From: Escherichia coli
Lineage (GTDB): Bacteria; Pseudomonadota; Gammaproteobacteria; Enterobacterales; Enterobacteriaceae
Assembly (NCBI RefSeq): GCF_016026235.1
Contig: NZ_CP065613.1
Length of the DNA: 64,000 bases
Reading direction: 5' to 3' (one strand)
Made by a program: the position numbers and the translations under genes
Notes under the pieces: generated by a model
Database searches by the model: none
What the model was told of the DNA's origin: nothing
Seen by the model: the letters and a program-made list of their open reading frames with translations, nothing else
In this document: positions 1-64,000 of the stretch, piece by piece
How the letters are laid out: the number at the start of each line of letters is the position of its first letter
How positions within the stretch are numbered: the stretch's first letter is position 1

Positions 1-2480
1 TCGACGGGCAAACGGCGATCCTCGAAGATTATTTCGCGGTGAAACCGGAAAACAAAGACCGCGTGAAGAAACAGGTAGAAGCCGGCAAGTTGATTATCGG
101 CCCCTGGTATACCCAGACCGATACCACGATTGTTTCTGCGGAATCCATCGTCCGTAATCTGATGTACGGAATGCGTGACTGCCTCGCGTTTGGCGAGCCG
201 ATGAAAATAGGTTATTTACCAGATTCCTTTGGCATGTCCGGGCAACTGCCGCATATCTACAATGGATTTGGCATTACCCGCACCATGTTCTGGCGCGGAT
301 GTTCGGAGCGCCACGGTACTGATAAAACCGAGTTTTTGTGGCAAAGCAGTGACGGTAGCGAAGTGACGGCGCAGGTGCTGCCGCTGGGCTACGCCATCGG
401 TAAGTACTTACCTGCCGACGAAAACGGATTACGTAAACGCCTCGACAGTTATTTTGACGTGCTGGAAAAAGCGTCTGTAACCAAAGAGATTTTGCTGCCG
501 AATGGTCATGACCAGATGCCATTGCAGCAAAATATCTTCGAAGTGATGGATAAGCTACGTGAGATCTACCCTCAACGTAAGTTTGTGATGAGCCGCTTTG
601 AAGAGGTATTTGAGAAGATCGAAGCGCAGCGTGAAAGTCTGGCCACCCTGAAAGGTGAATTTATCGATGGCAAATATATGCGCGTACATCGCACCATCGG
701 TTCCACGCGCATGGATATCAAAATTGCCCACGCACGTATTGAAAATAAGATTGTTAATCTGCTGGAACCGCTGGCAACGCTGGCCTGGACGTTGGGTTTT
801 GAATACCACCACGGCTTGCTGGAGAAAATGTGGAAAGAGATCTTAAAAAATCATGCCCACGACAGTATCGGTTGTTGTTGCAGTGACAAAGTTCATCGCG
901 AAATTGTCGCCCGCTTCGAACTGGCTGAAGACATGGCGGATAATCTGCTGCGTTTCTACATGCGCAAAATTGCCGATAACATGCCACAGAGTGATGCCGA
1001 CAAACTCGTGCTGTTTAACCTGATGCCCTGGCCGCGGGAAGAAGTTATTAACACCACTGTGCGGCTGCGCGCCAGCCAGTTTAATCTACGAGACGATCGC
1101 GGTCAGCCTGTACCGTATTTTATTCGCCATGCCCGTGAGATCGATCCAGGCCTAATCGATCGGCAAATAGTTCATTACGGTAATTACGATCCCTTTATGG
1201 AGTTTGATATACAGATCAACCAGATTGTCCCTTCTATGGGCTATCGCACGCTTTATATCGAAGCGAATCAGCCTGGCAACGTGATTGCGGCAAAAAGTGA
1301 CGCTGAAGGGATACTGGAAAATGCTTTCTGGCAAATTGCGCTCAATGAGGATGGTTCTCTGCAACTGGTAGATAAAGACAGCGGTGTGCGCTATGACCGG
1401 GTATTGCAAATTGAAGAAAGCTCTGATGATGGTGATGAATATGACTATTCACCCGCAAAAGAAGAGTGGGTAATTACCGCAGCGAACGCGAAACCGCAAT
1501 GCGATATTATTCATGAAGCCTGGCAGAGCAGGGCTGTTATCCGCTATGACATGGCAGTGCCGCTCAATTTGTCAGAACGCAGCGCCCGGCAATCCACTGG
1601 CAGAGTAGGGGTGGTGTTGATTGTCACTCTTAGTCATAACAGCAGGCGTATTGATGTGGATATCAACCTTGATAACCAGGCTGACGATCATCGCCTTCGT
1701 GTCCTGGTCCCTACACCTTTTAACACCGACAGTGTTCTGGCAGATACGCAGTTTGGTTCGCTAACGCGCCCCGTGAACGACAGTGCAATAAACAACTGGC
1801 AGCAAGAAGGCTGGAAAGAAGCGCCGGTTCCGGTATGGAATATGCTCAACTATGTTGCCTTACAGGAAGGGCGTAACGGCATGGCTGTCTTTAGCGAAGG
1901 GTTACGTGAATTTGAAGTCATCGGTGAAGAGAAGAAAACCTTTGCCATTACGTTGCTGCGTGGCGTGGGCTTACTGGGCAAAGAAGATCTGCTTTTAAGG
2001 CCTGGGAGGCCTTCGGGAATTAAAATGCCAGTCCCGGACTCACAACTACGTGGTCTGCTTTTTTGTCGCCTAAGTTTATTGAGTTATACCGGTACGCCAA
2101 CCGCCGCTGGTGTAGCTCAGCAGGCGCGAGCATGGCTGACTCCAGTACAGTGTTACAACAAAATCCCATGGGATGCGATGAAGCTCAACAAAGCCGGATT
2201 CAACGTGCCGGAAAGTTATAGTTTGTTGAAAATGCCCCCAGTGGGATGCCTGATAAGCGCACTTAAGAAAGCTGAAGACCGACAAGAAGTGATTTTACGG
2301 CTGTTTAATCCGGCTGAATCAGCAACCTGTGATGCGACTGTTGCTTTCAGTCGCGAGGTGATTTCTTGCTCAGAAACGATGATGGATGAACACATTACCA
2401 CCGAGGAAAATCAAGGTTCAAATCTATCGGGGCCTTTTTTACCCGGCCAGTCACGGACGTTCAGTTACCGGCTTGCCTGA
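1..2480 (+). CDS. mngB: alpha-mannosidase (GH38), 5'-truncated at window edge; reading frame open from position 3
   Basis: 813-aa ORF with GH38 alpha-mannosidase-like sequence; no in-frame stop upstream to window start; lies directly upstream of cydAB as in E. coli. Confidence 0.8.
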
Positions 2481-2978
2481 ATAGCAATCAAACCGAAGCC
2501 ACATATGCGCGGCCAGATTGTTGACAAAGGGCGCTTTGTTCATGCCGGATACGGCATGAACGCTTTATTCGGTCTACAAAAGCAGGCAAATTCAATATAT
2601 TGCAGAGATGATGTAGACACTGGCAAGCGTAGTGCATCAGGTAATTTTGCGTTTATCTTCACTCTCAAGCCACGTATATGTGGCTTTATTTTTAACAAAA
2701 TAATAACCCTGGGTGAGTTAATTATAATATAATTATAAGTTAATTAAATGTTAATATTGGCGGGGTGGATTTATGCCTTTATTAGTAATCCTGAAACTCT
2801 GCGTCGTATTAGCCAGTGACCAAAAAAAGAATTAAGGTCAACCGTGCTGTTTTTGCTTCGTCTCTTTTTATCTTTAATTGCCAACCGAAACTAATTTCAG
2901 CCTTATAACTCACACATTTTAAACATAAATGTCACTAAAGTTACCTTATTGAAACATGATTAACATAATTTGTAGGAA

Positions 2979-2992
2979 TTGATATTTATCAA
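2979..2992. promoter_or_regulatory. FNR-type palindrome TTGAT-N4-ATCAA in the cydA upstream region
   Basis: ttgatatttatcaa about 330 bp upstream of cydA; cydAB is known to be FNR/ArcA controlled; AT-rich 840-bp leader. Confidence 0.45.
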
Positions 2993-3326
2993 TGTATAAG
3001 TCTTGGAAATGGGCATCAAAAAGAGATAAATTGTTCTCGATCAAATTAGCTGAAAGGCGGTAATTTAGCTATAAATTGATCACCGTCGAAAAATGCAAAT
3101 TTGCTTCAACAAAAACCTGTTTATTGTAAGGATTTTGCGGCGTAATATATACGTGGGATCAATTTGAGTTTTTATTAACATGTTTGCAACCTTTCTTTAC
3201 GCCGTTTTTGTGTGCATTCACATGGTATGATGAAAGTGTTCAAACAAATTTCTATTGGGGCATGCGTGTGACCCTTTCTAACGGGGTTCACTCTCGGAGT
3301 CTTCATGCGATGAGCAAGGAGTCATG

Positions 3327-4895
3327 ATGTTAGATATAGTCGAACTGTCGCGCTTACAGTTTGCCTTGACCGCGATGTACCACTTCCTTTTTGTGCCACT
3401 GACGCTCGGTATGGCGTTCCTGCTGGCCATTATGGAAACGGTCTACGTCCTCTCCGGCAAACAGATTTATAAAGATATGACCAAGTTCTGGGGCAAGTTG
3501 TTTGGTATCAACTTCGCTCTGGGTGTGGCTACCGGTCTGACCATGGAGTTCCAGTTCGGGACTAACTGGTCTTACTATTCCCACTATGTAGGGGATATCT
3601 TCGGTGCGCCGCTGGCAATCGAAGGTCTGATGGCCTTCTTCCTCGAATCCACCTTTGTAGGTCTGTTCTTCTTCGGTTGGGATCGTCTGGGTAAAGTTCA
3701 GCATATGTGTGTCACCTGGCTGGTGGCGCTCGGTTCAAACCTGTCCGCACTGTGGATTCTGGTTGCGAACGGCTGGATGCAAAACCCAATCGCGTCCGAT
3801 TTCAACTTTGAAACTATGCGTATGGAGATGGTGAGCTTCTCCGAGCTGGTGCTTAACCCGGTTGCTCAGGTGAAATTCGTTCACACTGTAGCGTCTGGTT
3901 ATGTGACTGGCGCGATGTTCATCCTCGGTATCAGCGCATGGTATATGCTGAAAGGTCGTGACTTCGCCTTCGCTAAACGCTCCTTTGCTATCGCTGCCAG
4001 CTTCGGTATGGCTGCTGTTCTGTCTGTTATTGTTCTGGGTGATGAATCCGGCTACGAAATGGGCGACGTGCAGAAAACCAAACTGGCTGCTATTGAAGCC
4101 GAGTGGGAAACGCAACCTGCGCCTGCTGCCTTTACTCTGTTCGGCATTCCTGATCAGGAAGAGGAGACGAACAAATTTGCGATTCAGATCCCTTACGCAC
4201 TGGGCATCATTGCAACGCGTTCCGTGGATACCCCGGTTATCGGCCTGAAAGAGCTGATGGTGCAGCATGAAGAACGCATTCGTAACGGGATGAAGGCGTA
4301 CTCTCTGCTCGAACAACTGCGTTCTGGTTCTACCGACCAGGCGGTTCGTGACCAGTTCAATAGCATGAAGAAAGACCTCGGTTACGGTCTGCTGCTGAAA
4401 CGCTATACGCCAAACGTGGCTGATGCGACTGAAGCGCAGATTCAACAGGCAACCAAAGACTCCATCCCGCGTGTAGCGCCGCTGTACTTTGCGTTCCGTA
4501 TCATGGTGGCGTGTGGCTTCCTGCTTCTGGCAATCATCGCGCTCTCTTTCTGGAGTGTCATCCGCAACCGCATTGGCGAGAAAAAATGGCTTCTGCGCGC
4601 CGCGCTGTACGGTATTCCGCTGCCGTGGATTGCTGTAGAAGCGGGCTGGTTCGTGGCTGAATATGGCCGCCAACCGTGGGCTATCGGTGAAGTGCTGCCG
4701 ACAGCTGTGGCGAACTCGTCACTGACCGCAGGCGATCTCATCTTCTCAATGGTGCTGATTTGCGGCCTGTATACTCTGTTCCTGGTGGCAGAATTGTTCT
4801 TAATGTTCAAGTTTGCACGCCTCGGCCCAAGCAGCCTGAAAACCGGTCGCTATCACTTTGAGCAGTCTTCCACGACTACTCAGCCGGCACGCTAA
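3327..4895 (+). CDS. cydA: cytochrome bd-I ubiquinol oxidase subunit I
   Basis: 522-aa translation [29 protein letters not shown]... recognised as CydA; ORF-track start 3324 is one codon upstream of the likely start. Confidence 0.97.
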
Positions 4896-4910
4896 GACAG
4901 GAGTCGTCAA

Positions 4911-6050
4911 ATGATCGATTATGAAGTATTGCGTTTTATCTGGTGGCTGCTGGTTGGCGTTCTGCTGATTGGTTTTGCAGTCACTGACGGTTTCGACATG
5001 GGGGTGGGCATGCTCACCCGTTTCCTCGGTCGTAACGACACCGAGCGTCGAATTATGATTAACTCCATTGCACCACACTGGGACGGTAACCAGGTTTGGC
5101 TGATCACCGCGGGCGGCGCACTCTTTGCTGCCTGGCCGATGGTCTATGCCGCTGCGTTCTCCGGCTTCTATGTGGCGATGATCCTCGTGCTGGCGTCTTT
5201 GTTCTTCCGTCCGGTCGGTTTTGACTACCGCTCCAAGATTGAAGAAACCCGCTGGCGTAACATGTGGGACTGGGGCATCTTCATTGGTAGCTTCGTTCCG
5301 CCGCTGGTAATTGGTGTAGCGTTCGGTAACCTGTTGCAGGGCGTACCGTTCAACGTTGATGAATATCTGCGTCTGTACTACACCGGTAACTTCTTCCAGT
5401 TGCTCAACCCGTTCGGCCTGCTGGCAGGCGTGGTGAGCGTAGGGATGATCATTACTCAGGGCGCAACCTATCTGCAAATGCGTACCGTGGGCGAACTGCA
5501 CCTGCGTACCCGTGCAACGGCTCAGGTGGCTGCGCTGGTGACACTGGTCTGTTTCGCACTGGCTGGCGTATGGGTGATGTACGGTATCGATGGTTATGTC
5601 GTGAAATCGACAATGGACCATTACGCAGCCTCTAACCCACTGAATAAAGAAGTGGTTCGTGAAGCTGGCGCATGGCTGGTTAACTTCAACAACACGCCAA
5701 TTCTGTGGGCTATTCCGGCACTGGGTGTGGTTCTGCCGCTGCTGACCATCCTGACTGCACGTATGGATAAAGCCGCGTGGGCGTTTGTGTTCTCCTCCCT
5801 GACGCTGGCCTGCATCATCCTGACAGCCGGTATCGCAATGTTCCCGTTTGTGATGCCGTCCAGCACCATGATGAACGCAAGTCTGACAATGTGGGATGCA
5901 ACTTCCAGCCAGCTGACGCTTAACGTCATGACCTGGGTTGCGGTGGTTCTGGTACCGATCATTCTGCTCTACACCGCCTGGTGTTACTGGAAAATGTTCG
6001 GTCGTATCACCAAAGAAGATATTGAACGTAACACCCACTCTCTGTACTAA
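4911..6050 (+). CDS. cydB: cytochrome bd-I ubiquinol oxidase subunit II
   Basis: 379-aa translation MIDYEVLRFIWWLLVGVLLIGFAVTDGFDMGVGML... recognised as CydB. Confidence 0.97.
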   Translation: MIDYEVLRFIWWLLVGVLLIGFAVTDGFDMGVGMLTRFLGRNDTERRIMINSIAPHWDGNQVWLITAGGALFAAWPMVYAAAFSGFYVAMILVLASLFFRPVGFDYRSKIEETRWRNMWDWGIFIGSFVPPLVIGVAFGNLLQGVPFNVDEYLRLYYTGNFFQLLNPFGLLAGVVSVGMIITQGATYLQMRTVGELHLRTRATAQVAALVTLVCFALAGVWVMYGIDGYVVKSTMDHYAASNPLNKEVVREAGAWLVNFNNTPILWAIPALGVVLPLLTILTARMDKAAWAFVFSSLTLACIILTAGIAMFPFVMPSSTMMNASLTMWDATSSQLTLNVMTWVAVVLVPIILLYTAWCYWKMFGRITKEDIERNTHSLY

Positions 6051-6064
6051 GTAAGGAGCTAAAA

Positions 6065-6178
6065 ATGTGGTATTTCGCATGGATTCTGGGAACGCTTCTT
6101 GCCTGTTCGTTTGGGGTAATCACCGCGCTGGCGCTTGAACACGTCGAATCAGGCAAAGCCGGTCAAGAAGACATCTGA
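6065..6178 (+). CDS. cydX: cytochrome bd-I small subunit CydX (37 aa), below ORF-track size cutoff
   Basis: ATG 6 nt after AAGGAG; translation MWYFAWILGTLLACSFGVITALALEHVESGKAGQEDI; single TM helix; position right after cydB. Confidence 0.85.
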   Translation: MWYFAWILGTLLACSFGVITALALEHVESGKAGQEDI

Positions 6179-6471
6179 TGAGTAAGATTATCGCGACCTT
6201 GTATGCGGTAATGGACAAGCGCCCCCTGCGGGCGCTTTCCTTCGTGATGGCGCTTCTGTTAGCAGGATGTATGTTTTGGGACCCATCTCGTTTTGCCGCG
6301 AAGACCAGTGAACTGGAAATCTGGCATGGTTTATTGCTGATGTGGGCCGTCTGTGCTGGTGTGATTCACGGCGTGGGCTTTCGTCCGCAGAAGGTTCTTT
6401 GGCAAGGGATTTTTTGCCCATTGCTTGCCGATATTGTTCTCATTGTCGGGCTGATTTTCTTCTTCTTTTAA
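6178..6471 (+). CDS. ybgE: small inner-membrane protein YbgE (cyd operon)
   Basis: 97-aa hydrophobic ORF overlapping the cydX stop; conserved synteny cydABX-ybgE. Confidence 0.85.
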   Translation: MSKIIATLYAVMDKRPLRALSFVMALLLAGCMFWDPSRFAAKTSELEIWHGLLLMWAVCAGVIHGVGFRPQKVLWQGIFCPLLADIVLIVGLIFFFF

Positions 6472-6492
6472 ATCAGAATTCTCTTTAAAAAA

Positions 6493-6524
6493 TTATGGGC
6501 CGCTCCAGGCCCATAAATTTTTAC
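6493..6524 (+). terminator. rho-independent terminator after the cyd operon
   Basis: hairpin atgggcc-gctcca-ggcccat followed by aaatttttac. Confidence 0.5.
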
Positions 6525-6620
6525 GCTCCCTTAACTTGCCCTCATTCCCAAACCTCAATCGCGCGCGTATAGTAGCAGCGTTTAAAAGCTCTAACTTTTG
6601 TTGCATTACCGGGATGTAAA

Positions 6621-7714
<1,094 letters not shown>

Positions 7715-7717
7715 GCC

Positions 7718-8146
7718 ATGGCCAGAGCGCGTGGACGAGGTCGTCGCGATCTCAAGTCCGAAATCAACATTGTACCGTTGCTGGACGTACTGCTGGTGCT
7801 GTTGCTGATCTTTATGGCGACAGCGCCCATCATCACCCAGAGCGTGGAGGTCGATCTGCCAGACGCTACTGAATCACAGGCGGTGAGCAGTAACGATAAT
7901 CCGCCAGTGATTGTTGAAGTGTCTGGTATTGGTCAGTACACCGTGGTGGTTGAGAAAGATCGCCTGGAGCGTTTACCACCAGAGCAGGTGGTGGCGGAAG
8001 TGTCCAGCCGTTTCAAGGCCAACCCGAAAACGGTCTTTCTGATCGGTGGCGCAAAAGATGTGCCTTACGATGAAATAATTAAAGCACTGAACTTGTTACA
8101 TAGTGCGGGTGTGAAATCGGTTGGTTTAATGACGCAGCCTATCTAA
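7718..8146 (+). CDS. tolR: Tol-Pal system protein TolR
   Basis: 142 aa; ExbD/TolR family; immediately after tolQ. Confidence 0.95.
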   Translation: MARARGRGRRDLKSEINIVPLLDVLLVLLLIFMATAPIITQSVEVDLPDATESQAVSSNDNPPVIVEVSGIGQYTVVVEKDRLERLPPEQVVAEVSSRFKANPKTVFLIGGAKDVPYDEIIKALNLLHSAGVKSVGLMTQPI

Positions 8147-8210
8147 ACATCTGCGTTTCCCTTGCTTGAAAGAGAGCGGGTAACAGGCGAACAGTTTTTG
8201 GAAACCGAGA

Positions 8211-9476
8211 GTGTCAAAGGCAACCGAACAAAACGACAAGCTCAAGCGGGCGATAATTATTTCAGCAGTGCTGCATGTCATCTTATTTGCGGCGCTGATC
8301 TGGAGTTCGTTCGATGAGAATATAGAAGCTTCAGCCGGAGGCGGCGGTGGTTCGTCCATCGACGCTGTTATGGTTGATTCAGGTGCGGTAGTTGAGCAGT
8401 ACAAACGCATGCAAAGCCAGGAATCAAGTGCGAAGCGTTCTGATGAACAGCGCAAGATGAAGGAACAGCAGGCTGCTGAAGAACTGCGTGAGAAACAAGC
8501 GGCTGAACAGGAACGCCTGAAGCAACTTGAGAAAGAGCGGTTAGCTGCTCAGGAACAGAAAAAGCAGGCTGAAGAAGCCGCAAAACAGGCCGAGTTAAAG
8601 CAGAAGCAAGCGGAAGAGGCGGCAGCGAAAGCGGCGGCAGATGCTAAAGCGAAGGCCGAAGCGGATGCTAAAGCTGCGGAAGATGCAGCGAAGAAAGCGG
8701 CTGCAGATGCGAAGAAAAAAGCAGAAGCAGAAGCCGCCAAAGCCGCAGCCGAAGCGCAGAAAAAAGCCGAGGCAGCCGCTGCGGCGCTGAAGAAGAAAGC
8801 GGAAGCGGCAGAAGCAGCTGCAGCTGAAGCAAGAAAGAAAGCGGCAACTGAAGCTGCTGAAAAAGCCAAGGCAGAAGCTGAGAAGAAAGCGGCTGCTGAA
8901 AAGGCTGCAGCTGATAAGAAAGCGGCAGCAGAGAAAGCTGCAGCCGACAAAAAAGCAGCAGAAAAAGCGGCTGCTGAAAAGGCAGCAGCTGATAAGAAAG
9001 CAGCGGCAGAAAAAGCCGCCGCAGACAAAAAAGCGGCAGCGGCAAAAGCTGCAGCTGAAAAAGCCGCTGCAGCAAAAGCGGCCGCAGAGGCAGATGATAT
9101 TTTCGGTGAGCTAAGCTCTGGTAAGAATGCACCGAAAACGGGGGGAGGGGCGAAAGGGAACAATGCTTCGCCTGCCGGGAGTGGTAATACTAAAAACAAT
9201 GGCGCATCAGGGGCCGATATCAATAACTATGCCGGGCAGATTAAATCTGCTATCGAAAGTAAGTTCTATGACGCATCGTCCTATGCAGGCAAAACCTGTA
9301 CGCTGCGCATAAAACTGGCACCCGATGGTATGTTACTGGATATCAAACCTGAAGGTGGCGATCCCGCACTTTGTCAGGCTGCGTTGGCAGCAGCTAAACT
9401 TGCGAAGATCCCGAAACCACCAAGCCAGGCAGTATATGAAGTGTTCAAAAACGCGCCATTGGACTTCAAACCGTAA
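8211..9476 (+). CDS. tolA: Tol-Pal system protein TolA (GTG start)
   Basis: 421 aa; N-terminal TM segment, long Ala/Lys/Glu-rich helical domain (AAEKAAADKKAA repeats), C-terminal globular domain. Confidence 0.95.
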   Translation: MSKATEQNDKLKRAIIISAVLHVILFAALIWSSFDENIEASAGGGGGSSIDAVMVDSGAVVEQYKRMQSQESSAKRSDEQRKMKEQQAAEELREKQAAEQERLKQLEKERLAAQEQKKQAEEAAKQAELKQKQAEEAAAKAAADAKAKAEADAKAAEDAAKKAAADAKKKAEAEAAKAAAEAQKKAEAAAAALKKKAEAAEAAAAEARKKAATEAAEKAKAEAEKKAAAEKAAADKKAAAEKAAADKKAAEKAAAEKAAADKKAAAEKAAADKKAAAAKAAAEKAAAAKAAAEADDIFGELSSGKNAPKTGGGAKGNNASPAGSGNTKNNGASGADINNYAGQIKSAIESKFYDASSYAGKTCTLRIKLAPDGMLLDIKPEGGDPALCQAALAAAKLAKIPKPPSQAVYEVFKNAPLDFKP

Positions 9477-9608
9477 TCGCGATGTTGACTGTTCGGACGG
9501 TCAACATCAGGCACCGGTTGCCACGGGGTTCTGGTAGTTTTGTGTATTTTAGTTTGTTAACATTCTGCTAAATTATCGTGGGCCATCGGTCCAGATAAGG
9601 GAGATATG

Positions 9609-10901
9609 ATGAAGCAGGCATTACGAGTAGCATTTGGTTTTCTCATACTGTGGGCATCAGTTCTGCATGCTGAAGTCCGCATTGTGATCGACAGCGGTGT
9701 AGATTCCGGTCGTCCTATTGGTGTTGTTCCTTTCCAGTGGGCGGGGCCTGGTGCGGCACCTGAAGATATTGGCGGCATCGTTGCTGCTGACTTGCGTAAC
9801 AGCGGTAAATTTAATCCGTTAGATCGCGCTCGTCTGCCACAGCAGCCGGGTAGTGCGCAGGAAGTACAACCAGCTGCATGGTCCGCACTGGGCATTGACG
9901 CTGTAGTTGTCGGTCAGGTCACTCCGAATCCGGATGGTTCTTACAATGTTGCTTATCAACTTGTTGACACTGGCGGCGCACCGGGTACTGTACTTGCTCA
10001 GAACTCGTACAAAGTGAACAAGCAGTGGCTGCGTTATGCTGGTCATACCGCCAGTGATGAAGTGTTTGAAAAACTGACCGGCATTAAAGGTGCGTTCCGT
10101 ACCCGTATTGCCTACGTTGTTCAGACCAACGGCGGTCAGTTCCCGTATGAACTGCGCGTATCTGACTATGACGGTTACAACCAGTTTGTCGTTCACCGTT
10201 CACCGCAGCCGCTGATGTCTCCGGCGTGGTCACCAGACGGTTCTAAACTGGCTTATGTGACCTTCGAAAGCGGTCGTTCCGCGCTGGTTATTCAGACGCT
10301 GGCAAATGGCGCTGTACGTCAGGTGGCTTCATTCCCGCGTCACAACGGTGCACCTGCATTCTCGCCAGACGGCAGCAAACTGGCATTCGCCTTGTCGAAA
10401 ACCGGTAGTCTGAACCTGTACGTAATGGATTTGGCTTCTGGTCAGATCCGCCAGGTGACTGATGGTCGCAGTAACAATACCGAACCGACCTGGTTCCCGG
10501 ATAGCCAGAACCTGGCATTTACTTCTGACCAGGCCGGTCGTCCGCAGGTTTATAAAGTGAATATCAACGGCGGTGCGCCACAACGTATTACCTGGGAAGG
10601 TTCGCAGAACCAGGATGCGGATGTCAGCAGCGACGGTAAATTTATGGTAATGGTCAGCTCCAATGGTGGGCAGCAGCACATTGCCAAACAAGATCTGGCA
10701 ACGGGAGGCGTACAAGTTCTGTCGTCCACGTTCCTGGATGAAACGCCAAGTCTGGCACCTAACGGCACTATGGTAATCTACAGCTCTTCTCAGGGGATGG
10801 GATCCGTGCTGAATTTGGTTTCTACAGATGGGCGTTTCAAAGCGCGTCTTCCGGCAACTGATGGACAGGTCAAATTCCCTGCCTGGTCGCCGTATCTGTG
10901 A
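9609..10901 (+). CDS. tolB: Tol-Pal periplasmic beta-propeller protein TolB
   Basis: [21 protein letters not shown] signal peptide, 430 aa; ORF-track start is one codon upstream. Confidence 0.95.
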
Positions 10902-10911
10902 TAATAATTAA

Positions 10912-11457
<546 letters not shown>

Positions 11458-11466
11458 GAGAATTGC

Positions 11467-12258
11467 ATGAGCAGTAACTTCAGACATCAACTATTGAGTC
11501 TGTCGTTACTGGTTGGTATAGCGGCCCCCTGGGCCGCTTTTGCTCAGGCACCAATCAGTAGTGTCGGCTCAGGCTCGGTCGAAGACCGCGTCACTCAACT
11601 TGAGCGTATTTCTAATGCTCACAGCCAGCTTTTAACCCAACTCCAGCAACAACTTTCTGATAATCAATCCGATATTGATTCCCTGCGTGGTCAGATTCAG
11701 GAAAATCAGTATCAACTGAATCAGGTCGTGGAGCGGCAAAAGCAGATCCTGTTGCAGATCGACAGCCTCAGCAGCGGTGGTGCAGCGGCGCAATCAACCA
11801 GCAGCGATCAAAGCGGTGCGGCGGCATCAACGACGCCGACAGCTGATGCTGGTACTGCGAATGCTGGCGCGCCGGTGAAAAGCGGTGATGCAAACACGGA
11901 TTACAATGCAGCTATTGCGCTGGTGCAGGATAAATCCCGCCAGGATGACGCAATGGTGGCATTTCAGAATTTCATCAAAAATTACCCTGATTCAACTTAC
12001 CTGCCAAACGCCAATTATTGGCTGGGTCAGTTAAACTACAACAAGGGTAAAAAAGATGATGCGGCGTACTATTTTGCTTCGGTAGTGAAAAACTATCCGA
12101 AGTCACCAAAGGCTGCTGATGCGATGTTTAAAGTCGGCGTCATCATGCAGGACAAAGGTGACACCGCAAAAGCGAAAGCCGTATACCAGCAGGTTATCAG
12201 TAAATACCCTGGTACTGATGGCGCTAAACAGGCACAAAAACGTCTGAACGCGATGTAA
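11467..12258 (+). CDS. cpoB: cell division coordinator CpoB (YbgF), TPR protein
   Basis: 263 aa with signal peptide, coiled-coil region and TPR-like C-terminus; last gene of the tol-pal cluster. Confidence 0.9.
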   Translation: MSSNFRHQLLSLSLLVGIAAPWAAFAQAPISSVGSGSVEDRVTQLERISNAHSQLLTQLQQQLSDNQSDIDSLRGQIQENQYQLNQVVERQKQILLQIDSLSSGGAAAQSTSSDQSGAAASTTPTADAGTANAGAPVKSGDANTDYNAAIALVQDKSRQDDAMVAFQNFIKNYPDSTYLPNANYWLGQLNYNKGKKDDAAYYFASVVKNYPKSPKAADAMFKVGVIMQDKGDTAKAKAVYQQVISKYPGTDGAKQAQKRLNAM

Positions 12259-12266
12259 TGCATAAC

Positions 12267-12300
12267 ACACGACCAGAAGTCGCATTATTTCTGGTCGTGT
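12267..12300 (+). other. stem-loop downstream of cpoB (possible terminator/attenuator, no clear U-tract)
   Basis: cacgaccagaa-gtcgcatta-ttctggtcgtg inverted repeat. Confidence 0.35.
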
Positions 12301-12422
12301 CGTGCGAATCATAAGCAGTTGAGTGATCTGCATCGAAATTTTTGTTGCGCTCAAGTCTGAAATCAGTAATATATGCCGCCGTTGCCACGGGATATCAAAC
12401 AAACCGAAAGCAACGAAAAAGT

Positions 12423-12498
12423 GGGTCGTTAGCTCAGTTGGTAGAGCAGTTGACTTTTAATCAATTGGTCGCAGGTTCGAATCCTGCACGACCCACCA
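12423..12498 (+). tRNA. lysT: tRNA-Lys (anticodon UUU)
   Basis: GGGTCGTTAGCTCAGTTGGTAGAGCAGTTGACTTTTAATCAATTGGTCGCAGGTTCGAATCCTGCACGACCCACCA; cloverleaf and CCA end. Confidence 0.97.
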
Positions 12499-12525
12499 AT
12501 CGCTAAGGTGGAAGCGGTAGTAAAA

Positions 12526-12598
12526 CGTGAAGGATAACGTTGCATCAGCAACGGCCCGAAGGGCGAGACGAAGTCGAGTCATCCTGCACGACCCACCA
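12526..12598 (+). repeat. spacer repeat copy 1 ending in a duplicated tRNA-Lys 3'-end fragment (..gtcatcctgcacgacccacca)
   Basis: about 72 nt, near-identical to copies at 12815-12885 and 13119-13189; last ~19 nt match the T-arm/acceptor 3' end of tRNA-Lys. Confidence 0.8.
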
Positions 12599-12633
12599 CT
12601 AACATAGTTAGTTGTAGTATCCAGCGTAGTATT

Positions 12634-12709
12634 GGGTGATTAGCTCAGCTGGGAGAGCACCTCCCTTACAAGGAGGGGGTCGGCGGTTCGATCCCGTCAT
12701 CACCCACCA
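12634..12709 (+). tRNA. valT: tRNA-Val (anticodon UAC)
   Basis: GGGTGATTAGCTCAGCTGGGAGAGCACCTCCCTTACAAGGAGGGGGTCGGCGGTTCGATCCCGTCATCACCCACCA. Confidence 0.97.
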
Positions 12710-12711
12710 CC

Positions 12712-12787
12712 GGGTCGTTAGCTCAGTTGGTAGAGCAGTTGACTTTTAATCAATTGGTCGCAGGTTCGAATCCTGCACGACCCACCA
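12712..12787 (+). tRNA. lysW: tRNA-Lys (anticodon UUU)
   Basis: identical to lysT copy. Confidence 0.97.
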
Positions 12788-12814
12788 GTTTTAGCATCGA
12801 AGACAGATGTTAAG

Positions 12815-12885
12815 CGTGTAGGATAACGTTGCGTCAGCAACGGCCCGTAGGGCGAGCGAAGCGAGTCATCCTGCACGACCCACCA
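12815..12885 (+). repeat. spacer repeat copy 2 with tRNA-Lys 3'-end fragment
   Basis: cgtgtaggataacgttgcgtcagcaacggcccgtagggcgagcgaagcgagtcatcctgcacgacccacca. Confidence 0.8.
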
Positions 12886-12936
12886 CTAATTACGGTGGGT
12901 TCGGTGGAAGTAGTTTGTAGTATCCAGCGCAGTATC

Positions 12937-13012
12937 GGGTGATTAGCTCAGCTGGGAGAGCACCTCCCTTACAAGGAGGGGGTCGGCGGTTCGATCCCGT
13001 CATCACCCACCA
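12937..13012 (+). tRNA. valZ: tRNA-Val (anticodon UAC)
   Basis: identical to valT copy. Confidence 0.97.
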
Positions 13013-13015
13013 CTC

Positions 13016-13091
13016 GGGTCGTTAGCTCAGTTGGTAGAGCAGTTGACTTTTAATCAATTGGTCGCAGGTTCGAATCCTGCACGACCCACCA
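13016..13091 (+). tRNA. lysY: tRNA-Lys (anticodon UUU)
   Basis: identical to lysT copy. Confidence 0.97.
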
Positions 13092-13118
13092 ATTTTAACA
13101 TCAAACTCAGATGTTAAG

Positions 13119-13189
13119 CGTGAAGGATAACGTTGCGCCAGCAACGGCCCGAAGGGCGAGCGAAGCGAGTCATCCTGCACGACCCACCA
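13119..13189 (+). repeat. spacer repeat copy 3 with tRNA-Lys 3'-end fragment
   Basis: cgtgaaggataacgttgcgccagcaacggcccgaagggcgagcgaagcgagtcatcctgcacgacccacca. Confidence 0.8.
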
Positions 13190-13237
13190 ATCTTAAAGAT
13201 TGGCCCCGAGTAAAAATCTTTCAGGTAACACCCGTAT

Positions 13238-13313
13238 GGGTCGTTAGCTCAGTTGGTAGAGCAGTTGACTTTTAATCAATTGGTCGCAGGTTCGAATCCT
13301 GCACGACCCACCA
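13238..13313 (+). tRNA. lysZ: tRNA-Lys (anticodon UUU)
   Basis: identical to lysT copy. Confidence 0.97.
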
Positions 13314-13346
13314 TCCTGAATGATTAAAGCAGCATAATCCCGCAAG

Positions 13347-13422
13347 GGGTCGTTAGCTCAGTTGGTAGAGCAGTTGACTTTTAATCAATTGGTCGCAGGT
13401 TCGAATCCTGCACGACCCACCA
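13347..13422 (+). tRNA. lysQ: tRNA-Lys (anticodon UUU)
   Basis: identical to lysT copy. Confidence 0.97.
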
Positions 13423-13426
13423 ATGT

Positions 13427-13455
13427 AAAAAAGCGCCCTAAAGGCGCTTTTTTGC
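13427..13455 (+). terminator. rho-independent terminator of the lysT tRNA operon
   Basis: aaaaagcgccctaaaggcgcttttttg: GC stem plus T-run right after lysQ. Confidence 0.85.
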
Positions 13456-13609
13456 TATTCAGGCATCTCTCAATTTCAATTCTTGACCCTGATGACATAC
13501 TCCGCGCTTGCTGCGTAAACAACTTTACGTCGGAGGAATAAGACGCAAAGTGTGGCATTCGGCATCTCATACGTAATTCGAGTGACTTTTCCCCACCATT
13601 CGACTATCT

Positions 13610-13627
13610 TGTTTAGCATATAAAACA
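13610..13627. promoter_or_regulatory. NadR-type operator (NAD box) upstream of nadA
   Basis: palindrome tgtttagcatataaaaca (TGTTTA..TAAACA type) about 75 bp upstream of nadA. Confidence 0.6.
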
Positions 13628-13699
13628 AATCACGCCGATAACAGCGAATATCACGCTAATGTCGGTTTTAACGTTAAGCCTGTAAAACGAGATGGTAAG

Positions 13700-14743
13700 A
13701 TGAGCGTGATGTTTGATCCAGACACGGCGATTTATCCTTTCCCCCCGAAGCCGACGCCGTTAAGCATTGATGAAAAAGCGTATTACCGCGAGAAGATAAA
13801 ACGTCTGCTAAAAGAACGTAATGCGGTGATGGTTGCCCACTACTATACCGATCCCGAAATTCAACAACTGGCAGAAGAAACCGGTGGCTGTATTTCTGAT
13901 TCTTTGGAAATGGCGCGCTTCGGTGCAAAGCATCCCGCCTCTACGTTGTTAGTCGCTGGGGTGAGATTTATGGGAGAAACCGCCAAAATTCTCAGTCCGG
14001 AAAAAACAATTCTGATGCCGACACTTCAGGCTGAATGTTCACTGGATCTCGGCTGCCCTGTTGAAGAATTTAACGCATTTTGCGATGCCCATCCCGATCA
14101 TACTGTCGTCGTCTACGCCAACACTTCTGCTGCGGTAAAAGCGCGGGCAGATTGGGTGGTAACTTCAAGCATTGCCGTCGAACTTATTGATCATCTGGAT
14201 AGTTTGGGTGAAAAAATCATCTGGGCACCCGACAAACATCTGGGGCGTTACGTGCAAAAACAGACGGGCGCAGACATTTTATGCTGGCAGGGTGCCTGCA
14301 TTGTGCATGATGAATTTAAGACTCAGGCGTTAACCCGCTTGCAAGAAGAATACCCGGATGCTGCCATACTGGTGCATCCAGAATCACCACAAGCTATTGT
14401 CGATATGGCGGATGCGGTCGGTTCCACCAGTCAACTGATCGCTGCTGCGAAAACATTGCCACATCAGAGGCTTATTGTGGCAACCGATCGGGGTATTTTC
14501 TACAAAATGCAGCAGGCGGTGCCAGATAAAGAGTTACTGGAAGCACCAACCGCGGGTGAGGGCGCAACCTGCCGCAGCTGCGCGCATTGTCCGTGGATGG
14601 CCATGAATGGCCTTCAGGCTATCGCAGAGGCATTAGAACAGGAAGGAAGTAATCACGAGGTTCATGTCGATGAGAGGCTGCGAGAGAGGGCGCTGGTGCC
14701 GCTCAATCGTATGCTGGATTTTGCGGCTACACTACGTGGATAA
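13700..14743 (+). CDS. nadA: quinolinate synthase NadA
   Basis: 347 aa; [22 protein letters not shown]...; conserved Cys ligands; synteny nadA-pnuC. Confidence 0.95.
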
Positions 14744-14780
14744 CGAATAATAAGGCGTAACGTTACGCTTTGGGGGAAAG

Positions 14781-15500
14781 ATGGATTTTTTTAGTGTGCA
14801 GAATATCCTGGTACATATACCAATAGGGGCGGGCGGTTATGATCTCTCATGGATCGAAGCGGTAGGCACGATCGCCGGGTTGCTGTGTATTGGCCTTGCC
14901 AGTCTGGAGAAGATCAGCAACTACTTCTTTGGCCTGATCAACGTCACCTTGTTTGGCATTATTTTCTTTCAGATTCAGCTGTATGCCAGCCTGCTATTAC
15001 AGGTGTTTTTCTTTGCCGCGAATATTTACGGTTGGTATGCGTGGTCGCGACAAACCAGTCAGAACGAGGCGGAGTTGAAAATTCGCTGGTTGCCATTGCC
15101 GAAGGCGCTAAGCTGGTTGGCGGTTTGCGTTGTTTCGATTGGTCTGATGACGGTATTTATCAATCCGGTGTTTGCATTTTTGACCCGCGTGGCAGTCATC
15201 ATCATGCAAGCATTAGGATTACAGGTTGTAATGCCTGAACTGCAACCGGACGCTTTCCCGTTCTGGGATTCATGCATGATGGTGTTATCTATCGTGGCAA
15301 TGATTCTGATGACGCGTAAGTATGTGGAAAACTGGCTGTTGTGGGTGATTATTAACGTGATTAGCGTCGTTATTTTTGCACTTCAGGGCGTTTACGCCAT
15401 GTCTCTGGAGTACATCATCCTGACCTTTATTGCGCTCAACGGCAGCCGGATGTGGATCAACAGCGCACGTGAAAGAGGCTCACGCGCGCTGTCCCATTAA
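14781..15500 (+). CDS. pnuC: nicotinamide riboside transporter PnuC
   Basis: 239-aa polytopic membrane protein; 3' end overlaps convergent zitB by 4 nt. Confidence 0.93.
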
Positions 15501-16438
15501 TGGTGATGATGTGAATGGCCAGACACCCCTTCATTCAGGTGGCAGTCTGGCCCATGACAAGGTTGATATTCCATCTGAATGGTGGCGTGCTCAATCTGAT
15601 AGTGATCCATCAGGTAGTGTTGGATCTGATCCAACAAGGCATCGTGATCGTGTGGCGGGATCACCTGCACATGCAACGTCATCACCGGCTTCTCGCCTAC
15701 CATCCATACATGCACATGGTGCACATTGCGGACTTCCGGGATTTCCCGGCACATACGACGCTTCAGTTCAGCGATATCCAGCGATACCGGTGCACCCTCA
15801 AGTAATTCATTCACGCTATCTTTCAACAGTCGCCACGCGCTACGCAGAACCAGAAGCGACACCAGTATCGAGAGAATGGGGTCAGCAGGTGTCCAGCCGG
15901 TCCAGATAATAATCAACGCGGCAATAATAGCCCCAACCGAACCCAGCAGGTCCCCGAGCACATGCAGTGCCGCTGCGCGCACGTTGAGGTTTTTCTCTTC
16001 GCTGCCGTGATGAAGTAACCAGAAAGAAAGTATATTTGCCAGCAACCCAGCCACGGCAATTGCCATCATCATGCCGCCCTCGACCGGACGCGGCGTGCGG
16101 AAGCGTTCAATCGCCTCCCAGACAATCAAAATGGTAATTACCACGAGGGCGATGGCATTCACAAACGCCGCGAGCGTGGTCAGTCTTAGCCAACCGAAAG
16201 TGTGGCGAATGGTGGGAGGACGACGTGAAAATTGCACGGCGAGTAGGGCGAAAAGCAGGGCGGCAGTATCGGTCAACATATGACCCGCATCGGCCAGCAA
16301 AGCCAGAGAACCAGAAAGAAAACCACCAATGACTTCTACCAGCATAAACCCGGCAGTCACGCCGAAAGCATACAACAAGCGACGAGCATTATTATCTTCT
16401 GGCAGGTGTGAGGACGTGTGTGAGTGTGAGTGCGCCAT
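15497..16438 (-). CDS. zitB: zinc efflux transporter ZitB (cation diffusion facilitator)
   Basis: 313 aa; [11 protein letters not shown]... His-rich termini, CDF TM core. Confidence 0.93.
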
Positions 16439-16497
16439 GACGAGTCATCCCTTAATTATTCTCACTTAACTTTATGACATCTTACTGCTTTTAGAAG

Positions 16498-16530
16498 GGA
16501 AAAATTAAAAGGGAGAGACTCCGCTCTCCC
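16498..16530 (-). terminator. rho-independent terminator downstream of ybgS
   Basis: gggagag-actccg-ctctccc hairpin; on the minus strand it is followed by a T-rich tract. Confidence 0.5.
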
Positions 16531-16551
16531 ATTATTGGCTATTTTGCAGGG

Positions 16552-16932
16552 TTACTGCGTAGTACCGTCGGTTTTGGTATCGACATCATTATTGATGCCA
16601 TCACCGGTTTGTACCTTTTTATTGATATCCGGGCAGCGACCATCTTTGCACATGGTGTTCTTGTGCTCTTCATATTTGGTCATGCCATCATTGTTCATTG
16701 AAGAACCATCCGGATGCAGCATAGTGCCGCCAGAACCGGTATTTACCCCGTTATTGTCGACGTTATTTGGCGCGACATTTTCACGGGCGTCAGGGGCTAC
16801 CTGGCCCGCATCAGCTGCGGCGTTTGCCTGGCCGTTATTGGTTTGCGCTCCGCTATCGGCAGCCAGTGCGGCACCGCTGGCAAGGCTTAGAGTGGCAGTC
16901 AGAAATAGTGTGGCCAGTTTTGTCATTTTCAT
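16552..16932 (-). CDS. ybgS: secreted low-complexity protein YbgS
   Basis: 126 aa, signal peptide [24 protein letters not shown] then Asn/Gly/Asp-rich region. Confidence 0.85.
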
Positions 16933-17159
16933 AGGATGCTCCTGTTATGGTCGTTATGTCGGATAACCTCTTCCAACAGTGCATTTGCAGGTGAATATAA
17001 GGCATTGGTTTAAGATTTCAGCCAGGCAAAGAAATCCAGCAGAGAATCTTGAAATAATTAACAAACAAAGGAGTTACAGTTAGAAATTGTAGGAGAGATC
17101 TCGTTTTTCGCGACAATCTGGCGTTTTTCTTGCTAATTCCAGGATTAATCCGTTCATAG

Positions 17160-17177
17160 TGTAAAACCCCGTTTACA
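17160..17177. promoter_or_regulatory. TyrR box upstream of aroG
   Basis: tgtaaaaccccgtttaca = TGTAAA-N6-TTTACA, about 70 bp upstream of the aroG start. Confidence 0.65.
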
Positions 17178-17247
17178 CATTCTGACGGAAGATATAGATT
17201 GGAGGTATTGCATTCACTAAGATAAGTATGGCAACACTGGAACAGAC

Positions 17248-18300
17248 ATGAATTATCAGAACGACGATTTACGCATCAAAGAAATCAAAGAGTTACTTCC
17301 TCCTGTCGCATTGCTGGAAAAATTCCCCGCTACTGAAAATGCCGCGAATACGGTTGCCCATGCCCGAAAAGCGATCCATAAGATCCTGAAAGGTAATGAT
17401 GATCGCCTGTTGGTGGTGATTGGCCCGTGCTCAATTCATGATCCTGTCGCGGCTAAAGAGTATGCCACTCGCTTGCTGGCGCTGCGTGAAGAGCTGAAAG
17501 ATGAGCTGGAAATCGTAATGCGCGTCTATTTTGAAAAGCCGCGCACCACGGTGGGCTGGAAAGGGCTGATTAACGATCCGCATATGGACAATAGCTTCCA
17601 GATCAACGACGGTTTGCGTATTGCCCGTAAATTGCTGCTCGATATTAACGACAGCGGTCTGCCAGCTGCGGGTGAATTCCTCGATATGATCACTCCTCAG
17701 TATCTCGCTGACCTGATGAGCTGGGGCGCAATTGGTGCACGTACCACGGAATCGCAGGTGCACCGCGAACTGGCGTCTGGTCTTTCTTGTCCGGTAGGTT
17801 TTAAAAATGGCACAGACGGTACGATTAAAGTGGCTATCGATGCCATTAATGCCGCCGGTGCGCCGCACTGCTTCCTGTCCGTAACTAAATGGGGGCATTC
17901 GGCGATTGTGAATACCAGCGGTAACGGCGATTGCCATATCATTCTGCGCGGCGGTAAAGAGCCTAACTACAGCGCGAAGCACGTTGCTGAAGTGAAAGAA
18001 GGGCTGAACAAAGCAGGTCTGCCAGCTCAGGTGATGATCGATTTCAGCCATGCTAATTCGTCCAAACAATTCAAAAAGCAGATGGATGTTTGTGCTGACG
18101 TTTGCCAGCAGATTGCCGGTGGCGAAAAGGGCATTATCGGTGTGATGGTGGAAAGTCATCTGGTTGAAGGCCATCAGAGCCTGGAGAGCGGGGAGCCGCT
18201 GGCCTATGGTAAGAGCATCACCGATGCCTGCATTGGCTGGGAAGATACCGATGCTCTGTTACGTCAACTGGCGAACGCAGTGAAAGCGCGTCGCGGGTAA
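17248..18300 (+). CDS. aroG: DAHP synthase, Phe-sensitive
   Basis: 350 aa; MNYQNDDLRIKEIKELLPPVALLEKFPATENAANTVAHARKAIHKILKGNDDRLLVVIGPCSIHDP... Confidence 0.96.
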   Translation: MNYQNDDLRIKEIKELLPPVALLEKFPATENAANTVAHARKAIHKILKGNDDRLLVVIGPCSIHDPVAAKEYATRLLALREELKDELEIVMRVYFEKPRTTVGWKGLINDPHMDNSFQINDGLRIARKLLLDINDSGLPAAGEFLDMITPQYLADLMSWGAIGARTTESQVHRELASGLSCPVGFKNGTDGTIKVAIDAINAAGAPHCFLSVTKWGHSAIVNTSGNGDCHIILRGGKEPNYSAKHVAEVKEGLNKAGLPAQVMIDFSHANSSKQFKKQMDVCADVCQQIAGGEKGIIGVMVESHLVEGHQSLESGEPLAYGKSITDACIGWEDTDALLRQLANAVKARRG

Positions 18301-18340
18301 GGTTTCATTGTTGGATGCGCCGCATGGATGGCGCATCCGA

Positions 18341-18380
18341 TGAATAACCGTAGGTCTGATAATATGCGAGCGTCGCATCA
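18341..18380. repeat. REP (repetitive extragenic palindrome)-like element
   Basis: cgtaggtctgataa...gcgtcgcatcaggc motif typical of REP units, between aroG and gpmA. Confidence 0.5.
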
Positions 18381-18409
18381 GGCAGTGCTTCGTGGTTAGC
18401 GACGAAAAA

Positions 18410-18450
18410 CAAAAAAGCCGACTCATTTGCAGTCGGCTTTCTCATTTTTA
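18410..18450. terminator. bidirectional rho-independent terminator between convergent aroG and gpmA
   Basis: aaaaaagccgact-catttgc-agtcggcttt flanked by A-run on one side and T-rich tract on the other. Confidence 0.7.
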
Positions 18451-18462
18451 AGCGAATAACGT

Positions 18463-19215
18463 TTACTTCGCTTTACCCTGATTAGCAACCGCCGCTGCTT
18501 TCGCCGCGATCTCGTCAGCATTACCCAGATAATAACGTTTCAGCGGTTTGAAGTTCTCGTCGAACTCATATACCAGCGGCACGCCAGTCGGGATATTCAG
18601 CTCAAGAATCTCTTCTTCGCTCATGTTATCGAGATATTTCACCAGCGCACGTAACGAGTTACCGTGTGCAGCGATGATTACGCGCTCACCGCTCTTCATA
18701 CGCGGCAGAATGGTTTCATTCCAGTAAGGGATCACGCGGTCAATAGTCAGCGCCAGGCTTTCAGTCAGCGGCAGCTCTTTCTCGCTTAGTTTCGCGTAAC
18801 GCGGATCGTGACCCGGATAACGCTCATCATCTTTGGTCAGTTCCGGCGGAGTCACTGCAAAACCACGACGCCACTGTTTCACCTGCTCGTCGCCATACTT
18901 TTCAGCAGTTTCCGCTTTGTTCAGACCCTGCAACGCACCGTAGTGACGTTCGTTCAGTTTCCAGGATTTCTCAACGGGCAGCCATGCCTGATCCAGTTCG
19001 TCCAGCACATTCCACAGGGTATGGATAGCACGTTTCAGCACAGAGGTGTAAGCAAAGTCAAAGCTGTAACCTTCCTCTTTCAGCAGCTTACCTGCTGCTT
19101 TTGCTTCGCTTACGCCTTTCTCAGACAGATCCACGTCGTACCAACCGGTGAAACGGTTTTCTTTGTTCCACTGACTTTCGCCATGACGAACCAGAACCAG
19201 CTTAGTTACAGCCAT
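18463..19215 (-). CDS. gpmA: 2,3-bisphosphoglycerate-dependent phosphoglycerate mutase
   Basis: [31 protein letters not shown]... (RHGE motif); ORF-track start is 5 codons upstream. Confidence 0.95.
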
Positions 19216-19392
19216 ATACTTACTCCTCAAATCATCTTTTAATGATAATAATTCTCATTATATTGCCGTGACGAAGCAACAGCAATGCTTACGCATAACC
19301 ATAGCGAAAATAGTGTCGCAGTGTAAGGTTGTTGTGAATATTGAGTTGCAAATATGTCGGTGTTTGCTGGTGATTTGAACAATACAAGGGGA

Positions 19393-19414
19393 AAGCCCTC
19401 ATCGCGAGGGCTTA
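19393..19414 (-). terminator. hairpin downstream of galM (probable gal operon terminator)
   Basis: aagccctc-atcgc-gagggctt inverted repeat just past the galM stop. Confidence 0.45.
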
Positions 19415-19417
19415 AAC

Positions 19418-20458
19418 TTACTCAGCAATAAACTGATATTCCGTCAGGCTGGAATACTCTTCACCAGGATGCAGGAAGCAGTCCGGTTGCGGCCATTCAG
19501 GGTGGTTCGGGCTGTCCGGCAGAAACTCGCTTTCCAGAGCCAGCCCTTGCCAGTCGGCGTAAGGTTCGGTTCCCCGCGACGGTGTGCCGCCGAGGAAGTT
19601 GCCGGAGTAGAATTGCAGAGCCGGAGCGGTGGTGTAGACCTTCAACTGCAATTTTTCATCTGCTGACCAGAGATGTGCCGCCACTTTTTTGCCATCGCCT
19701 TTGGCCTGTAACAAGAACGCGTGATCGTAACCTTTCACTTTGCGCTGATCGTCGTCGGCAAGAAACTCACTGGCGATGATTTTGGCGCTGCGGAAATCAA
19801 AAGACGTTCCGGCGACAGATTTCAGGCCGTCGTGCGGAATGCCGCCTTCATCAACCGGCAGATATTCGTCCGCCAGAATCTGCAACTTGTGATTGCGCAC
19901 GTCAGACTGCTCGCCGTCAAGATTGAAATAGACGTGATTAGTCATATTCACCGGGCAAGGTTTATCAACTGTGGCGCGATAAGTAATGGAGATACGGTTA
20001 TCGTCGGTCAGACGATATTGCACCGTCGCGCCGAGATTACCCGGGAAGCCCTGATCGCCATCATCTGAACTCAGGGCAAACAGCACCTGACGATCGTTCT
20101 GGTTCACAATCTGCCAGCGACGTTTGTCGAACCCTTCCGGGCCGCCGTGCAATTGGTTGACGCCCTGACTTGGCAACAGCGTCACGGTTTCACCGTCAAA
20201 GGTATAACGGCTATTGGCGATGCGGTTAGCATAACGACCAATAGAGGCCCCCAGAAACGCGGCCTGATCCTGATAGCATTCCGGGCTGGCACAGCCGAGC
20301 AGCGCCTCGCGGACGCTGCCATCGGAAAGCGGAATACGGGCTGAAAGTAAAGTCGCACCCCAGTCCATCAGCGTGACTACCATCCCTGCGTTGTTACGCA
20401 AAGTTAACAGTCGGTACGGCTGACCATCGGGTGCCAGTGCGGGAGTTTCGTTCAGCAC
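19418..20458 (-). CDS. galM: galactose mutarotase (aldose 1-epimerase)
   Basis: 346 aa; [43 protein letters not shown]... Confidence 0.95.
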
Positions 20459-21600
20459 TGTCCTGCTCCTTGTGATGGTTTACAAACGTAAAAAGTCTCT
20501 TTAATACCTGTTTTTGCTTCATATTGTTCAGCGACAGCTTGCTGTACGGCAGGCACCAGCTCTTCCGGGATCAGCGCGACGATACAGCCGCCAAATCCGC
20601 CGCCGGTCATGCGTACGCCACCTTTGTCGCCAATCACAGCTTTGACGATTTCAACCAGAGTGTCAATTTGCGGCACGGTGATTTCGAAATCATCGCGCAT
20701 AGAGGCATGAGACTCCGCCATCAACTCGCCCATACGTTTCAGGTCGCCTTGCTCCAGCGCGCTGGCAGCTTCAACGGTACGGGCGTTTTCAGTCAGGATA
20801 TGACGCACGCGTTTCGCCACGATTGGGTCCAGCTCATGTGCAACAGCGTTGAACTCTTCAATGGTGACATCGCGCAGAGCTGGCTGCTGGAAGAAACGCG
20901 CACCGGTTTCGCACTGTTCACGACGGGTGTTGTATTCGCTGCCAACCAGGGTACGTTTGAAGTTACTGTTGATGATGACGACAGCCACACCTTTCGGCAT
21001 GGAAACTGCTTTGGTCCCCAGTGAGCGACAGTCAATCAGCAAGGCGTGATCTTTTTTGCCGAGCGCGGAAATAAGCTGATCCATGATCCCGCAGTTACAG
21101 CCAACAAACTGGTTTTCTGCTTCCTGACCGTTAAGCGCGATTTGTGCGCCGTCCAGCGGCAGATGATAAAGCTGCTGCAATACGGTTCCGACCGCCACTT
21201 CCAGTGAGGCGGAAGAACTTAACCCGGCACCCTGCGGCACGTTGCCGCTGATCACCATGTCCACGCCGCCGAAGCTGTTGTTACGCAGTTGCAGATGTTT
21301 CACCACGCCACGAACGTAGTTAGCCCATTGATAGTTTTCATGCGCGACAATGGGCGCATCAAGGGAAAACTCGTCAAGCTGATTTTCATAATCGGCTGCC
21401 ATTACGCGAACTTTACGGTCATCGCGTGGTGCACAGCTGATCACGGTTTGATAATCAATCGCGCAGGGCAGAACGAAACCGTCGTTGTAGTCGGTGTGTT
21501 CACCAATCAAATTCACGCGGCCAGGCGCCTGAATGGTGTGAGTGGCAGGGTAGCCAAATGCGTTGGCAAACAGAGATTGCGTTTTTTCTTTCAGACTCAT
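20452..21600 (-). CDS. galK: galactokinase
   Basis: 382 aa; GHMP kinase motifs ([23 protein letters not shown]); looks full length. Confidence 0.96.
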
Positions 21601-21603
21601 TTC

Positions 21604-22650
21604 TTACACTCCGGATTCGCGAAAATGGATATCGCTGACTGCGCGCAAACGCTCTGCTGCCTGTTCTGCCGTCAGATCACGCTGGGTTTCTGCCAGCATT
21701 TCATAACCGACCATAAATTTACGTACGGTGGCGGAGCGCAACAGAGGCGGATAAAAGTGCGCGTGCAGCTGCCAGTGTTGATTCTCTTCGCCATTAAATG
21801 GCGCGCCGTGCCAGCCCATAGAGTAGGGGAAGGAGCACTGGAAGAGGTTGTCATAACGACTGGTCAGCTTTTTCAACGCCAGCGCCAGATCGCTGCGCTG
21901 GGCGTCGGTCAAATCGGTGATCCGTAAAACGTGGGCTTTGGGCAGCAGTAGCGTTTCGAACGGCCAGGCAGCCCAGTAAGGCACTACGGCTAACCAGTGT
22001 TCGGTTTCAACAACGGTACGGCTACCGTCTGCCAGCTCGCGCTGAACATAATCCACCAGCATTGGTGATTTCTGCTCGGCAAAATATTCTTTTTGCAGGC
22101 GGTCTTCGCGCTCAGCTTCGTTAGGCAGGAAGCTATTTGCCCAAACCTGTCCGTGCGGATGCGGGTTAGAGCAGCCCATCGCCGCGCCTTTATTTTCAAA
22201 GACCTGCACCCATGGGTACGTTTTCCCCAGTTCTGCGGTTTGCTCCTGCCAGGTTTTGACGATTTCCGTCAATGCCGCAACACTGAGCTCTGGCAGCGTT
22301 TTACTGTGATCCGGTGAAAAGCAGATCACCCGGCTGGTACCGCGCGCGCTCTGGCAACGCATCAAAGGATCGTTGCTTTCTGGCGCATCTGGCGTGTCAG
22401 ACATCAAGGCCGCAAAGTCATTAGTGAAAACGTAAGTCCCGGTGTAATCGGGGTTTTTATCGCCTGTCACCCGCACATTACCTGCGCAGAGGAAGCAATC
22501 TGGATCGTGCGCAGGTAACACCTGTTTGGCTGGCGTTTCCTGCGCCCCCTGCCAGGGGCGCTTAGCGCGGTGCGGTGAAACCAGAATCCATTGCCCGGTG
22601 AGCGGGTTGTAGCGGCGATGTGGATGATCAACGGGATTAAATTGCGTCAT
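21604..22650 (-). CDS. galT: galactose-1-phosphate uridylyltransferase domain; here in the same ORF as galE because the galE stop codon is absent
   Basis: C-terminal 348 aa of the 704-aa ORF starting [35 protein letters not shown]...; HPH motif present. Confidence 0.9.
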
Positions 22651-22659
22651 GGTCGTTCC

Positions 22660-23676
22660 TTTATCGGGATATCCCTGTGGATGGCGTGACTGCCAGTGCC
22701 AGGTGTCCTGCGCCATTTCATCGAGTGTGCGCGTTACGCGCCAGTTCAGTTCACGGTCGGCTTTGCTGGCGTCCGCCCAGTAGGCCGGAAGGTCGCCCTC
22801 GCGACGCGGTGCAAAATGATAGTTAACCGGTTTGCCGCAGGCTTTGCTGAAGGCATTAACCACGTCCAGCACGCTGCTGCCTACGCCAGCACCGAGGTTG
22901 TAGATGTGTACGCCTGGCTTGTTCGCCAGTTTTTCCATCGCCACGACGTGACCGTCCGCCAGATCCATTACGTGGATGTAATCGCGTACGCCAGTACCGT
23001 CTTCGGTCGGATAATCGTTACCAAAAATCGCCAGCGAGTCGCGACGGCCTACAGCAACCTGGGCGATGTATGGCATCAGGTTATTCGGAATGCCTTGCGG
23101 ATCTTCGCCCATATCGCCCGACGGATGCGCGCCAACCGGGTTGAAGTAGCGCAGCAGGGCAATGCTCCAGTCCGGCTGGGCTTTTTGCAGATCGGTGAGG
23201 ATCTGTTCCACCATCAGCTTGCTTTTGCCGTAAGGGCTTTGCGGTGTGCCGGTCGGGAAGCTTTCAACGTATGGAATTTTGGGCTGATCGCCATAAACGG
23301 TGGCGGAGGAGCTAAAAATAAAGTTTTTGACGTTAGCGGCGCGCATGGCGCTAATCAGGCGCAGAGTACCGTTGACATTGTTGTCGTAATATTCCAGCGG
23401 TTTTTGTACCGATTCGCCAACGGCTTTCAGCCCGGCGAAGTGGATCACGGTGTCGATAGCGTGATCGTGCAGGATCTCGGTCATCAACGCTTCGTTACGG
23501 ATATCGCCTTCAACAAACGTTGGATGTTTGCCGCCTAAACGCTCGATAACAGGCAGTACGCTGCGCTTACTGTTACAGAGGTTATCAAGAATGATGACAT
23601 CATGACCGTTTTGCAGTAATTGCACACAGGTATGACTTCCAATGTAACCGCTACCACCGGTGACCAGAACTCTCAT
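22660..23676 (-). CDS. galE: UDP-glucose 4-epimerase; its terminal codon reads AAA (Lys) instead of a stop, giving an in-frame GalE-KGTT-GalT read-through ORF
   Basis: [21 protein letters not shown]... to ...[13 protein letters not shown] (338 aa), then KGTT and the GalT Met in the same frame; ORF-track ORF 21604..23718 spans both. Confidence 0.9.
23642..23657. promoter_or_regulatory. gal internal operator OI (GalR/GalS site) inside galE
   Basis: atgtaaccgctaccac (coding strand GTGGTAGCGGTTACAT) about 20-35 nt into galE. Confidence 0.7.
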
Positions 23677-23750
23677 AATTCGCTCCATTAGGCTTATGGT
23701 ATGAAATAACCATAGCATAACAAAGATGCGAAAAGTGTGACATGGAATAA
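23677..23750 (-). promoter_or_regulatory. gal P1/P2 promoter region with CRP site
   Basis: coding strand reads ...AATTTATTCCATGTCACACTTTTCGCATCTTTGTTATGCTATGGTTATTTCATACCATAAGCCTAATGGAGCGAATTATG, the classic gal regulatory sequence. Confidence 0.75.
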
Positions 23751-23754
23751 ATTA

Positions 23755-23770
23755 GTGGAATCGTTTACAC
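23755..23770. promoter_or_regulatory. gal external operator OE (GalR/GalS site)
   Basis: gtggaatcgtttacac (coding strand GTGTAAACGATTCCAC) upstream of gal promoters. Confidence 0.75.
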
Positions 23771-23937
23771 AAGAGTTTAGCCATTTTTTATGTGCGATTA
23801 AGTGATTATAAAACAGAGGCTTTATGAATGATTGCGCTTTTTATCTGAAAAAAAGACGCGGTTTCATGTCTGCATGCGTCGAACCGTTGGCCGGATAGGG
23901 CGCTTAGGCCGCCTCCGGCAAGGTCAGCACTACCGAC

Positions 23938-25410
23938 TCAATATATTTTTGTCAGCACATAGCGATAGAGTCCACCGTCCGGCACGAACTCAAGACGATG
24001 GGTAATACAGGCAGGCGCATCTTCAGCGTGGTGCGAAACAAACAACAATTGCGTTTCACCTTCGCTAATCAGCACATCAACAAAACGGCGGATAAGCTGG
24101 CGATTCAGCGGATCAAGCCCCTGTAGTGGTTCATCGAGAATAAGCAACGTCGGATGTTTCACCAGTGCGCGGACAATCAGCGCCAGACGCTGCTGTCCCC
24201 AGGAAAGACTATGGAACGGAGCGTCAGCCGTGCGTTTATCAATGCCGAGAATATCCAGCCACTGCTGCACCAGTTTTTGCTGGCGATCCGAAACGGCCTG
24301 ATAAATGCCAATCGAATCAAAATAGCCAGAAAGAATCACATTACGCACAGTAGTACTGACCCGGTAATCCAGATGCAAACTACTGCTGACGTAACCGATA
24401 TGCTTTTTGATATCCCAGATGGTTTCGCCGCTGCCACGACGTCGTCCGAAAAGCGTCAAATCGTTGCTGTAACCTTGCGGATGATCGCCAGTAATCAGGC
24501 TTAATAACGTCGATTTTCCCGCGCCATTTGGCCCGATAATTTGCCAGTGTTCACCTGGATTCACCTGCCAGCTAAGGTTATTAAGAATGGGGCGATCGTT
24601 ATAAGAAACCACGCCATTATTCAGCACAATGCGCGGTTCGTTGGCGGGTAAGGCGTGACGTGCTGAAGGTTCATCCGGCTCCGGCAGTTGCACACCTTCA
24701 AGCTGTTCACTATGCGCCAGTTGCGCGACGAGTGCTTGTTGGAGCAGCTCCTCTTTAGCGCCAGTTTCCGCTAACGTGCAATCCGCCAGCACGCCAGCAA
24801 ACTGGACAAATTCCGGGATCTCATCGAAGCGATTGAGCACCAGTACCAGAGTAATACCGGACTGATGTAACGAGGCGAGTCGCTCAGCCAGCTGCTGACG
24901 TGAGGCAACATCCAGGCCATCGAACGGCTCATCAAGAATCAACAAGTCAGGCTCCGACATCAGCGCCTGACACAGCAGGGTTTTTCGCGTCTCGCCAGTG
25001 GAAAGGTATTTAAAGCGTCGGTCGAGGAGGGCGGTAATACCGAACTGCTGTGCCAGTTGCATGCAGCGCGGTGCATCCTTTACTTCATCCTGAATAATCT
25101 CAGCCGTAGAGCGTCCGGTGTCATCTTCGCCAGGGCCGAGCATATCGGTGTTATTCCGCTGCCATTCGTCGCTGACGAGCTTTTGCAATTGCTCGAAGGA
25201 GAGACGAGTGATGTGGGAAAACTGGCTTTGCCGTTCACCTTTCAAAAGCGGAAGTTCCCCCGCCAGCGCGCGGGCCAGCGCCGATTTCCCGCTTCCATTC
25301 GAACCGACAAACGCCCAACTATCCCCCGCGTTTAACGTTAGCTGAGGCAATTGCAGCGTTTTTGTGTCGCCAAGACGAAACGTGCCTTGCAAGATTTGCA
25401 ATGATGACAT
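23938..25410 (-). CDS. modF: ABC-type ATPase ModF (tandem ATP-binding domains)
   Basis: MSSLQILQGTFRLGDTKTLQLPQ...; two Walker A motifs (GSNGSGKS, GPNGAGKS); ORF-track start is 4 codons upstream. Confidence 0.92.
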   Translation of the reverse strand: MSSLQILQGTFRLGDTKTLQLPQLTLNAGDSWAFVGSNGSGKSALARALAGELPLLKGERQSQFSHITRLSFEQLQKLVSDEWQRNNTDMLGPGEDDTGRSTAEIIQDEVKDAPRCMQLAQQFGITALLDRRFKYLSTGETRKTLLCQALMSEPDLLILDEPFDGLDVASRQQLAERLASLHQSGITLVLVLNRFDEIPEFVQFAGVLADCTLAETGAKEELLQQALVAQLAHSEQLEGVQLPEPDEPSARHALPANEPRIVLNNGVVSYNDRPILNNLSWQVNPGEHWQIIGPNGAGKSTLLSLITGDHPQGYSNDLTLFGRRRGSGETIWDIKKHIGYVSSSLHLDYRVSTTVRNVILSGYFDSIGIYQAVSDRQQKLVQQWLDILGIDKRTADAPFHSLSWGQQRLALIVRALVKHPTLLILDEPLQGLDPLNRQLIRRFVDVLISEGETQLLFVSHHAEDAPACITHRLEFVPDGGLYRYVLTKIY

Positions 25411-25477
25411 TTTATATCCCATTTTGTGCAGCGATTACTGACAGGGATACGTGTTTCATAACAAATTGTCAACACGC

Positions 25478-26266
25478 TTAGCACAGCGTGGCGATAATCA
25501 CGCTGTCGGCATTAAAGTAGGCCGTGACATTCTGTCCTTGCTGAAGAGAAGTCGCTTCATTTACCGGCACTGTGGCGCACAGTGTTTGCCCGTCCGGTAG
25601 TGCCATTAATACTTCGCACTGCTCTGCGCCGCGCTCAATATGGCTAATAATACCCGGTAATTGGTTGTCAGCGTTTTGCGCGACCGCTTCGTCCTGAGTA
25701 ATGCCTACCCACGGCGCTTTTAGCAATATCAACACTTCTTTGCCTTCATCCAGCCCCAGACGCGCGCCGCTTTGTGCGGTAATTGCGACTTTCAGGCGTG
25801 TTTTTCCATCAGCCAGTAAGACATCAACATGCTGTTGAACGTCATCATGATCGCGGGCGGTGATGGTACCGAACCACTGGTTACGGGCGCTGGTTTGCAG
25901 TGAAAAACGTGAGATCGCGGCCAGCAGGCTGTTCAGCGGCAGGGCGTCATCGTAACTTAACACATCAAAGGCTTTTTGCTGGATTTGCGCCAGTAAGTCA
26001 TAGAGCTGAATCAGTCGCTGACCATAGCGGGTCAGTACTGCGCCGCCGCCACCTTTACCGCCTGTTGCGCGCTCGACCAGAATATGCTCACTTAACTGAT
26101 TCATCTCGTTAATGGCATCCCAGGCGCTTTTATAGCTGATACCGGCATCTTTCGCTCCCTGGCTAATGGAACCGGAAAGCGCAATGTGTTTTAGTAGCGA
26201 AATGCGGCGCGGGTCGGCGAATAATTTTTGTTGGAGCTTAAGGGTGAGAAGGATTTCGGCCTGCAT
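25478..26266 (-). CDS. modE: molybdate-responsive transcriptional regulator ModE
   Basis: 262 aa; N-terminal HTH and C-terminal Mop domains; divergent from modABC. Confidence 0.94.
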   Translation of the reverse strand: MQAEILLTLKLQQKLFADPRRISLLKHIALSGSISQGAKDAGISYKSAWDAINEMNQLSEHILVERATGGKGGGGAVLTRYGQRLIQLYDLLAQIQQKAFDVLSYDDALPLNSLLAAISRFSLQTSARNQWFGTITARDHDDVQQHVDVLLADGKTRLKVAITAQSGARLGLDEGKEVLILLKAPWVGITQDEAVAQNADNQLPGIISHIERGAEQCEVLMALPDGQTLCATVPVNEATSLQQGQNVTAYFNADSVIIATLC

Positions 26267-26376
26267 AACAATGTCCTGGCAAAAGTCTTATTGTGACGGA
26301 AAACGAACGCCACGCAAAGCTGACCGCACAAAAGGGGAGTGCTTTTCTGTGCTTAGCGGTTAGAATAGTCTCATGA

Positions 26377-26544
<168 letters not shown>

Positions 26545-26667
26545 TTCCCTGAATGCCCGCTTAGTCGGGCATTTTCTTTTTCTCAACTTCCTGCTTTTCC
26601 TGCCGATATTTTTTCTTATCTACCTCACAAAGGTTAGCAATAACTGCTGGGAAAATTCCGAGTTAGT

Positions 26668-26691
26668 CGTTATATTGTCGCCTACATAACG
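26668..26691. promoter_or_regulatory. ModE operator at the modABC promoter
   Basis: cgttatattgtcgcctacataacg, inverted repeat CGTTAT..ATAACG immediately upstream of modA. Confidence 0.75.
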
Positions 26692-26710
26692 TTACATTAA
26701 GGGGTTACCA

Positions 26711-27484
26711 ATGGCTCGTAAATGGTTGAACTTGTTTGCCGGGGCGGCACTCTCTTTCGCTGTTGCTGGCAATGCACTGGCAGATGAAGGGAAAATCACG
26801 GTGTTCGCCGCCGCATCACTGACTAACGCAATGCAGGACATTGCTACGCAGTATAAAAAAGAGAAAGGCGTGGATGTGGTTTCTTCTTTCGCTTCGTCAT
26901 CTACTCTCGCCCGTCAGATTGAAGCGGGTGCGCCTGCGGATCTGTTTATTTCTGCCGATCAGAAATGGATGGATTATGCGGTTGATAAAAAAGCGATCGA
27001 TACAGCTACGCGTCAGACACTGCTCGGCAATAGCCTGGTCGTTGTAGCACCGAAAGCCAGCGAGCAGAAAGATTTCATCATCGACAGCAAAACTAACTGG
27101 ACTTCGCTGCTGAATGGCGGTCGCCTCGCGGTTGGCGATCCGGAACATGTCCCTGCTGGCATTTATGCAAAAGAAGCACTGCAAAAACTGGGCGCATGGG
27201 ATACGCTCTCCCCGAAACTGGCTCCGGCGGAAGATGTTCGTGGCGCGCTGGCGTTGGTCGAACGCAATGAAGCGCCGTTGGGCATTGTTTACGGTTCTGA
27301 CGCAGTTGCCAGCAAAGGGGTAAAAGTGGTTGCCACCTTCCCGGAAGATTCACATAAAAAAGTGGAATATCCGGTTGCTGTTGTGGAAGGGCATAACAAT
27401 GCGACAGTGAAAGCATTTTATGATTATCTGAAGGGACCGCAGGCAGCGGAAATCTTTAAACGTTACGGATTTACAACCAAGTAA
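26711..27484 (+). CDS. modA: molybdate ABC transporter periplasmic binding protein
   Basis: 257 aa with signal peptide MARKWLNLFAGAALSFAVAGNALA. Confidence 0.95.
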   Translation: MARKWLNLFAGAALSFAVAGNALADEGKITVFAAASLTNAMQDIATQYKKEKGVDVVSSFASSSTLARQIEAGAPADLFISADQKWMDYAVDKKAIDTATRQTLLGNSLVVVAPKASEQKDFIIDSKTNWTSLLNGGRLAVGDPEHVPAGIYAKEALQKLGAWDTLSPKLAPAEDVRGALALVERNEAPLGIVYGSDAVASKGVKVVATFPEDSHKKVEYPVAVVEGHNNATVKAFYDYLKGPQAAEIFKRYGFTTK

Positions 27485-28173
27485 TGATACTGACCGATCC
27501 AGAATGGCAGGCAGTTTTATTAAGCCTGAAAGTTTCTTCCCTGGCTGTGCTGTTTAGCCTGCCGTTTGGGATCTTTTTTGCCTGGTTACTGGTGCGTTGC
27601 ACGTTTCCGGGCAAAGCTCTGCTCGACAGCGTACTGCATCTACCGCTGGTGTTACCGCCCGTGGTCGTAGGTTACTTATTATTAGTTTCGATGGGACGGC
27701 GCGGATTTATCGGTGAACGTCTGTATGACTGGTTTGGCATTACCTTCGCCTTTAGCTGGCGCGGCGCGGTTCTCGCTGCCGCCGTCATGTCGTTTCCGCT
27801 GATGGTGCGGGCAATTCGTCTGGCGCTGGAAGGGGTTGATGTCAAACTGGAACAGGCCGCAAGAACACTGGGGGCCGGGCGCTGGCGCGTTTTCTTTACT
27901 ATCACGTTACCGCTGACCTTACCGGGAATTATTGTTGGTACGGTACTGGCTTTTGCTCGTTCTCTCGGTGAATTTGGCGCAACCATCACCTTTGTGTCGA
28001 ACATTCCTGGTGAAACGCGAACCATTCCTTCTGCCATGTATACCCTGATTCAGACCCCCAGCGGGGAAAGTGGCGCAGCGAGACTGTGCATTATTTCTAT
28101 TGCGCTGGCGATGATCTCCCTGTTGATTTCAGAATGGCTGGCCAGAATCAGCCGTGAACGGGCGGGGCGCTAA
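27484..28173 (+). CDS. modB: molybdate ABC transporter permease
   Basis: 229 aa polytopic membrane protein; stop/start overlap with modA. Confidence 0.95.
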
Positions 28174-28175
28174 TC

Positions 28176-29234
28176 ATGCTGGAACTGAATTTTTCCCAGA
28201 CGTTGGGCAACCATTGCCTGACTATTAATGAAACGCTGCCCGCCAATGGCATCACTGCTATCTTTGGCGTCTCCGGTGCCGGAAAAACTTCGCTGATTAA
28301 CGCCATCAGTGGACTGACGCGCCCGCAAAAAGGGAGGATTGTCCTCAATGGTCGGGTACTAAATGATGCCGAAAAAGGTATCTGCCTGACGCCAGAAAAG
28401 CGTCGCGTTGGCTATGTTTTTCAGGATGCGCGGCTGTTTCCGCATTACAAAGTGCGTGGCAATCTGCGCTACGGCATGGCGAAAAGCATGGTCGATCAGT
28501 TCGATAAGCTGGTGGCGCTTTTAGGCATTGAACCGTTGCTTGACCGTTTACCAGGCAGCCTGTCCGGAGGCGAAAAACAGCGCGTAGCGATTGGACGGGC
28601 TTTGCTGACGGCACCAGAATTGCTGTTGCTGGATGAACCGCTGGCGTCACTGGATATTCCGCGTAAACGCGAACTGTTGCCTTATCTGCAACGTCTGACG
28701 CGGGAAATCAACATCCCGATGTTGTATGTCAGCCATTCGCTGGATGAGATCCTCCATCTGGCAGACAGAGTGATGGTACTGGAAAACGGTCAGGTGAAAG
28801 CCTTTGGCGCGCTGGAAGAAGTCTGGGGTAGTAGCGTGATGAATCCGTGGCTGCCGAAAGAGCAACAAAGTAGCATTCTGAAAGTGACGGTACTTGAGCA
28901 TCATCCGCATTACGCGATGACTGCGCTGGCGCTGGGCGATCAGCATTTGTGGGTCAATAAGCTGGACGAACCGCTGCAAGCTGCGCTACGTATCCGCATT
29001 CAGGCTTCCGATGTTTCTCTGGTTTTACAACCGCCGCAGCAAACCAGCATTCGTAACGTATTGCGGGCAAAAGTTGTTAATAGTTATGACGACAACGGCC
29101 AGGTGGAAGTGGAGCTGGAAGTCGGCGGTAAAACGCTGTGGGCGCGTATCAGCCCGTGGGCCAGGGATGAACTGGCGATCAAACCTGGCCTGTGGCTGTA
29201 CGCGCAAATTAAAAGTGTGTCGATAACCGCCTGA
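28176..29234 (+). CDS. modC: molybdate ABC transporter ATPase
   Basis: 352 aa; Walker [10 protein letters not shown], signature LSGGEKQR, C-terminal Mop domain. Confidence 0.95.
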
Positions 29235-30053
29235 TTAAATCAGGTGGCTATAAATGAACTGGGCAATGCTGTCGGTGGTGTTATCACCAATCACAATATT
29301 GGCGCGCGCTTTTACCGCGTCATCGGCGTTGCCCATCGCCACGCCTGTACCAGCGGCTTCCAGCATACTGATATCATTAAAGTTATCGCCGAATGCCACG
29401 ACGTTTTCCATCGACCAACCTTGCGCCTCAACCCATTTCGTCAAACGTTTACCTTTGCTGTTGCCGCCGCGTGCAATATCAACCTGATCGTGCCAGGACC
29501 ATTCACACTCCAGTCCCAGTTCATGTTCGACATGCTTACCAAAATGCTGCAATTGCGGCAGGTCATCGTGCGTCAGGGCGAACTTCCATACGGCGTTAAC
29601 TTGTTGCGCCGTTTCAGCCAGAGAAGCGACTTGTGTGAAAGTCGGACGCTGTTCCGGCGGCAGGGTTTGCGCCCAGTTAGATGTGCGAATGACATGCCCG
29701 GTCGGGTGCTCATAGACCATTGCATCATCGACATACATCAGACCGTGAATGTGGTGTTCATTCAGCATCTCAATGAGTTGCAGGGCTTTAATAACGGGCA
29801 TTGGGTCCGCTTCCAGCACGGTTTTTGCATGATAATCATACAAATAGGTGCCATTACAGCAAATAGCAGGTGTATCCAGCGCCAGCGCCTGATAAAAAGG
29901 ATGAATAGCGACGTGATGGCGACCTGTGACGATGATTAATTGATAGCCTGCTTCGCGAGCGCGGGCCAGGGCTTCTATCGATGATGGAAGCAAGGTCTTT
30001 TTCGGGGTCAATAAGGTGCCGTCTAAGTCGAGAGCAATCACGCGTGTGGTCAT
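29235..30053 (-). CDS. ybhA: HAD-family sugar phosphatase YbhA (Cof-type)
   Basis: MTTRVIALDLDGTLL... DxD HAD motif; 272 aa; ORF-track N-terminal extension is not real. Confidence 0.9.
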   Translation of the reverse strand: MTTRVIALDLDGTLLTPKKTLLPSSIEALARAREAGYQLIIVTGRHHVAIHPFYQALALDTPAICCNGTYLYDYHAKTVLEADPMPVIKALQLIEMLNEHHIHGLMYVDDAMVYEHPTGHVIRTSNWAQTLPPEQRPTFTQVASLAETAQQVNAVWKFALTHDDLPQLQHFGKHVEHELGLECEWSWHDQVDIARGGNSKGKRLTKWVEAQGWSMENVVAFGDNFNDISMLEAAGTGVAMGNADDAVKARANIVIGDNTTDSIAQFIYSHLI

Positions 30054-30288
30054 GGCGTATTCCAGATTAAGGTTAAGAATTTTCGTCTGCGCGAATGGTA
30101 CACCGATACCACTATCGGACAAAATTCTGCGTTTTAATTCAGCATTCACCGCCAAAAGCGACTAATTTTAGCTGTTACAGTCAGTTGCTAAATGCAAAGG
30201 AGCATTCATGAAGCAAATGCCTCTTAGGAATTAATCCTTTATAATCAATTAATTACAAGTGGCGTTTCGAAATCATTCGAAATTAATT

Positions 30289-31335
30289 CTAAATGTCTTT
30301 CCATTCCCTCCCTCGTCCGTCACGGTATTTATCCGTCATGCTGGATGAACGATGTCCAAGGAGCGCCTGAGTGAAATCACTGCCTTTTTCTGCTGAGTGC
30401 AGGCGACCGGATAAACTTCGGATTTCATGAAATGGCGGTGGGTCACCTTCCCATTTCAATCCGGATGTGTCTCGGGCAATCCTGAACTGTGCTGCGATTG
30501 TCCTGGCTGTCTTCCCTCCGAGTAACTTTTCGTTTTTACCGTTTATTTTTTTCAAGTTATCCAGTACATCGGCAAGTGTTAAATTCAATCTGGAAATCGT
30601 GGTGGGGAGAGAAATGCGAATTTTTGCCCCTGTTTTTTGTTGTTCCACGTATAGCCTGCCATCTCTTATATCCTCCCATCTCATAGCCGCCAGATCTCCT
30701 TCGCGCTGTCCTGTTACCAGTGCAAGATCCATGCAAAGGCCGAACCATTCGTTCTGGACGTCTGCTATTTTCCTGATTAACAGATACTCGTCAATTAACA
30801 GTCGACTGCGCTTCACTTCAGTTCTGAATGGCTTGGTTGCAGAAGCTGGATCTTCTTCGGCAAGACCAGAAGCTATAGCTGTTTTAAAAATGTCTGATAA
30901 AAGCGCCCTGTACTGGTTAGCAATAGCAAATTTACTCCCAGCTGCTCTGATTTCAAGAAAGCTGTACACCTCCCTTATGCCTATATTTTTAACCGGAACA
31001 CCACCAAAGTATTCACTTATGATTTTCAACCTCTGGTTGTGTCTTTTCATGGTGTTTGTGCTTAATTGTCTACGCTCTATTTCATTTCTGAAATTTAATA
31101 TCAGCTCGCAGAATAATGTTACGCTATTACCTTTTATTCTATCCAGTAAGCTTATATGTTGCGTGGATAATAATTCCATATTTGCCGCAATAGCCTCATT
31201 AACTGCAATTCTTTTGTCTCTTCCGATTCCAAACTCCCTTCCTGAACGTGGGTCACGATAACTATAATATCCACCTCGATTGTAAAGATTGGGTGGTAGA
31301 TCACGTGTGTTTGAGTTTCTTCTTCGTCCGGTCAT
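30289..31335 (-). CDS. int: lambda-type tyrosine integrase
   Basis: MTGRRRNSNTRDLPPNLYNRGGYYSYRDPRSGREFGIGRDKRIAV... closely parallels lambda Int; C-terminal HxxR...Y catalytic region (LLGHRSSSMTDKYRD). Confidence 0.93.
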   Translation of the reverse strand: MTGRRRNSNTRDLPPNLYNRGGYYSYRDPRSGREFGIGRDKRIAVNEAIAANMELLSTQHISLLDRIKGNSVTLFCELILNFRNEIERRQLSTNTMKRHNQRLKIISEYFGGVPVKNIGIREVYSFLEIRAAGSKFAIANQYRALLSDIFKTAIASGLAEEDPASATKPFRTEVKRSRLLIDEYLLIRKIADVQNEWFGLCMDLALVTGQREGDLAAMRWEDIRDGRLYVEQQKTGAKIRISLPTTISRLNLTLADVLDNLKKINGKNEKLLGGKTARTIAAQFRIARDTSGLKWEGDPPPFHEIRSLSGRLHSAEKGSDFTQALLGHRSSSMTDKYRDGRGREWKDI

Positions 31336-31525
31336 TTCTGATTCTCTGCAAAAGCCCGCCAGTCGTTTGAGGTGTAATTTTTTTTGCTGACTCATGAAAT
31401 AAATATTCACGCCCATCCTTTATCGGTGGTGGAAAAATCTTACATTCTCGCACCCAGCGGCGAACCGTTTCTGGGCTTCGTGGACGTAACTGACGGGCGT
31501 TCCATTCTTTGAGTGTCAAATACAT
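31301..31525 (-). CDS. xis: excisionase
   Basis: MYLTLKEWNARQLRPRSPETVRRWVRECKIFPPPIKDGREYLFHESA... near-identical architecture to lambda Xis; overlaps int start. Confidence 0.92.
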   Translation of the reverse strand: MYLTLKEWNARQLRPRSPETVRRWVRECKIFPPPIKDGREYLFHESAKKITPQTTGGLLQRIRNDRTKKKLKHT

Positions 31526-31629
31526 GTCATATTCCTGTAATATGACCGCCAGTAAATATACAGAATACTGGCGGGCGTGGTTGATTTTTAATAATCAGCT
31601 ATGAAGTTCTAATTTTGATATAATGCAAC

Positions 31630-31824
31630 TCACGAGGACAGAAGTTTCTCGCAATTAAAATTTATCAGTTTTACTTTCTGCTCTCTGGAAACGCCTGCTT
31701 CTTTTTTCCCTGAGAGCATTTTTTCGCATTCTGATTTCGTTAGTTTAGATTTTGAATATCTTGTCCAGCTGGTAGGAGAACCACCTTCCTTTTCAATAGT
31801 GGCTGTAATTTTATACATGAACAC
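31630..31824 (-). CDS. hypothetical phage protein (64 aa)
   Basis: ORF in the leftward early operon between the ATPase gene and xis. Confidence 0.4.
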   Translation of the reverse strand: MFMYKITATIEKEGGSPTSWTRYSKSKLTKSECEKMLSGKKEAGVSREQKVKLINFNCEKLLSS

Positions 31825-31868
31825 CTACATTAATATTTTCAAAAACCGTGTTCAAAATGCACTTGGTT

Positions 31869-32966
31869 TTACACCGGAATATTCTCATCGTATCCTGCTT
31901 GTTGCGTTTCGTTTTGTGTTTGTGGATCCGGGAATGCATATTCAACGCCTTCCAGTTCAATCCATAGTGCATTACGACCAGCTTTGATTGTCGGCCAGTC
32001 CATACCTTTGATTCTTTCCCATGAGCGGGAGGTGAATGTTTTTTCCAGCAAATCAGCTTTTGCGCGTTTGGCGTCGTTACTGGTGCCCCCATGGTGCTTG
32101 TTGAGCAACTCGATAATTTCATCAAGTGCGATTTCTTTTGCACGCTTTTCTTTTAGCCATGTCGGTGTACCGTCGTTGGCAAATAATTCACTGTTATCCC
32201 GTGAGGTATCGATGCCGAGGTGTTCACCTCCCAGGTTAAGAAACTCGATATGAGGAAGAAAGTTTTTAAATGTTGGGTTTGAAAATACCTGTCCATCAAT
32301 ACGGGTGGAGCGATCTTTTAGTATTCTGGCGGTGCGCCACACCTGACCGGTTTCTATGTTCATTTGCTTCTCCATCTGGATCAGGATGGAGGGTTCATAA
32401 CCGGTTTCTGTTTCTGCTTTCATTTTTATACCGGTTTTTGCCAACTGGCGTTTGCCATCATCACCTTCGAAAAAGTCATACTCATATCCTGCACGCCCGC
32501 ACATAATAATGTGCGCCTGACTGTTAACAAATCGATCGGTAAAGCGTCGCCACTCCTGTTTGAGCCACGCCCAGTCTGAAAATTCCAGTCCTCGTTTACG
32601 GTTTCGGCGTCTGGCATACTCGTCGCATAATCCGGTCCAGAAGTGACTGATGGAGTCGATGATCATTACGGAACCGCTGCTTTCCGCTTCATTAATGGCT
32701 TCAAGCAGATCAACAAACGAGCGGGTTTTTGCCGTAAATAATTCGATATTTTCCGCATCAAAGCGGGGTTTAACCCAGTCAGAGCCTGTTTCTGTGTCCA
32801 GAAACATTACCGGGCGGTTACCAGCTTCAATTCCCCGTTGCCGCATAAGCATTACCAGACCAATAGCCAGTTCGCTTGCTGTGTAGGTTTTGCCGTCGCC
32901 AGCAAACCCCATAATTCCTGCTTTTAGATAGGCCTGTGTGTTTATTGCTCGTTGAAAAAGCGCCAT
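31869..32966 (-). CDS. AAA_24-type (Sak4/RecA-like) phage ATPase
   Basis: Walker A GFAGDGKTYTA and Walker B VMIIDSISHFW motifs; 365 aa; sits where recT/bet lies in Rac/lambda. Confidence 0.55.
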   Translation of the reverse strand: MALFQRAINTQAYLKAGIMGFAGDGKTYTASELAIGLVMLMRQRGIEAGNRPVMFLDTETGSDWVKPRFDAENIELFTAKTRSFVDLLEAINEAESSGSVMIIDSISHFWTGLCDEYARRRNRKRGLEFSDWAWLKQEWRRFTDRFVNSQAHIIMCGRAGYEYDFFEGDDGKRQLAKTGIKMKAETETGYEPSILIQMEKQMNIETGQVWRTARILKDRSTRIDGQVFSNPTFKNFLPHIEFLNLGGEHLGIDTSRDNSELFANDGTPTWLKEKRAKEIALDEIIELLNKHHGGTSNDAKRAKADLLEKTFTSRSWERIKGMDWPTIKAGRNALWIELEGVEYAFPDPQTQNETQQAGYDENIPV

Positions 32967-32971
32967 AGATT

Positions 32972-33271
32972 TTAGTCCTCCAAATCAATATCAACCTGGT
33001 GGTGGGCAATGGTTTCAGCCATGTACCGGATGTGTTCTGCCATGCGCTCCTGAAACTCAACATCATCATCAAATGCGTGGCTGATTGCCTGTTTATTGGC
33101 ACCGTGGCGTTGCAAATGGTCGATGCAGAGCGATTCAAACAGGTGCTGAGGCAGACCTTTTTCCAGGTCGTCCGCCAGTTCCGTTTCTTTTTCTTCACGA
33201 ACGATCTGCTGGTAGTGGCGAGCCCATGCCATTTCTTCAATACGATCAAAAATCGGGTAAGCGCTCATCAC
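32972..33271 (-). CDS. hypothetical acidic phage protein (99 aa)
   Basis: ORF between the RecE-like gene and the ATPase gene, same strand, tightly packed. Confidence 0.4.
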
Positions 33272-35204
33272 TGGTCACTCCAAAATTTTCAAGCTTGTTG
33301 GCAATCATCATTGCGATGTCAGGGATTGCAGGCGCATAGGCTATGCACGCAGGATTCGCACATAAACCGTAAACCGCCGCAATCAACACCTGTTTTTTCC
33401 AGTTGAGTTCATCTTCGCCAGTTTCATTATTGCTATCATTATGCTGATCGCTGCCAGCGTTCTCCGGTAACAAATCATCAGCTTTTTCCGTTTTCTTCGG
33501 CTCTTCTTCCTGTGCTTCATCTGGTTTTTTTTCGTCAAAAGTTTCCTGATAAGTTGCGTCTCCCATCACCGCGCCACAGTCAGGGCAGTTATCCTCGCCA
33601 GTCTGATTGCAGGGTGTTCCCTCCTCCGGTTCGCTGTTCTGGTGCTGTTTATCTTCAGTCTGTCGCACTTCATTTTCCGTTTTTTTGACTTCATTTGAGG
33701 AGATATGATGACCGGGAATCCATTTCGGATCATTCGGGTCGCTAATCCCTTCAACAAATTCTCCGCGAGAGGCAGCCAGTAATTTGTCTGCATCGACAGG
33801 ATTTTTGGGCGGAATGTTTTTCCGGGCTTCATGGAGTTCTGCCCGCAGTTCCTGATATTTCGCATCAACAGCATTTACCTGTGACTGAGCATCCAGCGGC
33901 TGCGTGTCCTGATGATGTTCAGTTGCATCCGGTTCCACTGTTTCAGCCGTTGCCTGTTCATCTGCCATTGCGCAAGATGGTTGCGGTTTTTCTTCATCAT
34001 CCTGTTTTCCTTCTTCTGTTACTCGCTGCGGCATCGGGGCAGAGGAGCGACCGCAGGCAATATCCACGATTTCCGGATCAGGGTTGGCATGATCGGTTTC
34101 AGTCAGTACTTTGTTCAGATATTCAGTGACGTGTGCGGGGATGACCTCGATCCCAATTGGTGCTTCTTTCACGGACGCAACCACGATGGCGCGGGAATAA
34201 TCCAGCCCGCCAGGCATGGTGATGAATTTGTCGCGGAAAACAGAAAAGGGTGGTTTATTTTCAGCGATAATTTCCTCAATGCGTTTAGCGTGTGCCGGAT
34301 GAAGGTTATAGATGTCCACGTCCATTGAACGGGCCAGTACGCCAGTGGCTACATCGCGCGTCAGTGACGTCAGATCGTGGACGAAACCTTCGCCGCGATC
34401 GGTGAGGTTCCCGCCGCCAGCATTAGCACCGGAAGTCGTGCGAGTGATGCGTGAAACACGATTCCCTTTTCGCCATTCTTTTGTCAGAAGACCGCGATCA
34501 ATGTGTTCGGTATCCAGCCAGGCTGAAATGAAATTCTTAAATTCATAGGGCTGATGTTTTTTCGTGATAGAGAAAACTGCCTTAATTGCATCAGTCAGGC
34601 GGAGCAGGGCGGCATTATCCAGAGTTGTCGGTTCTGCCATGCCGCGTATGGCCAACAGCAGATTCTGGACATAGCTGTTTTCCTGATCCATCTCAAGAGC
34701 AGTAATGTGTTTGCGTTGTTCACGGGTGGCATGATGCAGGTATTTCCGATCCCCGGCAGCATACGTAAAAATGTGCAGAAGACGCTGTGTGAACCGCAAA
34801 GTGGCTACAGAGACTTCGCAATCCTGGCAATCCTCGTGGGCGTCTGCCTGCGCGTTTTCTTCCTGGCCTCCCGCCAGTTCTTTGGTTTCTTGAGCATTAT
34901 CCTGGTGGTGAACGTCGTCTGGCGCTGCTCCCGGTTTTAGTTCCCATGTCATGGAGTCTTTGCTGAGTTGATAGCGTTCACTCCAGGTAAAATCGATCTC
35001 ACCTTCAGGGGGAAGGTCATTAACGACAGGAAAATTTGTGGCAACAGCTTTAAAATAGTTGCTCAGTTTTTTACCTGACTTAACGAGCAGATAGTCCAGA
35101 GTGGTGCTGGTCGATTCAAAATCGTCGCTTGCCCACAGGACGACGTCAGGTTCACCGGATGATTTTTTCGCTTTCCGTAACAGGAAGAGTGGTTTTGTGC
35201 TCAT
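33246..35204 (-). CDS. RecE (exonuclease VIII) N-terminal-region homolog; C-terminal nuclease domain apparently absent
   Basis: N-terminus [31 protein letters not shown]... and internal block [35 protein letters not shown]...[64 protein letters not shown] match my recollection of Rac RecE; 652 aa vs about 866 aa for RecE. Confidence 0.55.
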
Positions 35205-35332
35205 TGTTTTTTAACCTCAACTCAGATTAAAATTACTGCGAGTGATGAATAAATGTCCCAGGTTCTTCACTCAGGCCTGCACACTGTGCAGGCTTTCTTT
35301 TTTTCAGATTTCACCTTTTAATTTCATTGCAA

Positions 35333-35578
35333 TCAGAGTTGCCAGAAATTCGGCTTTTTTTCTGCGGGCAGATTATTTCCGATGTAAACCAGGCACATTT
35401 TTGTGGCACCTTCAACAAGAGTTTTAAAGTTTCCTGATAGACCGTCGATATCAACCACAGTGAATGGGGTTTCTTTATTTTCTGTTTTAATTACGTAGCC
35501 AATATGCTTTCCTTCCAGGTAAACCTCGTGAACAATGTTATCAGTAGTTGCAACAGTGGCTTCATAATTGGTGTTCAT
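35333..35578 (-). CDS. hypothetical phage protein (81 aa)
   Basis: ORF with GGAG RBS before MNTNYEATVATT... Confidence 0.4.
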   Translation of the reverse strand: MNTNYEATVATTDNIVHEVYLEGKHIGYVIKTENKETPFTVVDIDGLSGNFKTLVEGATKMCLVYIGNNLPAEKKPNFWQL

Positions 35579-35652
35579 GTTTTTCTCCTTAATTAAGGTT
35601 GAGCGAATCCCTGCCATTGCTGGCATAAATTCAGTTTCGAATAGTCAGTTAA

Positions 35653-35934
35653 TTAAAGTTCGTGTGCCATCTGGTCTTTTTCGGCGCAGATTTCACTACA
35701 ATATTTGCGTTTCTTTTTCCTCATCATGGTTCCGTGCATGTAAATAAGTTCAGCAGTGTAAGCCTTATCAGGGCTTACTTGTCTGTCACACAGGCCATAA
35801 GCACAGGGAATTAAATCGGGATCACCTTTCTGCTGGAGGGTTTTTTTGATTATCCATAACAATTTTTTGATTCCGGTGTGTGTTATGGTCTGCTGAGGTG
35901 CAGAGGTAAAACAATAATCAAGCATAGGGTTCAT
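35653..35934 (-). CDS. hypothetical zinc-ribbon protein (93 aa)
   Basis: two Cys pairs (CAYGLC ... CSEIC). Confidence 0.4.
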   Translation of the reverse strand: MNPMLDYCFTSAPQQTITHTGIKKLLWIIKKTLQQKGDPDLIPCAYGLCDRQVSPDKAYTAELIYMHGTMMRKKKRKYCSEICAEKDQMAHEL

Positions 35935-35950
35935 ATCCGTAGCTCCATTT

Positions 35951-36505
35951 TTATTTTAAAGAAAGTAATTGTTCCACAGTCATATTTTTAATTGCGCCCC
36001 GGTTAACAAGAGTCCATCCCTGTTTTTCCAGATAAAACCGGAAAGTCTCCAGGGTACAGACCAGTGCGCCATCAGGAACGGTTTCGGTGAATTCGACATT
36101 GCCGAATTTGTCGAAGTGAACAACCAGAGTGCGACCATCACCCGGAATCATCTTGTCAGCAGGTGGGGTGTTATTCTGGCGCAGTTCGGCCTCCATGCGG
36201 TCGAACTCAGCAATGTAGGCTTCCTTGAATGCGGCGGCTTTTTTGCCAGTGAAGCCCATCATCAGGAAAACGAAGCCGTTTTTGGTGATTTGGTACATTG
36301 GGCGTTTTTCGCCTTTGGCGTCGGTATAGGTGACGGGCTTAAAATTAAGCCGGTTAAACTCCGGCGAGCATTCGAGAGTTTCGATCTTCTGAATAACGTT
36401 TTTGTGCATTTTCCGGAAGAACTTCGCAACCGCAACAGACGTAGTGACAGCGCGACCATTTTCGATGGTTACGTCAGGGTGAGAAAGGGTAAGGATAGTA
36501 GCCAT
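35951..36505 (-). CDS. Rha-family phage regulatory protein
   Basis: MATILTLSHPDVTIENGRAVTTSVAVAKFFRKMHKNVIQKIETL... matches Rha domain pattern; GAGG RBS before this Met; ORF is open further upstream to 36799. Confidence 0.5.
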   Translation of the reverse strand: MATILTLSHPDVTIENGRAVTTSVAVAKFFRKMHKNVIQKIETLECSPEFNRLNFKPVTYTDAKGEKRPMYQITKNGFVFLMMGFTGKKAAAFKEAYIAEFDRMEAELRQNNTPPADKMIPGDGRTLVVHFDKFGNVEFTETVPDGALVCTLETFRFYLEKQGWTLVNRGAIKNMTVEQLLSLK

Positions 36506-36821
36506 GATGGCAGCCTCGATAGTCAGTTTAAATAACTCACCACCAGAGGTAGCAATCTCATGGGTGGTGAGACGCACAGGGTTGCTACAACCGGTGACTA
36601 CCGAAACCGGCCAGCCTTGCGGCTGCCCTGCACGCCCCACCATAATCTGAATGTGGCTGTGCTTGACGCATAAAAAAACCGCCTGAGCGCGGTTATGCGC
36701 AGTAGTCATCGTCGGGGTAGCAATCCCGGCCCCCGTTTTATGAGGTGCAGGTGCACTATAATTCCACCCGTTCTGGTTTTCAATAGCTACATTCAACATT
36801 TTCTCTCACCTTTCATCACCG

Positions 36822-36976
36822 AAGTGAATTTTGTGATGCGGTGCCTGGTGCCTCCAGGTGACGTTAACCAGTTAACAATTACAGTCGGCTTTCCCACCCA
36901 AACCAATAAGGACTAACATGACTTTTAACTGTGCCGCGTGCGCTTAGCCGCATTCACCGCATCACAAAATTCACTT
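36822..36976. repeat. 22-bp perfect inverted repeat pair separated by about 111 bp
   Basis: aagtgaattttgtgatgcggtg at 36822-36843 and its exact reverse complement caccgcatcacaaaattcactt at 36955-36976; the intervening DNA holds smaller palindromes (cctggtgcctccagg, gttaaccagttaac). Confidence 0.8.
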
Positions 36977-37206
36977 TAAAAAGGGCGGACATCAGCCAGC
37001 AATTAAACCGATGCCGCCAACTGGTACTTCACACAGCAATGTCGTTATTTACAACCGGAAGCGCACTCCCACCATTTAAATTTCACAGACAAGACCGACT
37101 CTTTATGGATACCGGAAATGCGCCTTCGTGTTGTGCCCGGTTTTATTTCACCACCTCCGGGCTTTGGTGGTATCTTTACTGAAGTTCTCACACAACCAGT
37201 AAGGAA

Positions 37207-37503
37207 ATGAATATGCCAACGTATCTCGCCAGAGTAGAACTATATAATGCTGAGCCAGAGGATTACGAAGGGCTTCATAAATATATGCTCTCACTAGGAT
37301 TCAGGAGAACGATCCCCCATGGAGATGGTTCGTATAATCAACTCCCGGACGGAACTTATGTTTCCGAAAAGGGCGGTGATATTTATCAAATTCGCAGCCA
37401 GATATCTGACTATGCAGACCGACTATCCGGGTATCGCGCGTCTGTTTTTGTTTGCGAATTCAGTCAATGCGCATGGTATTTATACCCCGCCAAGACCCGG
37501 TGA
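37207..37503 (+). CDS. hypothetical small soluble protein on opposite strand (cargo gene at the sieB/rex-equivalent position)
   Basis: 98 aa, MNMPTYLARVELYNAEPEDYEGLHKYMLSLGF...; AGGAAA RBS; antisense to the flanking leftward genes; its 3' end slightly overlaps a convergent gene. Confidence 0.5.
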   Translation: MNMPTYLARVELYNAEPEDYEGLHKYMLSLGFRRTIPHGDGSYNQLPDGTYVSEKGGDIYQIRSQISDYADRLSGYRASVFVCEFSQCAWYLYPAKTR

Positions 37504-37692
37504 ATATCCTGCACGGCCTTCTGCTTTGTAGAAGGCTTCTTCGCTATCATAATCGCCAGATTCCAGCGCTTCTTTAGCCAGCCAGATGCGTGCCCCAGTG
37601 CCTGCATTTGGCTCCAGTTGCTGGAGGCGTTTTGCATCTTCTGGGAGTAGAGCGATAACGTGTTTTAATTCTGTCTCGTTCATTTTACTCAC
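37480..37692 (-). CDS. small phage protein, YdaG-like
   Basis: 70-aa ORF adjacent to the ydaF-like gene as in Rac. Confidence 0.4.
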   Translation of the reverse strand: MSKMNETELKHVIALLPEDAKRLQQLEPNAGTGARIWLAKEALESGDYDSEEAFYKAEGRAGYSPGLGGV

Positions 37693-37840
37693 CTGAATGT
37701 CTTCCCAACCAACGACGTGCGCCAGCTTCGGTTTTAAACGTTTTGCTTTTGGTATACGTCATGGCGGTGAATGTGCCGTCCTGGTTGGGGAACACGCCGT
37801 ACACCAGAGATTCGTTGTTGCCAAGATCGATAGTATTCAT
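37685..37840 (-). CDS. small phage protein, YdaF-like
   Basis: MNTIDLGNNESLVYGVFPNQDGTFTAMTYTKSKTFKTE... matches my recollection of Rac YdaF (51 aa). Confidence 0.5.
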   Translation of the reverse strand: MNTIDLGNNESLVYGVFPNQDGTFTAMTYTKSKTFKTEAGARRWLGRHSGE

Positions 37841-37894
37841 GTTGACCCCATTTCCCCTTAACGCCGGGGTAGCGGAACTGTTTGCTGAGAACAC

Positions 37895-38042
37895 CGTGCG
37901 GTGTCTTGATGAATGAAATTTAGAATAACCTAAGATGGGCGGCCAAGATTTTTATGTAGAAAAACCTAAGTTTTTTGATGTAAAAAACACAAGTGTTTGA
38001 AAGTTTGTGCTTTTTATTACAGGGTGTGGAGAAAAAAGGGGA
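37895..38042. promoter_or_regulatory. putative leftward early promoter/operator region (OL-like) downstream of the repressor gene
   Basis: direct repeats tagaataacctaag and tagaaaaacctaag sharing the CCTAAG half-site seen at OR. Confidence 0.4.
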
Positions 38043-38450
38043 TTATTTGTTTGCGCTTCTTTTGCGAGCTTTGAGTAGTTCTTCAAAAAGTTTGTTGAAA
38101 TTTTCAACTCGAGCACGCATCTCTGACAACAGGGCCTTTTGCTCTGACTCAGGCAGTGCGTCGAACAGTTGAAGTAACTCTTTTTGATCTTCTGTCAGAA
38201 TGGCTGGCTGATTATCCGGGATCGGTTCGCCTGGTTGTTTATCTTCATCCCCAAAAAGAAGCCAAGTCGGTGAGCACTGAAGCGCTTGGCTCAGTGCGAA
38301 TAATCTTTTCCCCGCCGGCTGTGTTTCATCTCTTTCCCATTGAGAAATTGTTACGTGAGCCACTTTGACCAGCTTACCTAATGCGGCCTGAGACAGTTTT
38401 AATTTTTTACGCCTATGTAAGAGGCGAGCACCGAAGGTTTCGTTTTTCAT
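38043..38450 (-). CDS. prophage repressor (HTH-XRE; cI/RacR-like)
   Basis: N-terminal HTH LSQAALGKLVKVAHVTISQWERDE; divergent from the cro-like gene. Confidence 0.75.
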   Translation of the reverse strand: MKNETFGARLLHRRKKLKLSQAALGKLVKVAHVTISQWERDETQPAGKRLFALSQALQCSPTWLLFGDEDKQPGEPIPDNQPAILTEDQKELLQLFDALPESEQKALLSEMRARVENFNKLFEELLKARKRSANK

Positions 38451-38526
38451 ATTAGGGAATTCTAATTTTTCTTGACTTAGGTTTCTCTACGATCTAGTTT
38501 CCTTAGGAAAATCTAAGGAGCTCGAT
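38451..38526. promoter_or_regulatory. divergent promoter/operator region (OR-like) between repressor and cro-like gene
   Basis: TTGACT -35-like hexamer and inverted repeat CCTTAG-gaaaat-CTAAGG. Confidence 0.5.
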
Positions 38527-38754
38527 ATGTTGAAAATTGATGCTATAGCGTTTTTTGGCAGCAAAACAAAGCTTGCCAATGCCGCAGGAGTTAGGCTGGC
38601 AAGCATTGCTGCATGGGGGGAACTGGTTCCTGAAGGTCGCGCGATGCGCCTGCAAGAGGCATCTGGCGGGGAACTTCAGTACGACCCCAAAGTTTATGAC
38701 GAATATCGTAAGGCAAAACGACCTGGGAAGGTGATTCATGAAAATCAGGCATGA
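38527..38754 (+). CDS. Cro/YdaS-like small DNA-binding protein
   Basis: 75 aa, MLKIDAIAFFGSKTKLANAAGVRLASIAAWGE...; first rightward gene. Confidence 0.6.
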   Translation: MLKIDAIAFFGSKTKLANAAGVRLASIAAWGELVPEGRAMRLQEASGGELQYDPKVYDEYRKAKRPGKVIHENQA

Positions 38755-39160
38755 GCACATCGAATCAGTGCTGTTAGCCCTGGCAGCCGAAAAAGGGCAG
38801 GCGTGGGTCGCTAACGCAATTACTGAAGAATATCTGCGGCAGGGGGGCGGCGAATTGTCTCTGGTACCAGGCAAGGACTGGAACAATCAGCAGAATATCT
38901 ATCACCGTTGGTTGAAAGGTGAAACGAAAGCGCAAAGGGAAAAAATTCAGAAACTGATCCCTGTGGTTCTGGCAATTCTTCCGCGTGAGCTGCGTCACCG
39001 ACTCTGTATCTTCGATACCCTGGAACGCCGTGCATTACTGGCGGCGCAGGAAGCGTTGAGTACGGCAATTGATGCGCATGATGATGCTGTCCAGGCCGTT
39101 TACCGGAAAGCACATTTCAGCGGTGGTGGGTCGCCCGGCGATTCTGTCGTAGTGCATTGA
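38738..39160 (+). CDS. YdaT-like protein (CII-position)
   Basis: 140 aa, MKIRHEHIESVLLALAAEKGQAWVANAITEEYLRQGGGELSLVPGKDWNNQQNIYHRWLKGETKAQREKIQKLIP... resembles Rac YdaT. Confidence 0.6.
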   Translation: MKIRHEHIESVLLALAAEKGQAWVANAITEEYLRQGGGELSLVPGKDWNNQQNIYHRWLKGETKAQREKIQKLIPVVLAILPRELRHRLCIFDTLERRALLAAQEALSTAIDAHDDAVQAVYRKAHFSGGGSPGDSVVVH

Positions 39161-39237
39161 TTGAAATTAATCGTGCCGGATTGTTTTGTTCGGTATCAGT
39201 TAAATGTAACGCTGCGAGCGTTACAAGGTGAAAACAA

Positions 39238-40026
39238 ATGGCTTCAAACTGGATAAAGCTCGAGGTTATTACGCCGGATAAGCCGGAAATATTCAGGCTT
39301 GCTGAGATTCTGAATATTGATCCAGATGCCGCATTAGGGAAGGTTATTCGCTTCTGGGCATGGGCGGATCAACAAATGATAGACGGTAATGCAGATTGTA
39401 ACGCTCGCGGCGTTACAAAAAGTGCAATAGATCGCATCACTTTTATGTCTGGTTTTGCTGATGCGTTAATTCAGGTTGGATGGCTGGTCGAAAATGACGG
39501 TGGGCTTTCTCTACCTAACTTTGAACGTCATAACGGAAAAAGCTCTAAAAAACGGGCGGTTACAAACGAGCGAGTAACAAAAATACGCGAACTGAAACGA
39601 AAAGGTAACGCTGCCAGCGTTACACAAACGGATCAAAAAGCGTTACCAGAGGAAGAGGAAGAGGAAGATCTAAATACTGATCTCCCCCTAAATCCCCCTC
39701 GCCAAAAACGAGCGTCTAAAAAATTCGAGCCGGAGGCTATTGAGCTGCCCGATTGGTTGCCGGAAACACTCTGGCATGAGTGGGTCCGGTTCAGACAGGC
39801 ATTGCGAAAACCGATTCGAACGGAGCAGGGCGCTAACGGGGCGATACGGGAACTGGAAAAATTCCGTCAGCAGGGTTTTACACCTGAGCAGGTGATTCGA
39901 CACAGCATCGCCAATGAATACCAGGGCCTGTTCGCGCCGAAAGGTGTTCGGCCTGAGACGTTGCTCCGACAGGTTAACACCGTCTCGTTGCCGGACAGTG
40001 CGATCCCGCCAGGCTTCAGGGGGTAA
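39238..40026 (+). CDS. replication initiation/replisome organizer protein (YdaU/O-like)
   Basis: 262 aa with acidic linker; followed by DnaC-like gene. Confidence 0.55.
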   Translation: MASNWIKLEVITPDKPEIFRLAEILNIDPDAALGKVIRFWAWADQQMIDGNADCNARGVTKSAIDRITFMSGFADALIQVGWLVENDGGLSLPNFERHNGKSSKKRAVTNERVTKIRELKRKGNAASVTQTDQKALPEEEEEEDLNTDLPLNPPRQKRASKKFEPEAIELPDWLPETLWHEWVRFRQALRKPIRTEQGANGAIRELEKFRQQGFTPEQVIRHSIANEYQGLFAPKGVRPETLLRQVNTVSLPDSAIPPGFRG

Positions 40027-40032
40027 CGGACC

Positions 40033-40779
40033 ATGAAAAATATTGCGACAGGCGGCGTTCTGGAACGCATCCGCCGACTGACCCCGCCACATGTAACCGC
40101 CCCATTCAGAACGGTAGCGGAGTGGCGCGAGTGGCAACTTGCTGAAGGCCAGAAACGTAGCGAGGAGATCAACCGCCTGAATCGCCAGTTGCGGGTGGAA
40201 AAAATTCTGAATCGCTCAGGCATCCAGCCGTTGCACCGTAAATGCTCGTTTGCGAATTACCAGGTGCAGAACGACGGCCAGCGATACGCGTTAAGCCAGG
40301 CGAAATCCATCGCCGATGAACTGATGACCGGGTGTACAAATTTTGCGTTCAGCGGAAAACCTGGTACCGGGAAGAATCACTTAGCGGCAGCTATCGGGAA
40401 TCGCCTGCTGAAAGACGGTCAGACAGTGATTGTGGTTACCGTGGCTGATGTTATGAGCGCCCTGCACGCCAGCTATGACGACGGGCAGTCAGGCGAAAAA
40501 TTTTTGCGGGAGCTGTGCGAAGTGGATCTGCTGGTTCTTGATGAAATTGGCATTCAGCGCGAGACGAAAAACGAGCAGGTGGTGCTGCACCAGATTGTTG
40601 ATCGCCGGACAGCGTCGATGCGCAGCGTGGGGATGCTGACAAACCTGAACTATGAGGTGATGAAAACATTGCTCGGCGAGCGGGTGATGGATCGCATGGT
40701 CATGAACGGCGGGCGCTGGGTGAATTTTAACTGGGAGAGCTGGCGTCCGAATGTTAGCCATTCGAGGGTTGTTAAGTAG
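40033..40779 (+). CDS. DnaC-like helicase loader ATPase (YdaV-like)
   Basis: Walker A GKPGTGKNHLAAAIG, Walker B LLVLDEIG. Confidence 0.75.
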   Translation: MKNIATGGVLERIRRLTPPHVTAPFRTVAEWREWQLAEGQKRSEEINRLNRQLRVEKILNRSGIQPLHRKCSFANYQVQNDGQRYALSQAKSIADELMTGCTNFAFSGKPGTGKNHLAAAIGNRLLKDGQTVIVVTVADVMSALHASYDDGQSGEKFLRELCEVDLLVLDEIGIQRETKNEQVVLHQIVDRRTASMRSVGMLTNLNYEVMKTLLGERVMDRMVMNGGRWVNFNWESWRPNVSHSRVVK

Positions 40780-40793
40780 TTTCAGGAGGATTT

Positions 40794-41216
40794 ATGGCGA
40801 AACCTTTTACTCCCGAACAGCGGGAAGAACTGAAGACGCGAATTGTGGAACTCGTGCATCAGGACGGTCGGGTCACGATTCGGCAGTTGTCAGATGAAAC
40901 AGGTATCAGTCGTGCGTCTGTCGGTCGCTTATGCATGGAACTGGTCGCAAGTGGTGATGTATATAATTCTGGCTACGGCTTATTCCCGTCTGAACAGGCT
41001 CGCAAGGACTGGCAAAGCGCCCGCAAAAAACTCTCGAGAGTAAAGGTGAGGAAACCGGTTGTTGTTGATCCGGACCTTATCTGGTCATTACCTGACGGAG
41101 AAATACGCCGCTACGACAGGCGCCTGAATATAATCTGTCGCGAGTGCCGGAAGAGCGAAGCTATGCAGCGTGTACTGGCTTTCTATCAGGGTAATTTTCA
41201 GGAGGCGATACTGTGA
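40794..41216 (+). CDS. hypothetical phage protein (140 aa)
   Basis: ORF with winged-helix-like N-terminus (IRQLSDETGISRASVGRL). Confidence 0.4.
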   Translation: MAKPFTPEQREELKTRIVELVHQDGRVTIRQLSDETGISRASVGRLCMELVASGDVYNSGYGLFPSEQARKDWQSARKKLSRVKVRKPVVVDPDLIWSLPDGEIRRYDRRLNIICRECRKSEAMQRVLAFYQGNFQEAIL

Positions 41217-41273
41217 ATGAAATTAGCTATCAGGCTTCAATTACCGCTGGCATTCGCATCAAAGGAGAGGAGC

Positions 41274-41630
41274 ATGGAAATAAAACCAGAAGATGAGTTA
41301 AGCAATATCGTTTTATTTCCGATAAAAGAGGATGACCCTCGTAATCAGGTTAATTTTCTTTATGAGCCATCGGAAAGACCATATTGCCATCACGCCTCTG
41401 TACGGGTTGACGAAAAAGAGCGTCAGGTCCGCTGTAAAATCTGCGGTGCGGTTGTGGAGCCGTTTGACTGGATGCTCTCTGTGGCAAAAAGAGAAACCAG
41501 ACTGGCAGATGATGTAAGGCTATTGCGCCAGGAGGAACAGGAAAGGCGGAGAAATATAGAAAAGCTGATACAGATTGAGCGTAACGCGAAAGCGCGGATA
41601 CGCAGGGCGACAAAATCCAGAACTGAATAA
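41274..41630 (+). CDS. hypothetical zinc-ribbon phage protein
   Basis: GGAGAGGAG RBS before MEIKPEDEL; CHH...CKICG motif. Confidence 0.45.
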   Translation: MEIKPEDELSNIVLFPIKEDDPRNQVNFLYEPSERPYCHHASVRVDEKERQVRCKICGAVVEPFDWMLSVAKRETRLADDVRLLRQEEQERRRNIEKLIQIERNAKARIRRATKSRTE

Positions 41631-41777
41631 TTAAATTTAGCACTGTTAAAAATTTAATCCTTAACCGGAGGGATTTCTGCACCCTCAAATCATCAGGAGA
41701 CCGCCCGAAAGGGCGGGGAGCAGTCACACATCTGTTTCCGATAGCCCCGTTCTAATGCTACACTCTTTGATATTTTT

Positions 41778-42464
41778 ATGACCCCAATAAACATATTTAT
41801 GACAGTTGCTGATTTCAAACGGCCCAAATTGGAGCTCCCAAACGGGGCAAACAAACTACTACTGCACTCTTGCTGTGCTCCATGTTCCGGTGAGGTGATG
41901 GAGGCGCTTCAGGCCTCGGGAATCGACTACACCATCTTTTTCTACAACCCGAACATTCATCCTCAGAAAGAGTATTTAATTCGTAAGGATGAGAATATTC
42001 GCTTTGCTGAACAACACGGCGTGCCGTTTATTGATGCTGATTACGACACAGACAACTGGTTTGAACGAGCCAAAGGAATGGAATGGGAGCCCGAACGAGG
42101 GATCCGTTGCACCATGTGTTTTGACATGCGTTTTGAGCGGACAGCGCTGTACGCCGCTGAAAATGGTTTCAGTGTGATCAGCAGTTCACTGGGCATTTCA
42201 CGCTGGAAAAATATGCAGCAGGTTAACGACTGTGGGCGGCGAGCCGTCGCGCATTATCCGGGCATGGTGTACTGGGATTATAACTGGCGCAAGCAGGGCG
42301 GCTCGTCCCGTATGATTGAAATCAGCAAGCGCGAAAAATTCTATCAGCAGGAATATTGTGGCTGTGTGTATTCTCTGCGCGATACCAATCTACACCGCAA
42401 ATCTCAGGGACGCCCTCTTATCAAAATTGGTCAACTCCACTACGGTAAAGAAGAGAAGGAGTGA
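41778..42464 (+). CDS. queH: QueH-like (DUF208) epoxyqueuosine reductase family protein
   Basis: motifs [40 protein letters not shown] as I recall for QueH; 228 aa; located in the nin-like region. Confidence 0.6.
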
Positions 42465-42691
42465 TTTTATGGGGCACCTTTCTGATTGATTTCATATTGG
42501 CGAGGTAAGTAGAATGACTGCGGGTGCTTGAGGCTATCTGCTTCAGGCATGAACACCAAAAGGCAGATAGAGAAAAGCCCCAGTTAACATTACGCGTCCG
42601 GCAAGACGCTTAACATTAATCTGAGGCCAATTTCATGCTTTGCACATGTAGGTTAGCCTCTTACATGCCGAAAGGCAAGGAGAAGCAGGCT

Positions 42692-42847
42692 ATGAAGCAG
42701 CAAAAGGCGATGTTAATCGCCCTGATCGTCATCTGTTTAACCGTCATAGTGACGGCACTGGTAACGAGGAAAGACCTCTGTGAGGTACGAATCCGAACCG
42801 GCCAGACGGAGGTCGCTGTCTTCGTAGACTACGAATCCAGGAAGTAA
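42692..42847 (+). CDS. hok: Hok/Gef-family type I toxin (51 aa)
   Basis: MKQQKAMLIALIVICLTVIVTALVTRKDLCEVRIRTGQTEVAVFVDYESRK; in-frame upstream extension from 42635 resembles a mok-like leader ORF. Confidence 0.85.
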   Translation: MKQQKAMLIALIVICLTVIVTALVTRKDLCEVRIRTGQTEVAVFVDYESRK

Positions 42848-42919
42848 GAGTGACCGGGCGGGGAGCTGATCCCATCCCCGCCCACCTCTGATGTGTCAGG
42901 CATCCTCAACGCACCCGCA

Positions 42920-42975
42920 CTTAACCCGCCCATCGCTGTGATCTCTCAGCGTTTCGGCGGGTTTTTTGTTGTTTA
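42920..42975 (+). terminator. GC-rich hairpin plus T-tract downstream of hok
   Basis: cccgcc...ggcgggttttttgttg; long loop, so boundaries are approximate. Confidence 0.45.
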
Positions 42976-43096
42976 TTTCCGGTGAATTTGATTCGCGCAC
43001 CTTCGCAGATAGAATCGACTCACTTAAGTAGCGCGCAGGGAGAAGAGGGATGGACCCCGAACAGGGGAGAGCTATTTATCTGGAAGGATTCTGAAG

Positions 43097-43384
43097 ATGA
43101 AAATCGAAGAATTGCGTGAAATTTTTAGTGAAAATGGCCTCTATGCTGTGCGCGTTGAGAATGGAGCGATTGTCAGCCATTGCCGCATTAGATGTTTGCA
43201 ATCTCAACAAAGGAAGAGCGGTGCTGTGTTATTTTATTTTTGTAATGGACTTCTGACGGACGGTTTTATTTTGCGTGAGGACGAATTTGTCACATCATTA
43301 CGGGTTTTGAAAGAGATTGGTTTTAAGGCTGGTTTTCTGCTTTTGCTGAAGAATAAACTCATCTACAATCTTGAGCAGGATTGA
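43097..43384 (+). CDS. hypothetical phage protein (95 aa)
   Basis: ORF with RBS, nin-like region. Confidence 0.35.
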   Translation: MKIEELREIFSENGLYAVRVENGAIVSHCRIRCLQSQQRKSGAVLFYFCNGLLTDGFILREDEFVTSLRVLKEIGFKAGFLLLLKNKLIYNLEQD

Positions 43385-43422
43385 ACTCCTGCTGTGTAAC
43401 ACCGTGCCACCGGAGAAAGCCG

Positions 43423-44022
43423 ATGGCACATATACAACTGGTCAAACAAACCTCTTCCGGATTACTTCTCCCGGCGACGCCGGAGAGTTGCGATTTTCTG
43501 CATCAAATCAAAATAGGTGAGTGGATACACGCAGACTTTAAGCGTGTGCGTAACTACGCATTCCACAAGCGTTTTTTCAAACTCCTGCAACTGGGTTTCG
43601 ATTACTGGACTCCGGTCGGTGGGGCGATCACGCCTCGCGAACGAAAACTGGTGTCCGGTTTCGTTGATTACCTGTGTGAATCAGTAGGCCGGGAACATAC
43701 GCCAGCTCTGAGCGAAGCCGCAGAGCAATATCTGAATACAGTTGCGACACGCAGAACCCGTGATACGGCATTGCTAAAGTCGTTTGAGGCTTTCCGCGAG
43801 TGGGTAGCCATTCAGGCCGGATTTTACACCGAGCATTTTTATCCGGACGGTAGCCGTGGGTGTCGGGCGAAATCTATCGCGTTTGCGAATATGGACGAAA
43901 CCGAGTTTCAGCAGGTTTATAAATCTGTACTGAATGTGCTGTGGAACTGGATTCTGTTCCGTAAATTTTCCTCTCCGGAACAAGTCGAAAATGTGGCCGC
44001 GCAGCTGCTGGAGTTTGCGTAA
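43423..44022 (+). CDS. hypothetical nin-region protein (199 aa)
   Basis: GGAGAAAG RBS before MAHIQLVKQT. Confidence 0.45.
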   Translation: MAHIQLVKQTSSGLLLPATPESCDFLHQIKIGEWIHADFKRVRNYAFHKRFFKLLQLGFDYWTPVGGAITPRERKLVSGFVDYLCESVGREHTPALSEAAEQYLNTVATRRTRDTALLKSFEAFREWVAIQAGFYTEHFYPDGSRGCRAKSIAFANMDETEFQQVYKSVLNVLWNWILFRKFSSPEQVENVAAQLLEFA

Positions 44023-44312
44023 TGGTGGATTTACTTAAAGCGGCGCGGGGGCAGATGTGCACCGTCAGAATTCCTGGCTACTGCAATCACGATCCGGAAA
44101 CGTCTGTGCTGGCGCATTACCGACTGGCGGGAACGTGCGGAACAGCGATAAAGCCACACGATATGCAGGCAGCGATTGCCTGTAGCTCGTGCCACGATTT
44201 AATCGACGGGCGGGTAAAAACCAGCGATTACACCAAAGAAGAATTACGCCTGATGCATGCAGAAGGTGTTTTTCGCACACAAGAAATCTGGAGAAAGGAG
44301 GGATATTTATGA
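44022..44312 (+). CDS. YbcO-like (DUF1364) putative nuclease
   Basis: MVDLLKAARGQMCTVRIPGYCNHDPETSVLAHYRLAGTCGTAIKPHDMQAAIACSSCHDLIDGR resembles DLP12 YbcO. Confidence 0.6.
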   Translation: MVDLLKAARGQMCTVRIPGYCNHDPETSVLAHYRLAGTCGTAIKPHDMQAAIACSSCHDLIDGRVKTSDYTKEELRLMHAEGVFRTQEIWRKEGYL

Positions 44313-44863
44313 TTTACCCAACGAATACAGGAAAAAGCGGAGAACACCTTCGTCTCACCACGCTGGAAAGTGTCTGGATTCAGGGAAAACTACGTATGTG
44401 GGGGCGCTGGTCGTATATTGGTGGCGGTAAGACGGGGAATATGTTTAACCTGATGTTGACCTCTAAAAAGCTGACAAAAACGGCAATTAACGAGGCGCTC
44501 CGGAGGATGAAAAAAGCAGGTCTGAACAAGTCTGAACTTGAGGCTTTTTTGCGGGATATGATTAACGGTAAGCAAAAGAGCTGGCTGGCGCATTGTACTG
44601 ATGCAGAGGCGTTATGTATTGATCGGGTCATAAGTGAGGTGCTGGCAGAGCATCCAGGATTGATTAGCGTCCTTCGGCAACGGTATGAGGGGCGGGGGAT
44701 GACCAAACGCAAAATGGCTGAACTGCTGAATGATGCACACCCGAAATGGAGTTTAAGAACCTGTGAAAGACGCATTGAGCATTGGCTAAAGGTGGCAGAA
44801 TTTATTTTGTACAAACCAATGGTTATGGCTTTTGGTATAGAGAAAAAAGTTATTGCTTTTTGA
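44309..44863 (+). CDS. late-gene antiterminator Q-like protein
   Basis: AGGAGG RBS before MIYPTNTGKSGEHL; located immediately upstream of a terminator, tRNAs and lysis genes. Confidence 0.5.
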   Translation: MIYPTNTGKSGEHLRLTTLESVWIQGKLRMWGRWSYIGGGKTGNMFNLMLTSKKLTKTAINEALRRMKKAGLNKSELEAFLRDMINGKQKSWLAHCTDAEALCIDRVISEVLAEHPGLISVLRQRYEGRGMTKRKMAELLNDAHPKWSLRTCERRIEHWLKVAEFILYKPMVMAFGIEKKVIAF

Positions 44864-44937
44864 CGTAAAAACTGCTTCAATTCTTGTACGCTTCGCAAAG
44901 CTGTACCGCGAGGCGAATAGCAGACATGGACATTTGA

Positions 44938-44967
44938 AAGAGCCCGCTTTATGCGGGTTTTTTTATA
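44938..44967 (+). terminator. rho-independent terminator downstream of Q (tR'-like)
   Basis: agcccgc-ttta-tgcgggt followed by 7 T. Confidence 0.7.
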
Positions 44968-45052
44968 CCTGAAAAACGGCACAGGACGTTAAACGTGCTG
45001 GTGGTCAGATGAGTTTGCAGATGTGATGACATATGGTTATTATTCTGCCTCC

Positions 45053-45129
45053 GGCCCTTTAGCTCAGTTGGTCAGAGCGAGCGACTCATAATCGCCAGGT
45101 CGCTGGTTCAAGTCCAGCAAGGGCCACCA
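45053..45129 (+). tRNA. tRNA-Ile2 (anticodon CAU, lysidine-type; close relative of E. coli ileX)
   Basis: GGCCCTTTAGCTCAGTTGGTCAGAGCGAGCGACTCATAATCGCCAGGTCGCTGGTTCAAGTCCAGCAAGGGCCACCA; cannot fully exclude Met by sequence alone. Confidence 0.8.
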
Positions 45130-45130
45130 A

Positions 45131-45207
45131 CCACCACTAGCTCATCCGGATAGAGCATCAACCTTCTAAGTTGACGGTGCGAGGTTCGAGTCCTCGGTGG
45201 TGGGCCA
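45131..45207 (+). tRNA. tRNA-Arg (anticodon UCU)
   Basis: CCACCACTAGCTCATCCGGATAGAGCATCAACCTTCTAAGTTGACGGTGCGAGGTTCGAGTCCTCGGTGGTGGGCCA; cloverleaf folds, C1-G72 pair. Confidence 0.75.
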
Positions 45208-45209
45208 GC

Positions 45210-45285
<76 letters not shown>

Positions 45286-45288
45286 TAT

Positions 45289-45363
<75 letters not shown>

Positions 45364-45810
45364 GCGAGATTTGAGACGAAGGTTGTTATTTGCACTGACA
45401 CAATATTGTGTGGGAATGTCTGACTCCTTACCATCTCCTGTTCTGTGATGTTGTTTTGTTGCAGTTCCAGTGCTCTTTTTTCAGCACCAGAATGGTGCAT
45501 TGTCGGTCAGGTTACGTAGTGAACCTCTGGCAGGGGACTGATAATGCATCATTCTGGTGTTGTAAATATCTCTTCGGACAACTTACAAAATATTCTAAGC
45601 AAACCCCGGGAACACACTCTTAACTGCCTTGGCTGGCGGTTTTTTGTACAGTGCTCGGTATGTGTGAGCTGGAAATCAGATTTTGCATGGACTGGAATCA
45701 TGCTGTTATTTAGGGGCGAAGAACTGGCTTTTTCTTCCGCCTTCTCACCAGTAATGATTAGAAAAATAATGAAATGCCCCCTCCGGGGAGGAGGACCGTA
45801 GAAAAAAGGA

Positions 45811-45867
45811 CCCGCCAGCAAAAACATTGGGGATGAACAGCTTTCGCTACTCAGATTGCTGGCGGGT
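45811..45867. other. 11-bp perfect inverted repeat with about 35-nt loop in noncoding DNA
   Basis: cccgccagcaa ... ttgctggcggg. Confidence 0.6.
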
Positions 45868-45974
45868 AAAGTTCCTCATGAATTAAGAATGCTACGCGAT
45901 CTTTTTTAATGGAAATGAAAATTATTGTCAATTAGACGTGCGTGTTTTTTCATACAATATTGGTAAAGGTGATT

Positions 45975-46008
45975 CAGGCCATCAGAGTTTTGCTGATGGC
46001 CTTTTTTC
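45975..46008 (+). terminator. rho-independent terminator just upstream of the holin gene
   Basis: ggccatcag-agttttg-ctgatggcc followed by tttttt. Confidence 0.7.
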
Positions 46009-46042
46009 TTTCCGATAGCACAGGTCTGTCGGGGGGCGGGAT

Positions 46043-46258
46043 ATGTATCAGATGGAAAAAATATCAACAGGCATTGCCTACGGCACCTCCGCCGGCAGTG
46101 CCGGCTACTGGTTTTTGCAGTGGTTGGATCAGGTCAGTCCATCACAGTGGGCTGCGATTGGTGTGCTGGGAAGTCTGCTTCTGGGGCTTCTGACTTATCT
46201 GACGAATCTGTATTTCAAAATAAGAGAAGATAAGCGTAAGGCTGCGAGAGGTGAATAA
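46043..46258 (+). CDS. S: phage-21-type pinholin S with dual start
   Basis: [71 protein letters not shown]; Met1 and Met4 give antiholin/holin starts; two TM segments. Confidence 0.85.
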
Positions 46259-46755
46259 TGTCGCCATCATTACGCAAGGCTGTTGCAGTTGCTATTGGTG
46301 GCGGGGCTGTTGCTATAGCATCTGTGTTAATCACTGGCCCAGGTGGTAACGATGGTCTGGAAGGTGTCAGCTACATACCATACAAAGATATCATTGGTGT
46401 ATGGACTGTATGTCACGGACACACCGGAAAAGACATCATGCCTGGTAAAACGTATACCGAAGCAGAATGCAAAGCTCTCCTGAATAAAGACCTTGCCACT
46501 GTCGCCAGACAAATTAACCCGTACATCAAAGTCGATATACCGGAAACAACGCGCGGCGCTCTTTACTCGTTCGTTTACAACGTGGGCGCTGGCAATTTCA
46601 GAACATCGACGCTTCTTCGCAAAATAAACCAGGGCGATATCAAAGGCGCATGTGACCAGCTACGTCGCTGGACATATGCTGGCGGTAAGCAATGGAAAGG
46701 GCTGATGACCCGTCGTGAGATTGAGCGTGAAGTCTGTTTGTGGGGGCAGCAATGA
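46258..46755 (+). CDS. R: SAR endolysin (lysozyme with N-terminal signal-arrest-release segment)
   Basis: weakly hydrophobic Gly/Ala-rich N-terminal segment [20 protein letters not shown] then lysozyme-like domain; ATG overlaps holin stop. Confidence 0.8.
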
Positions 46756-47222
46756 GCAGAGTCACCGCGATTATCTCCGCTCTGGTTATCTGCATCATCG
46801 TCTGCCTGTCATGGGCTGTTAATCATTACCGTGATAACGCCATTACCTACAAAGAGCAGCGCGACAAAAACGCAAGAGAACTGAAGCTGGCGAACGCAAC
46901 CATTACTGACATGCAGCAGCGCCAGCGTGCTGCTGATGCACTCGATGCTAAATACACGAAGGAGTTAGCCAATGCGAAAGCTGAAAATGATGCTCTTCGG
47001 CGCAAGCTTGATAATGGTGGTTGGGTGCTCGTCAAAGGAAAATGCCCTGTGCCATCCTCAGCCGAAACCTCCAGCGCCTCCGGCATGGGCAATGATGCCA
47101 CCGTCGAACTCTCTCCAGTTGCTGGACGAAACGTTCTCGGTATCCGGGACGGAATCATCAGCGACCAGACAGCATTGAGAATGCTTCAGGAGTACATCAG
47201 GATCCAATGCCTTGGGGGGTAG
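46752..47222 (+). CDS. Rz: i-spanin Rz
   Basis: [24 protein letters not shown]-terminal TM, coiled-coil periplasmic domain; follows endolysin. Confidence 0.8.
46972..47178 (+). CDS. Rz1: o-spanin Rz1, embedded in +1 frame within Rz
   Basis: [21 protein letters not shown] lipobox, proline-rich mature part ([18 protein letters not shown]). Confidence 0.8.
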
Positions 47223-47310
47223 CGGTAATTTTACTCATTATCCTTCAAATCAGATTCTGTTGTCAGAGGAATGGGGGAAGCTGGATTCGCAAGAGCTTTT
47301 TATGGGCAGT

Positions 47311-47823
47311 TTAGCTAAAAAAAGGCAACACGAAGCTAAAACTACCAACATAAAGTGCTGACCAGCTAGCAGCTGAAATCAGACTCACTGTATACACTTT
47401 CACTGGATGAAGTTGCAACATTCCTGCCACCAAAGGAGCAATATAACGCAGCACGGCGATAAAGCGCGAAGTGAAAAGTATTGACACAGAGTTATTTTGC
47501 AACTGAAGGCGAACCCGTTCTATTGTATTGGAACGGCTCGATATTATACATGCAAGTTGAGGGATATGCCCAATTATTATACCAAGATGGTAATTAACGA
47601 TAGTACCGCACCATGCGCCACTCATGACCGTGATTCCAGCTTCCCATGGTGAAAGAGTCGTCTTGCTGACTGTAATTACAGTGGCCATCATAATTGATGC
47701 TGGTGGCAATATCGCCGAAATGAGTAAAGTGGATTTTGTGAACGCTATTATAAAAAGAAGCCCCCATAGGCGATATGGATGAAGTACAAAATAGTTCATC
47801 AAAGCATTTATCCACTCCATCAA
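47311..47823 (-). CDS. YqaA/DedA-like inner-membrane protein (cargo gene between lysis and terminase)
   Basis: 170-aa polytopic protein; segment LISAILPPASIMMATVITVSKTTLSPWEAGITVMSGAWCGTIVNYHLG resembles the YqaA TLLPGNSEVVLVAM...GNSLGG region; opposite strand to flanking late genes. Confidence 0.45.
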   Translation of the reverse strand: MMEWINALMNYFVLHPYRLWGLLFIIAFTKSTLLISAILPPASIMMATVITVSKTTLSPWEAGITVMSGAWCGTIVNYHLGIIIGHIPQLACIISSRSNTIERVRLQLQNNSVSILFTSRFIAVLRYIAPLVAGMLQLHPVKVYTVSLISAASWSALYVGSFSFVLPFFS

Positions 47824-48017
47824 TGTCTTTCCTTCTGTGAATTTTTCTTTGCTATTTAACCGTGATACGACTTAATTTAGGCTTAAACACCTTACATTTA
47901 CAAGGTACTCCTGTGGGGGGCCCTGCCACGGAGCGTCGCAGGAGTGAGTGATGAGGAAGAATTAAAGCAACCTATTGTGACAGGCAGCGATAACAGTAAA
48001 TCACAGGAAGCATAATC

Positions 48018-48782
48018 ATGGCAAAACCGGACTGGGAGGCCATCGAATCGGCATACCGGGCCGGAGTCCTTAGCCTCCGTGATATAGGCGAGAAATACGG
48101 CGTTACAGAAGGGGCTATCAGGAAGAGGGCCAAAAAGCTTGGTTGGGCACGCAGTGGCGGTACGCAGGTTTGCAAAAATGGTACGCAAAAAAGGAAAGTG
48201 CGTACCAGCAGAAAGCCTGCCATTACTGGCCTTACACAAAAAAGTACGCAACTAAAAACAGAATCTACACCGGATACGAAACCGATACGCGGAATGCGTA
48301 CCGATCCCCCGACTAACCCATTCCAACCCGGTAACCAGCAGGCATTAAAACACGGTGGTTATGCCCGTCGCCTTCTGCTCAAAGATGAGGTGATAGAGGA
48401 CGCTAAAGCGTTGACGCTCGAGGACGAATTATTTCGCCTTCGTGCTAACAACCTTGTCGCTGCAGAGAATATTGGCCGGTGGTTGGTGTCGCTGGAAGAT
48501 GCTAATGGGGACCAGGAAAGGAAGATGCTGATTGAAAATATCAGCGCCGCCGAGAAAGCAATGATGCGCAATACAGTTCGTATTGAGTCCATCGTTGGCA
48601 CGCTTGCGACGGTAGGAAAAATATTTGCTGATACAGCCTACCGCAAGGCCGCCACTGATAAGGTGTCTCTGGAGGCTGATCGTCTTCGCCGTGATGCAGG
48701 TATTGATGATGGCAATGGAGAGCGTGACCTCAATGACTTCTACTCTGACATCCAAACCGACGCTGAATCCGGCTTTACGTAG
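48018..48782 (+). CDS. terminase small subunit
   Basis: N-terminal HTH-like region (VLSLRDIGEKYGVTEGAIRKRAKKLGW), basic linker; directly precedes large terminase. Confidence 0.55.
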   Translation: MAKPDWEAIESAYRAGVLSLRDIGEKYGVTEGAIRKRAKKLGWARSGGTQVCKNGTQKRKVRTSRKPAITGLTQKSTQLKTESTPDTKPIRGMRTDPPTNPFQPGNQQALKHGGYARRLLLKDEVIEDAKALTLEDELFRLRANNLVAAENIGRWLVSLEDANGDQERKMLIENISAAEKAMMRNTVRIESIVGTLATVGKIFADTAYRKAATDKVSLEADRLRRDAGIDDGNGERDLNDFYSDIQTDAESGFT

Positions 48783-50136
48783 TTTCTGGACTATGCGGGC
48801 ACGTAACAAAGTGCTTTATGGTGGTCGGTCATCGTCAAAATCATGGGATGCCGCTGGCATTGCCATATTTCTGTCGAATAAATACACCCTGCGTTTTTGT
48901 TGTGCCCGTCAGATCCAGAATAAAATCGAAGAGTCGGTGTATACCCTGCTCAAAATTCAGATAGACAGGTTTGGTCTGCGGCACCGTTTCCGTATTCTGA
49001 ACAACAAAATCATAAACCGGGTTACTGGCTCGGAATTTGTTTTTTATGGATTATGGCGCAACATCGAAGAAATTAAGTCACTGGAGGGGATCGATGTGTT
49101 GTGGCTGGAAGAAGCCCACGCACTGACGGAATACCAGTGGAAAATTCTGGAGCCAACGATCCGTAAAGAGGGTTCGGAATGCTGGTTCATATTCAACCCC
49201 GGACTTGTTACTGATTTCGTCTGGCGCAACTTCGTTGTTGATCCGCCCGAAGGCACTCTCATCCGCAAAATTAACTATGACGAAAATCCGTTTCTGTCTG
49301 ACACCATGCTTAAGGTTATCGACGCGGCGCGACGCCGTGATCCGGATGGTTTTAAACATGTGTATGAGGGCGTTCCGGAGTCTGATGATGATGCGGCAAT
49401 CATCAAACTGTCTTGGATAGAAGCCGCAGTGGATGCGCACAAAACGTTAAATTTCGAACCCAGTGGAAGAAAGCGTATTGGCTTTGACGTGGCTGACAGT
49501 GGTACAGATAAGTGCGCTAACGTTTACCGTCACGGATCCGTTGTTTTCTGGGCCGACGAATGGAAGGCCAAAGAAGATGAATTACTGAAGAGCTGCCAGC
49601 GTACTTATCAGGCGGCGCTGGAGCGTGAAGCAGATATTGTTTACGACTCTATCGGTGTTGGTGCGTCTGCCGGTGCTAAATTCTCTGAAATTAACGCTGA
49701 CCGGAAGAGCGAGAACGCATACGCGCGACGTGTGAATTACCAGAGGTTTAACGCCGGTGCTGGTGTGCATGAGCCAGATGACGAGTACAACGGCATCCCC
49801 AACAAAGACTTTTTCGCAAATCTTAAGGCTCAGGCATGGTGGCTGGTGGCTGACCGTTTCAGAAATACGTTTAACGCCATTAACAACGGAGAACAGTATC
49901 CTGTGGATGAGCTGATCAGCATAGATTCTCGTTGTCCGTTGCTTGAAAAGCTGAAACTGGAACTGACAACACCTCATCGTGATTTCGACCGTAACGGACG
50001 TGTGATGGTCGAAAGTAAAAAAGCCCTCGCAAAACGCGAGATACCGTCACCAAACGTTGCTGATGCATTCATTATGGCCTTCGCGCCAATCGATACATCG
50101 CTGGATATCTGGGAACAGCTGGGGAGACAGGCCTGA
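48733..50136 (+). CDS. terminase large subunit (start uncertain; alternative ATG at about 48793)
   Basis: Walker A-like YGGRSSSKSWDAAG near N-terminus, Walker B VLWLEEAH, nuclease-like C-terminal region. Confidence 0.6.
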   Translation: MTSTLTSKPTLNPALRSFWTMRARNKVLYGGRSSSKSWDAAGIAIFLSNKYTLRFCCARQIQNKIEESVYTLLKIQIDRFGLRHRFRILNNKIINRVTGSEFVFYGLWRNIEEIKSLEGIDVLWLEEAHALTEYQWKILEPTIRKEGSECWFIFNPGLVTDFVWRNFVVDPPEGTLIRKINYDENPFLSDTMLKVIDAARRRDPDGFKHVYEGVPESDDDAAIIKLSWIEAAVDAHKTLNFEPSGRKRIGFDVADSGTDKCANVYRHGSVVFWADEWKAKEDELLKSCQRTYQAALEREADIVYDSIGVGASAGAKFSEINADRKSENAYARRVNYQRFNAGAGVHEPDDEYNGIPNKDFFANLKAQAWWLVADRFRNTFNAINNGEQYPVDELISIDSRCPLLEKLKLELTTPHRDFDRNGRVMVESKKALAKREIPSPNVADAFIMAFAPIDTSLDIWEQLGRQA

Positions 50137-51602
50137 TGGCACGAAACAAACAAGCCCTGCGGCGAACTGTGCAGGCCACAGCTGATGGTTATGAGAATTT
50201 TATTGCCCGCGTAGGGATGCAGACACCTAACCAGCACTCAGCATCCACCTACCGGGCTAATTTCACCAGTCGTAACCGCATGCTGGTGGAATGGTCCTAT
50301 CGTTCATCCTGGATCATCGGCGAAGCAGTCGATGCTATCCCGGATGATATGACCCGCAAAGGCATTCGCATCACTTCGGAAATTGATGCAAAAGATCGTG
50401 GCATTCTCGAATCACAACTGGATGAGTTGCAAATCTGGGATGCGCTGAATGACGTGCTGAAATGGTCGCGCCTCTACGGCGGCGCGGTGGGTTTCATCAT
50501 GATTGAGGGGCAGGCACCAATGACCCCGCTGCGACCCGAAACCATCGGTAAGGGCAAGTTTAAGGGGATTCTCCCGCTCGACCGCTGGATGGTCGACCCG
50601 GCACTGACCCGCCGCATTAAAGATATGGGGCCGGACCTGGGTAAACCTGAGTTTTACGATGTGGTGACCACAGCAACGGGAATTCCTGCCTGGCGCATTC
50701 ATCACAGTCGCCTGATTCGCTTTGATGGCGTCACGTTGCCATTTCAGCAGAAGATGACCGAGAACGAATGGGGAATGTCGGTTGTAGAGCGTATCTGGGA
50801 TCGTCTTACCGCGTTCGACAGCGCTACTGTCGGCGCGGCGCAGCTGGTCTACAAGGCGCATTTGCGTACCTACAGCGTGGAGAAGCTACGCGAGCTTATC
50901 GCACTTGGTGGTCCTGCGTATGAAGCGTTGCTGAAGAATATCGACCTGATTCGACAGTTCCAGAGTAATGAAGGCATGACGCTCATGGACTCGCGGGATA
51001 AGTTTGAAACCCATCAGTACAGCTTCAGTGGTCTGGATGACATCCTTTCGCAGTTTGCAGAACAGATTAGTGGCGCTGTTGGTATCCCACTGGTGCGGTT
51101 GTTCGGACAGTCCCCGAAAGGATTTTCTACCGGTGATGCAGACCTTGCCAACTATTACGATCGCATCAGTTCGTTGCAGGAGAGGCGTTTACGTCTTCCG
51201 GTGCGGCGGATACTGGACATCATGCATCGTTCGGAACTTGGCAAGCCGCTGCCGGACGATTTCACGTTTGAGTTTAACCCGCTCTGGCAAATGTCTGATG
51301 TCGATCGCTCAACGGTGGCGTTAAACACCACCAACGCAATCAGTACGGCGCTGGGTGATGGTCTGATGACACTGAAAGCCGCTATGACTGATTTGCGAGA
51401 AAATTCTGACGTAACCGGCATCGGGGCATCCATTACCGACGAGGACATCGAGAATGCCGAAGATGAAGCGCCGCCCGGCATCGGCGAACCTGATGACGAA
51501 CCGCAGGAGCCGTCAGGCGGAAATCCGGTATCGAACCAGCCTACGCAGGATAGCGAGGGCGGTCGGAGACATCGTAAATGGTCGCTACGATGGTTCAAAT
51601 GA
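50136..51602 (+). CDS. portal protein
   Basis: 488-aa protein directly after terminase with acidic C-terminus; synteny. Confidence 0.5.
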   Translation: MARNKQALRRTVQATADGYENFIARVGMQTPNQHSASTYRANFTSRNRMLVEWSYRSSWIIGEAVDAIPDDMTRKGIRITSEIDAKDRGILESQLDELQIWDALNDVLKWSRLYGGAVGFIMIEGQAPMTPLRPETIGKGKFKGILPLDRWMVDPALTRRIKDMGPDLGKPEFYDVVTTATGIPAWRIHHSRLIRFDGVTLPFQQKMTENEWGMSVVERIWDRLTAFDSATVGAAQLVYKAHLRTYSVEKLRELIALGGPAYEALLKNIDLIRQFQSNEGMTLMDSRDKFETHQYSFSGLDDILSQFAEQISGAVGIPLVRLFGQSPKGFSTGDADLANYYDRISSLQERRLRLPVRRILDIMHRSELGKPLPDDFTFEFNPLWQMSDVDRSTVALNTTNAISTALGDGLMTLKAAMTDLRENSDVTGIGASITDEDIENAEDEAPPGIGEPDDEPQEPSGGNPVSNQPTQDSEGGRRHRKWSLRWFK

Positions 51603-52236
51603 CAGTATCACGGAAATTATTGCGGCGCTGGAGCGTTACAGTGAAATCATCACCCCCTGGGCGACAAAGGTCGCGGAAAACTTTACTGCGGACCTAACCC
51701 GGCAGAACGAGAAAGTTTGGCGGCAACACAGCAAGAACATCAGTCGCGAGCTCCGCAATCTTGTGGAAAGCGCTCCTGTGGGCCAGGTGATGCAATCCAT
51801 CATCGCCGAACAGGTCAAGTACATCAAATCTCTGCCTCTCGAGGCCGCAGACAGGGTGTACGACATCCAGAACAAAGCGATAGAGGCTGTTGTCACCGGT
51901 GGTCGGGCGGAGCAGTTTGCTAAAGAGATTGCATCTACCGGCGATGTTGCTAAGTCTAGGGCCGATCTGATTGCCCGAACGGAACTGGGAAGAGCAACGG
52001 GCGCGCTGGATATGGCCCGAGCGATAGCTATTGGCTCGGATGGTTATATTTGGCGTACAGCCGATGATGGCGATGTCCGAGATTCCCACGATCACATGAA
52101 AGGTAAATTCGTCCGCTGGGATTCACCTCCAACTTTGGACGGCATGACCGGCCACGCGGGCGAGCTGCCAAACTGCCGCTGCTATAAAGAGATCGTGTTT
52201 GTTCGCGTTCCATTCGCAATGAAAAGGGCAGCATAA
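51454..52236 (+). CDS. head morphogenesis protein (SPP1 gp7 / Mu F-like)
   Basis: C-terminal motif YIWRTADDGDVRDSHDHMKGKF...NCRCY typical of this family; overlaps portal 3' end in another frame. Confidence 0.55.
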   Translation: MPKMKRRPASANLMTNRRSRQAEIRYRTSLRRIARAVGDIVNGRYDGSNDSITEIIAALERYSEIITPWATKVAENFTADLTRQNEKVWRQHSKNISRELRNLVESAPVGQVMQSIIAEQVKYIKSLPLEAADRVYDIQNKAIEAVVTGGRAEQFAKEIASTGDVAKSRADLIARTELGRATGALDMARAIAIGSDGYIWRTADDGDVRDSHDHMKGKFVRWDSPPTLDGMTGHAGELPNCRCYKEIVFVRVPFAMKRAA

Positions 52237-52239
52237 CCC

Positions 52240-53460
52240 ATGAAATACTTTTTTGAGACCAGGCTCGGGGAAACCCGATACCGCCTGGCTGACGGCTCGT
52301 TGCTGTGCAAAGACGTGCCGATAGGACGAACAGGTAAGCAGCTCTATGGTGCTGATGACCTGCCAAAACTGAAACCCGATAAGTTCGGTGAAATAGTCGT
52401 CACGCGTTCTCCTGAGCAGGTATTCCATCCGGCCACGCTTGCCTCATTCGAAGGGATGAGCATCACGATCCTGCATCCTGAAGATGAAAACGGGAATGTG
52501 CGGCTGGTAAATCCCGAGAACTGGAAAGAGCTTGCTGTCGGGCACCTCCAGAATGTCCGGCGCGGGACGGGTGAGCAGTCTGATTTGATGCTGGCTGACC
52601 TTATCGTCAAAGACGAAAGCGCCATTCAGCTTATCGAAGATGGCCTGCGCGAAGTGTCGTGCGGCTATGACGCGGAGTACGAGCAGACCGAGCCAGGTAA
52701 AGCCGAGCAGGTCGATATTACCGGAAACCATGTGGCTCTTGTCCCTAAAGGCAGAGCCGGAAATCGTTGTGCAATTGGAGACAGAGACACAATGGCAAAT
52801 CAAAAGAAAAACTGGTGGAACCGCATGCGTGCGGCCATCAAGACAGGAGATGCCGACACCATGAACGAACTGGTGGAGTCGGCTCCCGCATCGGTTACAG
52901 GAGATGAGGGGGATTTGCCGCAGGGCGTTAATCTCAACATCAACCTGTCCCCGCAGCAACCACTACCGGACAAAGCACCAGAGATGGGCGGAGATCCAAC
53001 CGGCGACAGTGATGATGACCTCAAAACATTACTGAAAGCCCTGCTGGCTAAGCTGGAAAGAAATGCCACGGGCGATAACGATAATAAGCCTGACGATAAT
53101 CCGACCGGTGACGGCGAGGACGATGAAGAGGAAACCACGATTACTGGTGACTCAGCCTGGCGTGCCGAAGTTATCGTTCCGGGTATCGATCTGAGCCGTA
53201 AGATGAAACCGACCGCGTTCAAACGCGAGGTTCTGGCTTCTGCTGACAAAACGCTGGTTCGCCAGATAGTCGGTGATGCGGATATCCGCAAATTACCGAA
53301 ACAATCGGTCGACATGGCGTTTAATGCCGTGTCTGAGGTTGCCAAAGGGCGAAACACCCGCGCCACCACCGGCGATGCACAGCGCCTAAACATGGGCATG
53401 ACCAGTATCGCTTCCCTGAACAAACAAAACGCTGAATTCTGGGCAAGCCGTAAAGGGTAA
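52240..53460 (+). CDS. putative scaffold/prohead-processing protein
   Basis: 406 aa with acidic low-complexity middle; position between morphogenesis and capsid genes. Confidence 0.3.
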   Translation: MKYFFETRLGETRYRLADGSLLCKDVPIGRTGKQLYGADDLPKLKPDKFGEIVVTRSPEQVFHPATLASFEGMSITILHPEDENGNVRLVNPENWKELAVGHLQNVRRGTGEQSDLMLADLIVKDESAIQLIEDGLREVSCGYDAEYEQTEPGKAEQVDITGNHVALVPKGRAGNRCAIGDRDTMANQKKNWWNRMRAAIKTGDADTMNELVESAPASVTGDEGDLPQGVNLNINLSPQQPLPDKAPEMGGDPTGDSDDDLKTLLKALLAKLERNATGDNDNKPDDNPTGDGEDDEEETTITGDSAWRAEVIVPGIDLSRKMKPTAFKREVLASADKTLVRQIVGDADIRKLPKQSVDMAFNAVSEVAKGRNTRATTGDAQRLNMGMTSIASLNKQNAEFWASRKG

Positions 53461-53463
53461 AAA

Positions 53464-53970
53464 ATGAATAATGTATTTCTGTACCGGATGCCTGTTGGCA
53501 TTGCCGGGGCTGTCTCTCGCCCGCAGGACTTAACCGTCGAACCGGTGGTCCTTAAATCCGATAACGCCTTCGCTGCCTATGGCCTGGCTGGTAAATACGA
53601 TGATGACGGTTTTTTCGTGCCGCTGGCAGATGGTGATACCGCAGACAAGGTGAAGGGGATCTACGTGCGCCCTTATCCGACCACGTCGCAGCCGGACATG
53701 GTTCGCCAGGTGGGAACAGGCAAGAACTTCCCGGGCGACGCCATGAAGCGTGGCTACGTGACCGTTAATCTCGGTTCTGATTTTGATGCCAGCACTATCA
53801 AAAAAGGCGATCCGGTATACGTTGTCGTCTCCACTGATGAATCCATCAAAGTGCCGCTGGGTGGATTCATGTCCACGTCAGTCAGTGGCAAAAACGTGGT
53901 GCTGACCAACGCTGAATTCACAGGTGCCGGTGATGCTGACGGCAATGCAGAAATTTCCTGGAAGATTTAA
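53464..53970 (+). CDS. head structural/decoration-like protein
   Basis: 168 aa, directly precedes the putative major capsid gene. Confidence 0.3.
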   Translation: MNNVFLYRMPVGIAGAVSRPQDLTVEPVVLKSDNAFAAYGLAGKYDDDGFFVPLADGDTADKVKGIYVRPYPTTSQPDMVRQVGTGKNFPGDAMKRGYVTVNLGSDFDASTIKKGDPVYVVVSTDESIKVPLGGFMSTSVSGKNVVLTNAEFTGAGDADGNAEISWKI

Positions 53971-53981
53971 GGAACAGACGA

Positions 53982-54923
53982 ATGATTACTTTTGATCAGG
54001 CAACCGTTGACAGCTCTGGTGCCTTTCTCATCGGGGAGCTGGAGCGACTCGACCAGACGCTGAACCTGCCACTGGTGGGGTACACCTGGAGCCGCGATAT
54101 TCAACTGCGTGAAGACGTCTCCATCGCAGATGACATTTCCAGCTGGACGAATACCAGCTTCGCCGCTGCGGGTACTGGCGCAAATCCGAATGGAAAAAAC
54201 TGGGTAGGCAAAGACTCAACCGCTATTGCTGGCGTGAACGTGGATATCGGCAAATCCGGTAACCCGCTGAACCTGTGGGGGATGGAACTTGGCTGGACGG
54301 TCATAGAATTGCAGGCTGCTCAGCAGGTCGGCCGCCCGATTGATACGCAGAAGTATGACGGTATGCAACTGAAATGGCAGATGGATAACGATGAACAGGT
54401 ATATGTTGGCGATTCCGCATTAAACCTGAAAGGCCTTGTTACCCTGGACGGCGTGCCTGTCAACAACGCTGCCAAAACGTGGGCAACCTCAACACCGGAC
54501 GAAATCCGCGCAAGCATTAACCAGGTGCTGTCTGATGCGTGGGCCGCTTCTGGTTACTCTGTGGTTCCGCGTGATTTGCTGATCCCGCCTGAGCAGTTTG
54601 CTCTGTTGTCCAGCATCATCGTTTCATCTGCAGGTAACCAGTCCCTGTTGACGTACCTTCAGACCAACACCATCAGCTATCACCAGAACGGTGTTCCGCT
54701 GAATATCCGCGCGGTTAAATGGCTGAAAGGCCGTGGTGTGGGGAATAAGGATCGCATGGTTGCGTACACCAACGATAAAAAATACGTCCGCTACCCGCTG
54801 GTTCCGCTTCAGAGCGTGCCGGTGCAGTATCGCGGTCTGTATCAGATCGTCACTTACTACGGCAAGCTGGGTGCAGTCGAGCCAGTGTACAAAGAAACCA
54901 TTTCGTACGTTGATGGCATTTAA
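53982..54923 (+). CDS. putative major capsid protein
   Basis: 313 aa, size and position typical; no search run. Confidence 0.45.
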   Translation: MITFDQATVDSSGAFLIGELERLDQTLNLPLVGYTWSRDIQLREDVSIADDISSWTNTSFAAAGTGANPNGKNWVGKDSTAIAGVNVDIGKSGNPLNLWGMELGWTVIELQAAQQVGRPIDTQKYDGMQLKWQMDNDEQVYVGDSALNLKGLVTLDGVPVNNAAKTWATSTPDEIRASINQVLSDAWAASGYSVVPRDLLIPPEQFALLSSIIVSSAGNQSLLTYLQTNTISYHQNGVPLNIRAVKWLKGRGVGNKDRMVAYTNDKKYVRYPLVPLQSVPVQYRGLYQIVTYYGKLGAVEPVYKETISYVDGI

Positions 54924-54964
54924 CAGCCATATGGCCCCCTGGCGGGGCCATTAAGGATGACCCG

Positions 54965-55186
54965 ATGGCAAAAAATAATGCAGTAATACACGTACATACC
55001 CCGTTTGTGCTCACGCTTCCCGACGGTTCGCGGCGCGAGTTTGTTAAAGGCCGTCATGCAGTGGAGGAAGACGTTGCCACGCACTGGTTCACTCGTGCGC
55101 ACGCGGAAGTATCCGTTGGCAAAGCCACAGACGCGCGTAACGAGGTAAAAAATGCCAAAGAATCAAAGTCTGCCAGCGGTAAGTGA
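54965..55186 (+). CDS. hypothetical head protein (73 aa)
   Basis: ORF in structural operon. Confidence 0.3.
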
Positions 55187-55559
55187 TTTTCGCCGCGACT
55201 TCCCGCAGTTTGCTGACCCTGCCAAATATCCCGAAGCGCAAATCCAGTTTCGTCTGAATCTGGCCGATGAACTGCTGAGCGAAAACGTCACCGAAAAAAA
55301 GTTGTTTCCGTACTTTGCCGGATTGTTCGTTGCGCACTACATGACGCTCTGGGCGGCAGACAGCCGGGCGATGCTGGCTGGTGGTCCGGGCGGTTCAACC
55401 AATGGTGTTCAGTCCTCAAAGTCCGTGGATAAGGTAAGCGTCAGTTATGACACCAGCGCGACGCTGAATCCTGATGCAGGTTTCTGGAATAACACCCGAT
55501 ATGGCGCTGAATTTTATCAGTTGATCACGATGTTCGGTGCAGGCGGTCGCCAGCTATGA
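55152..55559 (+). CDS. hypothetical head-tail joining protein
   Basis: 135 aa, overlapping stop/start arrangement. Confidence 0.3.
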
Positions 55560-56044
55560 GTTTCAAAAGCGGTGTAACAACGAGGGTGGATAACGCTCAG
55601 GCCATTCTGGATGCGCTCAGGTCGTTAACCAAAAAAGATGTGCTGGTCGGCATCCCTTCGGAAGACAGCGAGCGGGATGATGTTCCGTTTGGTAATGCGG
55701 GCATCGGTTACCTCAACGAATACGGCTCACCGGCGCAAAACATCCCGCCACGACCTCACCTGGTCCCCGGCGTTAAATCGGTAGAAGAACAGACAGTGCC
55801 GCAGCTCAAAGCAGCGGCGCAGGCTGCGCTTGATGGTAATGCGGCGGGTGCGGAAAGAGCGCTCAACCGTGCCGGAACGCTGGCCGCTAATGGCGTCAGG
55901 CGTTACATGACCATTACCGGCTTTACGCCGCTTGCTGACAGTACTGTTGAAGCCCGGGCTCGTCGGGGCGCAAGGGGGCAACACTGGAACTTGCCCGGCG
56001 TGCTGCTGGCGAATCTCCGGGAACCGAACTGGCGAAACCATTAA
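55556..56044 (+). CDS. hypothetical head-tail joining protein
   Basis: 162 aa, translationally coupled. Confidence 0.3.
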
Positions 56045-56095
56045 TTGACACCGGGCAATATCGCAGAGCGATTACCCATGTTGTGAGGGATAAAG

Positions 56096-56485
56096 ATGCC
56101 GACTCTTGATGTAACAGATGTGCTTTTTGACCCCGATTTTTGCGACTTCAATTTGTGGGTAACACGCCGTGTGCAAACGGTGGATGAGGATGGGATCGGC
56201 AGCGACAGCGAAGTTAAAAAGCAGTTTGCCGGAGTCGTTACTGTTGATCGCTCTCTGGAAAACCGTCGTATGCAGGCCGGGCAGGTAATCAGTGGTGCAA
56301 TTCTGATTGTGACGACTGAGCGACTGACGCAGGGACAGACTGGCCGTGATGCCGATATCGTGACGTATCAGGGCCGTGATTATCGTGTGACTTTCGTCGA
56401 CCCGTATACAGCGTATGGTGCCGGATTCGTTCAGGCGCATTGTGAGTTGCTGCCGTTTGATGGGGGAATTCCGGTTGAGCAATAA
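56096..56485 (+). CDS. hypothetical structural protein
   Basis: 129 aa with RBS. Confidence 0.3.
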   Translation: MPTLDVTDVLFDPDFCDFNLWVTRRVQTVDEDGIGSDSEVKKQFAGVVTVDRSLENRRMQAGQVISGAILIVTTERLTQGQTGRDADIVTYQGRDYRVTFVDPYTAYGAGFVQAHCELLPFDGGIPVEQ

Positions 56486-57023
56486 CACCAGCACAGAGCG
56501 CGGATGGCTGATACCAACCAGTGGCGATCCGGATTATGACGAAGCGCTCGACAGGCTGTTAAGCCAGTGGATGCGTAACGTTTCCGGTCTGTCTGCCGGG
56601 ATGGTTCGTCCGCGCTGGCAGAAAGAGCAGCCGCCACTGCTACCGGCTGAAACGAGCTGGTGTGCGTTTGGGGTTATCGGATGGTCAGGTGATGACAGTC
56701 CGGCATTCACCAGACAGACCGATGATGGCTCTCAGCTCTGGCGGCATGAAACGATTGAGTGTATGGCTTCGTTTTATGGTCCGGCGGGGATGGTGTATGC
56801 GTCCCGGTTTCGTGACGGTATATCTGTGCCGCAGAACAATGCAGCACTGAATGCGCTGGGGCTGTCTCTTGGCGATTACACAGGTCTGACTCCCTTCCCT
56901 GAACTTATTAATCAGCAATGGGTCCGCCGCTACGATATGACGGTGCGTCTGCGCCGGAAGGTTGTGCGCGAGTACGGTATTAAATCGCTGGTGGAAGCAC
57001 CAGTCATCTTTTTCGGAGATTAA
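56460..57023 (+). CDS. hypothetical structural protein (start uncertain)
   Basis: ORF-track ORF 56415..57023; internal Met chosen to limit overlap. Confidence 0.3.
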   Translation: MGEFRLSNNTSTERGWLIPTSGDPDYDEALDRLLSQWMRNVSGLSAGMVRPRWQKEQPPLLPAETSWCAFGVIGWSGDDSPAFTRQTDDGSQLWRHETIECMASFYGPAGMVYASRFRDGISVPQNNAALNALGLSLGDYTGLTPFPELINQQWVRRYDMTVRLRRKVVREYGIKSLVEAPVIFFGD

Positions 57024-57026
57024 GCT

Positions 57027-58172
57027 ATGGCACAGGGCTTGCCTGTATCAAACGTTGTTAATGTTGATGTGATCATGTCGCCGCGTGCAGCATCAGGGCG
57101 AAATTTTGGTGCATTACTCATTCTCGGCCCGTCCACAATCATTCCGGTAAGTGAGCGCATTCGCCGTTATTCTGCTGCGGAAGATATTGGAAAAGATTTT
57201 GGCGTGGAATCACCAGAATATAAGGCTGCGCAGGTGTTTTTCTCACAATCACCGAAACCTCAGGAGGTTTTTGTTGGTCGTTGGGTGAAAACGAAGGGAG
57301 ACAGCGAACAGGCCACGCCTGAGACGCTGGAGCAGGCTGTGAATGCCATGCTTGATTATACTTCATGGTATGGGCTGGGGATTGCAGACGATGCAGATAT
57401 TCCGGATGCAGACTGGCTGAAAGTGGCTGCGGCGATCGAATCCTCTTCTGTAAGCCGTATTCTGGCGATTACGACAAGCGATGAGAAATGCCTGCAGACT
57501 GCATCCAGCGATGATTTGGCATCAAAACTGAAAACCGCCGGATATTCACGCAGTTTTATTCAGTATTCATCGGGTAATAAATACGCTGCGTTATCTGCAT
57601 TTGGCCGGGCATTCACGGTTAATTTCAATGGCAGTAATACCGCGATTACGCTCAAGTTTAAGCAGGAGCCGGGTGTCGGGTATGAAACACTGACAGTCAG
57701 CCAGGCATCGGCACTTGATGCAAAAAACTGCAATGTATTCGTGTACTACCAGAATGATACGGCTATCCTCCAGCAGGGAGTGATGGCTAACGGCGATTTC
57801 TTTGATGAACGCCACGGCCTGGACTGGTTACAGAATTATGTGCAGACCAACCTCTATAACCTGCTTTATACCAGCACCACGAAAGTACCCCAGAGTGAAG
57901 CCGGTATTACCCGACTGTTATCAAGTGTTGAAAAATCACTGGATCAGGCCGTTCAGAATGGACTGATTGCTCCGGGCGTATGGAACGGTGGCGACCTTGG
58001 TCAGTTGTCATCAGGTGACACGCTGCCCAAAGGTTATTACGTATACGCCCAGCCGCTGGATGAACAGGCACAATCAGAACGTGAAGCCCGTAAGGCTCCG
58101 GTGATTCAGGCTGCAATAAAACTTGCAGGCGCGGTTCATTACGCTGACGTACAGATTAACGTTGTTCGCTAA
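57027..58172 (+). CDS. putative tail sheath protein
   Basis: 381 aa, followed by a tube-sized protein, chaperone-sized protein and tape measure. Confidence 0.4.
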
Positions 58173-58182
58173 GGGGAAGTGA

Positions 58183-58623
58183 ATGTCTACCTATTCTTTT
58201 ATGGATGTCACTGCGACGCTGACCGGGCCGACCGGTTCGATTGACCTCGGGTACGGTTCGGCAAGTTCTGAAGAGGGGATTGTGGTTGCGATGGGCGGTC
58301 CTAAAAACACCATGACCATCGGTGCTGATGGCGAAGTGATGCACAGTCTCCATGCAGATAAAAGCGGGACGATTACCGTTAACCTTCTGAAGACATCACC
58401 GACAAATAAAAAATTGTCGCTGGCGTATAACGCACAGAGCCAGTCTTCTGCCACATGGGGGAATAACGTTATTGTGATCCGAAACAAGGTCAGCGGCGAC
58501 ATCATCACGGCACGCAGTGTTGCGTTCCAGAAACAACCGGATAACGCCAACGCTAAAACCGGTAATACGATGCCGTGGGTGCTTGACTGCGGCAAGATTG
58601 ACCAGGTTCTCGGGGAGTTTTAA
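58183..58623 (+). CDS. putative tail tube protein
   Basis: 146 aa directly after sheath candidate. Confidence 0.4.
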   Translation: MSTYSFMDVTATLTGPTGSIDLGYGSASSEEGIVVAMGGPKNTMTIGADGEVMHSLHADKSGTITVNLLKTSPTNKKLSLAYNAQSQSSATWGNNVIVIRNKVSGDIITARSVAFQKQPDNANAKTGNTMPWVLDCGKIDQVLGEF

Positions 58624-58626
58624 TAC

Positions 58627-59079
58627 ATGGAATTCGAAATCAAAGGCGTGAAATATCGCGCGGCAAAACTCAGCGTTTTTGACCAGCTGAAAGTGACCCG
58701 CAAACTTCTGCCGGTGCTGGCAGGAATGATGTCAGATTTCGGGAGCATTCGCTCCCGTTTGCCTGCTGACGGCAAAATAGACACCGTGAAATTCGAGCAG
58801 TTAAAACCGGTGTTTGAAACCATGCTCCCGCGTATCGCTGAGGAACTGTCTTCCCTGACCGAAGATGACACCAGTGCAATTATTCATCCCTGTCTTGCGG
58901 TGGTGTCGCGGCGTCATATGGACGGATGGGTGCCGGTATTTACCCAGGGCGAACTGATGTTTGATGATATTGACCTGCTGGTCATGCTGCAGCTGGTGGC
59001 GCGGGTGGTCGCCGATTCGCTAGGAAATTTTTTGCAAGGACACCCTACCAAAGAGACGCCCATCCCGCCAGCGGAATAA
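58627..59079 (+). CDS. putative tail assembly chaperone
   Basis: 150 aa, position before tape measure. Confidence 0.3.
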   Translation: MEFEIKGVKYRAAKLSVFDQLKVTRKLLPVLAGMMSDFGSIRSRLPADGKIDTVKFEQLKPVFETMLPRIAEELSSLTEDDTSAIIHPCLAVVSRRHMDGWVPVFTQGELMFDDIDLLVMLQLVARVVADSLGNFLQGHPTKETPIPPAE

Positions 59080-59256
59080 CCTTCAATAGCCTGCCGGGTG
59101 GTGAAGATTTTATTCTTCGTCCGGCGCTTGCCTTCCATATTGACCAGAAAGATCTTAACAGTGGTGCGGTAGATCTCTGTCGCATCGCGCTTCTTAATGA
59201 CTACCTTGATATGTGCGAGGACAACGATGTCCGGGTAGAAAAATGGAGAGAGGATA

Positions 59257-61209
59257 ATGAACGCCGAGACTATTAAAGATTTCCTCGTCTCGCTTGGCTT
59301 CAGTGTGGATGATGCAGGAGCGAAAAAGTTCGGTTCTGTCCTCGCCGGTACAACTGCAAATGTCATCAAAATGGGGCTGGCTGTTGAAGGAGCTGCGCTG
59401 TCCGTGGTGGCCTTCACGGCTAAGATCGCCTCCGGTCTGGATAATCTTTACTGGGCGTCACAGCGCACCGGCGCGACAGTCCAGGGAATTCAGTCTATTG
59501 GCTATGCGGTTTCGCAGGTTGGCGGCAGCGTGGACGCTGCGCGATCTTCTCTGGAAAGCCTCTCCCGGTTTATTCGTAACAATCCCGGTGCAGAAGGCTT
59601 TCTGAATCGCCTGGGCGTACAGACCCGTGATGCCAGCGGTAACATGCGTGACATGGCCGCTATTTTTACTGGTGTAGGCCAGAAGCTCAGCGGTATGCCG
59701 TATTACCGGGCTAACCAGTATGCGCAGATGCTGGGCATTGACGAAAATACCCTTATGGCTATGCGTCGCGGAGTGGGGCAGTTCAGCGCTCAGTATTCAG
59801 AAATGGTGAAAGCGATCGGATTTAATGCCGATCAGGCTGCCTTATCGTCAAACCGGTTTATGACCTCGCTGAAATCGCTCGGTGAAATGGCCGGGATGGC
59901 GCGGGACAAAATCGGATCGAATCTTGCGGACGGACTGGCGGGGCAGATTGATAACCTGCGCAAAAAGATAATTGAAAATTTTCCCAAAATTGAAGTCACC
60001 ATCACAAAGGTCATAAAGGGGATCCTCTGGCTGGGTGAGATAGTCGGGCGGGGTGCATTCCGGATAGTCGATGGTGTCGGAGATATCATCGAGTGGTGGG
60101 GGAAACTGGATGCCGAAACGAAAACCCTGATAGAGGTTATCGGCGGTCTGGTTGTCGCCATGCGGATACTTAACTCTACTTTCTGGATGTCACCTATAGG
60201 GCTGATTACCGGTCTGATCGTGGCTCTCGGTCTCTTGTGGGAAGACTACAAAACATGGAAAGAAGGCGGTAACAGTCTTATCGACTGGGAAAAATGGCAA
60301 CCAGCAATAGATAAAGCGAAGGATGCGATCACCTGGCTTCGTGATCACCTTCTGGAACTAAAAGATGGTGTTGGCGGCTGGCAAAATGCACTGGAAATCC
60401 TCGGTACATTCATCGCGGGTGTCTGGGTATCCAAGGTTCTGGGGGCTTTCGGGAAAATATCAGGTTTGCTGGTCCCGCCGTGGTTAAAAGGCTGGATGGC
60501 TTATGCTGCGTATTTGTACTCTGATCGCGAAAATATTGGTGCCAGTGCGAAGTCATCCTGGGATTACACGAAACAAAATATTGGAGGTTCATTGCGCTGG
60601 CTTGGCATTGATACCGATTTTGGTCGTAATCCTCATACCGTAAAAGGCGCAAATATTCAGTCAGATATTCCAGGTGCTGAGCCGGAACAACATGCGCAGT
60701 CTACGAAGCGTACTTTAGCCGATCGGAATAACAATCCAGGGAATATTCGCCCGGTGAGCGGTAAAGGGTTCCGGTTTTTCGAATCAGCTCTTGAGGGCTG
60801 GGAGGCGATGAAAAACCAGCTCATGCGTTACTTTACTGGGAAAACAACCGGACGGGCATTACAGACTATTCAGGATATTGTCAGTACCTGGGCCCCGGCA
60901 GGTGATAACAACGATCCGAAAAAGTATGCACAGGATGTTGCGAAATGGATGGGAGTATCACCGAATGCAATATTGAATCTTACAGATCCCCGGACTATGG
61001 GAGCATTGATGCAGTCGATGGCGCGCAAAGAAGGTTATTCAAACTGGAACAGCCCGCTGGCGTATCAGGCCGCCGCTGGCAACCTTAACCAGCAGACTGT
61101 TATAAATGTTCATGGAGTTAACAACCCTCAGGAGGCGGCTAATCTGATCGCTGACAAGCAGGGGGCTGTAAATGCCAGGGCGGTACAGCAATTGAAAGGA
61201 CCTGCGTAA
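59257..61209 (+). CDS. putative tail tape measure protein
   Basis: 650 aa, helical N-terminal half with central hydrophobic segments (LIEVIGGLVVAMRILNSTFWMSPIGLITGLIVALGLL). Confidence 0.45.
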   Translation: MNAETIKDFLVSLGFSVDDAGAKKFGSVLAGTTANVIKMGLAVEGAALSVVAFTAKIASGLDNLYWASQRTGATVQGIQSIGYAVSQVGGSVDAARSSLESLSRFIRNNPGAEGFLNRLGVQTRDASGNMRDMAAIFTGVGQKLSGMPYYRANQYAQMLGIDENTLMAMRRGVGQFSAQYSEMVKAIGFNADQAALSSNRFMTSLKSLGEMAGMARDKIGSNLADGLAGQIDNLRKKIIENFPKIEVTITKVIKGILWLGEIVGRGAFRIVDGVGDIIEWWGKLDAETKTLIEVIGGLVVAMRILNSTFWMSPIGLITGLIVALGLLWEDYKTWKEGGNSLIDWEKWQPAIDKAKDAITWLRDHLLELKDGVGGWQNALEILGTFIAGVWVSKVLGAFGKISGLLVPPWLKGWMAYAAYLYSDRENIGASAKSSWDYTKQNIGGSLRWLGIDTDFGRNPHTVKGANIQSDIPGAEPEQHAQSTKRTLADRNNNPGNIRPVSGKGFRFFESALEGWEAMKNQLMRYFTGKTTGRALQTIQDIVSTWAPAGDNNDPKKYAQDVAKWMGVSPNAILNLTDPRTMGALMQSMARKEGYSNWNSPLAYQAAAGNLNQQTVINVHGVNNPQEAANLIADKQGAVNARAVQQLKGPA

Positions 61210-61859
61210 TGGACTTTTTATCTGTTTTACTGCAGCAGCGAACCCGCTCAATAGGAATCATTATTCCTGATGTGGTTATTACCGAAAAGCACACTGACGC
61301 CTTGGAAATTACGGAACATCCGGTTGAACAGCCCACGAATGCTGGTGCCAGTGGTGAGGGCGCTGGTTACATATCAGAACACGCATTCAGGCGCCCTTCT
61401 GAGGTTGTGATGGAAACCGGTTTTTCCGGAGGCGGATCGCTGCTTGATTTTGCCAGTAACCTGACTGCTACCAGTTTACTGGGGCTGAGCCCGAAAGAAC
61501 TGTATCAGGAACTGCTTAACTTGCAGCGGAATCGTATTCCTTTCGATGTGACAACCGGCAAGCGTATTTACAACAATATGTTGATAAAAACGCTGGAGGT
61601 CACGACCGATAAGAGTAGTGAAAATGTGCTTCTGGCGACACTTACCCTCAGGGAAGTAATTATTACCTCCACGCAGTCAGTCAGGGTTGCCCCGAAAAAC
61701 AATATGACCGAGGGAGTCGGAACGTCTGCTGTGCAGAATACAGGCACCAAAACAACGGTGCCGCCGAATAATTCCATTCTGAAATCGCTGCCACAGATGG
61801 CGCAAGAAGGTATCTCCACTGTTGATGGGTATTTGAGCAATTTATTTCTGGGAAGGTGA
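61209..61859 (+). CDS. putative tail/baseplate protein
   Basis: 216 aa, stop/start overlap with tape measure. Confidence 0.3.
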   Translation: MDFLSVLLQQRTRSIGIIIPDVVITEKHTDALEITEHPVEQPTNAGASGEGAGYISEHAFRRPSEVVMETGFSGGGSLLDFASNLTATSLLGLSPKELYQELLNLQRNRIPFDVTTGKRIYNNMLIKTLEVTTDKSSENVLLATLTLREVIITSTQSVRVAPKNNMTEGVGTSAVQNTGTKTTVPPNNSILKSLPQMAQEGISTVDGYLSNLFLGR

Positions 61860-61862
61860 TTC

Positions 61863-62165
61863 ATGAAAGCCGTAGAAATCCCACTGGTTGCTGACAATCA
61901 GACTTTTGCCACCACAATTAACGGTTCGGTTTATCACCTGTCTGTCATCTGGCGAGGCGAGTGCTGGGTTCTGGATCTTGCTGACAGCAATGGCTCCGCC
62001 ATTATATCAGGTATACCGATGATTACGGGGGCTGACCTGCTGGCACAGTATCGATATATGGATCTGGGTTTTTCTCTGGTGGTGCTCTGCGACGTGGCAG
62101 GGCAGGAGAATCCGACGCAATTCGATCTTGGAACGCTCTCACACCTCTATGTTTTCACGGAGTAA
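61863..62165 (+). CDS. hypothetical tail protein
   Basis: 100 aa. Confidence 0.3.
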   Translation: MKAVEIPLVADNQTFATTINGSVYHLSVIWRGECWVLDLADSNGSAIISGIPMITGADLLAQYRYMDLGFSLVVLCDVAGQENPTQFDLGTLSHLYVFTE

Positions 62166-62167
62166 CA

Positions 62168-63208
62168 ATGTCGAAAAACTGGATGCGTCACTTTGAATTA
62201 TTGCTTGTTGATGATAAGGGCGACGGGATAAAAATTTCTGAGCTTAAAGTCACTTTCAATATTCAGAAAATGCCTGCGACCATATTTAATGGATTTGTTG
62301 GAAATTTTAAGGTTTATAACCTGTCTCCTACCACTCAGAACCGGATTATGCAGAAGGAGTTTTCGCGTATACAGGTTATTGCCGGATACAAGGGGCAACC
62401 GGATGCAGCAGGTAATTATCCTGATGAAAACGTTGGTATGATATTCAATGGAGATATCCGTTTTACTGTCACTGGTAAAGATAATGCCACAGACAGTTGG
62501 ATCATGTTGCAGTGTATTGACAGCTGGGAAGGCCACCTGAACGCAAGTGTGAAAACCACAGTGGCTGCTGGCTGGAAGTACAGCGATCTTTTCAGTCTGG
62601 GTATGAAATCATTCGAACCATATGGCATCGAATCCGGTGCAGTTCCTGACATGCCTGAAACGGTATTTCCCCGAGGTCGCGTTGTTTATCAAAACACATC
62701 AAGGTTGATGAATCATATCGCAGGGCAGTGTAAAGCTAACTGGTGGTATGAAAATAATCTGGTAAATATTGTTCCTGAAGATAAATATATTGGTGTTGCT
62801 ACGGTGTTGAATGCTAACACCGGGCTTATCAGTATGCCACAGCAGACGATGGGAGCTGGCGTAAATGTCAGATGTCTGATTAATCCAAATATTAAGCTCG
62901 GTGGGCTTATTCGTCTGGATCAGGCATCTGTATACCGTGCCTCTTTGAGTAATGACCAGGTAGCGAAATCGCCAGCACGACTGGATGAGTCTGAAAGCGA
63001 CGGTAATCTCTACGTTAACGGTCTGCCAGGCATGTCACAGCCTGCCAGCATTAATACTGACGGTGATTACATTGTGGGCAGCATTGATTATACTGGCGAC
63101 ACCCGAGGGCAGGCGTGGTATATGGACCTGCTTTGCCTGGCTAAAGGGAGTAAAAGTTTACTCACTCCTGATACGATAGCGAAAATAAGTGGGGTACCAA
63201 ATGCTTAA
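62168..63208 (+). CDS. putative baseplate protein
   Basis: 346 aa. Confidence 0.3.
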   Translation: MSKNWMRHFELLLVDDKGDGIKISELKVTFNIQKMPATIFNGFVGNFKVYNLSPTTQNRIMQKEFSRIQVIAGYKGQPDAAGNYPDENVGMIFNGDIRFTVTGKDNATDSWIMLQCIDSWEGHLNASVKTTVAAGWKYSDLFSLGMKSFEPYGIESGAVPDMPETVFPRGRVVYQNTSRLMNHIAGQCKANWWYENNLVNIVPEDKYIGVATVLNANTGLISMPQQTMGAGVNVRCLINPNIKLGGLIRLDQASVYRASLSNDQVAKSPARLDESESDGNLYVNGLPGMSQPASINTDGDYIVGSIDYTGDTRGQAWYMDLLCLAKGSKSLLTPDTIAKISGVPNA

Positions 63209-63443
63209 ATGGATCTTATTACTGGTATATTTTGTGACTTTGTCTTCTGTGGCTGCGGTAACATGCACCACTTCAAATACAGGAACAACTTACTGTACTG
63301 GTACAGACAGTAGTGGTTCTACAGTTAAAACAGAATCTTATACAACCAATACAGGTACTACGTATACCACAGGAACGATTAATGGGAGTGCAGTACATCG
63401 TGAATGCCAGGCGACCAATACTGGCACAACGTACTGTAATTAA
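63189..63443 (+). CDS. small secreted Thr/Gly-rich repeat protein
   Basis: signal peptide MLKWILLLVYFVTLSSVAAV then three TNTGTTY(C/T) repeats with spaced Cys. Confidence 0.4.
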   Translation: MGYQMLKWILLLVYFVTLSSVAAVTCTTSNTGTTYCTGTDSSGSTVKTESYTTNTGTTYTTGTINGSAVHRECQATNTGTTYCN

Positions 63444-63478
63444 TTTTTTTAAGAAATCAGCTATAAGAGACATTTGTA

Positions 63479-63820
63479 ATGAAGAAAATATTCCTTCTCG
63501 CAGTGTTGACTCCAACAATTTGTGTAGGTGGAACGCTGAATGATTTTTTTGGACTGCACACCTCACTGGCTGATAACTACATCATCAAGAGAGAGATCAC
63601 AAATAGGGCTGTTTCTAATGCGGCTATGGACGCTGTATCTAATGGTCGTGAGGCGGATTTTGGTGATGAGTTAATGAAAGAACATGGTGATAGTTATGGT
63701 GAAATAGCTCTGCGTCAACTCGCTTTCGAGTGCGGTTATTCTTTTTCCGATAGTGGCCAATCTCTTACGATTCTAAAAAAAGAAGAATGTAGATTGGTGC
63801 TATCTGAAAATAAGAAATGA
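63479..63820 (+). CDS. small secreted hypothetical protein
   Basis: signal peptide MKKIFLLAVLTPTICVGG; own RBS; AT-rich, lower GC than neighbours. Confidence 0.4.
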   Translation: MKKIFLLAVLTPTICVGGTLNDFFGLHTSLADNYIIKREITNRAVSNAAMDAVSNGREADFGDELMKEHGDSYGEIALRQLAFECGYSFSDSGQSLTILKKEECRLVLSENKK

Positions 63821-63882
63821 GTTCGCTAAATTAACTTTTCACGGTAATTGCTTCTATCACCATGGAAAGAAAACTAGCTACA

Positions 63883-63912
63883 TAAAACCCGCCTTCGAGT
63901 GGGTTTTTTGCT
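63883..63912 (+). terminator. rho-independent terminator
   Basis: aaacccgcc-ttcgag-tgggtttttt. Confidence 0.6.
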
Positions 63913-63928
63913 TTCTGGAGGCATATGA

Positions 63929-64000
63929 ATGCCAGTTTCTTTAAGCGCTCAACTTGGTAGCAAAGAACAGGCCGATGTAAGACTTGCTGGCTCTGTCATG
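63929..64000 (+). CDS. 5' end of a further prophage gene (truncated by window end)
   Basis: GGAGG RBS then ATG; MPVSLSAQLGSKEQADVRLAGSVM... continues past window. Confidence 0.35.
   Translation, partial: MPVSLSAQLGSKEQADVRLAGSVM

Follow-up and report, generated by a model that had tools for sequence, protein, structure and literature searches.

We suggest, with a probability of about 0.98, that the short open reading frame (ORF) at 6065..6178 encodes CydX, that the one at 26395..26544 encodes AcrZ, and that both proteins work as they do in E. coli K-12. The 64-kb stretch of DNA analysed here (the window) is made up of an E. coli-type chromosome segment and a rac-like prophage, the gene order being mngB-cydABX-ybgE-tol-pal ... 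gal-modFE-acrZ-modABC-ybhA, followed by the prophage. With 37 and 49 aa, both products lie under the 60-aa cutoff of the ORF listing, as a preliminary description of this DNA had pointed out. The names and coordinates which that description gave to the two genes are right and exact, as follows from identity to solved structures, family membership and synteny. In the curated K-12 reference cydX (b4515) and acrZ (b0762) are the only CDSs of <60 aa between mngB and ybhD. Both are well-studied, long-characterised E. coli genes, and there is nothing new in them. Sequence identity, family membership, synteny, Shine-Dalgarno (SD) motifs, hydrophobic helices and terminators were computed directly here, and translation, complex formation and phenotype are taken from published experiments.

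The cydX gene (ybgT; 6065..6178, stop included, + strand) starts with ATG and encodes a 37-aa, single-helix subunit of the cytochrome bd-I oxidase. Upstream in the same operon lie cydA (3324..4895, +), an intact ORF of 523 codons, and cydB (4911..6050, +), a 379-aa ORF annotated under that name. The cydB stop (6050) and the cydX ATG (6065) are separated by a gap of 14 nt, which holds the SD sequence AAGGAGC of cydX (6052..6058, +) with its AGGAG ending 6 nt 5' of the ATG. On the other side, the TGA of cydX shares 1 nt with the ATG of ybgE (TGATG), and this overlap suggests translational coupling of the two genes. The product of ybgE (6178..6471, +; 97 aa) matches PF09600 with 116 bits and NF007881 with 185 bits. 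The cydABX-ybgE unit is closed by a terminator-like hairpin with a T-run at 6493..6516 (+), which is a consensus match only.

All 37 residues of the product are identical to chain X of PDB 6RKO (100%), and the same holds for 6RX4 and other bd-I structures. The protein matches PF08173 (YbgT_YccB) with 53.9 bits against a cutoff of 26.2, and its maximal Kyte-Doolittle mean over 17 residues, 2.12, fits one transmembrane (TM) helix. Residues Y3, W6 and G9, described as conserved in the N-terminal part of CydX (PMC6005532), are all present by direct reading (MWYFAWILG). The gene also shows the other traits of its family, namely a place in the cydAB operon directly 3' of cydB, a length of about 30-40 aa and one hydrophobic helix. 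At the DNA level cydX and its upstream junction have 0 nt differences from K-12 b4515. Protein, DNA, SD sequence, position after cydB and the 1-nt overlap with ybgE are thus the same as for K-12 CydX (YbgT, b4515; chain X of 6RKO and 6RX4), and no difference between the two was detected. All but one of 5426 complete E. coli genomes (5425) contain the 1.1-kb cydX region, and among the genomes listed, including those with 100% identity, the annotation reads cydB-cydX-ybgE-ybgC.

The 37-aa ORF might be taken for the bd-II paralogue AppX/CbdX, or for another YbgT/YccB member, instead of CydX. The two proteins are indeed paralogues (PMC6005532), with the Pfam family YbgT_YccB and the single-helix architecture in common (PMC8951039), and residues 1-17 of the ORF give a weak match of 21.7 bits to the CbdX model NF011333. 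However, NF011333 requires 57 bits, far more than this score, and TIGR02106 ('cytochrome bd-I oxidase subunit CydX') is matched with 70.7 bits against a cutoff of 31.6. AppX/CbdX belongs to a different operon, appCBX, and the gene studied here comes after cydB and not after appB; its protein, moreover, is identical to the bd-I chain X. We consider the assignment to CbdX highly improbable and keep the assignment to CydX.

The acrZ gene (ybhT; 26395..26544, stop included, +) likewise starts with ATG; its 49-aa product, with a single helix, is an accessory protein of the AcrB efflux pump. The genes modE and modA diverge from each other, 445 nt apart, and acrZ lies in this gap with the SD sequence GGAG (26385..26388, +) ending 6 nt 5' of its ATG. 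The ORF listing has an alternative TTG at 26389, two codons before this ATG; the protein of RefSeq and PDB, with 49 aa, is obtained from ATG 26395. A terminator-like hairpin with a T-run follows the gene (26551..26574, +; a hairpin/T-run match), which makes acrZ monocistronic and separate from modABC. A simple and crude scan upstream of acrZ found no sigma-70 consensus promoter.

The 49 residues of the product are identical to chain C of PDB 4C48 (49/49, 100%) and to AcrZ in 4CDI, 5NC5 and 6SGS. PF10766 is matched with 102.9 bits (cutoff 26.2) over model positions 1-47 of 48, and no NCBIfam model matched the protein, unlike Pfam and PDB. The maximal Kyte-Doolittle mean over 17 residues is 2.98, again in agreement with one TM helix, and residue 16 is Pro by direct reading. 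Relative to K-12 b0762 the gene carries two differences, at nt 66 and nt 144, both of them synonymous and in the third codon position; in the modE-acrZ intergenic region there is no difference from K-12. These two substitutions are all that distinguishes the gene from K-12 acrZ (YbhT, b0762; 4C48, 5NC5, 6SGS), with which it shares the protein, the modE-acrZ-modA position, the upstream region and the terminator. The gene has the enterobacterial modE/modA synteny and is unlinked to acrAB. Of the 5426 complete E. coli genomes, 5391 have this region, with the annotation modE-acrZ-modA. What the preliminary description had said of the two genes together is borne out as well: it called the spacing of their ribosome-binding sites good, gave each product a single TM helix and regarded the positions after cydB and between modE and modA as conserved, and these are the positions annotated in K-12 and in nearly all complete E. 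coli genomes.

Short frames are common in DNA; counted as start-stop combinations of 15-59 aa, they number 2381 in the window. We applied a filter to ORFs of 15-59 aa, which requires an ATG, an SD match of at least 4 nt at a spacing of 4-11 nt and a 17-mer mean Kyte-Doolittle value of at least 2.0. It passes four ORFs in the 64 kb, namely cydX, acrZ, hok and a 35-aa ORF after Rz, against a shuffled expectation of 0.27 on average (range 0-2, 30 shuffles), a rough figure since the shuffles keep mononucleotide composition only. Neither the cydX nor the acrZ ORF contains a frameshift or a stop codon. In K-12 the translation signal was demonstrated by epitope-tag immunoblots, co-purification and structures (PMC6005532, PMC7267776, bioRxiv 10.1101/511675). 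The only point in favour of two untranslated chance frames in intergenic or operon-spacer DNA is the abundance of such frames, and this reading, to which we give next to no weight, is already refuted by the structures and immunoblots: the filter passes far more ORFs than expected, both products are identical to experimental structure chains and match curated families, the sole DNA differences from K-12 are synonymous, and K-12 translation was shown experimentally (PMC6005532; bioRxiv 10.1101/511675). Translation of cydX and acrZ in the present strain is to be expected from their identity with K-12.

For cydX we propose the following course of events. Its own SD sequence, located in the 14 nt that separate it from cydB, would serve for translation off the cydABX-ybgE mRNA. 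The product, 37 residues long, would form one TM helix packed on CydA, and the cytochrome bd-I quinol oxidase would depend on it for stable assembly and activity. In K-12 the identical protein is established as a physical part of bd-I and as required for its activity (PMC6005532, PMC8951039). SPA-tagged CydX, expressed from the chromosome, is visible on immunoblots and is purified together with TMPD oxidase activity, and deletion of cydX or the M1P substitution results in sensitivity to beta-mercaptoethanol, which is typical of lowered bd oxidase activity (PMC6005532, PMC4325964). In the structures the single TM helix of CydX lies against TM1, 4, 5, 6 and 7 of CydA near heme b558, and its role is mainly structural and stabilising (PMC8951039). 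This role may be carried over to the strain studied here from the identical K-12 protein.

In the case of acrZ, a monocistronic gene with its own SD sequence and terminator would give a 49-residue protein consisting of one bent TM helix. This helix would fit into a groove in the transmembrane domain of AcrB and would allosterically adjust how some substrates, chloramphenicol among them, are exported. Published work describes AcrZ as a 49-aa helix binding the transmembrane domain of AcrB, with Pro16, at the kink, needed for the binding; acrZ is co-regulated with acrAB, and its deletion makes the cells sensitive to chloramphenicol but not to erythromycin (PMC7267776). Tagged AcrZ is among the better-expressed small proteins of E. 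coli (bioRxiv 10.1101/511675). Binding to AcrB and the effect on resistance are presumed for this strain on the strength of the identical K-12 protein.

Several observations concern the core segment apart from these two genes. In strain 2013C-4974 (STEC), which is otherwise 100% identical, cydA is annotated as a frameshifted pseudogene (L001 3328..4895), unlike the intact cydA of the window; the frameshift may be due to a faulty assembly, or this strain may really have lost bd-I. The pal-cpoB junction carries a full-length match (142 bits; 11358..11496, +) to the Rfam CpoB/ybgF intercistronic RNA thermometer. The lysT-valT tRNA array (12423..13420, +; 7 tRNAs by Rfam) has a layout unlike both K-12 and 2013C-4974, and the genes downstream of it sit 123 nt further along than in 2013C-4974. 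Within the array there are three RtT-family repeats, each with a short TTG-start ORF beginning MRQQRP.../MHQQRP.... The known E. coli small proteins ybgU and ybgV were considered and set aside: their genes are located between gltA and sdhC, outside the window on its upstream side.

The rac-like prophage starts at about 30.2 kb (30156..64000) and adjoins ybhA, at the place taken by pgl in K-12; its far end lies beyond the window. It contains an integrase gene (30289..31416, -), recE/recT-type genes, RalR/RalA and a hok locus, as well as a QueH-like gene (41778..42464), a cluster of 4 tRNAs (45053..45360) and a DedA-family gene (47311..47823, -). Among complete genomes, E. coli FDAARGOS_943 is the closest, with 99.8% identity; its copy of the prophage is broken by IS600, IS1 and IS2, whereas the copy in the window is intact.

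The preliminary description expected that further prophage genes of under 60 aa, such as Sok-like RNAs or leader peptides, would also be missed by the ORF listing. For the hok/mok/sok locus, a DUF1391 gene and the RalA, C4 and isrK RNAs this holds; for leader peptides there was no support, none being annotated in the core region of the K-12 reference and none emerging from the short-ORF scans. In these scans 107, and then 83, short ORFs, either SD-bearing or intergenic, were compared with Pfam, NCBIfam and PHROGs. Besides cydX, acrZ and hok/mok, the only sub-60-aa ORF with a curated-family match in the scans is the DUF1391 family gene of the prophage early region (37685..37840, -; 51 aa; PF07151, 3.5e-28), which is annotated in FDAARGOS_943. 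The scans also gave several PHROG matches of unknown function among the short ORFs. A Gam match was rejected as a small gene, being the C-terminal piece of a 99-aa ORF.

The hok gene (42692..42847, +) encodes a 51-aa type I toxin of the hok family (PF01848, 4.3e-23; NF007279, 5.5e-15), annotated as hokD in FDAARGOS_943, and is enclosed by a mok-like ORF of 70 aa (42635..42847, +). The Rfam model RF01794 ('sok') matches at 42522..42697 (+) with 117 bits against a gathering score of 59. Since it shares the strand of hok and stops at that gene's ATG, the match corresponds to the leader/mok part of the hok mRNA. Sok RNA proper would run antisense inside 42522..42697, and strands assigned with RF01794 call for caution. 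The family match, the mok nesting and the RF01794 leader are common to the hok gene of the window and the Hok/Gef toxins (hokD of the Qin prophage and relatives). The locus is a separate prophage element, unrelated to CydX and AcrZ in sequence and function; hok shares with them only the character of a single-helix membrane protein of under 60 aa.

The RalA antitoxin RNA was located by Rfam at 31634..31812 (+; 216 bits). Opposite it lies a RalR-like ORF of 62-64 aa (31630..31824, -), so that this toxin-antitoxin pair is just over the 60-aa cutoff. Rfam also places the C4 antisense RNA at 36560..36647 (-) and the isrK RNA at 36672..36748 (-). Both are full matches within the first ~240 nt of a 282-aa ORF (35951..36799, -), which FDAARGOS_943 annotates as 'Rha family phage regulatory protein', and the isrK match ends in a terminator-like stem with a T7 run. 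The real start of the Rha-family ORF is probably the internal ATG 36504 (MATILTLSHPDV..., with GAGG 9 nt upstream), in which case its N-terminal ~98 codons would be RNA genes. The layout of isrK, C4 and Rha resembles P1 c4-icd-ant and Gifsy isrK-orf45-anrP.

Also passed by the filter is the hydrophobic 35-aa ORF (47207..47314, +), which directly follows the spanin gene Rz, the Rz1 lipoprotein frame being embedded in Rz at 46972..47178. It is unannotated in FDAARGOS_943 and shows a weak match to phrog_11822 (E=0.0006). Its first ~20 residues (MP..A.ILLIIL.I..C.Q) are common to a 50-aa 'conserved hypothetical' phage ORF, which follows Rz in 44 phage records, e.g. Sf6 gp65, epsilon34 gp67 and mEp460_058. 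Past ~20 residues the copy in the window diverges, and it ends beside the convergent DedA gene. By its sequence, the 35-aa ORF is a relative of this phage ORF that has diverged and become shorter. The 44 phage copies agree with one another at 90% identity or more, too little divergence for a test of coding constraint. Its role as a translated small membrane protein of the lysis cassette, with a possible influence on holin or spanin, is putative and rather doubtful. If this were true, the ORF of this prophage would be a shortened variant beside the convergent DedA gene. Among the small genes discussed here, this ORF is the only one not already catalogued.

The finding of cydX and acrZ serves as a quality check on the scan of the window and opens no biological question. 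It does illustrate that a 60-aa ORF cutoff hides real and important genes, at least four of them annotated here: cydX, acrZ, hok and the DUF1391 gene. Of the first two, CydX is required by a respiratory oxidase that is being studied as a drug target, and AcrZ modulates the principal multidrug efflux pump.

Follow-up and report, generated by a model that had tools for sequence, protein, structure and literature searches.

The repeats that occupy three spacers of the lysT tRNA operon, within a window of 64,000 nucleotides of Escherichia coli DNA (assembly GCF_016026235.1, contig NZ_CP065613.1), are short-form members of the RtT RNA family (Rfam RF00391) and not anonymous recombination scars. The family is one that is already known and catalogued, and is defined by the 178-bp repeats of the tyrT locus. 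For the lysT units we favour, as the probable explanation, a structured module derived from tRNA that originated by insertion into a T-loop, is transcribed together with the surrounding tRNA genes, is trimmed in the manner of a tRNA, and is turned over at 18-nt repeats.

Repeat units in the lysT operon

ARAGORN places Lys, Val, Lys, Val, Lys, Lys and Lys tRNA genes, in that order, across positions 12423-13422 of the window (Table 1). The original prediction was that three spacers of this operon carry a repeat of about 72 nt, and this is borne out: the units are 72-74 nt long and share 91.9-95.8% pairwise identity, compared with only 70-78% for the entire spacers. Each unit starts 26-27 nt after a co-oriented tRNA-Lys gene. 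The core pattern ACGTTGC-N4-GCAACG-N-CCCGWAGGGCGA is present in exactly three copies, at 12537, 12826 and 13130, and the 18-mer ATCCTGCACGACCCACCA in eight, five of them the true 3' ends of tRNA-Lys and three in the spacers; in the shuffled window neither the core pattern nor the 18-mer has any match. The terminal copy of tRNA-Lys is thus genuine, although its length, which had been put at 19-20 nt, is not: the exact copy is 18 nt long and begins at A59, inside the T-loop, and the "tc" that precedes it can be aligned with tRNA-Lys only if a 2-nt gap is allowed. The non-tRNA core accounts for about 50 nt of each unit. Further similarity is seen 5' of the unit in spacers 3 and 5.

No tRNA cloverleaf is called in the spacers, either by ARAGORN or by the Rfam tRNA model, and their tRNA sequence is confined to the last 18 nt. 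Sub-threshold Rfam matches to YrlA and Plastid-ycf2 proved to be the tRNA genes themselves. A search of the spacers for promoters and intrinsic terminators on the + strand found none. The possibility that the spacers encode a peptide, as the tyrT repeats do with tpr, was also considered and rejected, their open reading frames being short (20-54 aa, with GTG, TTG or ATG starts, some of them Arg-rich) and lacking supporting evidence, so that none is credible.

Table 1. Positions of the tRNA genes, cassettes and structural elements of the lysT operon in the window.
Feature	Position	Strand	Remarks
lysT, tRNA-Lys(UUU)	12423-12498	+	ARAGORN; final 18 nt (12481-12498) serve as template for the pseudo-ends
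Cassette 1, lysT-valT spacer	12499-12598	+	26-nt linker and 74-nt short-form RtT unit (12525-12598)
Cassette 1 closing strand CGTGAAGGAT	12526-12535	+	
Cassette 1 hairpin 1	12538-12553	+	
Cassette 1 hairpin 2	12554-12564	+	GCCC-GAA-GGGC
Cassette 1 hairpin 3	12567-12575	+	GAC-GAA-GTC
Cassette 1 pseudo 3' end	12581-12598	+	Exact 18-mer
valT, tRNA-Val(UAC)	12634-12709	+	ARAGORN; no unit follows; only 2 nt to lysW
lysW, tRNA-Lys(UUU)	12712-12787	+	ARAGORN
Cassette 2, lysW-valZ spacer	12788-12885	+	Linker and 72-nt unit (12814-12885)
Cassette 2 linker hairpin	about 12790-12814	+	9 bp
Cassette 2 closing strand CGTGTAGGAT	12815-12824	+	Full 10-bp helix with one G-U pair
Cassette 2 pseudo 3' end	12868-12885	+	Exact 18-mer
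valZ, tRNA-Val(UAC)	12937-13012	+	ARAGORN
lysY, tRNA-Lys(UUU)	13016-13091	+	ARAGORN
Cassette 3, lysY-lysZ spacer	13092-13189	+	Linker and 72-nt unit (13118-13189)
Cassette 3 linker hairpin	about 13094-13118	+	
Cassette 3 closing strand	13119-13128	+	
Cassette 3 pseudo 3' end	13172-13189	+	Exact 18-mer
lysZ, tRNA-Lys(UUU)	13238-13313	+	ARAGORN
lysZ-lysQ spacer	13314-13346	+	33 nt; empty site
lysQ, tRNA-Lys(UUU)	13347-13422	+	ARAGORN
Operon terminator	13423-13458	+	Hairpin with T-run; junction 13458/13459 is an empty site

Membership of the RtT family

Searches with the Rfam RtT covariance model (gathering score 45 bits) give matches of 60.2 bits at 12430-12598, 54.9 bits at 12719-12885 and 57.8 bits at 13023-13189. 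These scores are in part a measure of tRNA-likeness, since model positions 1 to about 57, roughly half of the model, align on the real tRNA-Lys, and a 44-nt insertion follows.

The units can also be compared directly with the RtT of tyrT, annotated in K-12 as rttR (b4425). Both are found downstream of a tRNA gene and co-oriented with it, in a tRNA operon, and both have a common core that comprises the hairpin CGUUGC/GCAACG, CCCGAAGGGCGA, a variable hairpin and GAGUM. Both close by repeating exactly the T-loop-to-CCA segment of the tRNA beside them, and in each case the 5' strand pairs with this copy. The copied end is that of tRNA-Lys (18 nt) in the window and that of tRNA-Tyr (19 nt) in tyrT, and in K-12 every one of the four RtT units at tyrT and the five in the lysT operon ends in the corresponding copy. 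The window units, at 72-74 nt, differ from the canonical RtT of about 130 nt in that some 55 nt are missing from the 5' domain. The missing portion consists of GAUGAGAA, a hairpin, the T-arm 5' half GGUUCGA and CUCGAGCG..., with the closing strand alone being kept, and it is for this reason that we refer to them as short forms; nothing in the window spacers matches the T-arm 5' half beyond the background level, the closest stretch differing at 4-5 of 10 positions.

The annotated 3' end of rttR in K-12 is exactly the last A of a pseudo-CCA. This lends indirect support to the suggestion, made in the original prediction, that such pseudo-ends could be decoys for processing enzymes, a role that the lysT spacers might conceivably share. 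Its annotated 5' end lies near the tRNA, away from the closing helix, and RNase P cleavage at that helix is therefore not indicated. In a Klebsiella genome annotation there are four clustered "RtT RNA" genes of 166-170 nt, the same length as the Rfam matches in the window, which span tRNA-Lys and spacer together. Automated annotation labels only some of the copies "RtT sRNA", and misses copies that overlap tRNA calls.

RNA structure and covariation

The minimum-energy fold of the window units comprises a closing helix, three hairpins and a free tail, with z values of -2.0 to -4.5. Only three of the seven acceptor pairs are formed in the Lys units, leaving a tail of 8 nt; in the Arg short form 13 bp are closed and ACCA is left free (z = -5.2). 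For a set of 20 short-form units, scored against a structure that was derived from those same sequences, 94.7% of cells pair, compared with 88.0% in shuffles (0 of 500 reaching the observed value), and pairing falls to 28-49% when the partner is slid. Changes on both sides are found for five pairs in this set, four of them within the closing helix. Hairpin 3 occurs in 39 different sequences, with 17 different stem strands, and forms a mean of 3.3 nested pairs in a direct pair count, against 0.58 when shuffled; RNAalifold, applied to a MAFFT alignment, recovers hairpins 1 and 2 and misses this hairpin, which is variable in length.

Judged from the sequences, the closing strand covaries with tRNA type: out of six possible pairs, the 5' strand forms 4.1 with its own pseudo-end and 2.7 with the pseudo-ends of other tRNA types. 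Inheritance from the local tRNA, as opposed to selection, could account for part of the covariation in the closing helix.

Distribution and origin of the core

Comparison across Enterobacteriaceae had been among the checks suggested in the original prediction. In a sample of other Gammaproteobacteria the core recurs after Lys(UUU), Tyr(GUA), Arg(ACG), Pro(UGG), Pro(CGG) and Ser(UGA) tRNAs. Its range extends from Enterobacterales to Orbaceae (Gilliamella), Marinobacterium, Amphritea, Thioalkalivibrio and Photobacterium. In a sample of 64 core matches from other Gammaproteobacteria, all with a co-oriented upstream tRNA, 50 end in a perfect 18/18 copy of the local tRNA, and lineage-specific tRNA variants are copied as well (Citrobacter, Hafnia and Budvicia). 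The exact match is not universally held, since 14 of the 64 pseudo-ends are mismatched, nine of these at three or more positions; among those inspected are terminal array copies and copies from outside Enterobacterales.

How did a core foreign to tRNA come to stand before a tRNA end? In long forms the insert is immediately preceded by the local T-arm 5' half (xxxGGTTCGA, with 0-1 mismatch), so that both halves of the local T-arm are retained, and at a Phytobacter locus (L071) a near-whole tRNA-Tyr pseudogene is interrupted by the core exactly between A58 and A59 of the T-loop. At two loci (L086 and L009) a related module is nested after GTCGA in a Lys RtT unit, and is absent from the neighbouring unit L087. 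The arrangement is mirrored in Alcanivoracaceae (L064), where the first 22 nt of tRNA-Ser, up to and including GGTCGA, open the units, and at one further locus (L112) a core copy lies antisense, adjoining a 5S rRNA gene. These observations, together with the colonisation of at least six tRNA identities, could be taken to mean that the core is, or was in the past, a small selfish insertion module that targets TCGA^A, mainly in the T-loop sequence GGTTCGA^ATCC, with the pseudo-ends being the displaced part of the tRNA and the structure being the element's own. We regard this as rather doubtful. The units are not linked to any transposase or integrase, inverted repeats were not seen at their termini, and a search of phage and plasmid collections with the core returned only mislabelled chromosomal pieces, its matches to viral contigs being due to chance or to the flanks of tRNA genes. 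In the sample, moreover, the units are almost confined to stable-RNA operons and co-oriented with them, an arrangement that fits selection at the RNA level; at the inspected loci these are tRNA or rRNA operons, and all copies but the antisense one share the orientation of the RNA gene beside them. The E. coli polymorphisms described below can be accounted for by deletion between the 18-nt repeats, without any insertion activity. Set beside small mobile repeats of the MITE kind, which have terminal inverted repeats, a short target duplication and intergenic copies scattered in both orientations, the units show presence/absence polymorphism and have one nested and one antisense relative, and inverted termini were looked for in vain.

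Integrases of the T-loop type leave behind directly repeated tRNA 3' segments whose start lies in the T-loop. The products of such integration resemble RtT units in having direct repeats, from the T-loop to the 3' end, that flank inserted DNA, and the pseudo-ends might on this basis be viewed as attL/attR scars of prophages or integrative elements that inserted in tRNA-Lys. This explanation can be considered effectively refuted and was rejected. The repeats are separated by only 98-100 nt in which there is no gene, the insert being some 80 nt of structured, non-coding sequence in place of a gene-bearing element; a single core is found beside six tRNA types, each with its matched end; and in the collections searched the core has no homologue in any real phage or plasmid record.

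A broader interpretation, which we put forward tentatively and hold to be appreciably less probable than not, is that RtT units are widespread, tRNA-matched mimics of minihelices, formed when a structured module of about 65 nt inserts into a tRNA gene copy at the T-loop (TTCGA^AT). The module would have colonised six or more tRNA identities across Gammaproteobacteria, with both of its flanks remaining co-adapted to the tRNA of the host gene. The searchable literature, from which the founding papers are missing, yielded no account of such a pattern. Enzymes of tRNA processing recognise acceptor/T-arm minihelices as well as other ends that resemble those of tRNA. Like these minihelices, RtT units are predicted to have a continuous helix of T-stem and acceptor stem followed by a single-stranded ...ACCA; they differ in that three hairpins replace the T-loop. 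If this interpretation were true, it would imply either an unrecognised insertion mechanism that targets the T-loop, or selection for an RNA function specific to each tRNA.

Turnover among E. coli strains

At five positions of the operon E. coli strains differ by the precise presence or absence of a cassette of linker, core and 18-mer, 98-100 nt in all, and in explicit strain comparisons the difference is always bounded by the 18-mer. Natural empty sites measure 35, 51 and 33 nt. In strain SCPM-O-B-8794 cassette 1 is precisely absent, and the lysW-valZ spacer is only 51 nt long, with no RtT core. The lysZ-lysQ spacer of K-12, in contrast with the 33-nt spacer of the window, is 132 nt long and contains an exact 99-nt cassette. 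At the counterpart of the 13458/13459 junction, after lysQ, both K-12 and strain 13TMH22 have a long-form RtT cassette of 155 nt, which is flanked by a 54-nt direct repeat made up of the 18-mer and the terminator, and to which PGAP gives the label "RtT sRNA". Units are thus absent from spacers 1 and 3, or from spacer 6 and the site after lysQ, in one strain or another. Since E. coli strains without units at those positions exist, none of the units, taken singly, is indispensable.

The repeats had at first been attributed to remnants of unequal recombination between tRNA copies. This stands as regards turnover, for which precise presence or absence at the 18-mer implies recombination at the tRNA-end repeats, but such recombination does not explain the origin of the units, and it fails as an account of what the repeat is, given a non-tRNA core that also occurs beside Tyr, Arg, Pro and Ser tRNAs, the Rfam RtT scores and the compensatory changes in the hairpins. 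In its strongest form the attribution would make the units inert scars of crossing-over or slippage between tRNA-Lys copies, free of function and of selection. Their dispensability, the exact bounds of the strain polymorphisms, the existence of decayed terminal copies, and the lack of any stable wild-type spacer RNA in the text of the published Northern analysis (see below) are all in keeping with this. We nevertheless think it unlikely, because the core is kept beside six kinds of tRNA from Enterobacterales to Photobacterium, hairpin 3 varies in sequence and length while its pairing is maintained, the closing strand changes in step with the type of tRNA, and a core that is common to tyrT could not arise from recombination confined to Lys genes.

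Processing of the precursor

In the explanation that we favour, a tRNA-derived RtT module, each unit has three parts. The 5' part is a 10-nt strand that resembles the 5' strands of the tRNA acceptor and T-stem joined together, the middle part is a conserved core of about 45 nt with three hairpins at the place of the T-loop, and the 3' part repeats exactly the stretch from T-loop position 59 to CCA of the tRNA next to it. Such a unit may have originated through insertion of the core into the T-loop of a tRNA gene that had been duplicated, with reduction of the unit following later. The units would be transcribed within the lysT precursor, the RNA forming a closed helix around the three hairpins and leaving ACCCACCA single-stranded. 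RNase P and RNase E would first separate the tRNAs, and the structure, together with the tRNA-like CCA end, may then provide a defined stop for 3' exonucleases. The spacer freed in this way would be trimmed as a by-product of tRNA maturation, which agrees with where the tyrT RtT RNA is annotated to end. Cassettes are lost, and possibly gained, through recombination or slippage between the 18-nt direct repeats, as the strain comparison shows.

Published Northern blots bear on the fate of the spacers. According to the text of that work, lysT spacer probes detect only precursors, in RNase P mutants (rnpA49), and the wild type is said to have "surprisingly few" intermediates, with no stable spacer RNA described. 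The published processing model for the lysT operon makes no mention of RtT structures.

Could the freed spacer RNAs have a role of their own? The 3' external transcribed spacer of glyW-cysT-leuZ sponges small RNAs. Both that spacer and the RtT units are non-tRNA parts of a polycistronic tRNA transcript that might be released by processing; unlike it, the RtT units combine a copy of a tRNA end with a predicted closed, multi-hairpin fold. Action in trans might take the form of regulators, sponges or mimics of uncharged tRNA ends that tune the response to amino-acid starvation, as has been proposed for the tyrT RtT. The free tRNA-like ...ACCA tail that is predicted for the units would suit such a role, RtT-family RNAs have been seen on Northern blots in Actinobacillus, and RtT RNAs are differentially expressed in Klebsiella and Thioalkalivibrio transcriptomes. 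According to PMC4986893, RtT is released from tyrT and other tRNA operons and is linked to modulation of the stringent response, for which it cites Bosl and Kersten 1991. We consider action in trans improbable all the same. No target or mechanism has ever been demonstrated, the published Northern text describes no stable lysT spacer species in wild-type E. coli, the number of copies differs freely between strains, and the shifts in "expression" may simply track transcription of the tRNA operons.

Implications

For this window the finding carries little weight: the family is catalogued, the bacterium is the best studied of all, and strains manage without the units. The wider pattern, in which many types of tRNA are accompanied by units with matched ends, a covarying helix and a copy number that changes quickly, may merit the attention of specialists. 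It would bear on the processing of polycistronic tRNA precursors and on the expansion and contraction of tRNA gene arrays, and may offer a concrete handle on the long-standing question of RtT function.

Results

Spacer repeats of the lysT operon

Seven tRNA genes lie between cpoB (upstream) and nadA (downstream), which identifies the array as the E. coli lysT operon, with spacers of, in order, 135, 2, 149, 3, 146 and 33 nt. Eight copies of the 18-mer ATCCTGCACGACCCACCA are present: five form genuine tRNA-Lys 3′ ends and three lie within the long spacers; shuffling the window with dinucleotides preserved yields no copy. The 30-nt core pattern ACGTTGC-N4-GCAACG-N-CCCGWAGGGCGA is present once in each long spacer and nowhere else, three times in all where chance predicts none, and pairwise identity is 92-96% among the three repeat units but only 70-78% across entire spacers. 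The repeats are real and far above chance, and the original prediction that they end in a copy of the tRNA-Lys 3′ end stands in all but the length of that copy, put at 19-20 nt: the exact copy is 18 nt, starting at T-loop A59.

The repeats are members of a known, catalogued family, RtT, founded on repeats 3′ of tyrT. The Rfam RtT model (RF00391, gathering score 45) scores the three units at 60.2, 54.9 and 57.8 bits; its 5′ half aligns to the real tRNA-Lys, a 44-nt insertion follows, and it matches only from GGAUAACG on. The window units are a shortened RtT form. K-12 has four units at tyrT (133-138 bits) and five in the lysT operon; the former all terminate in the 3′-terminal 19 nt of tRNA-Tyr, AATCCTTCCCCCACCACCA, and the latter all in the tRNA-Lys 18-mer. 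Where a strain has a unit after lysQ, PGAP, the NCBI genome annotation, marks it as 'RtT sRNA'; copies in the spacers overlap tRNA calls and carry no such label. In a Klebsiella annotation of 2014, a cluster of four genes, each 166-170 nt long, is entered as 'RtT RNA'; this is the length of the window Rfam hits, which span tRNA-Lys plus spacer.

Several other elements were seen in the window. A CpoB/ybgF RNA thermometer immediately precedes the operon. A sub-threshold match to Y RNA-like YrlA (44 bits against 69) runs from one tRNA-Lys gene across a short spacer into the next, and tRNA-likeness most likely produces it as an artefact. Predicted Arg-rich ORFs (26-37 aa, GTG/TTG starts) cross the repeat cores, reminiscent of the 'protamine-like' tpr ORF annotated in the K-12 tyrT repeats. 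A lambdoid prophage has Rfam matches to RalA antitoxin RNA, C4 antisense RNA (minus), isrK (minus) and sok; its Met-Arg-Thr-Gly tRNA cluster comes after a gene that matches antiterminator Q genes of E. coli phages, Stx-converting ones included.

Features of the window and of related loci (L-numbers, loci from the scan of other genomes)
Feature	Location	Position	Remarks
tRNA genes, seven	Window	12423-13422	Lys, Val, Lys, Val, Lys, Lys, Lys; ARAGORN
Units 1, 2, 3	Window	12525-12598, 12814-12885, 13118-13189	Spacers lysT-valT (1), lysW-valZ (3), lysY-lysZ (5)
Spacer copies of 18-mer	Window	12581-12598, 12868-12885, 13172-13189	
A-G mismatch	Window	12533 with 12586; 13126 with 13177	Alignment A3, columns 9 and 68
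U-G pair	Window	12822 with 12873	Unit 2
9-bp linker hairpin	Window	12790-12814, 13094-13118	Spacers 3 and 5
Arg-rich ORFs	Window	12527-12607, 12829-12942, 13133-13213	Predicted only
CpoB/ybgF RNA thermometer	Window	11358-11496	RF02782, 142 bits
YrlA match	Window	13258-13398	Sub-threshold
Lambdoid prophage	Window	31634-31812, 36560-36748, 42522-42697, 45053-45363	~18 kb downstream of lysT operon
Two 156-nt units	L064	7250-7720	Upstream of tRNA-Ser(GGA)
tRNA-Tyr pseudogene with RtT core	L071	about 2650-2860	Minus strand
~73-nt module	L078	about 14520-14640	Sense, just upstream of 5S rRNA
~73-nt module	L112	about 9600-9720	Antisense, downstream of 5S rRNA
~73-nt module	L086, L009		Nested in Lys long-form RtT after GTCGA
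~73-nt module	L107, L109		

Turnover between strains

All five operon positions are polymorphic among the E. coli strains compared. Spacers 1, 3 and 5 hold units in the window and in 13TMH22, spacer 6 being empty in both, and a unit follows lysQ in 13TMH22 and not in the window; K-12 has units at all five positions, and SCPM-O-B-8794 only in spacers 5 and 6, with spacers 1 and 3 and the site after lysQ empty. The lysT-valT spacer of SCPM-O-B-8794 is 35 nt long and agrees with window 12599-12633 at 34 of 35 positions, so that the cassette at 12499-12598 (linker, core and 18-mer) is precisely absent. The 18-mer bounds every indel compared, the boundary extending to 54 nt (18-mer plus terminator) for the cassette after lysQ. 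Slippage or recombination deletion between direct repeats is a sufficient account of these differences. The proposal that the repeats are remnants of unequal tRNA recombination thus holds for the change in copy number, and fails as to identity, the repeat being a catalogued RtT element. Prophage attachment-site scars are effectively excluded: no genes lie between the repeats, and the core has no real phage or plasmid homologue.

Pseudo-ends across genomes

A scan for the core GCNACGNCCCGAAGGGCGA in one genome per species gave at least 120 loci. Over half of the matches listed are without a close co-oriented upstream tRNA; most of these are single matches in unrelated taxa, which we take as chance, and a few are genuine, being cut off at the locus end or situated in rRNA operons. 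The remaining listed matches are from Enterobacterales and other Gammaproteobacteria (Gilliamella, Marinobacterium, Amphritea, Thioalkalivibrio, Photobacterium), several verified as RtT with Rfam. Where a co-oriented tRNA lies within 700 nt upstream (64 listed matches), a perfect 18/18 copy of its 3′ end stands 31-37 nt after the core in 50, and a further five have 1-2 mismatches. The host tRNAs among the matches listed are Lys(UUU), Tyr(GUA), Arg(ACG), Pro(UGG), Pro(CGG) and Ser(UGA), and lineage-specific variants are reproduced exactly (for example Citrobacter Lys ACGCCCC, Hafnia Lys ATCCCGC, Hafnia Arg ATCTTCCTGGGTGCACCA, Budvicia Tyr CCTTCTCCC). Decayed pseudo-ends, among those inspected, include final array copies and copies outside Enterobacterales. 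Two architectures occur: a long form of ~125 nt, the canonical RtT, and a short form of ~72 nt in lysT-type and argV-type spacers, whose 5′ strand immediately adjoins hairpin 1.

Predicted fold

Every window unit is predicted to fold (z-scores -2.0 to -4.5) with a 10-bp closing helix, CGUG(A/U)AGGAU/AUCCUGCACG, around hairpin 1 (CGUUGC/GCAACG), hairpin 2 (GCCC-GAA-GGGC) and a small hairpin 3, leaving ACCCACCA unpaired. The Arg short form, with 13 bp closed and exactly ACCA free (z = -5.2), would therefore resemble an acceptor/T-arm minihelix. In 20 distinct short-form units, from which the tested structure was itself derived, 94.7% of cells pair, compared with 88.0% in column shuffles (observed value reached in 0 of 500), and sliding the 3′ partner lowers pairing to 28-49%; in five pairs both partners have changed, and four of these pairs belong to the closing helix. 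Hairpin 3 is 7-13 nt long and occurs in 39 distinct sequences with 17 stem strands, yet it realises ~90% of its possible nested pairs (mean 3.3, against 0.58 shuffled and 1.84 with halves swapped); within the window, the stem of unit 1 exceeds that of units 2 and 3 by exactly one A-T pair. The 5′ closing strand goes with the tRNA type: with its own pseudo-end it forms 4.1 of 6 pairs, with those of other tRNA types 2.7; the Budvicia pair GGAGAAGG/CCTTCTCC tracks that lineage's tRNA-Tyr change.

Twelve of the 13 Lys short-form units have an A-G mismatch in mid closing helix, replaced by U-G only in window unit 2. Spacers 3 and 5 contain, after the true CCA and before the RtT unit, a 9-bp A/U-rich hairpin that spacer 1 lacks; it is part of the cassette gained or lost.

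Discussion

How might such units have arisen? In long forms the insert is immediately flanked by the local T-arm 5′ half (xxxGGTTCGA, 0-1 mismatch) on its 5′ side and by the T-arm 3′ half on its 3′ side. In Phytobacter massiliensis (L071) a degenerate, nearly complete tRNA-Tyr copy, just upstream of an intact tRNA-Tyr gene, carries the RtT core exactly between T-loop A58 and A59, and has the look of an intermediate in how RtT units arose. Read most simply, a duplicated tRNA gene would have received the core in its T-loop and would later have had its 5′ body lost or reduced.

A selfish module inserting at TCGA^A has some support from three arrangements. A related ~73-nt module is nested in L086 and L009 within an RtT unit, which has no such interruption at L087, the neighbouring locus; an antisense relative lies beside a 5S rRNA gene (L112); and the arrangement is mirrored at L064, in an Alcanivoracaceae MAG, where the duplicated tRNA end is 5′, not 3′. 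However, neither a linked enzyme nor inverted termini are seen, and almost all copies run in the same direction as stable-RNA genes. Each L064 unit opens by repeating nt 1-22 of tRNA-Ser(GGA), up to GGTCGA in the D-loop, and continues with the same core (GCGACGGCCCGAAGGGCGA). The ~73-nt module, found in rRNA operon spacers and having no separate Rfam family, comprises an extra hairpin (CAAAATYGTCG-GGAA-CGAYTTTG), hairpin 1, CCCGAAGGGCGAG, a TCTCAGGAxGAGA hairpin and CGAGTA.

The spacer units lie within the lysT transcription unit, and Northern probes against these spacers reveal the polycistronic precursors. RNase P and RNase E would first cut the tRNAs apart; with its closed fold and CCA-type tail, the unit could then act as a tRNA-like stop for 3′ exonucleases, the spacer subsequently being trimmed and freed as a by-product. 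The annotated tyrT RtT RNA has its 3′ end at the last A of a pseudo-CCA. A trans-acting RNA was considered, as were pure scars with no function. A strong functional claim is weakened because the study on lysT processing describes in its text no stable spacer species for wild type, because the units in the lysT operon are dispensable and some pseudo-ends decay, and because a role of RtT in the stringent response is the proposal of a single old report (Bosl and Kersten 1991, as cited in PMC4986893).

The closing strand resembles the acceptor 5′ strand fused directly to the T-stem 5′ strand, segments ~40 nt apart in a tRNA. One gene-conversion tract could not, we infer, keep both matched, and selection for pairing is therefore the favoured explanation. 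The tRNA-matching rule was not found stated in the searchable literature, outside which the founding papers lie; ends and closing strands matched to whichever tRNA adjoins are the most interesting by-product of the comparison.

Follow-up and report, generated by a model that had tools for sequence, protein, structure and literature searches.

The gal operon of Escherichia coli keeps galE and galT as separate neighbouring cistrons in K-12. Can the loss of the galE stop codon join them, in nature, into one gene for a working two-enzyme chain? This question is raised by a 64,000-nt stretch of E. coli DNA (hereafter the window), whose ORF listing shows a single minus-strand ORF of 704 aa (21604..23718) spanning both genes. 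The 14 N-terminal residues of this ORF are an overrun of the ORF finder into the gal promoter/leader, and the galE ATG lies at 23676, positioned as in K-12, which gives a fused product of 690 aa.

The fused galE-galT reading frame

The fused ORF (21604..23676, minus strand; 690 codons plus stop) consists of GalE (338 residues), the tetrapeptide KGTT (Lys-Gly-Thr-Thr) and GalT (348 residues), with a predicted mass of 77.2 kDa. Its UDP-glucose 4-epimerase part (codons 1-338; 22663..23676, minus strand) matches PDB entries 1udc/1xel (E=1e-234), and its galactose-1-phosphate uridylyltransferase part (348 codons plus TAA; 21604..22650, minus strand) matches 1hxp/1hxq (E=1e-245). The coding strand at the junction reads GGA TAT CCC GAT AAA GGA ACG ACC ATG ACG CAA, with the AAA codon (Lys339) at 22662-22660. 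The K-12 MG1655 reference, which was fetched and aligned to the window, reads GAT TAA GGAACGACC ATG at the same place. The two sequences thus differ by one base at the galE stop codon, the plus strand having T at 22662 in the window versus A in K-12. Because of this single-base difference a sense codon replaces the stop, and because the former intercistronic spacer GGAACGACC (22651..22659, minus strand; 9 nt, now Gly-Thr-Thr codons) is in frame and stop-free, galE and galT form one 690-codon ORF. An earlier note on this DNA, made from the letters alone, had described full-length GalE joined in frame through KGTT to full-length GalT, given TAA as the K-12 codon one base away, and estimated a product of about 77 kDa; the ORF, the reference alignment and the computed mass agree with it on all three points.

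Judged from the sequence, the mechanism behind the window allele is an ordinary stop-codon-loss fusion. As in the stop-codon-loss fusions found in pangenomes, one stop substitution joins two cistrons across a stop-free spacer whose length is divisible by three. Those fusions, however, are mostly annotated as errors or pseudogenes, whereas the partners here are well-studied consecutive enzymes of one pathway, and the RNA effect of this exact mutation has been measured.

The signals for separate translation of galT are kept. Its own ATG stands at 22650-22648 (minus strand), and its Shine-Dalgarno sequence AAGGA (22661-22657, minus strand; assigned according to PMC9239205) is made up of spacer bases and the last two bases of the AAA codon. 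The E-hairpin GCGCCCCUGGCAGGGGGCGC, an element described in PMC9239205, was located by sequence and fold in early galT (22542..22561, minus strand; coordinates counted off from the stop codon). Upstream of galE, the gal promoter/leader (23677..23796, minus strand) equals K-12 over its proximal ~98 nt and carries three substitutions farther upstream. Downstream, intact galK (20452-21600) and galM (19418-20458), together 19418..21600 on the minus strand, complete the galETKM operon. Besides the stop codon, the galE-galT region of the window differs from K-12 at 29 sites in the alignment. Only N267S (window 22877) alters GalE relative to K-12, and H93N (window 22374) and I169V (window 22146) alter GalT. 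All three replacements appear conservative and are also present in FDAARGOS_943, the nearest complete genome; GalT codon 169 adjoins the HPHGQ active-site motif, and natural GalE-GalT fusion proteins have V there too.

Rarity, distribution and lineage of the allele

The frequency of the changed codon was determined with 35-mers centred on it, since megablast seeds such a query only where the centre matches. The AAA-centred 35-mer matched 0 of the 5,426 complete E. coli genomes, whereas the K-12 TAA-centred 35-mer matched 5,382 of them. The centred probes were used instead of a longer, 101-nt junction query, which matched 5,390 complete E. coli genomes, none at 100% identity, and which cannot tell TAA from AAA combined with another SNP. 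TAG, TGA, CAA, GAA, TTA, TCA, TAC and TAT were not found at the galE stop in one concatenated query, run with no positive control inside it. These results show that the galE TAA is effectively invariant in the complete-genome collection. The counts also rule out AAA as a normal polymorphism and dispose of the possibility, named in the earlier note as fatal to its claim, that AAA is the usual codon of reference genomes.

Outside the complete genomes, the exact 690-aa protein is present in the public protein collection as STL97467.1, under the name 'galactose-1-phosphate uridylyltransferase [Escherichia coli]'. The 694-aa and 704-aa start-codon variants are absent from this collection, which holds the 690-aa form only. 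Of the 16 contigs that encode the exact protein, ten measure 10-20 kb, five 20-50 kb and one, a 4.56-Mb chromosome, more than 1 Mb; they include short-read Logan assemblies, 15 of the 16 places are grouped as similar, sample identity is visible for one, and the same strain may have been sequenced repeatedly among them.

Among complete genomes, FDAARGOS_943 comes closest to the window, with 13 substitutions over 18,062 nt between them. In FDAARGOS_943 galE ends in TAA, and galE and galT are annotated as separate genes. The GalT replacements V7I and V150A are private to FDAARGOS_943, the window being like K-12 at both positions, and the stop-loss is the only galE-galT change private to the window's clone. 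Since so near a relative (13 SNPs) has TAA, the stop-loss is derived and recent.

The plasmid of FDAARGOS_943 carries phoC, a fragment of an IpaH-type NEL ligase, virK, capU, sepA and very many IS elements; its chromosome has IS600 and IS2 in the prophage adjacent to this region, and the lineage as a whole is IS-rich, with many pseudogenes. Judged from this plasmid and IS content, the lineage looks EIEC/Shigella-like. No IS element was found within the window as a local cause of the change. The same 155-kb plasmid (NZ_CP065616.1; loci L004 and L005 of our set) also bears the F4/K88-like fimbrial genes faeD-I, its IpaH-type NEL ligase is truncated, and its IS content is very dense. No mxi-spa/ipa genes were seen in its first 100 kb; a strain labelled E. 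coli may here carry a degraded invasion plasmid.

Several further features of the window were recorded. A lambdoid prophage (30289-64000) with RecE/RecT-type, terminase and portal-like genes follows right after ybhA, with its integrase at 30289-31416 on the minus strand. The integrase/RecE part (~31300-34670) is uninterrupted in the window, whereas in FDAARGOS_943 IS600 has disrupted or deleted it. Four tightly packed tRNA genes of the prophage (Met-CAT, Arg-TCT, Thr-TGT and Gly-TCC) occupy 45053-45363. A chromosomal tRNA cluster upstream of nadA (12423-13422) holds five tRNA-Lys(UUU) and two tRNA-Val(UAC) genes, and the short-read contigs break there, probably because of the repeated tRNA units. 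For ybhA itself (29235-30155, minus strand), the ORF finder gave 306 aa from a TTG start versus the 272 aa annotated in FDAARGOS_943; the longer form probably reflects no more than the mechanical ORF call running on upstream.

Viability of the fusion and its natural counterparts

We consider it likely that the window carries a real, recent and clone-restricted TAA to AAA fusion, which most likely keeps both activities and is neutral or mildly deleterious. On the sequence, ribosomes initiating at galE would read through into galT and make the 77-kDa GalE-KGTT-GalT chain. With the galT Shine-Dalgarno sequence and AUG unchanged, some free GalT would probably still arise by internal initiation. 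Free GalE would be impossible to make unless the linker were cleaved.

The residues needed for catalysis are all in place. The GxxGxxG NAD motif, S124, Y149 and K153 are intact in the GalE part, and C52, C55, H115, H164-P-H166, Q168, E182, H281, H296 and H298, metal ligands included, in the GalT part; the numbering follows the E. coli structures, with which the types of residue found at these positions agree. No frameshift, premature stop or loss of a catalytic residue was found in the fused ORF, nor any other disabling change in galE, galT, galK or galM. In an AlphaFold2 model of the fusion (monomer; alignment of 123 sequences), the mean pLDDT was 93.7, both domains were above 90, and only residues 341-346, in the new linker, fell below 50. 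The pTM of 0.68 is as expected where the relative orientation of the domains is undefined, and a monomer model has no bearing on how a fusion of two homodimers assembles. The fusion is thus modelled as two confident domains on a floppy linker. A search of the PDB found no chain covering both the GalE and the GalT halves; its matches included 5gy7, an E. coli GalE crystallised with a longer C-terminus, and 1z45 (yeast Gal10), a GalE with a C-terminal fusion partner; in these two structures GalE tolerates an extension or a partner at its C-terminus.

The best-surviving alternative is that the change abolishes or strongly reduces the activity of GalE, GalT or both by misfolding or misassembly, and that the locus is an incipient pseudogene, one step in the metabolic decay to which Shigella/EIEC-like lineages are prone. 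GalE and GalT are each obligate homodimers, and a fusion of two dimeric proteins can misassemble or aggregate. The genomic background of FDAARGOS_943, rich in IS elements and pseudogenes and with pINV-type genes on its plasmid, would suit such decay. The mutation is moreover too recent for selection to have left a signal, so that no selection can be read from the intact sequence. On the contrary, the four genes are otherwise undamaged with their catalytic residues intact, the model has both domains whole on a flexible linker, and conservation is seen among natural fusions whose connector is shorter still. Since the galT Shine-Dalgarno sequence and AUG are kept, GalT at least would be makeable separately, and loss of GalE removes UDP-galactose for LPS, which is usually costly. 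We therefore regard loss of function as unlikely, though it is the rival to be taken most seriously. The fusion most likely keeps epimerase and uridylyltransferase activity, as residues, model and natural analogues together suggest; the bifunctional polypeptide proposed in the earlier note is plausible on these same grounds.

Do GalE-GalT fusions exist elsewhere? In an exhaustive search of 1.84 billion representative sequences with the fusion as query, one two-domain match, P0034, was found among the best 150. A search with P0034 in turn gave at least 60 clusters of proteins of 709-753 aa with the domains PF01370, PF01087 and PF02744. Such fusions, typically of about 715-730 aa (e.g., P0034 and P0169), are annotated in Latescibacterota, Poribacteria and Gemmatimonadota MAGs and in unclassified ones. 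They are conserved in many genomes at 50-90% identity, and at least one of them lies directly upstream of galK, 6 nt away, on a 6.17-Mb contig. Separate architectures of 666-692 aa and of about 850 aa also exist. Among the sequences we collected, P0034 and P0166-P0236 are natural GalE-GalT fusion proteins, one such locus (L006) spanning 5001-7166.

Like the E. coli fusion, the P0034-like proteins have GalE at the N-terminus and GalT at the C-terminus of one chain, with both sets of catalytic motifs. They differ in sharing 33-37% identity with it, whereas the E. coli fusion is one base away from unfused genes; their GalE domain is also longer by an inserted stretch of ~45 residues, which the E. 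coli fusion lacks. Their connector between HPxGY and R[YF]NP, short because the 10-12 N-terminal residues of GalT are missing, measures ~6 residues versus 17 in the E. coli fusion, which makes the latter sterically more permissive. Because ~35% identity stands against a single base separating the E. coli fusion from separate genes, the E. coli fusion arose independently of this family, and the P0034-like fusions are of independent, ancient origin. By sequence, the E. coli fusion would work like the P0034-like proteins and is not a member of their family, since it shares neither common descent nor the short junction with them. Yeast Gal10p (1z45), a UDP-galactose 4-epimerase/aldose 1-epimerase, likewise joins an N-terminal GalE to a C-terminal Leloir enzyme, its partner being, however, a GalM-like mutarotase rather than a uridylyltransferase, in an ancient eukaryotic protein. 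A literature search found nothing describing either a GalE-GalT fusion enzyme or a natural galE stop-loss allele.

The natural family raises the question of whether the E. coli fusion could itself have been favoured by selection, through fixed stoichiometry, channelling of UDP-galactose/UDP-glucose, or loss of the termination point that favours galE. The same architecture is fixed and conserved in other phyla, once beside galK; the engineered form of the mutation measurably shifts the mRNA composition of the operon (see below); and the variant persists on 16 contigs. Yet not one of the 5,426 complete E. coli genomes carries AAA, no independent stop-loss was seen at this codon, and the contigs share a single local haplotype, with 15 of the 16 places grouped as similar; hitch-hiking in a clone would fit this pattern equally well. 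An adaptive origin is consequently highly improbable. Its most far-reaching version, a convergent re-invention of the GalE-GalT chain in an EIEC/Shigella-like clone that would combine 1:1 enzymes, possible UDP-hexose channelling and removal of the termination point, we judge very unlikely too; were the adaptive reading true, the lost termination point would mean the end of GalE made without GalT, GalK and GalM. For the variant, neutrality or a mild fitness cost is most likely, ahead of adaptation.

Authenticity of the changed base and its probable effect at the RNA level

The favoured explanation, a genuine stop-codon-loss fusion, requires the base to be genuine. On the opposite view the true codon would be TAA, and AAA would have arisen as an artefact in one assembly; in its favour, all complete reference genomes differ here by a single base. 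However, the exact 690-aa product (STL97467.1) recurs on the 16 contigs, which come from several data sets. In the Logan assembly of SRR3000442, moreover, the 2073-nt galE-galT sequence is identical to that of the window, while two other differences occur over 14,073 nt; because of these two differences this contig is a separate data set and not a copied assembly. Since independent assemblies have the same base, a one-off sequencing or assembly error is excluded, and we give this alternative, which the earlier note had held to be equally possible, next to no chance. These results demonstrate that the galE stop-loss is real and reproducible.

The consequences at the RNA level can be approached through published work on K-12. 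About 10.7% of transcription ends by Rho ~140 nt into galT, in cases where reinitiation at galT by the lead ribosome fails, and this termination yields a stable galE-only mRNA with its 3' end just past the E-hairpin (PMC9239205, mBio 2022). In the same study, an engineered mutant named galE stop0, in which the galE stop was changed from UAA to AAA, was carried on the single-copy plasmid pGal in MG1655 from which the gal operon had been removed. It reduced galE mRNA 3' ends to 50% and galE mRNA to 60% of wild type, and to almost 5% in a sensitised background (PMC9239205), and Rho-dependent termination in early galT fell by about half. The window allele is the natural counterpart of this mutant. 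Both have the identical UAA to AAA change and the same Shine-Dalgarno sequence, AUG, E-hairpin and early galT; galE stop0, however, was a K-12 construct on a single-copy plasmid analysed for RNA 3' ends only, whereas the window allele is natural, chromosomal, non-K-12 and known from its sequence.

Over the 215 nt compared around and 3' of the stop codon, which include the Shine-Dalgarno sequence, the AUG, the E-hairpin and the pause/termination region, the window equals K-12 save for the SNP, and the next difference is at galT codon 81, 254 nt beyond the changed base. Because these 215 nt are identical, we infer less internal termination for the natural allele as well. Continuous translation over the junction would reduce Rho-dependent termination ~140 nt into galT, and the reduced termination would leave less galE-only mRNA and weaken the natural polarity of the operon. 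By analogy with galE stop0, the allele should thus lower both Rho-dependent termination in galT and the operon's polarity. The suggestion of the earlier note that coupling is altered at the galE-galT junction has been borne out by experiment for the identical engineered mutation (PMC9239205). Altered local RNA structure at the galT ribosome-binding site was also considered and set aside as uninformative, the predicted shifts in accessibility being modest (0.40 to 0.53 for the Shine-Dalgarno sequence and 0.79 to 0.57 for the AUG).

That the sequence itself derives from the engineered galE stop0 mutant, with which it shares its nucleotide change, can be dismissed almost entirely: the construct sat on pGal in a gal-deleted MG1655, whereas the window is chromosomal, has 29 other galE-galT differences from K-12 and a different prophage context, and matches a culture-collection-type genome record as well as unrelated SRA runs, so that the non-K-12 background rules out a laboratory origin.

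Overall, the natural allele is a small, clone-level SNP, probably near-neutral, and not a new kind of system. Its interest lies in where it falls, as textbooks use the gal operon to explain polarity, translational coupling and Rho-dependent termination within operons. For annotation, it means that the 690-aa 'GalT' entry represents a genuine allele rather than a mistake. A natural isolate with exactly the mutation that was engineered as a probe is also a ready-made test of the importance, outside the laboratory, of free GalE and the galE-only transcript, and it could show if GalE and GalT work as enzymes once fused. The apparently uncharacterised family of natural fusions suggests that this architecture is viable and perhaps beneficial.

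Follow-up and report, generated by a model that had tools for sequence, protein, structure and literature searches.

The window analysed here, a stretch of 64,000 nucleotides of Escherichia coli DNA, passes from host genes into a prophage at the very point where pgl, the gene for 6-phosphogluconolactonase, should begin. This raises the question of what kind of junction has formed and what becomes of pgl in the lysogen. Our answer is that 30156-30288 is very probably the left attachment site (attL) of a temperate phage of the lambda type that uses the translation start of pgl as its bacterial attachment site (attB). The host stretch of the window carries a tRNA Lys/Val cluster, the gal operon, modE, modF, modABC and ybhA before the prophage is reached; toward the junction, modABC and ybhA are followed by the ybhA-pgl intergenic region and then by ATGAAGCAAA of pgl. 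The features that define the junction are the following.

29235-30053, minus strand: ybhA (HAD phosphatase), final intact gene on the host side of the junction; open reading frame, annotated as a 272-aa ybhA in matching loci
30054-30207, no strand: native ybhA-pgl intergenic region, kept whole at attL together with any native pgl promoter; identical to uninterrupted genomes
30205-30217, plus strand: common core TTCATGAAGCAAA (13 bp), spanning the ATG of pgl (30208-30210); shared without change by attL, attR and attB, with one copy in the window
30208-30234, plus strand: orphan 8-codon open reading frame MKQMPLRN*, a by-product of the junction, in which the native pgl promoter, Shine-Dalgarno sequence and ATG are fused to phage DNA
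30218-64000, no strand: prophage body, running past the end of the window; Rac-like early genes, lysis cassette, tRNA cluster and myovirus-type head/tail module, no IS

The position of the junction was determined by searching an 801-nt query that spans it against 5,426 complete E. coli genomes. Matches were obtained in 5,391 of these, 5,390 of them uninterrupted, and among the matches listed those from uninterrupted genomes, annotated with ybhA and pgl, all stop at query base 318, which is window base 30217. A single record (FDAARGOS_943) continues through the junction. The window reads ggagcattcATGAAGCAAA at 30200-30217, and the uninterrupted reference locus reads ...ggagcattcATGAAGCAAAcagtttatatcgcc and runs on as ...ATGAAGCAAAcagtttatatcgcc, both at the annotated start of pgl. 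Host identity ends at base 30217 and prophage DNA begins at 30218. The first-pass annotation, which had taken the last host bases for the start of pgl, is borne out, as these bases equal those of uninterrupted E. coli genomes up to 30217 and the sequence beyond them is native host DNA in none of the uninterrupted matches listed. The divergence into phage DNA that it described can be read directly from the window: ATG AAG CAA ATG CCT CTT AGG AAT TAA (30208-30234) closes after 8 codons with its stop at 30232-30234. One boundary needs correction: the ybhA coding sequence ends at 30053 and not at 30155, which makes 30054-30207 the host intergenic region. We conclude that the junction is correct to the base and is no chance resemblance to the start of pgl.

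One further observation concerns the host stretch. At the galE stop position (22660-22662, minus strand), where K-12 presumably has TAA, the window reads AAA (GAT AAA GGA ACG ACC ATG), and galE and galT form a single in-frame open reading frame, a GalE-GalT fusion (galE start 23676, galT start 22650, end 21604). A 121-nt stretch across galE-galT has no 100% match in 5,390 E. coli genomes; the best match is 99.2% identical, and we assume that its lone mismatch is the stop-codon base. It is a variant of this strain alone, or else an error in sequencing.

On the phage side, the junction is followed by a recombination module.

30289-31335, minus strand: int, lambda-family tyrosine integrase; the open reading frame extends to 31416, with a lambda-like start MTGRRR at 31335
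31301-31525, minus strand: xis (74 aa), overlapping the start of int; PHROG 629 excisionase (E=2e-21), with the Pfam Exc domain on orthologues in relatives

The integrase gene had been described as lambda-type and as starting about 80 bp beyond the junction. The first part stands, and the second has to be turned around: what lies 71 bp beyond the junction is the stop codon of a minus-strand gene, and int reads toward the junction as it does in a lambda prophage. The protein matches a PHROG integrase family, and an identical database protein carries Pfam domains PF09003, PF22022 and PF00589. Residues 3-347 align with lambda Int structures (5j0n, 1z1g; E=1e-83), and an N-terminal arm-binding domain is present (residues 3-58 against the lambda Int N-domain structure 1kjk, E=3.5e-20; PF09003). 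In the alignment with lambda Int all catalytic residues R-K-H-R-H-Y are kept, within the motifs TGQR, QKTG, FHEIRS, LGH and KYRD; we take these positions to be R212, K235, H308, R311, H333 and Y342 of lambda. The nearest integrases in a collection of 50,697 phage records are lambda-family proteins of the 434/HK97 type, at 45% identity. The excisionase gene is directly adjacent to int, and a comparison with NCBIfam yielded no informative family for either Int or Xis.

A site-specific junction should have its counterpart at the other prophage end. The first-pass annotation placed this end outside the window, and mapping onto the 99.8%-identical prophage of FDAARGOS_943 agrees, putting attR about 9.5 kb past base 64000 and, with this attR position, the prophage length at about 43 kb. 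As the window's own attR is beyond its last base, attR was read in surrogates, namely FDAARGOS_943 and 13 Shigella loci. FDAARGOS_943 is a Shigella-like genome laden with ipaH, IS1 and IS600, and its prophage is piecewise 99.7-100% identical to that of the window (about 99.8% overall). Its right end consists of tail-fibre genes, ipaHb, a 43-codon DNA-invertase remnant, about 260 bp of phage DNA, ...tttgaggtgtgTTCATGAAGCAAAcagtttatatc..., and pgl, which is annotated as a complete 331-aa gene. The phage side of attR is marked by the 43-aa invertase remnant, for which the sequence collection has index entries in 1,101 blocks. In each of the 14 loci read, this remnant stands about 260 bp upstream of pgl, and across these loci the 300-bp phage arm at attR is almost invariant.

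With these surrogates, the comparison of both junctions with an uninterrupted locus that the first-pass annotation had proposed could be run. At attR, phage DNA continues up to TTC and is followed by intact pgl. The 13-bp core is common to attB, attL and attR, standing at both prophage ends and once at the empty site, so that the suspected overlap of the attachment core with the first codons of pgl is real: the core spans the ATG and 7 bases after it. Of the 14 attR loci, 13 have a pgl of 331 codons without an internal stop, and the gene is broken in one S. dysenteriae genome. The right junction of the window itself would accordingly be expected to read ...GAGGTGTGTTCATGAAGCAAACAGTTTATATC... 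before an intact pgl.

The surrogates also differ among themselves. Among the lysogens, at least two groups of pgl alleles can be told apart, with 20-21 versus 34-37 nt differences from the E. coli reference, and the adjoining 300-bp phage arm differs by a single base across these groups; the split alleles beside a near-constant arm suggest either independent acquisitions by different Shigella lineages or a later transfer of the region. At six Shigella attR loci, head genes (Mu-F-like, DUF2213, cement protein) stand almost directly before the invertase remnant and pgl; deletions have taken out ipaH and the tail genes there, sometimes with IS1 at the deletion point, and the attR arm and pgl are retained. 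FDAARGOS_943 has a second lambdoid prophage about 10 kb beyond pgl, with int and xis adjoining ybhC (locus 4227-5493; record 2039226-2040492), so that two lambda-family attachment sites within about 10 kb are both occupied. Between these two prophages, ybhD and a ybhJ-like hydratase gene are broken by IS1 and IS5.

The window does not come from FDAARGOS_943 but from a close relative of it. Compared with the FDAARGOS_943 copy, the prophage in the window has none of the IS600, IS1 and IS2 insertions (window positions 31299, 35532-35695, 44906-44915, 49181-49186 and 63186-63427), one of which sits in int, and it keeps the 3.4 kb at 31300-34668 (xis, a Sak4-like ATPase gene and most of a recE-like gene) that the other copy has lost. 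The window may hold a still-functional version of a prophage mostly seen decayed. The prophage also carries a cluster of four tRNA genes at 45053-45363 with anticodons CAT, TCT (Arg), TGT (Thr) and TCC (Gly), the first being assigned to Met by ARAGORN and to Ile by the RefSeq annotation. The cluster is flanked by the Q-region genes and the lysis cassette; upstream of it come a QueH-like gene and the hokD toxin gene, the latter annotated in the near-identical copy.

Around the core, a set of putative recombination sites can be assigned by sequence pattern.

30197-30207, plus strand: AAGGAGCATTC, native pgl Shine-Dalgarno region and candidate host core-type Int half-site (B); inverted repeat with the phage half-site
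30208-30214, plus strand: ATGAAGC, putative 7-bp overlap for strand exchange; centre of the inverted repeat in all Int relatives
30215-30225, plus strand: AAATGCCTCTT, candidate phage core-type half-site (C'), reverse complement AAGAGGCATTT; inverted-repeat match
30243-30255, plus strand: AATCAATTAATTA, candidate IHF site in an H'-like position between core and arm-type sites; one of five matches to WATCAANNNNTTR in 64 kb
30264-30294, plus strand: three tandem arm-type candidates, GTTTCGAAAT (30264-30273), CATTCGAAAT (30274-30283) and AATTCTAAAT (30285-30294); the third shares bases with the int stop codon

In lambda, the core-type sites of Int are arranged around the overlap as C-O-C' and B-O-B'. 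From this arrangement and from the symmetry of the junction, we infer core-type sites and a 7-bp overlap at 30208-30214. More specifically, the host sequence AAGGAG(C/T)ATTC and its phage copy form an inverted repeat with 8-10 of 11 matches around ATGAA(G/A)C in 7 attL variants; 0.12% (0.0012) of the 11-mers of the window match at 8 or more of 11 positions, a background to be read with the relatedness of the variants, which are not independent trials. Inverted core-type sites flanking a 7-bp overlap are thus present at the level of sequence. The overlap lies within the 13-bp identity, and it reads ATGAAAC in a relative whose host pgl has AAA as its second codon. At attR, the C site, GAGGTGTGTTC, has only 7/11 matches to B and 4/11 to B'. 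The tandem arm-type candidates are 10-11 bp each. Exact CATTCGAAAT is present once in the window and once in a 31-kb surrogate locus (16149-16158), 132-141 bp upstream of the pgl ATG at attR, and the only IHF-consensus match of this surrogate locus is in the same, other arm next to it. Arm-type repeats are kept beside int in all relatives. The layout is as expected for lambda-type arm sites, with the motifs themselves being candidates.

The same site is used by other members of the integrase lineage. Int proteins 100% or 99% identical to that of the window occur in S. boydii, S. flexneri, S. dysenteriae and S. sonnei and always adjoin ybhA-modCBA. Relatives at 80% and 77% identity (E. coli), 78% (Citrobacter) and 70% (another enterobacterium) are likewise found at the pgl ATG, with phage arms that differ from those of the window; the Citrobacter one is on contig JBRFVF010000002.1 of assembly GCA_052950715.1. 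A relative at 62% identity, in Cronobacter sakazakii and its relatives, is located elsewhere, next to or in an alpha-amylase-family gene near pspD of the psp operon. It has the same CATTCGAAAT arm-type repeats beside int and a different core, so that the arm motif appears conserved while the core specificity differs. The pattern points to the pgl ATG site as a property of the integrase lineage.

Within E. coli, int DNA was detected by megablast and sensitive blastn in 1 of the 5,426 complete genomes (FDAARGOS_943): the lineage is essentially absent from non-Shigella E. coli and widespread in Shigella. A reconstructed 170-bp attP has no match among the 50,697 phage records, the exact pattern of core plus P' arm has none in IMG/VR or JGI metagenomes, and the Int relatives in IMG/VR are all prophage fragments ending near int, none of which yielded attP. 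The attP, whose core would read GAGGTGTGTTC-ATGAAGC-AAATGCCTCTT, is therefore a reconstruction. The common Shigella copies carry a 1-nt deletion in an A8 run (window 31385) that joins the first 49 codons of xis to int, and the resulting Xis'-Int fusion of 411 aa is indexed in 106 blocks. They also carry a C-to-T change at window position 30214, which makes the attL overlap ATGAAGT, unlike that at attR. Judged from these sequences, the frameshift and the overlap change should block excision; the window copy has neither.

What does integration at this position mean for pgl? In the mechanism we propose, Int would bind two inverted core-type sites, roughly AAGGAG(C/T)(A/G)TT(C/T), flanking the overlap ATGAAGC, within which strands would be exchanged, and the arm-type (CATTCGAAAT-like) and IHF sites of both arms would assemble the intasome. 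The left core site on the host side would include the pgl Shine-Dalgarno sequence. At attL, the native pgl promoter, Shine-Dalgarno sequence and ATG are then joined to phage DNA, and transcription from there would run antisense into int. At attR, pgl would retain all its codons and have its Shine-Dalgarno sequence swapped for the phage left core site. This site places an SD-like GAGG before the pgl ATG at a distance that is essentially native, presumably because it obeys the same Int recognition rule, so that the replacement ribosome-binding site of pgl in the lysogen would be the C site of the integrase. The claim that pgl in the lysogen depends on the other prophage end thus holds in the surrogate loci: the coding sequence is fully restored there, and the Shine-Dalgarno sequence and the promoter region are phage DNA.

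Transcription of pgl at attR would have to be phage-derived, either from a promoter in the P arm or by read-through. A promoter scan of the phage arm upstream of pgl gave 6 sites versus 4.8 +/- 2.3 in shuffled sequence; candidates on the pgl strand lie about 155 and 475 bp upstream of the ATG, at a frequency that is at chance level. The same scan finds no consensus sigma-70 site in the native intergenic region (30054-30207) and hence has little power here. At attL, no terminator-like site was found between the native pgl promoter and int; a 5-bp hairpin flagged by the scan beyond the core as a possible counterpart of the lambda tI/sib terminator was rejected, its folding energy being no better than that of shuffles (z = -0.22). 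Any effect of the native pgl promoter on int is speculation.

Could the junction have arisen without site-specific recombination, by a deletion or an IS-mediated rearrangement in which the 10-base match to pgl is incidental? IS elements and rearrangements abound in the related genomes. However, the junction itself is free of IS elements, both ends carry the same 13 bp with pgl resuming precisely at attR, int and xis are in their canonical position, and in different hosts five divergent integrase relatives have their junction with host DNA at this very base. These findings effectively refute a junction of illegitimate or IS-mediated origin. A reading that accepts site-specific integration and differs in its outcome is that the insertion simply silences pgl: the intact coding sequence would be cut from its promoter, the lysogen would be a knock-down, and the SD-like phage sequence would be irrelevant. 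The scan result agrees with this, as promoter signals in the 300-bp phage arm before pgl do not rise above chance, and so does the broken pgl of one S. dysenteriae lysogen. Besides, pgl is dispensable, as its lactone substrate hydrolyses spontaneously and E. coli B/BL21 lives without the gene. Against silencing, the native intergenic region lacks a consensus promoter hit too, candidate promoter sites are present upstream of the ATG at attR, and the 331-codon frame is intact in 13 of 14 lysogen loci, in IS-laden genomes where the neighbours ybhD and ybhJ are disrupted. Such survival of pgl amid IS-ridden genomes argues for continued use, although it is no proof. We regard silencing as possible but on the whole doubtful.

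An insertion that parts a gene from its promoter at the 5' end could also act as a regulatory switch ('active lysogeny'), with reversible excision turning pgl off and on; the window copy has intact int, xis and core, and there is a documented analogue in SpyCIM1, which inserts at the 5' end of mutL (PMC3430984). Yet the element is a full-size phage of about 43 kb with lysis and virion genes and no small island, in most Shigella copies a frameshift in xis and a mutation in the attL overlap leave no means of switching while pgl is still intact, and neither attP nor an episomal form was found in the 50,697 phage records, IMG/VR or JGI metagenomes. A switch of this kind seems to us very improbable. 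We retain the reading in which the locus is the attL of a lambda-type phage that integrates at the pgl start and restores the coding sequence at attR.

Phages that integrate in genes and restore them are already known, and the module of this prophage would, judged by its sequence, work like that of lambda, with differences in core, arm motif and target. The two share the three-domain alignment of Int and its catalytic residues, and they also share the layout, in which xis overlaps int, int is directed toward attL and stops some 70-80 bp short of the core, candidate arm-type repeats fill part of the stretch from core to int, IHF-like motifs occur in both arms, and putative inverted core sites surround a 7-bp spacer. 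The attB of lambda is intergenic, between gal and bio. In the prophage studied here the core and the arm motif (CATTCGAAAT) are different, and the target is the pgl start codon instead of the intergenic attB about 10 kb away near ybhC. Phage 21 and e14 integrate in icd and restore the 3' end of the gene, leaving its expression signals untouched. They likewise insert within a coding gene and leave a complete open reading frame in the lysogen by way of a phage copy of the gene end; in contrast, the pgl phage restores a 5' end, with 10 coding bases duplicated and the promoter and Shine-Dalgarno sequence replaced.

Active-lysogeny switches are known from SpyCIM1 at mutL and phi10403S at comK. SpyCIM1 inserts at the 5' end of mutL in Streptococcus pyogenes and separates the gene from its promoter; in one strain, mutL expression is rescued by a promoter inside the element, and SpyCI, a small phage-like island, leaves and re-enters the chromosome according to growth phase (PMC3430984, PMC4689407). 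The pgl prophage shares the site-specific insertion at a 5' end, but nothing in its sequence points to cycling, and most of its Shigella copies are locked in. [quoted passage not shown] That case involves another phage group, integrase and target gene, and pgl is not mentioned in the report (PMC11893012).

Among the ipaH islands of Shigella, the prophage as such must already be known. In the FDAARGOS_943 copy and in several Shigella loci, a gene for an ipaH E3-ligase effector is found just before attR and pgl, with ipaHb at the right end of this near-identical copy; the corresponding end of the window prophage is beyond base 64000. Chromosomal prophage islands of Shigella that bear ipaH have reportedly been described by Jin et al. 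in 2002 and Ashida et al. in 2007. In the searchable literature on pgl, ybhE, ybhA and ipaH with prophage, the genome papers on Shigella ipaH islands being outside its coverage, no description of the pgl start codon as an attachment site was found. The feature most worth attention is, in our view of the sequence, the apparent coincidence of the integrase core site with the Shine-Dalgarno sequence and start codon of pgl.

Our understanding of phage integration is unchanged by this locus, which is a tidy but ordinary example. What it provides are exact prophage boundaries for annotation and a defined attachment site for a lambda-family integrase lineage that has no match among the isolated phages searched. 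By placing the core site of its integrase on the ribosome-binding site of a gene, the phage would let that gene keep translation signals in the lysogen and lose its promoter, and any expression of pgl in Shigella would come from phage-derived DNA. A broader proposal would have the swapped Shine-Dalgarno sequence place a pentose-phosphate gene under phage transcription, the native promoter hold the prophage in place by running antisense into int, and pgl in Shigella become permanently rewired. We consider this proposal unlikely as a whole. If true, the regulation of pgl would have been rewired by a phage throughout Shigella, where the ipaH prophage is nearly universal and locked in.

Follow-up and report, generated by a model that had tools for sequence, protein, structure and literature searches.

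A prophage at the pgl locus of Escherichia coli with lambdoid regulatory genes and a predicted SEN34-type contractile tail

Lambdoid phages usually have siphovirus tails. At the pgl locus of the E. coli DNA analysed here (a stretch of 64 kb, hereafter the window), genes of lambdoid type are followed by what the original prediction took to be a sheath and a tube gene. This raises the question of whether one phage genome encodes both a lambdoid regulatory half and a contractile tail. We conclude that the region 30205-64000 is very probably a single integrated temperate phage genome, combining lambdoid regulation with a myovirus particle of the type found in Salmonella phage SEN34 and resembling those of phages Pam3 and XM1. 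Genes were assigned by PHROG, Pfam, NCBIfam/TIGR and PDB sequence matches, tblastn and ARAGORN, and PGAP names were transferred from relatives.

Attachment site, recombination and Rac-type genes

The left end of the prophage is a 13 bp attL core, TTCATGAAGCAAA, at 30205-30217 on the plus strand. It overlaps the start codon of pgl, the insertion point, and the host genes ybhA and modC lie to its left. The core was defined by aligning three sequences, namely the window, the unoccupied site of K-12 and the attR of E. coli FDAARGOS_943, which carries a 99.9% identical prophage at the same ybhA/pgl site; it occurs once in the 64 kb. The predicted extent, 30210-64000, has its left edge inside this core and is correct at that end, but the prophage continues past 64000. 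The window breaks off within a baseplate spike gene (63929), and the right third of the prophage, which holds the rest of the baseplate genes, the fibre genes and attR, is outside it. In the FDAARGOS_943 copy this part encodes the spike, gp25-like, J/gp47, DUF2612 and tail-fibre proteins, up to attR.

The gene order is int/xis, RecE/Gam recombination, Rac-like immunity and replication, a Q-like antiterminator, four tRNAs, phage-21-type lysis, terminase, head and tail. Gene by gene, this is the lambda-like functional order of int-xis, recombination, divergent repressor/cro, replication, nin, Q, lysis and virion genes. All gene classes named in the original prediction were found where it had placed them.

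The integrase gene (30289-31416, minus strand) is a 375-aa ORF of the lambda family of tyrosine integrases (PHROG 7244), and it is accompanied by an excisionase gene, xis (31301-31525, minus strand, PHROG 629). Both had been described as close to lambda. This holds for Xis, which is 75% identical to lambda Xis, but Int, with 45% identity over 357 aa (E 2e-96), is related rather than close. Because the homology to lambda Int begins only at residue 30, the true start of Int may be further in than the annotated ORF start.

The early-left recombination block (31869-35204, minus strand; PHROG 1366, 259 and 607) encodes an AAA ATPase of 365 aa (31869-32966), a Gam-like nuclease inhibitor (32972-33271; 81% identity to lambda Gam) and a RecE-like exonuclease (33246-35204; 69% identity to Rac RecE). 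The product names agree with those of PGAP in relatives. RecT is absent from this block, where the AAA ATPase and the Gam-like protein are found in its place. Xis, Gam and Int, at the identities given, and Rz (64%) are protein patches in common with lambda. Further along the minus strand are a YdaE-like protein (35653-35934, PHROG 6751) and a Rha-family regulator (35951-36799, PHROG 995), both so named by PGAP in the 99.9% identical copy.

The immunity region, with PHROG and PGAP names throughout, consists of a DUF1391/YdaF-like ORF (37685-37840, minus strand; 77% identical to K-12 Rac), an HTH repressor (38043-38450, minus strand) and a divergent Cro-like regulator (38527-38754, plus strand). 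Neither the repressor nor Cro gave a tblastn match to K-12 RacR/YdaS. The plus-strand genes that follow encode YdaT (38738-39160, PHROG 163; 94% identical to K-12 Rac), a YdaU-like initiator (39238-40026, PHROG 2509), the C-terminal half of which is 81% identical to K-12 Rac, the DnaC-like loader YdaV (40033-40779, PHROG 50; 93%) and a DUF977 protein (40794-41216, PHROG 142).

Compared with Rac (K-12 and Rac-SA53), YdaT, YdaV, the C-terminal half of YdaU and the YdaF-like, YdaE-like and RecE-like proteins have 58-94% protein identity, and Rac-type records match at 88-92% DNA identity. The integrase, the attachment site and the repressor/Cro specificity differ, RecT is missing, and Rac-family phages have siphovirus-type tail genes, unlike this prophage. 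The likeness to Rac, as judged from these comparisons, is therefore one of the replication block and some small ORFs. The predicted Rac-like replication is borne out by YdaT, YdaU, YdaV and the YdaF-like ORF, but the immunity part was overstated, since the alleles of repressor and Cro are not those of K-12 Rac. We rejected a classification as a Rac-type prophage, as there is no RacR/YdaS match and no RecE-RecT pair.

Two accessory genes follow on the plus strand, a queH-like gene (41778-42464, PHROG 3217) and a hok/mok-type toxin gene (42635-42847, PHROG 251), whose counterparts in the near-identical copy are annotated by PGAP as epoxyqueuosine reductase QueH and HokD. The nin-like region (43381-44863, plus strand, PGAP coordinates; PHROG 319, 131 and 753) encodes DUF1367/NinB-like and DUF1364 proteins and then the Q-like protein. 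The early region as a whole has DNA matches in 687 phage records, mostly of lambdoid or Stx phages.

Late regulation, lysis and packaging: one element or two

The Q-like antiterminator (DUF1133; 44309-44863, plus strand) was confirmed by a PHROG 753 match at 1.8e-79. Downstream of it, on the same strand, ARAGORN found four phage-borne tRNA genes (45053-45363) with the anticodons CAU, UCU, UGU and UCC, the first of which is a tRNA-Ile according to PGAP. A consensus scan gave a terminator-like hairpin followed by a T-run at 45976-46002 (plus strand; 10-bp stem, 6 GC pairs), 40 nt upstream of the holin gene. We regard it as a candidate terminator for read-through mediated by the Q-like protein.

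The lysis genes are also encoded on the plus strand. In brief, the pinholin (46043-46258) matches the Pfam family Bacteriophage P21 holin S (PF04971) at 1.7e-35 and is 83% identical to DLP12 EssD; the SAR endolysin (46258-46755) is 96% identical to DLP12 RrrD; and Rz (46752-47222), with Rz1 (46972-47178) embedded in its gene, matches PHROG 13 and 3198. The endolysin has a Gly/Ala-rich, SAR-like N-terminal segment ahead of the lysozyme domain, from which membrane release is predicted. The lysis type was thus called correctly, with an S21-family holin, an SAR endolysin and the Rz/Rz1 spanin pair all present. The cassette shares with those of phage 21 and DLP12 the holin family, the endolysin and the embedded Rz/Rz1 arrangement; it differs in Rz, which is 61% identical to DLP12 RzpD, and in the N-terminus of the holin. 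On the opposite strand, a gene for a DedA-family membrane protein (47311-47823, minus strand; PGAP name, weak NCBIfam and PHROG matches) is probably accessory.

The small (48018-48782) and large (about 48733-50136) terminase subunits, both on the plus strand, match PHROGs 370, 3717 and 2. Their DNA is approximately 83% identical to that of Klebsiella prophage terminases. TerL has 36% protein identity to TerL of SEN34 and is of a different type.

The per-gene comparison indicates that the int, early, lysis and terminase blocks come from different sources, and the per-gene identity table upholds the predicted mosaic prophage. As judged from these identities, the genome is a recombinational mosaic, with a joint visible at the terL/portal boundary. 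Such sharp differences in DNA source between blocks, together with the reverse-strand DedA gene between the lysis genes and terS, could also be read as two adjacent and unrelated elements, a lambdoid remnant from int to lysis and a myovirus or tailocin remnant from terminase to baseplate. We consider this highly improbable and already largely refuted. The same order, from lysis through terS, terL and portal to sheath, is found in SEN34, an isolated plaque-forming phage of 40.7 kb, and many E. coli genomes match it in one uninterrupted stretch. Between 30.2 and 64.0 kb we found no second integrase, second att core or host gene. A tailocin half is unlikely in view of the full set of head and packaging genes.

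Head, connector and contractile tail of the single phage genome

The head module of this single genome (50136-54923, plus strand; PHROG 146, 324, 1961, 563 and 264) encodes a portal (DUF1073), a MuF/SPP1 gp7-like head morphogenesis protein (51454-52236), a DUF2213 protease/scaffold-like protein, a Gp24-type cement protein and the major capsid protein (53982-54923). The MuF/gp7 type of the second protein agrees with the original prediction (Pfam Phage_Mu_F, 4.4e-18; TIGR01641 phageSPP1_gp7), and the major capsid protein matches that of Pam3 at 4.8e-19. The head proteins are 80-91% identical to those of SEN34.

The connector genes (54965-57023, plus strand; PHROG 302, 222, 939 and 1973) encode an STY1053-like ORF, a DUF4054 protein, the tail-completion protein Neck1 (55556-56044), a 129-aa protein and the neck/tail terminator (56475-57023). 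Neck1 is frameshifted at a run of Gs (55965-55968), which has four Gs here and five in three relatives. Its product has 162 aa, of which the 24 C-terminal residues are aberrant, whereas that of the relatives has 184 aa; adding one G back restores the conserved C-terminus.

This one-base deletion may leave the copy defective, without infectious particles. A cryptic prophage that has the right gene set and forms no infectious particles is a possibility, though we think it the less likely one, and the near-identical FDAARGOS_943 copy, clearly decaying under insertions of IS1, IS2 and IS600, points the same way. In the window, however, all other genes in the 34 kb are intact ORFs, there are no IS elements, and a single-base homopolymer difference is a typical assembly error. 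It should be noted that such a defect is compatible with a single lambdoid myovirus genome and not opposed to it.

The tail genes start with a sheath gene of 381 codons (57027-58172) and a tube gene of 146 codons (58183-58623), both on the plus strand and directly preceding the tail assembly chaperone and then the tape measure gene. A family search of 57027-58623 returned sheath (DUF3383 and PHROG 205) and tube (KPP10_Orf10) families. In brief, the 381-aa protein matches Pfam DUF3383 at 7.5e-80 and PHROG 205, tail sheath, at 3.9e-135; among the solved sheaths in the PDB it matches XM1 gp6 (E 2.8e-40) and Pam3 (E 8.8e-24, residues 5-376), and it is 65% identical to the SEN34 protein annotated as tail sheath. 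The 146-aa protein matches KPP10_Orf10 at 1.9e-60; in the PDB, the Pam3 tube (7.2e-10) ranks ahead of the solved tube proteins of other phages.

The remaining tail genes, all on the plus strand, encode the tail assembly chaperone (58627-59079), a short DUF6889 ORF (59076-59276) and a tape measure of 650 aa (59257-61209) whose C-terminal part is a lytic transglycosylase, named from PGAP and from PHROGs 1688, 2276 and 873. The baseplate genes in the window encode a tube initiator/LysM-type protein (61209-61859; Pam3 tube initiator gp17, 3.3e-09), a plug (61863-62165) and a hub (62168-63208; Pam3 hub gp19, 4.4e-07), matching PHROGs 817, 349 and 196. They are followed by a 113-aa ORF (63479-63820) in the baseplate start region and by the first 24 codons of the spike (63929-64000), placed by coordinate transfer from the FDAARGOS_943 copy and truncated where the window stops. 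Only in that 99.9% identical copy were the gp25-like and J/gp47 genes seen.

Could the 381-aa protein instead be a large major tail protein of a siphovirus, and the tail non-contractile? In favour of this there is the general rule on lambdoid phages and the PGAP labels of the two genes, merely DUF3383 and DUF3277. It was ruled out by the XM1 and Pam3 sheath matches along the length of the protein and the Pam3 tube match of a separate gene directly after it, and hub and initiator homologues are present as well; we give it a negligible probability. The relative SEN34 has a long contractile tail by electron microscopy (PMC5261728). Sheath-sized and tube-sized genes had been predicted from length and position; the check for a non-sheath family gave the opposite result, and a sheath gene with an adjacent, separate tube gene supports the predicted contractile tail. 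A Mu-like or P2-like tail was rejected, since none of the structural proteins had a tblastn match in Mu or P2 (E <= 1e-3).

Relatives, predicted life cycle and possible ipaH cargo

The combination of lambdoid early genes with a sheath tail was correctly predicted, but it is known from earlier work. The regulation and replication genes of SEN34 are lambda-like (PMC5261728), and its annotation lists Gam/RecT/exo, CI/Cro/CII, O/P, NinB/NinG, Q and S-R-Rz. It is classified as Brunovirus SEN34 and, in the scheme of Casjens and Grose to which PMC5261728 refers, falls into the lambda cluster temperate 26. In both phages, lambdoid early, Q and lysis genes precede matching virion modules that are colinear from portal to tape measure, with approximately 80% DNA and 64-96% protein identity (sheath 65%, tube 72%), although the plug and hub are just 47-54% identical. 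The two differ in int, immunity, replication, Q, holin and terminase. Replication is of the lambda O/P type in SEN34 and of the Rac type (YdaU/YdaV) here; SEN34 encodes exo/RecT, this prophage RecE and no RecT; and the holin is lambda-type in SEN34 but a P21 pinholin here, where the terminase is of the Klebsiella prophage type. The DNA match to SEN34 is limited to the virion block (57% of a 16-kb query at 80% identity), and most early, lysis and terminase genes have no or a low match. Under the customary ICTV guideline for a genus, about 70% nucleotide identity over the whole genome, the two would not belong together.

Closer in the virion block are the E. coli prophages vB_EcoM-689R2, 611R5, 683R1 and 606R2 (ON470582 and related records), which are PHASTER predictions and not isolated phages, the M reflecting PHASTER homology and not microscopy. 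Their portal-to-tape-measure DNA is 96.7% identical and their sheath and tube proteins 99%, but the early region is entirely other (DNA polymerase, helicase), terminase, Q and lysis genes differ, and the baseplate diverges past the tape measure (plug and hub 48-54% identical). For cyanophage Pam3 and Vibrio phage XM1, contractile-tail phages of simple build, there are cryo-EM structures (PMC9942802, PMC10457771). Their sheath, tube, tube initiator, hub and major capsid are homologous and their tail gene sets equally compact; the similarity is distant, hosts and lifestyles are other, and the lambdoid regulatory half is lacking. Shigella phage SfV follows the same principle, being annotated with lambda-like int, xis, cI, cro, Q and S-R-Rz and a contractile tail, but its tail is Mu-like and its head HK97-like, and the structural proteins of this prophage gave no tblastn match to it at the same threshold. 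The sheath-tube pair is found in 326 of the 5,426 complete E. coli genomes, so that this module is common in the species. By its gene content the element belongs to an already described, ordinary kind of E. coli prophage, with a portal-to-baseplate block whose DNA is approximately 80% identical to that of SEN34.

From the protein families, Int and Xis would integrate and excise the phage at pgl, and the repressor would keep lysogeny. On induction, the Q-like protein may carry transcription past the candidate terminator into a single late operon. The pinholin would depolarise the membrane and thereby release the SAR endolysin. The sheath would contract around the tube to inject the DNA, with the transglycosylase domain of the tape measure and the spike penetrating the envelope. 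The contractile particle is predicted from the genes of this prophage and by analogy with SEN34, the source of the micrographs.

The FDAARGOS_943 copy, IS-riddled as it is, ends with ipaHb adjoining pgl, and ipaHa stands at the end of a related prophage in strain RMDEC364. We tentatively raise the possibility, which we hold to be less likely than its converse, that this prophage is the un-decayed form of the carrier of a chromosomal ipaH type III effector gene in Shigella and enteroinvasive E. coli; the window stops before the cargo region. If so, a largely intact SEN34-like lambdoid myovirus could be a mobile vehicle that spreads ipaH genes.

Tail and head genes

The prophage that runs from 30205 to the end of the window is a lambdoid-regulated temperate myovirus. 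The observation behind the original prediction was confirmed, and its interpretation as a mosaic with a contractile tail was supported with minor corrections. The 381-aa protein (57027-58172), singled out by its size as a possible sheath, was checked for a match to a non-sheath family, and sheath families were found instead, namely Pfam DUF3383 (7.5e-80) and PHROG 205 'tail sheath' (3.9e-135). A PDB search aligned it with the gp6 sheath of Vibrio phage XM1 (E-value 2.8e-40) and, over residues 5-376, with the sheath of cyanophage Pam3 (8.8e-24); the contractile tails of both phages have been solved by cryo-EM (PMC10457771, PMC9942802). The tube-sized gene (146 aa, 58183-58623) proved to match the Pam3 tube (7.2e-10), with further matches to several tube proteins of known structure, and Pam3 homologues were likewise recovered for the capsid protein, the tube initiator and the hub. 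Since the 381-aa protein matches sheaths rather than a non-sheath family, the reading of the predicted tail as contractile stands. A search of NCBIfam left the sheath, the holin, the Q-like protein and Xis without a family, and placed the tube only in a generic 'phage structural protein' subfamily.

A comparison with Mu-like or P2-like phages had been suggested, and we searched all 49 proteins of the window by tblastn. No structural protein showed similarity to Mu, P2 or SfV, and the tail module is thus neither Mu-like nor P2-like. It belongs to the compact lineage of Pam3, XM1 and SEN34, a Salmonella phage with a contractile tail. The 'vB_EcoM' names of related prophages were set aside as evidence of morphology, as the families in that preprint were assigned by PHASTER homology.

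The virion genes are ordered as portal (DUF1073), MuF/SPP1-gp7-like protein, DUF2213, cement, major capsid, connectors and neck terminator, followed by sheath, tube, chaperone, tape measure with a transglycosylase domain, tube initiator, plug and hub. The neck terminator is named after PGAP and PHROG only, because a PDB search with it gave nothing but spurious F-box/WD matches. The proposed MuF/SPP1-gp7-type head morphogenesis protein (51454-52236) was recovered with Pfam Phage_Mu_F (4.4e-18) and TIGR01641. The first 149 nt of its ORF (51454-51602) lie, in another frame, within the 3' end of the portal gene, an arrangement kept in SEN34 and in the predicted E. coli prophage vB_EcoM-689R2, and annotators place the start further downstream. 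In the near-identical prophage of E. coli FDAARGOS_943 PGAP annotates this gene as a pseudogene with an internal stop, but the ORF in the window is open, and all relatives are identical in sequence at this place, so that a defect was rejected.

The tail-completion/Neck1 gene (55556-56044) is frameshifted. At 55965-55968 the window reads GGGG, where 689R2, FDAARGOS_943 and SEN34 read GGGGG, and this one-base deletion shortens the product from 184 to 162 aa, the last 24 residues being aberrant. With one G put back, the gene again encodes the conserved 184-aa product with its C-terminus. The frameshift may be genuine and inactivating, in which case the prophage would be defective, or it may be an error of sequencing or assembly in a homopolymer.

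The terminase subunits show approximately 83% DNA identity to Klebsiella prophage terminases, whereas protein identity to the TerL of SEN34 is only 36%. From approximately 50083 the DNA is 96.7% identical to 689R2 and approximately 80% identical to SEN34, with the same gene order. A sharp recombination joint is found at the terL/portal boundary (approximately 50083-50136), Klebsiella-like upstream and with the 689R2-like head-tail module downstream. Identity drops a second time after the tape measure, the plug and hub being only 47-54% identical to those of SEN34 and 689R2.

Insertion at pgl and extent of the element

To the left of the prophage lies E. coli core chromosome, with mngB, cyd, tol-pal, the lysT-valT tRNA cluster, gal and mod, and this flank is 98.6-98.8% identical to many complete genomes. 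The sequence departs from the chromosome directly after ybhA, and G+C falls from approximately 0.52 to 0.42. The att core was defined by a three-way alignment of the window, the unoccupied site in K-12 and the right junction of the near-identical prophage. The core common to them spans 13 bp, TTCATGAAGCAAA (30205-30217), overlaps the start codon of pgl and occurs once in the window. The proposed start at 30210 is therefore the true left end, since it falls within the core.

The window end cuts the prophage 24 codons into the baseplate spike gene (63929). Between 30.2 and 64.0 kb we found no second integrase, second att core or host gene. The unbroken lysis-terminase-head-tail order is also that of SEN34, a phage that has been isolated, forms plaques and has a genome of 40.7 kb, and recurs as single continuous matches in many E. 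coli genomes. The FDAARGOS_943 copy is 99.9% identical, occupies the same ybhA/pgl site and carries many IS1, IS2 and IS600 insertions; its remaining genes, up to attR, are those for the spike, gp25-like, J/gp47, DUF2612 and fibre proteins.

The attL junction joins the native promoter of pgl and ATGAAGCAAA to phage DNA, and an ORF of 8 codons results. At attR (approximately 46130 in the FDAARGOS_943 locus, L002) the pgl coding sequence is placed behind phage DNA, so that a lysogen would have to rely on sequences from the phage ends to express pgl.

Early, late and lysis genes

The integrase and excisionase had been described as close to lambda. Both are of the lambda family, and Xis (31301-31525, minus strand) is 75% identical to lambda Xis, but Int (30289-31416, minus strand) is not close to its lambda counterpart, with only 45% identity over 357 residues. 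To the left of the immunity genes, a recombination module (31869-35204, minus strand) encodes a 365-aa AAA ATPase (PHROG 1366, with weak Sak4-like similarity), a Gam-like inhibitor 81% identical to lambda Gam and a 652-aa RecE-like exonuclease 69% identical to Rac RecE. RecT is absent from this module, and a Gam-like protein and an AAA ATPase are an unusual partner set for RecE. YdaE-like and Rha-family genes come next.

Of the predicted Rac-like immunity and replication regions, the replication part was borne out: YdaT and YdaV are 94% and 93% identical to their Rac counterparts, and the C-terminal half of YdaU is 81% identical. The HTH repressor (38043-38450, minus strand) and the divergent Cro-like gene (38527-38754) are not of the K-12 type, with no tblastn match to RacR or YdaS; they sit inside DNA 88-92% identical to other Rac-type records.

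A DUF977 protein follows the replication genes, and DUF1367/NinB-like and DUF1364 genes lie upstream of the Q-like antiterminator gene. The latter had been predicted, and its DUF1133 product matches PHROG 753 (1.8e-79). Between it and the holin are four tRNA genes (45053-45363) with anticodons CAU (Ile according to PGAP), UCU (Arg), UGU (Thr) and UCC (Gly). A strong terminator-like hairpin (45976-46002) precedes the lysis genes. These agree with the expected phage-21 type: the holin matches Pfam 'Bacteriophage P21 holin S' (1.7e-35), the endolysin shares 96% identity with RrrD of DLP12, and Rz with embedded Rz1 follows. The N-terminus of the endolysin has a Gly/Ala-rich hydrophobic segment, which fits the predicted signal-anchor-release type.

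Probable accessory genes encode a QueH-like epoxyqueuosine reductase (41778-42464), a hok/mok type I toxin (42635-42847) and, between the lysis genes and terS, a DedA-family membrane protein (47311-47823, minus strand).

Relatives and significance

The combination of lambdoid control and contractile tail is already known and not novel. SEN34 has been assigned to a defined lambda cluster (PMC5261728), and SfV is an older case of the same principle, differing in its Mu-like tail. The sheath-tube pair of the window occurs in 326 of 5,426 complete E. coli genomes (approximately 6%), nearly all at an identity of at least 95%, whereas the pgl junction is shared with only one of these, FDAARGOS_943. 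What is peculiar to the copy in the window is its combination of blocks and its insertion site.

A second prophage built in the same way, though more divergent, is integrated near yfaA in RMDEC364 (locus L013, 34527-36011); it has lambda-type int/xis, a lysis cassette of the RrrD type and genes for an AAA ATPase, Gam and RecE. Its DUF3383 sheath is longer (494 aa), IS66 has inserted in its connector genes, and its fourth tRNA is annotated as tRNA-Val instead of Gly.

The main value of the finding lies in annotation. The NCBI pipeline labels the two key genes only DUF3383 and DUF3277, and prophages of this type can therefore be mistaken for lambda-like siphoviruses. The prophage also shows how lambdoid control regions can be combined, through the exchange of modules, with an unrelated virion module for a contractile tail, a principle established since SfV and SEN34.

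The sole point of possible wider interest lies beyond the window. At the right end of the relatives, after the tail-fibre genes and on the reverse strand, is a gene for a type III secretion effector, ipaHb in FDAARGOS_943 (43429-45255) and ipaHa in RMDEC364 (46124-47887). A literature search for a link between ipaH and lambdoid prophages gave nothing specific to this pgl prophage. The position of these genes suggests that this family of lambdoid myoviruses may serve as a carrier of the chromosomal ipaH genes found in Shigella and EIEC.
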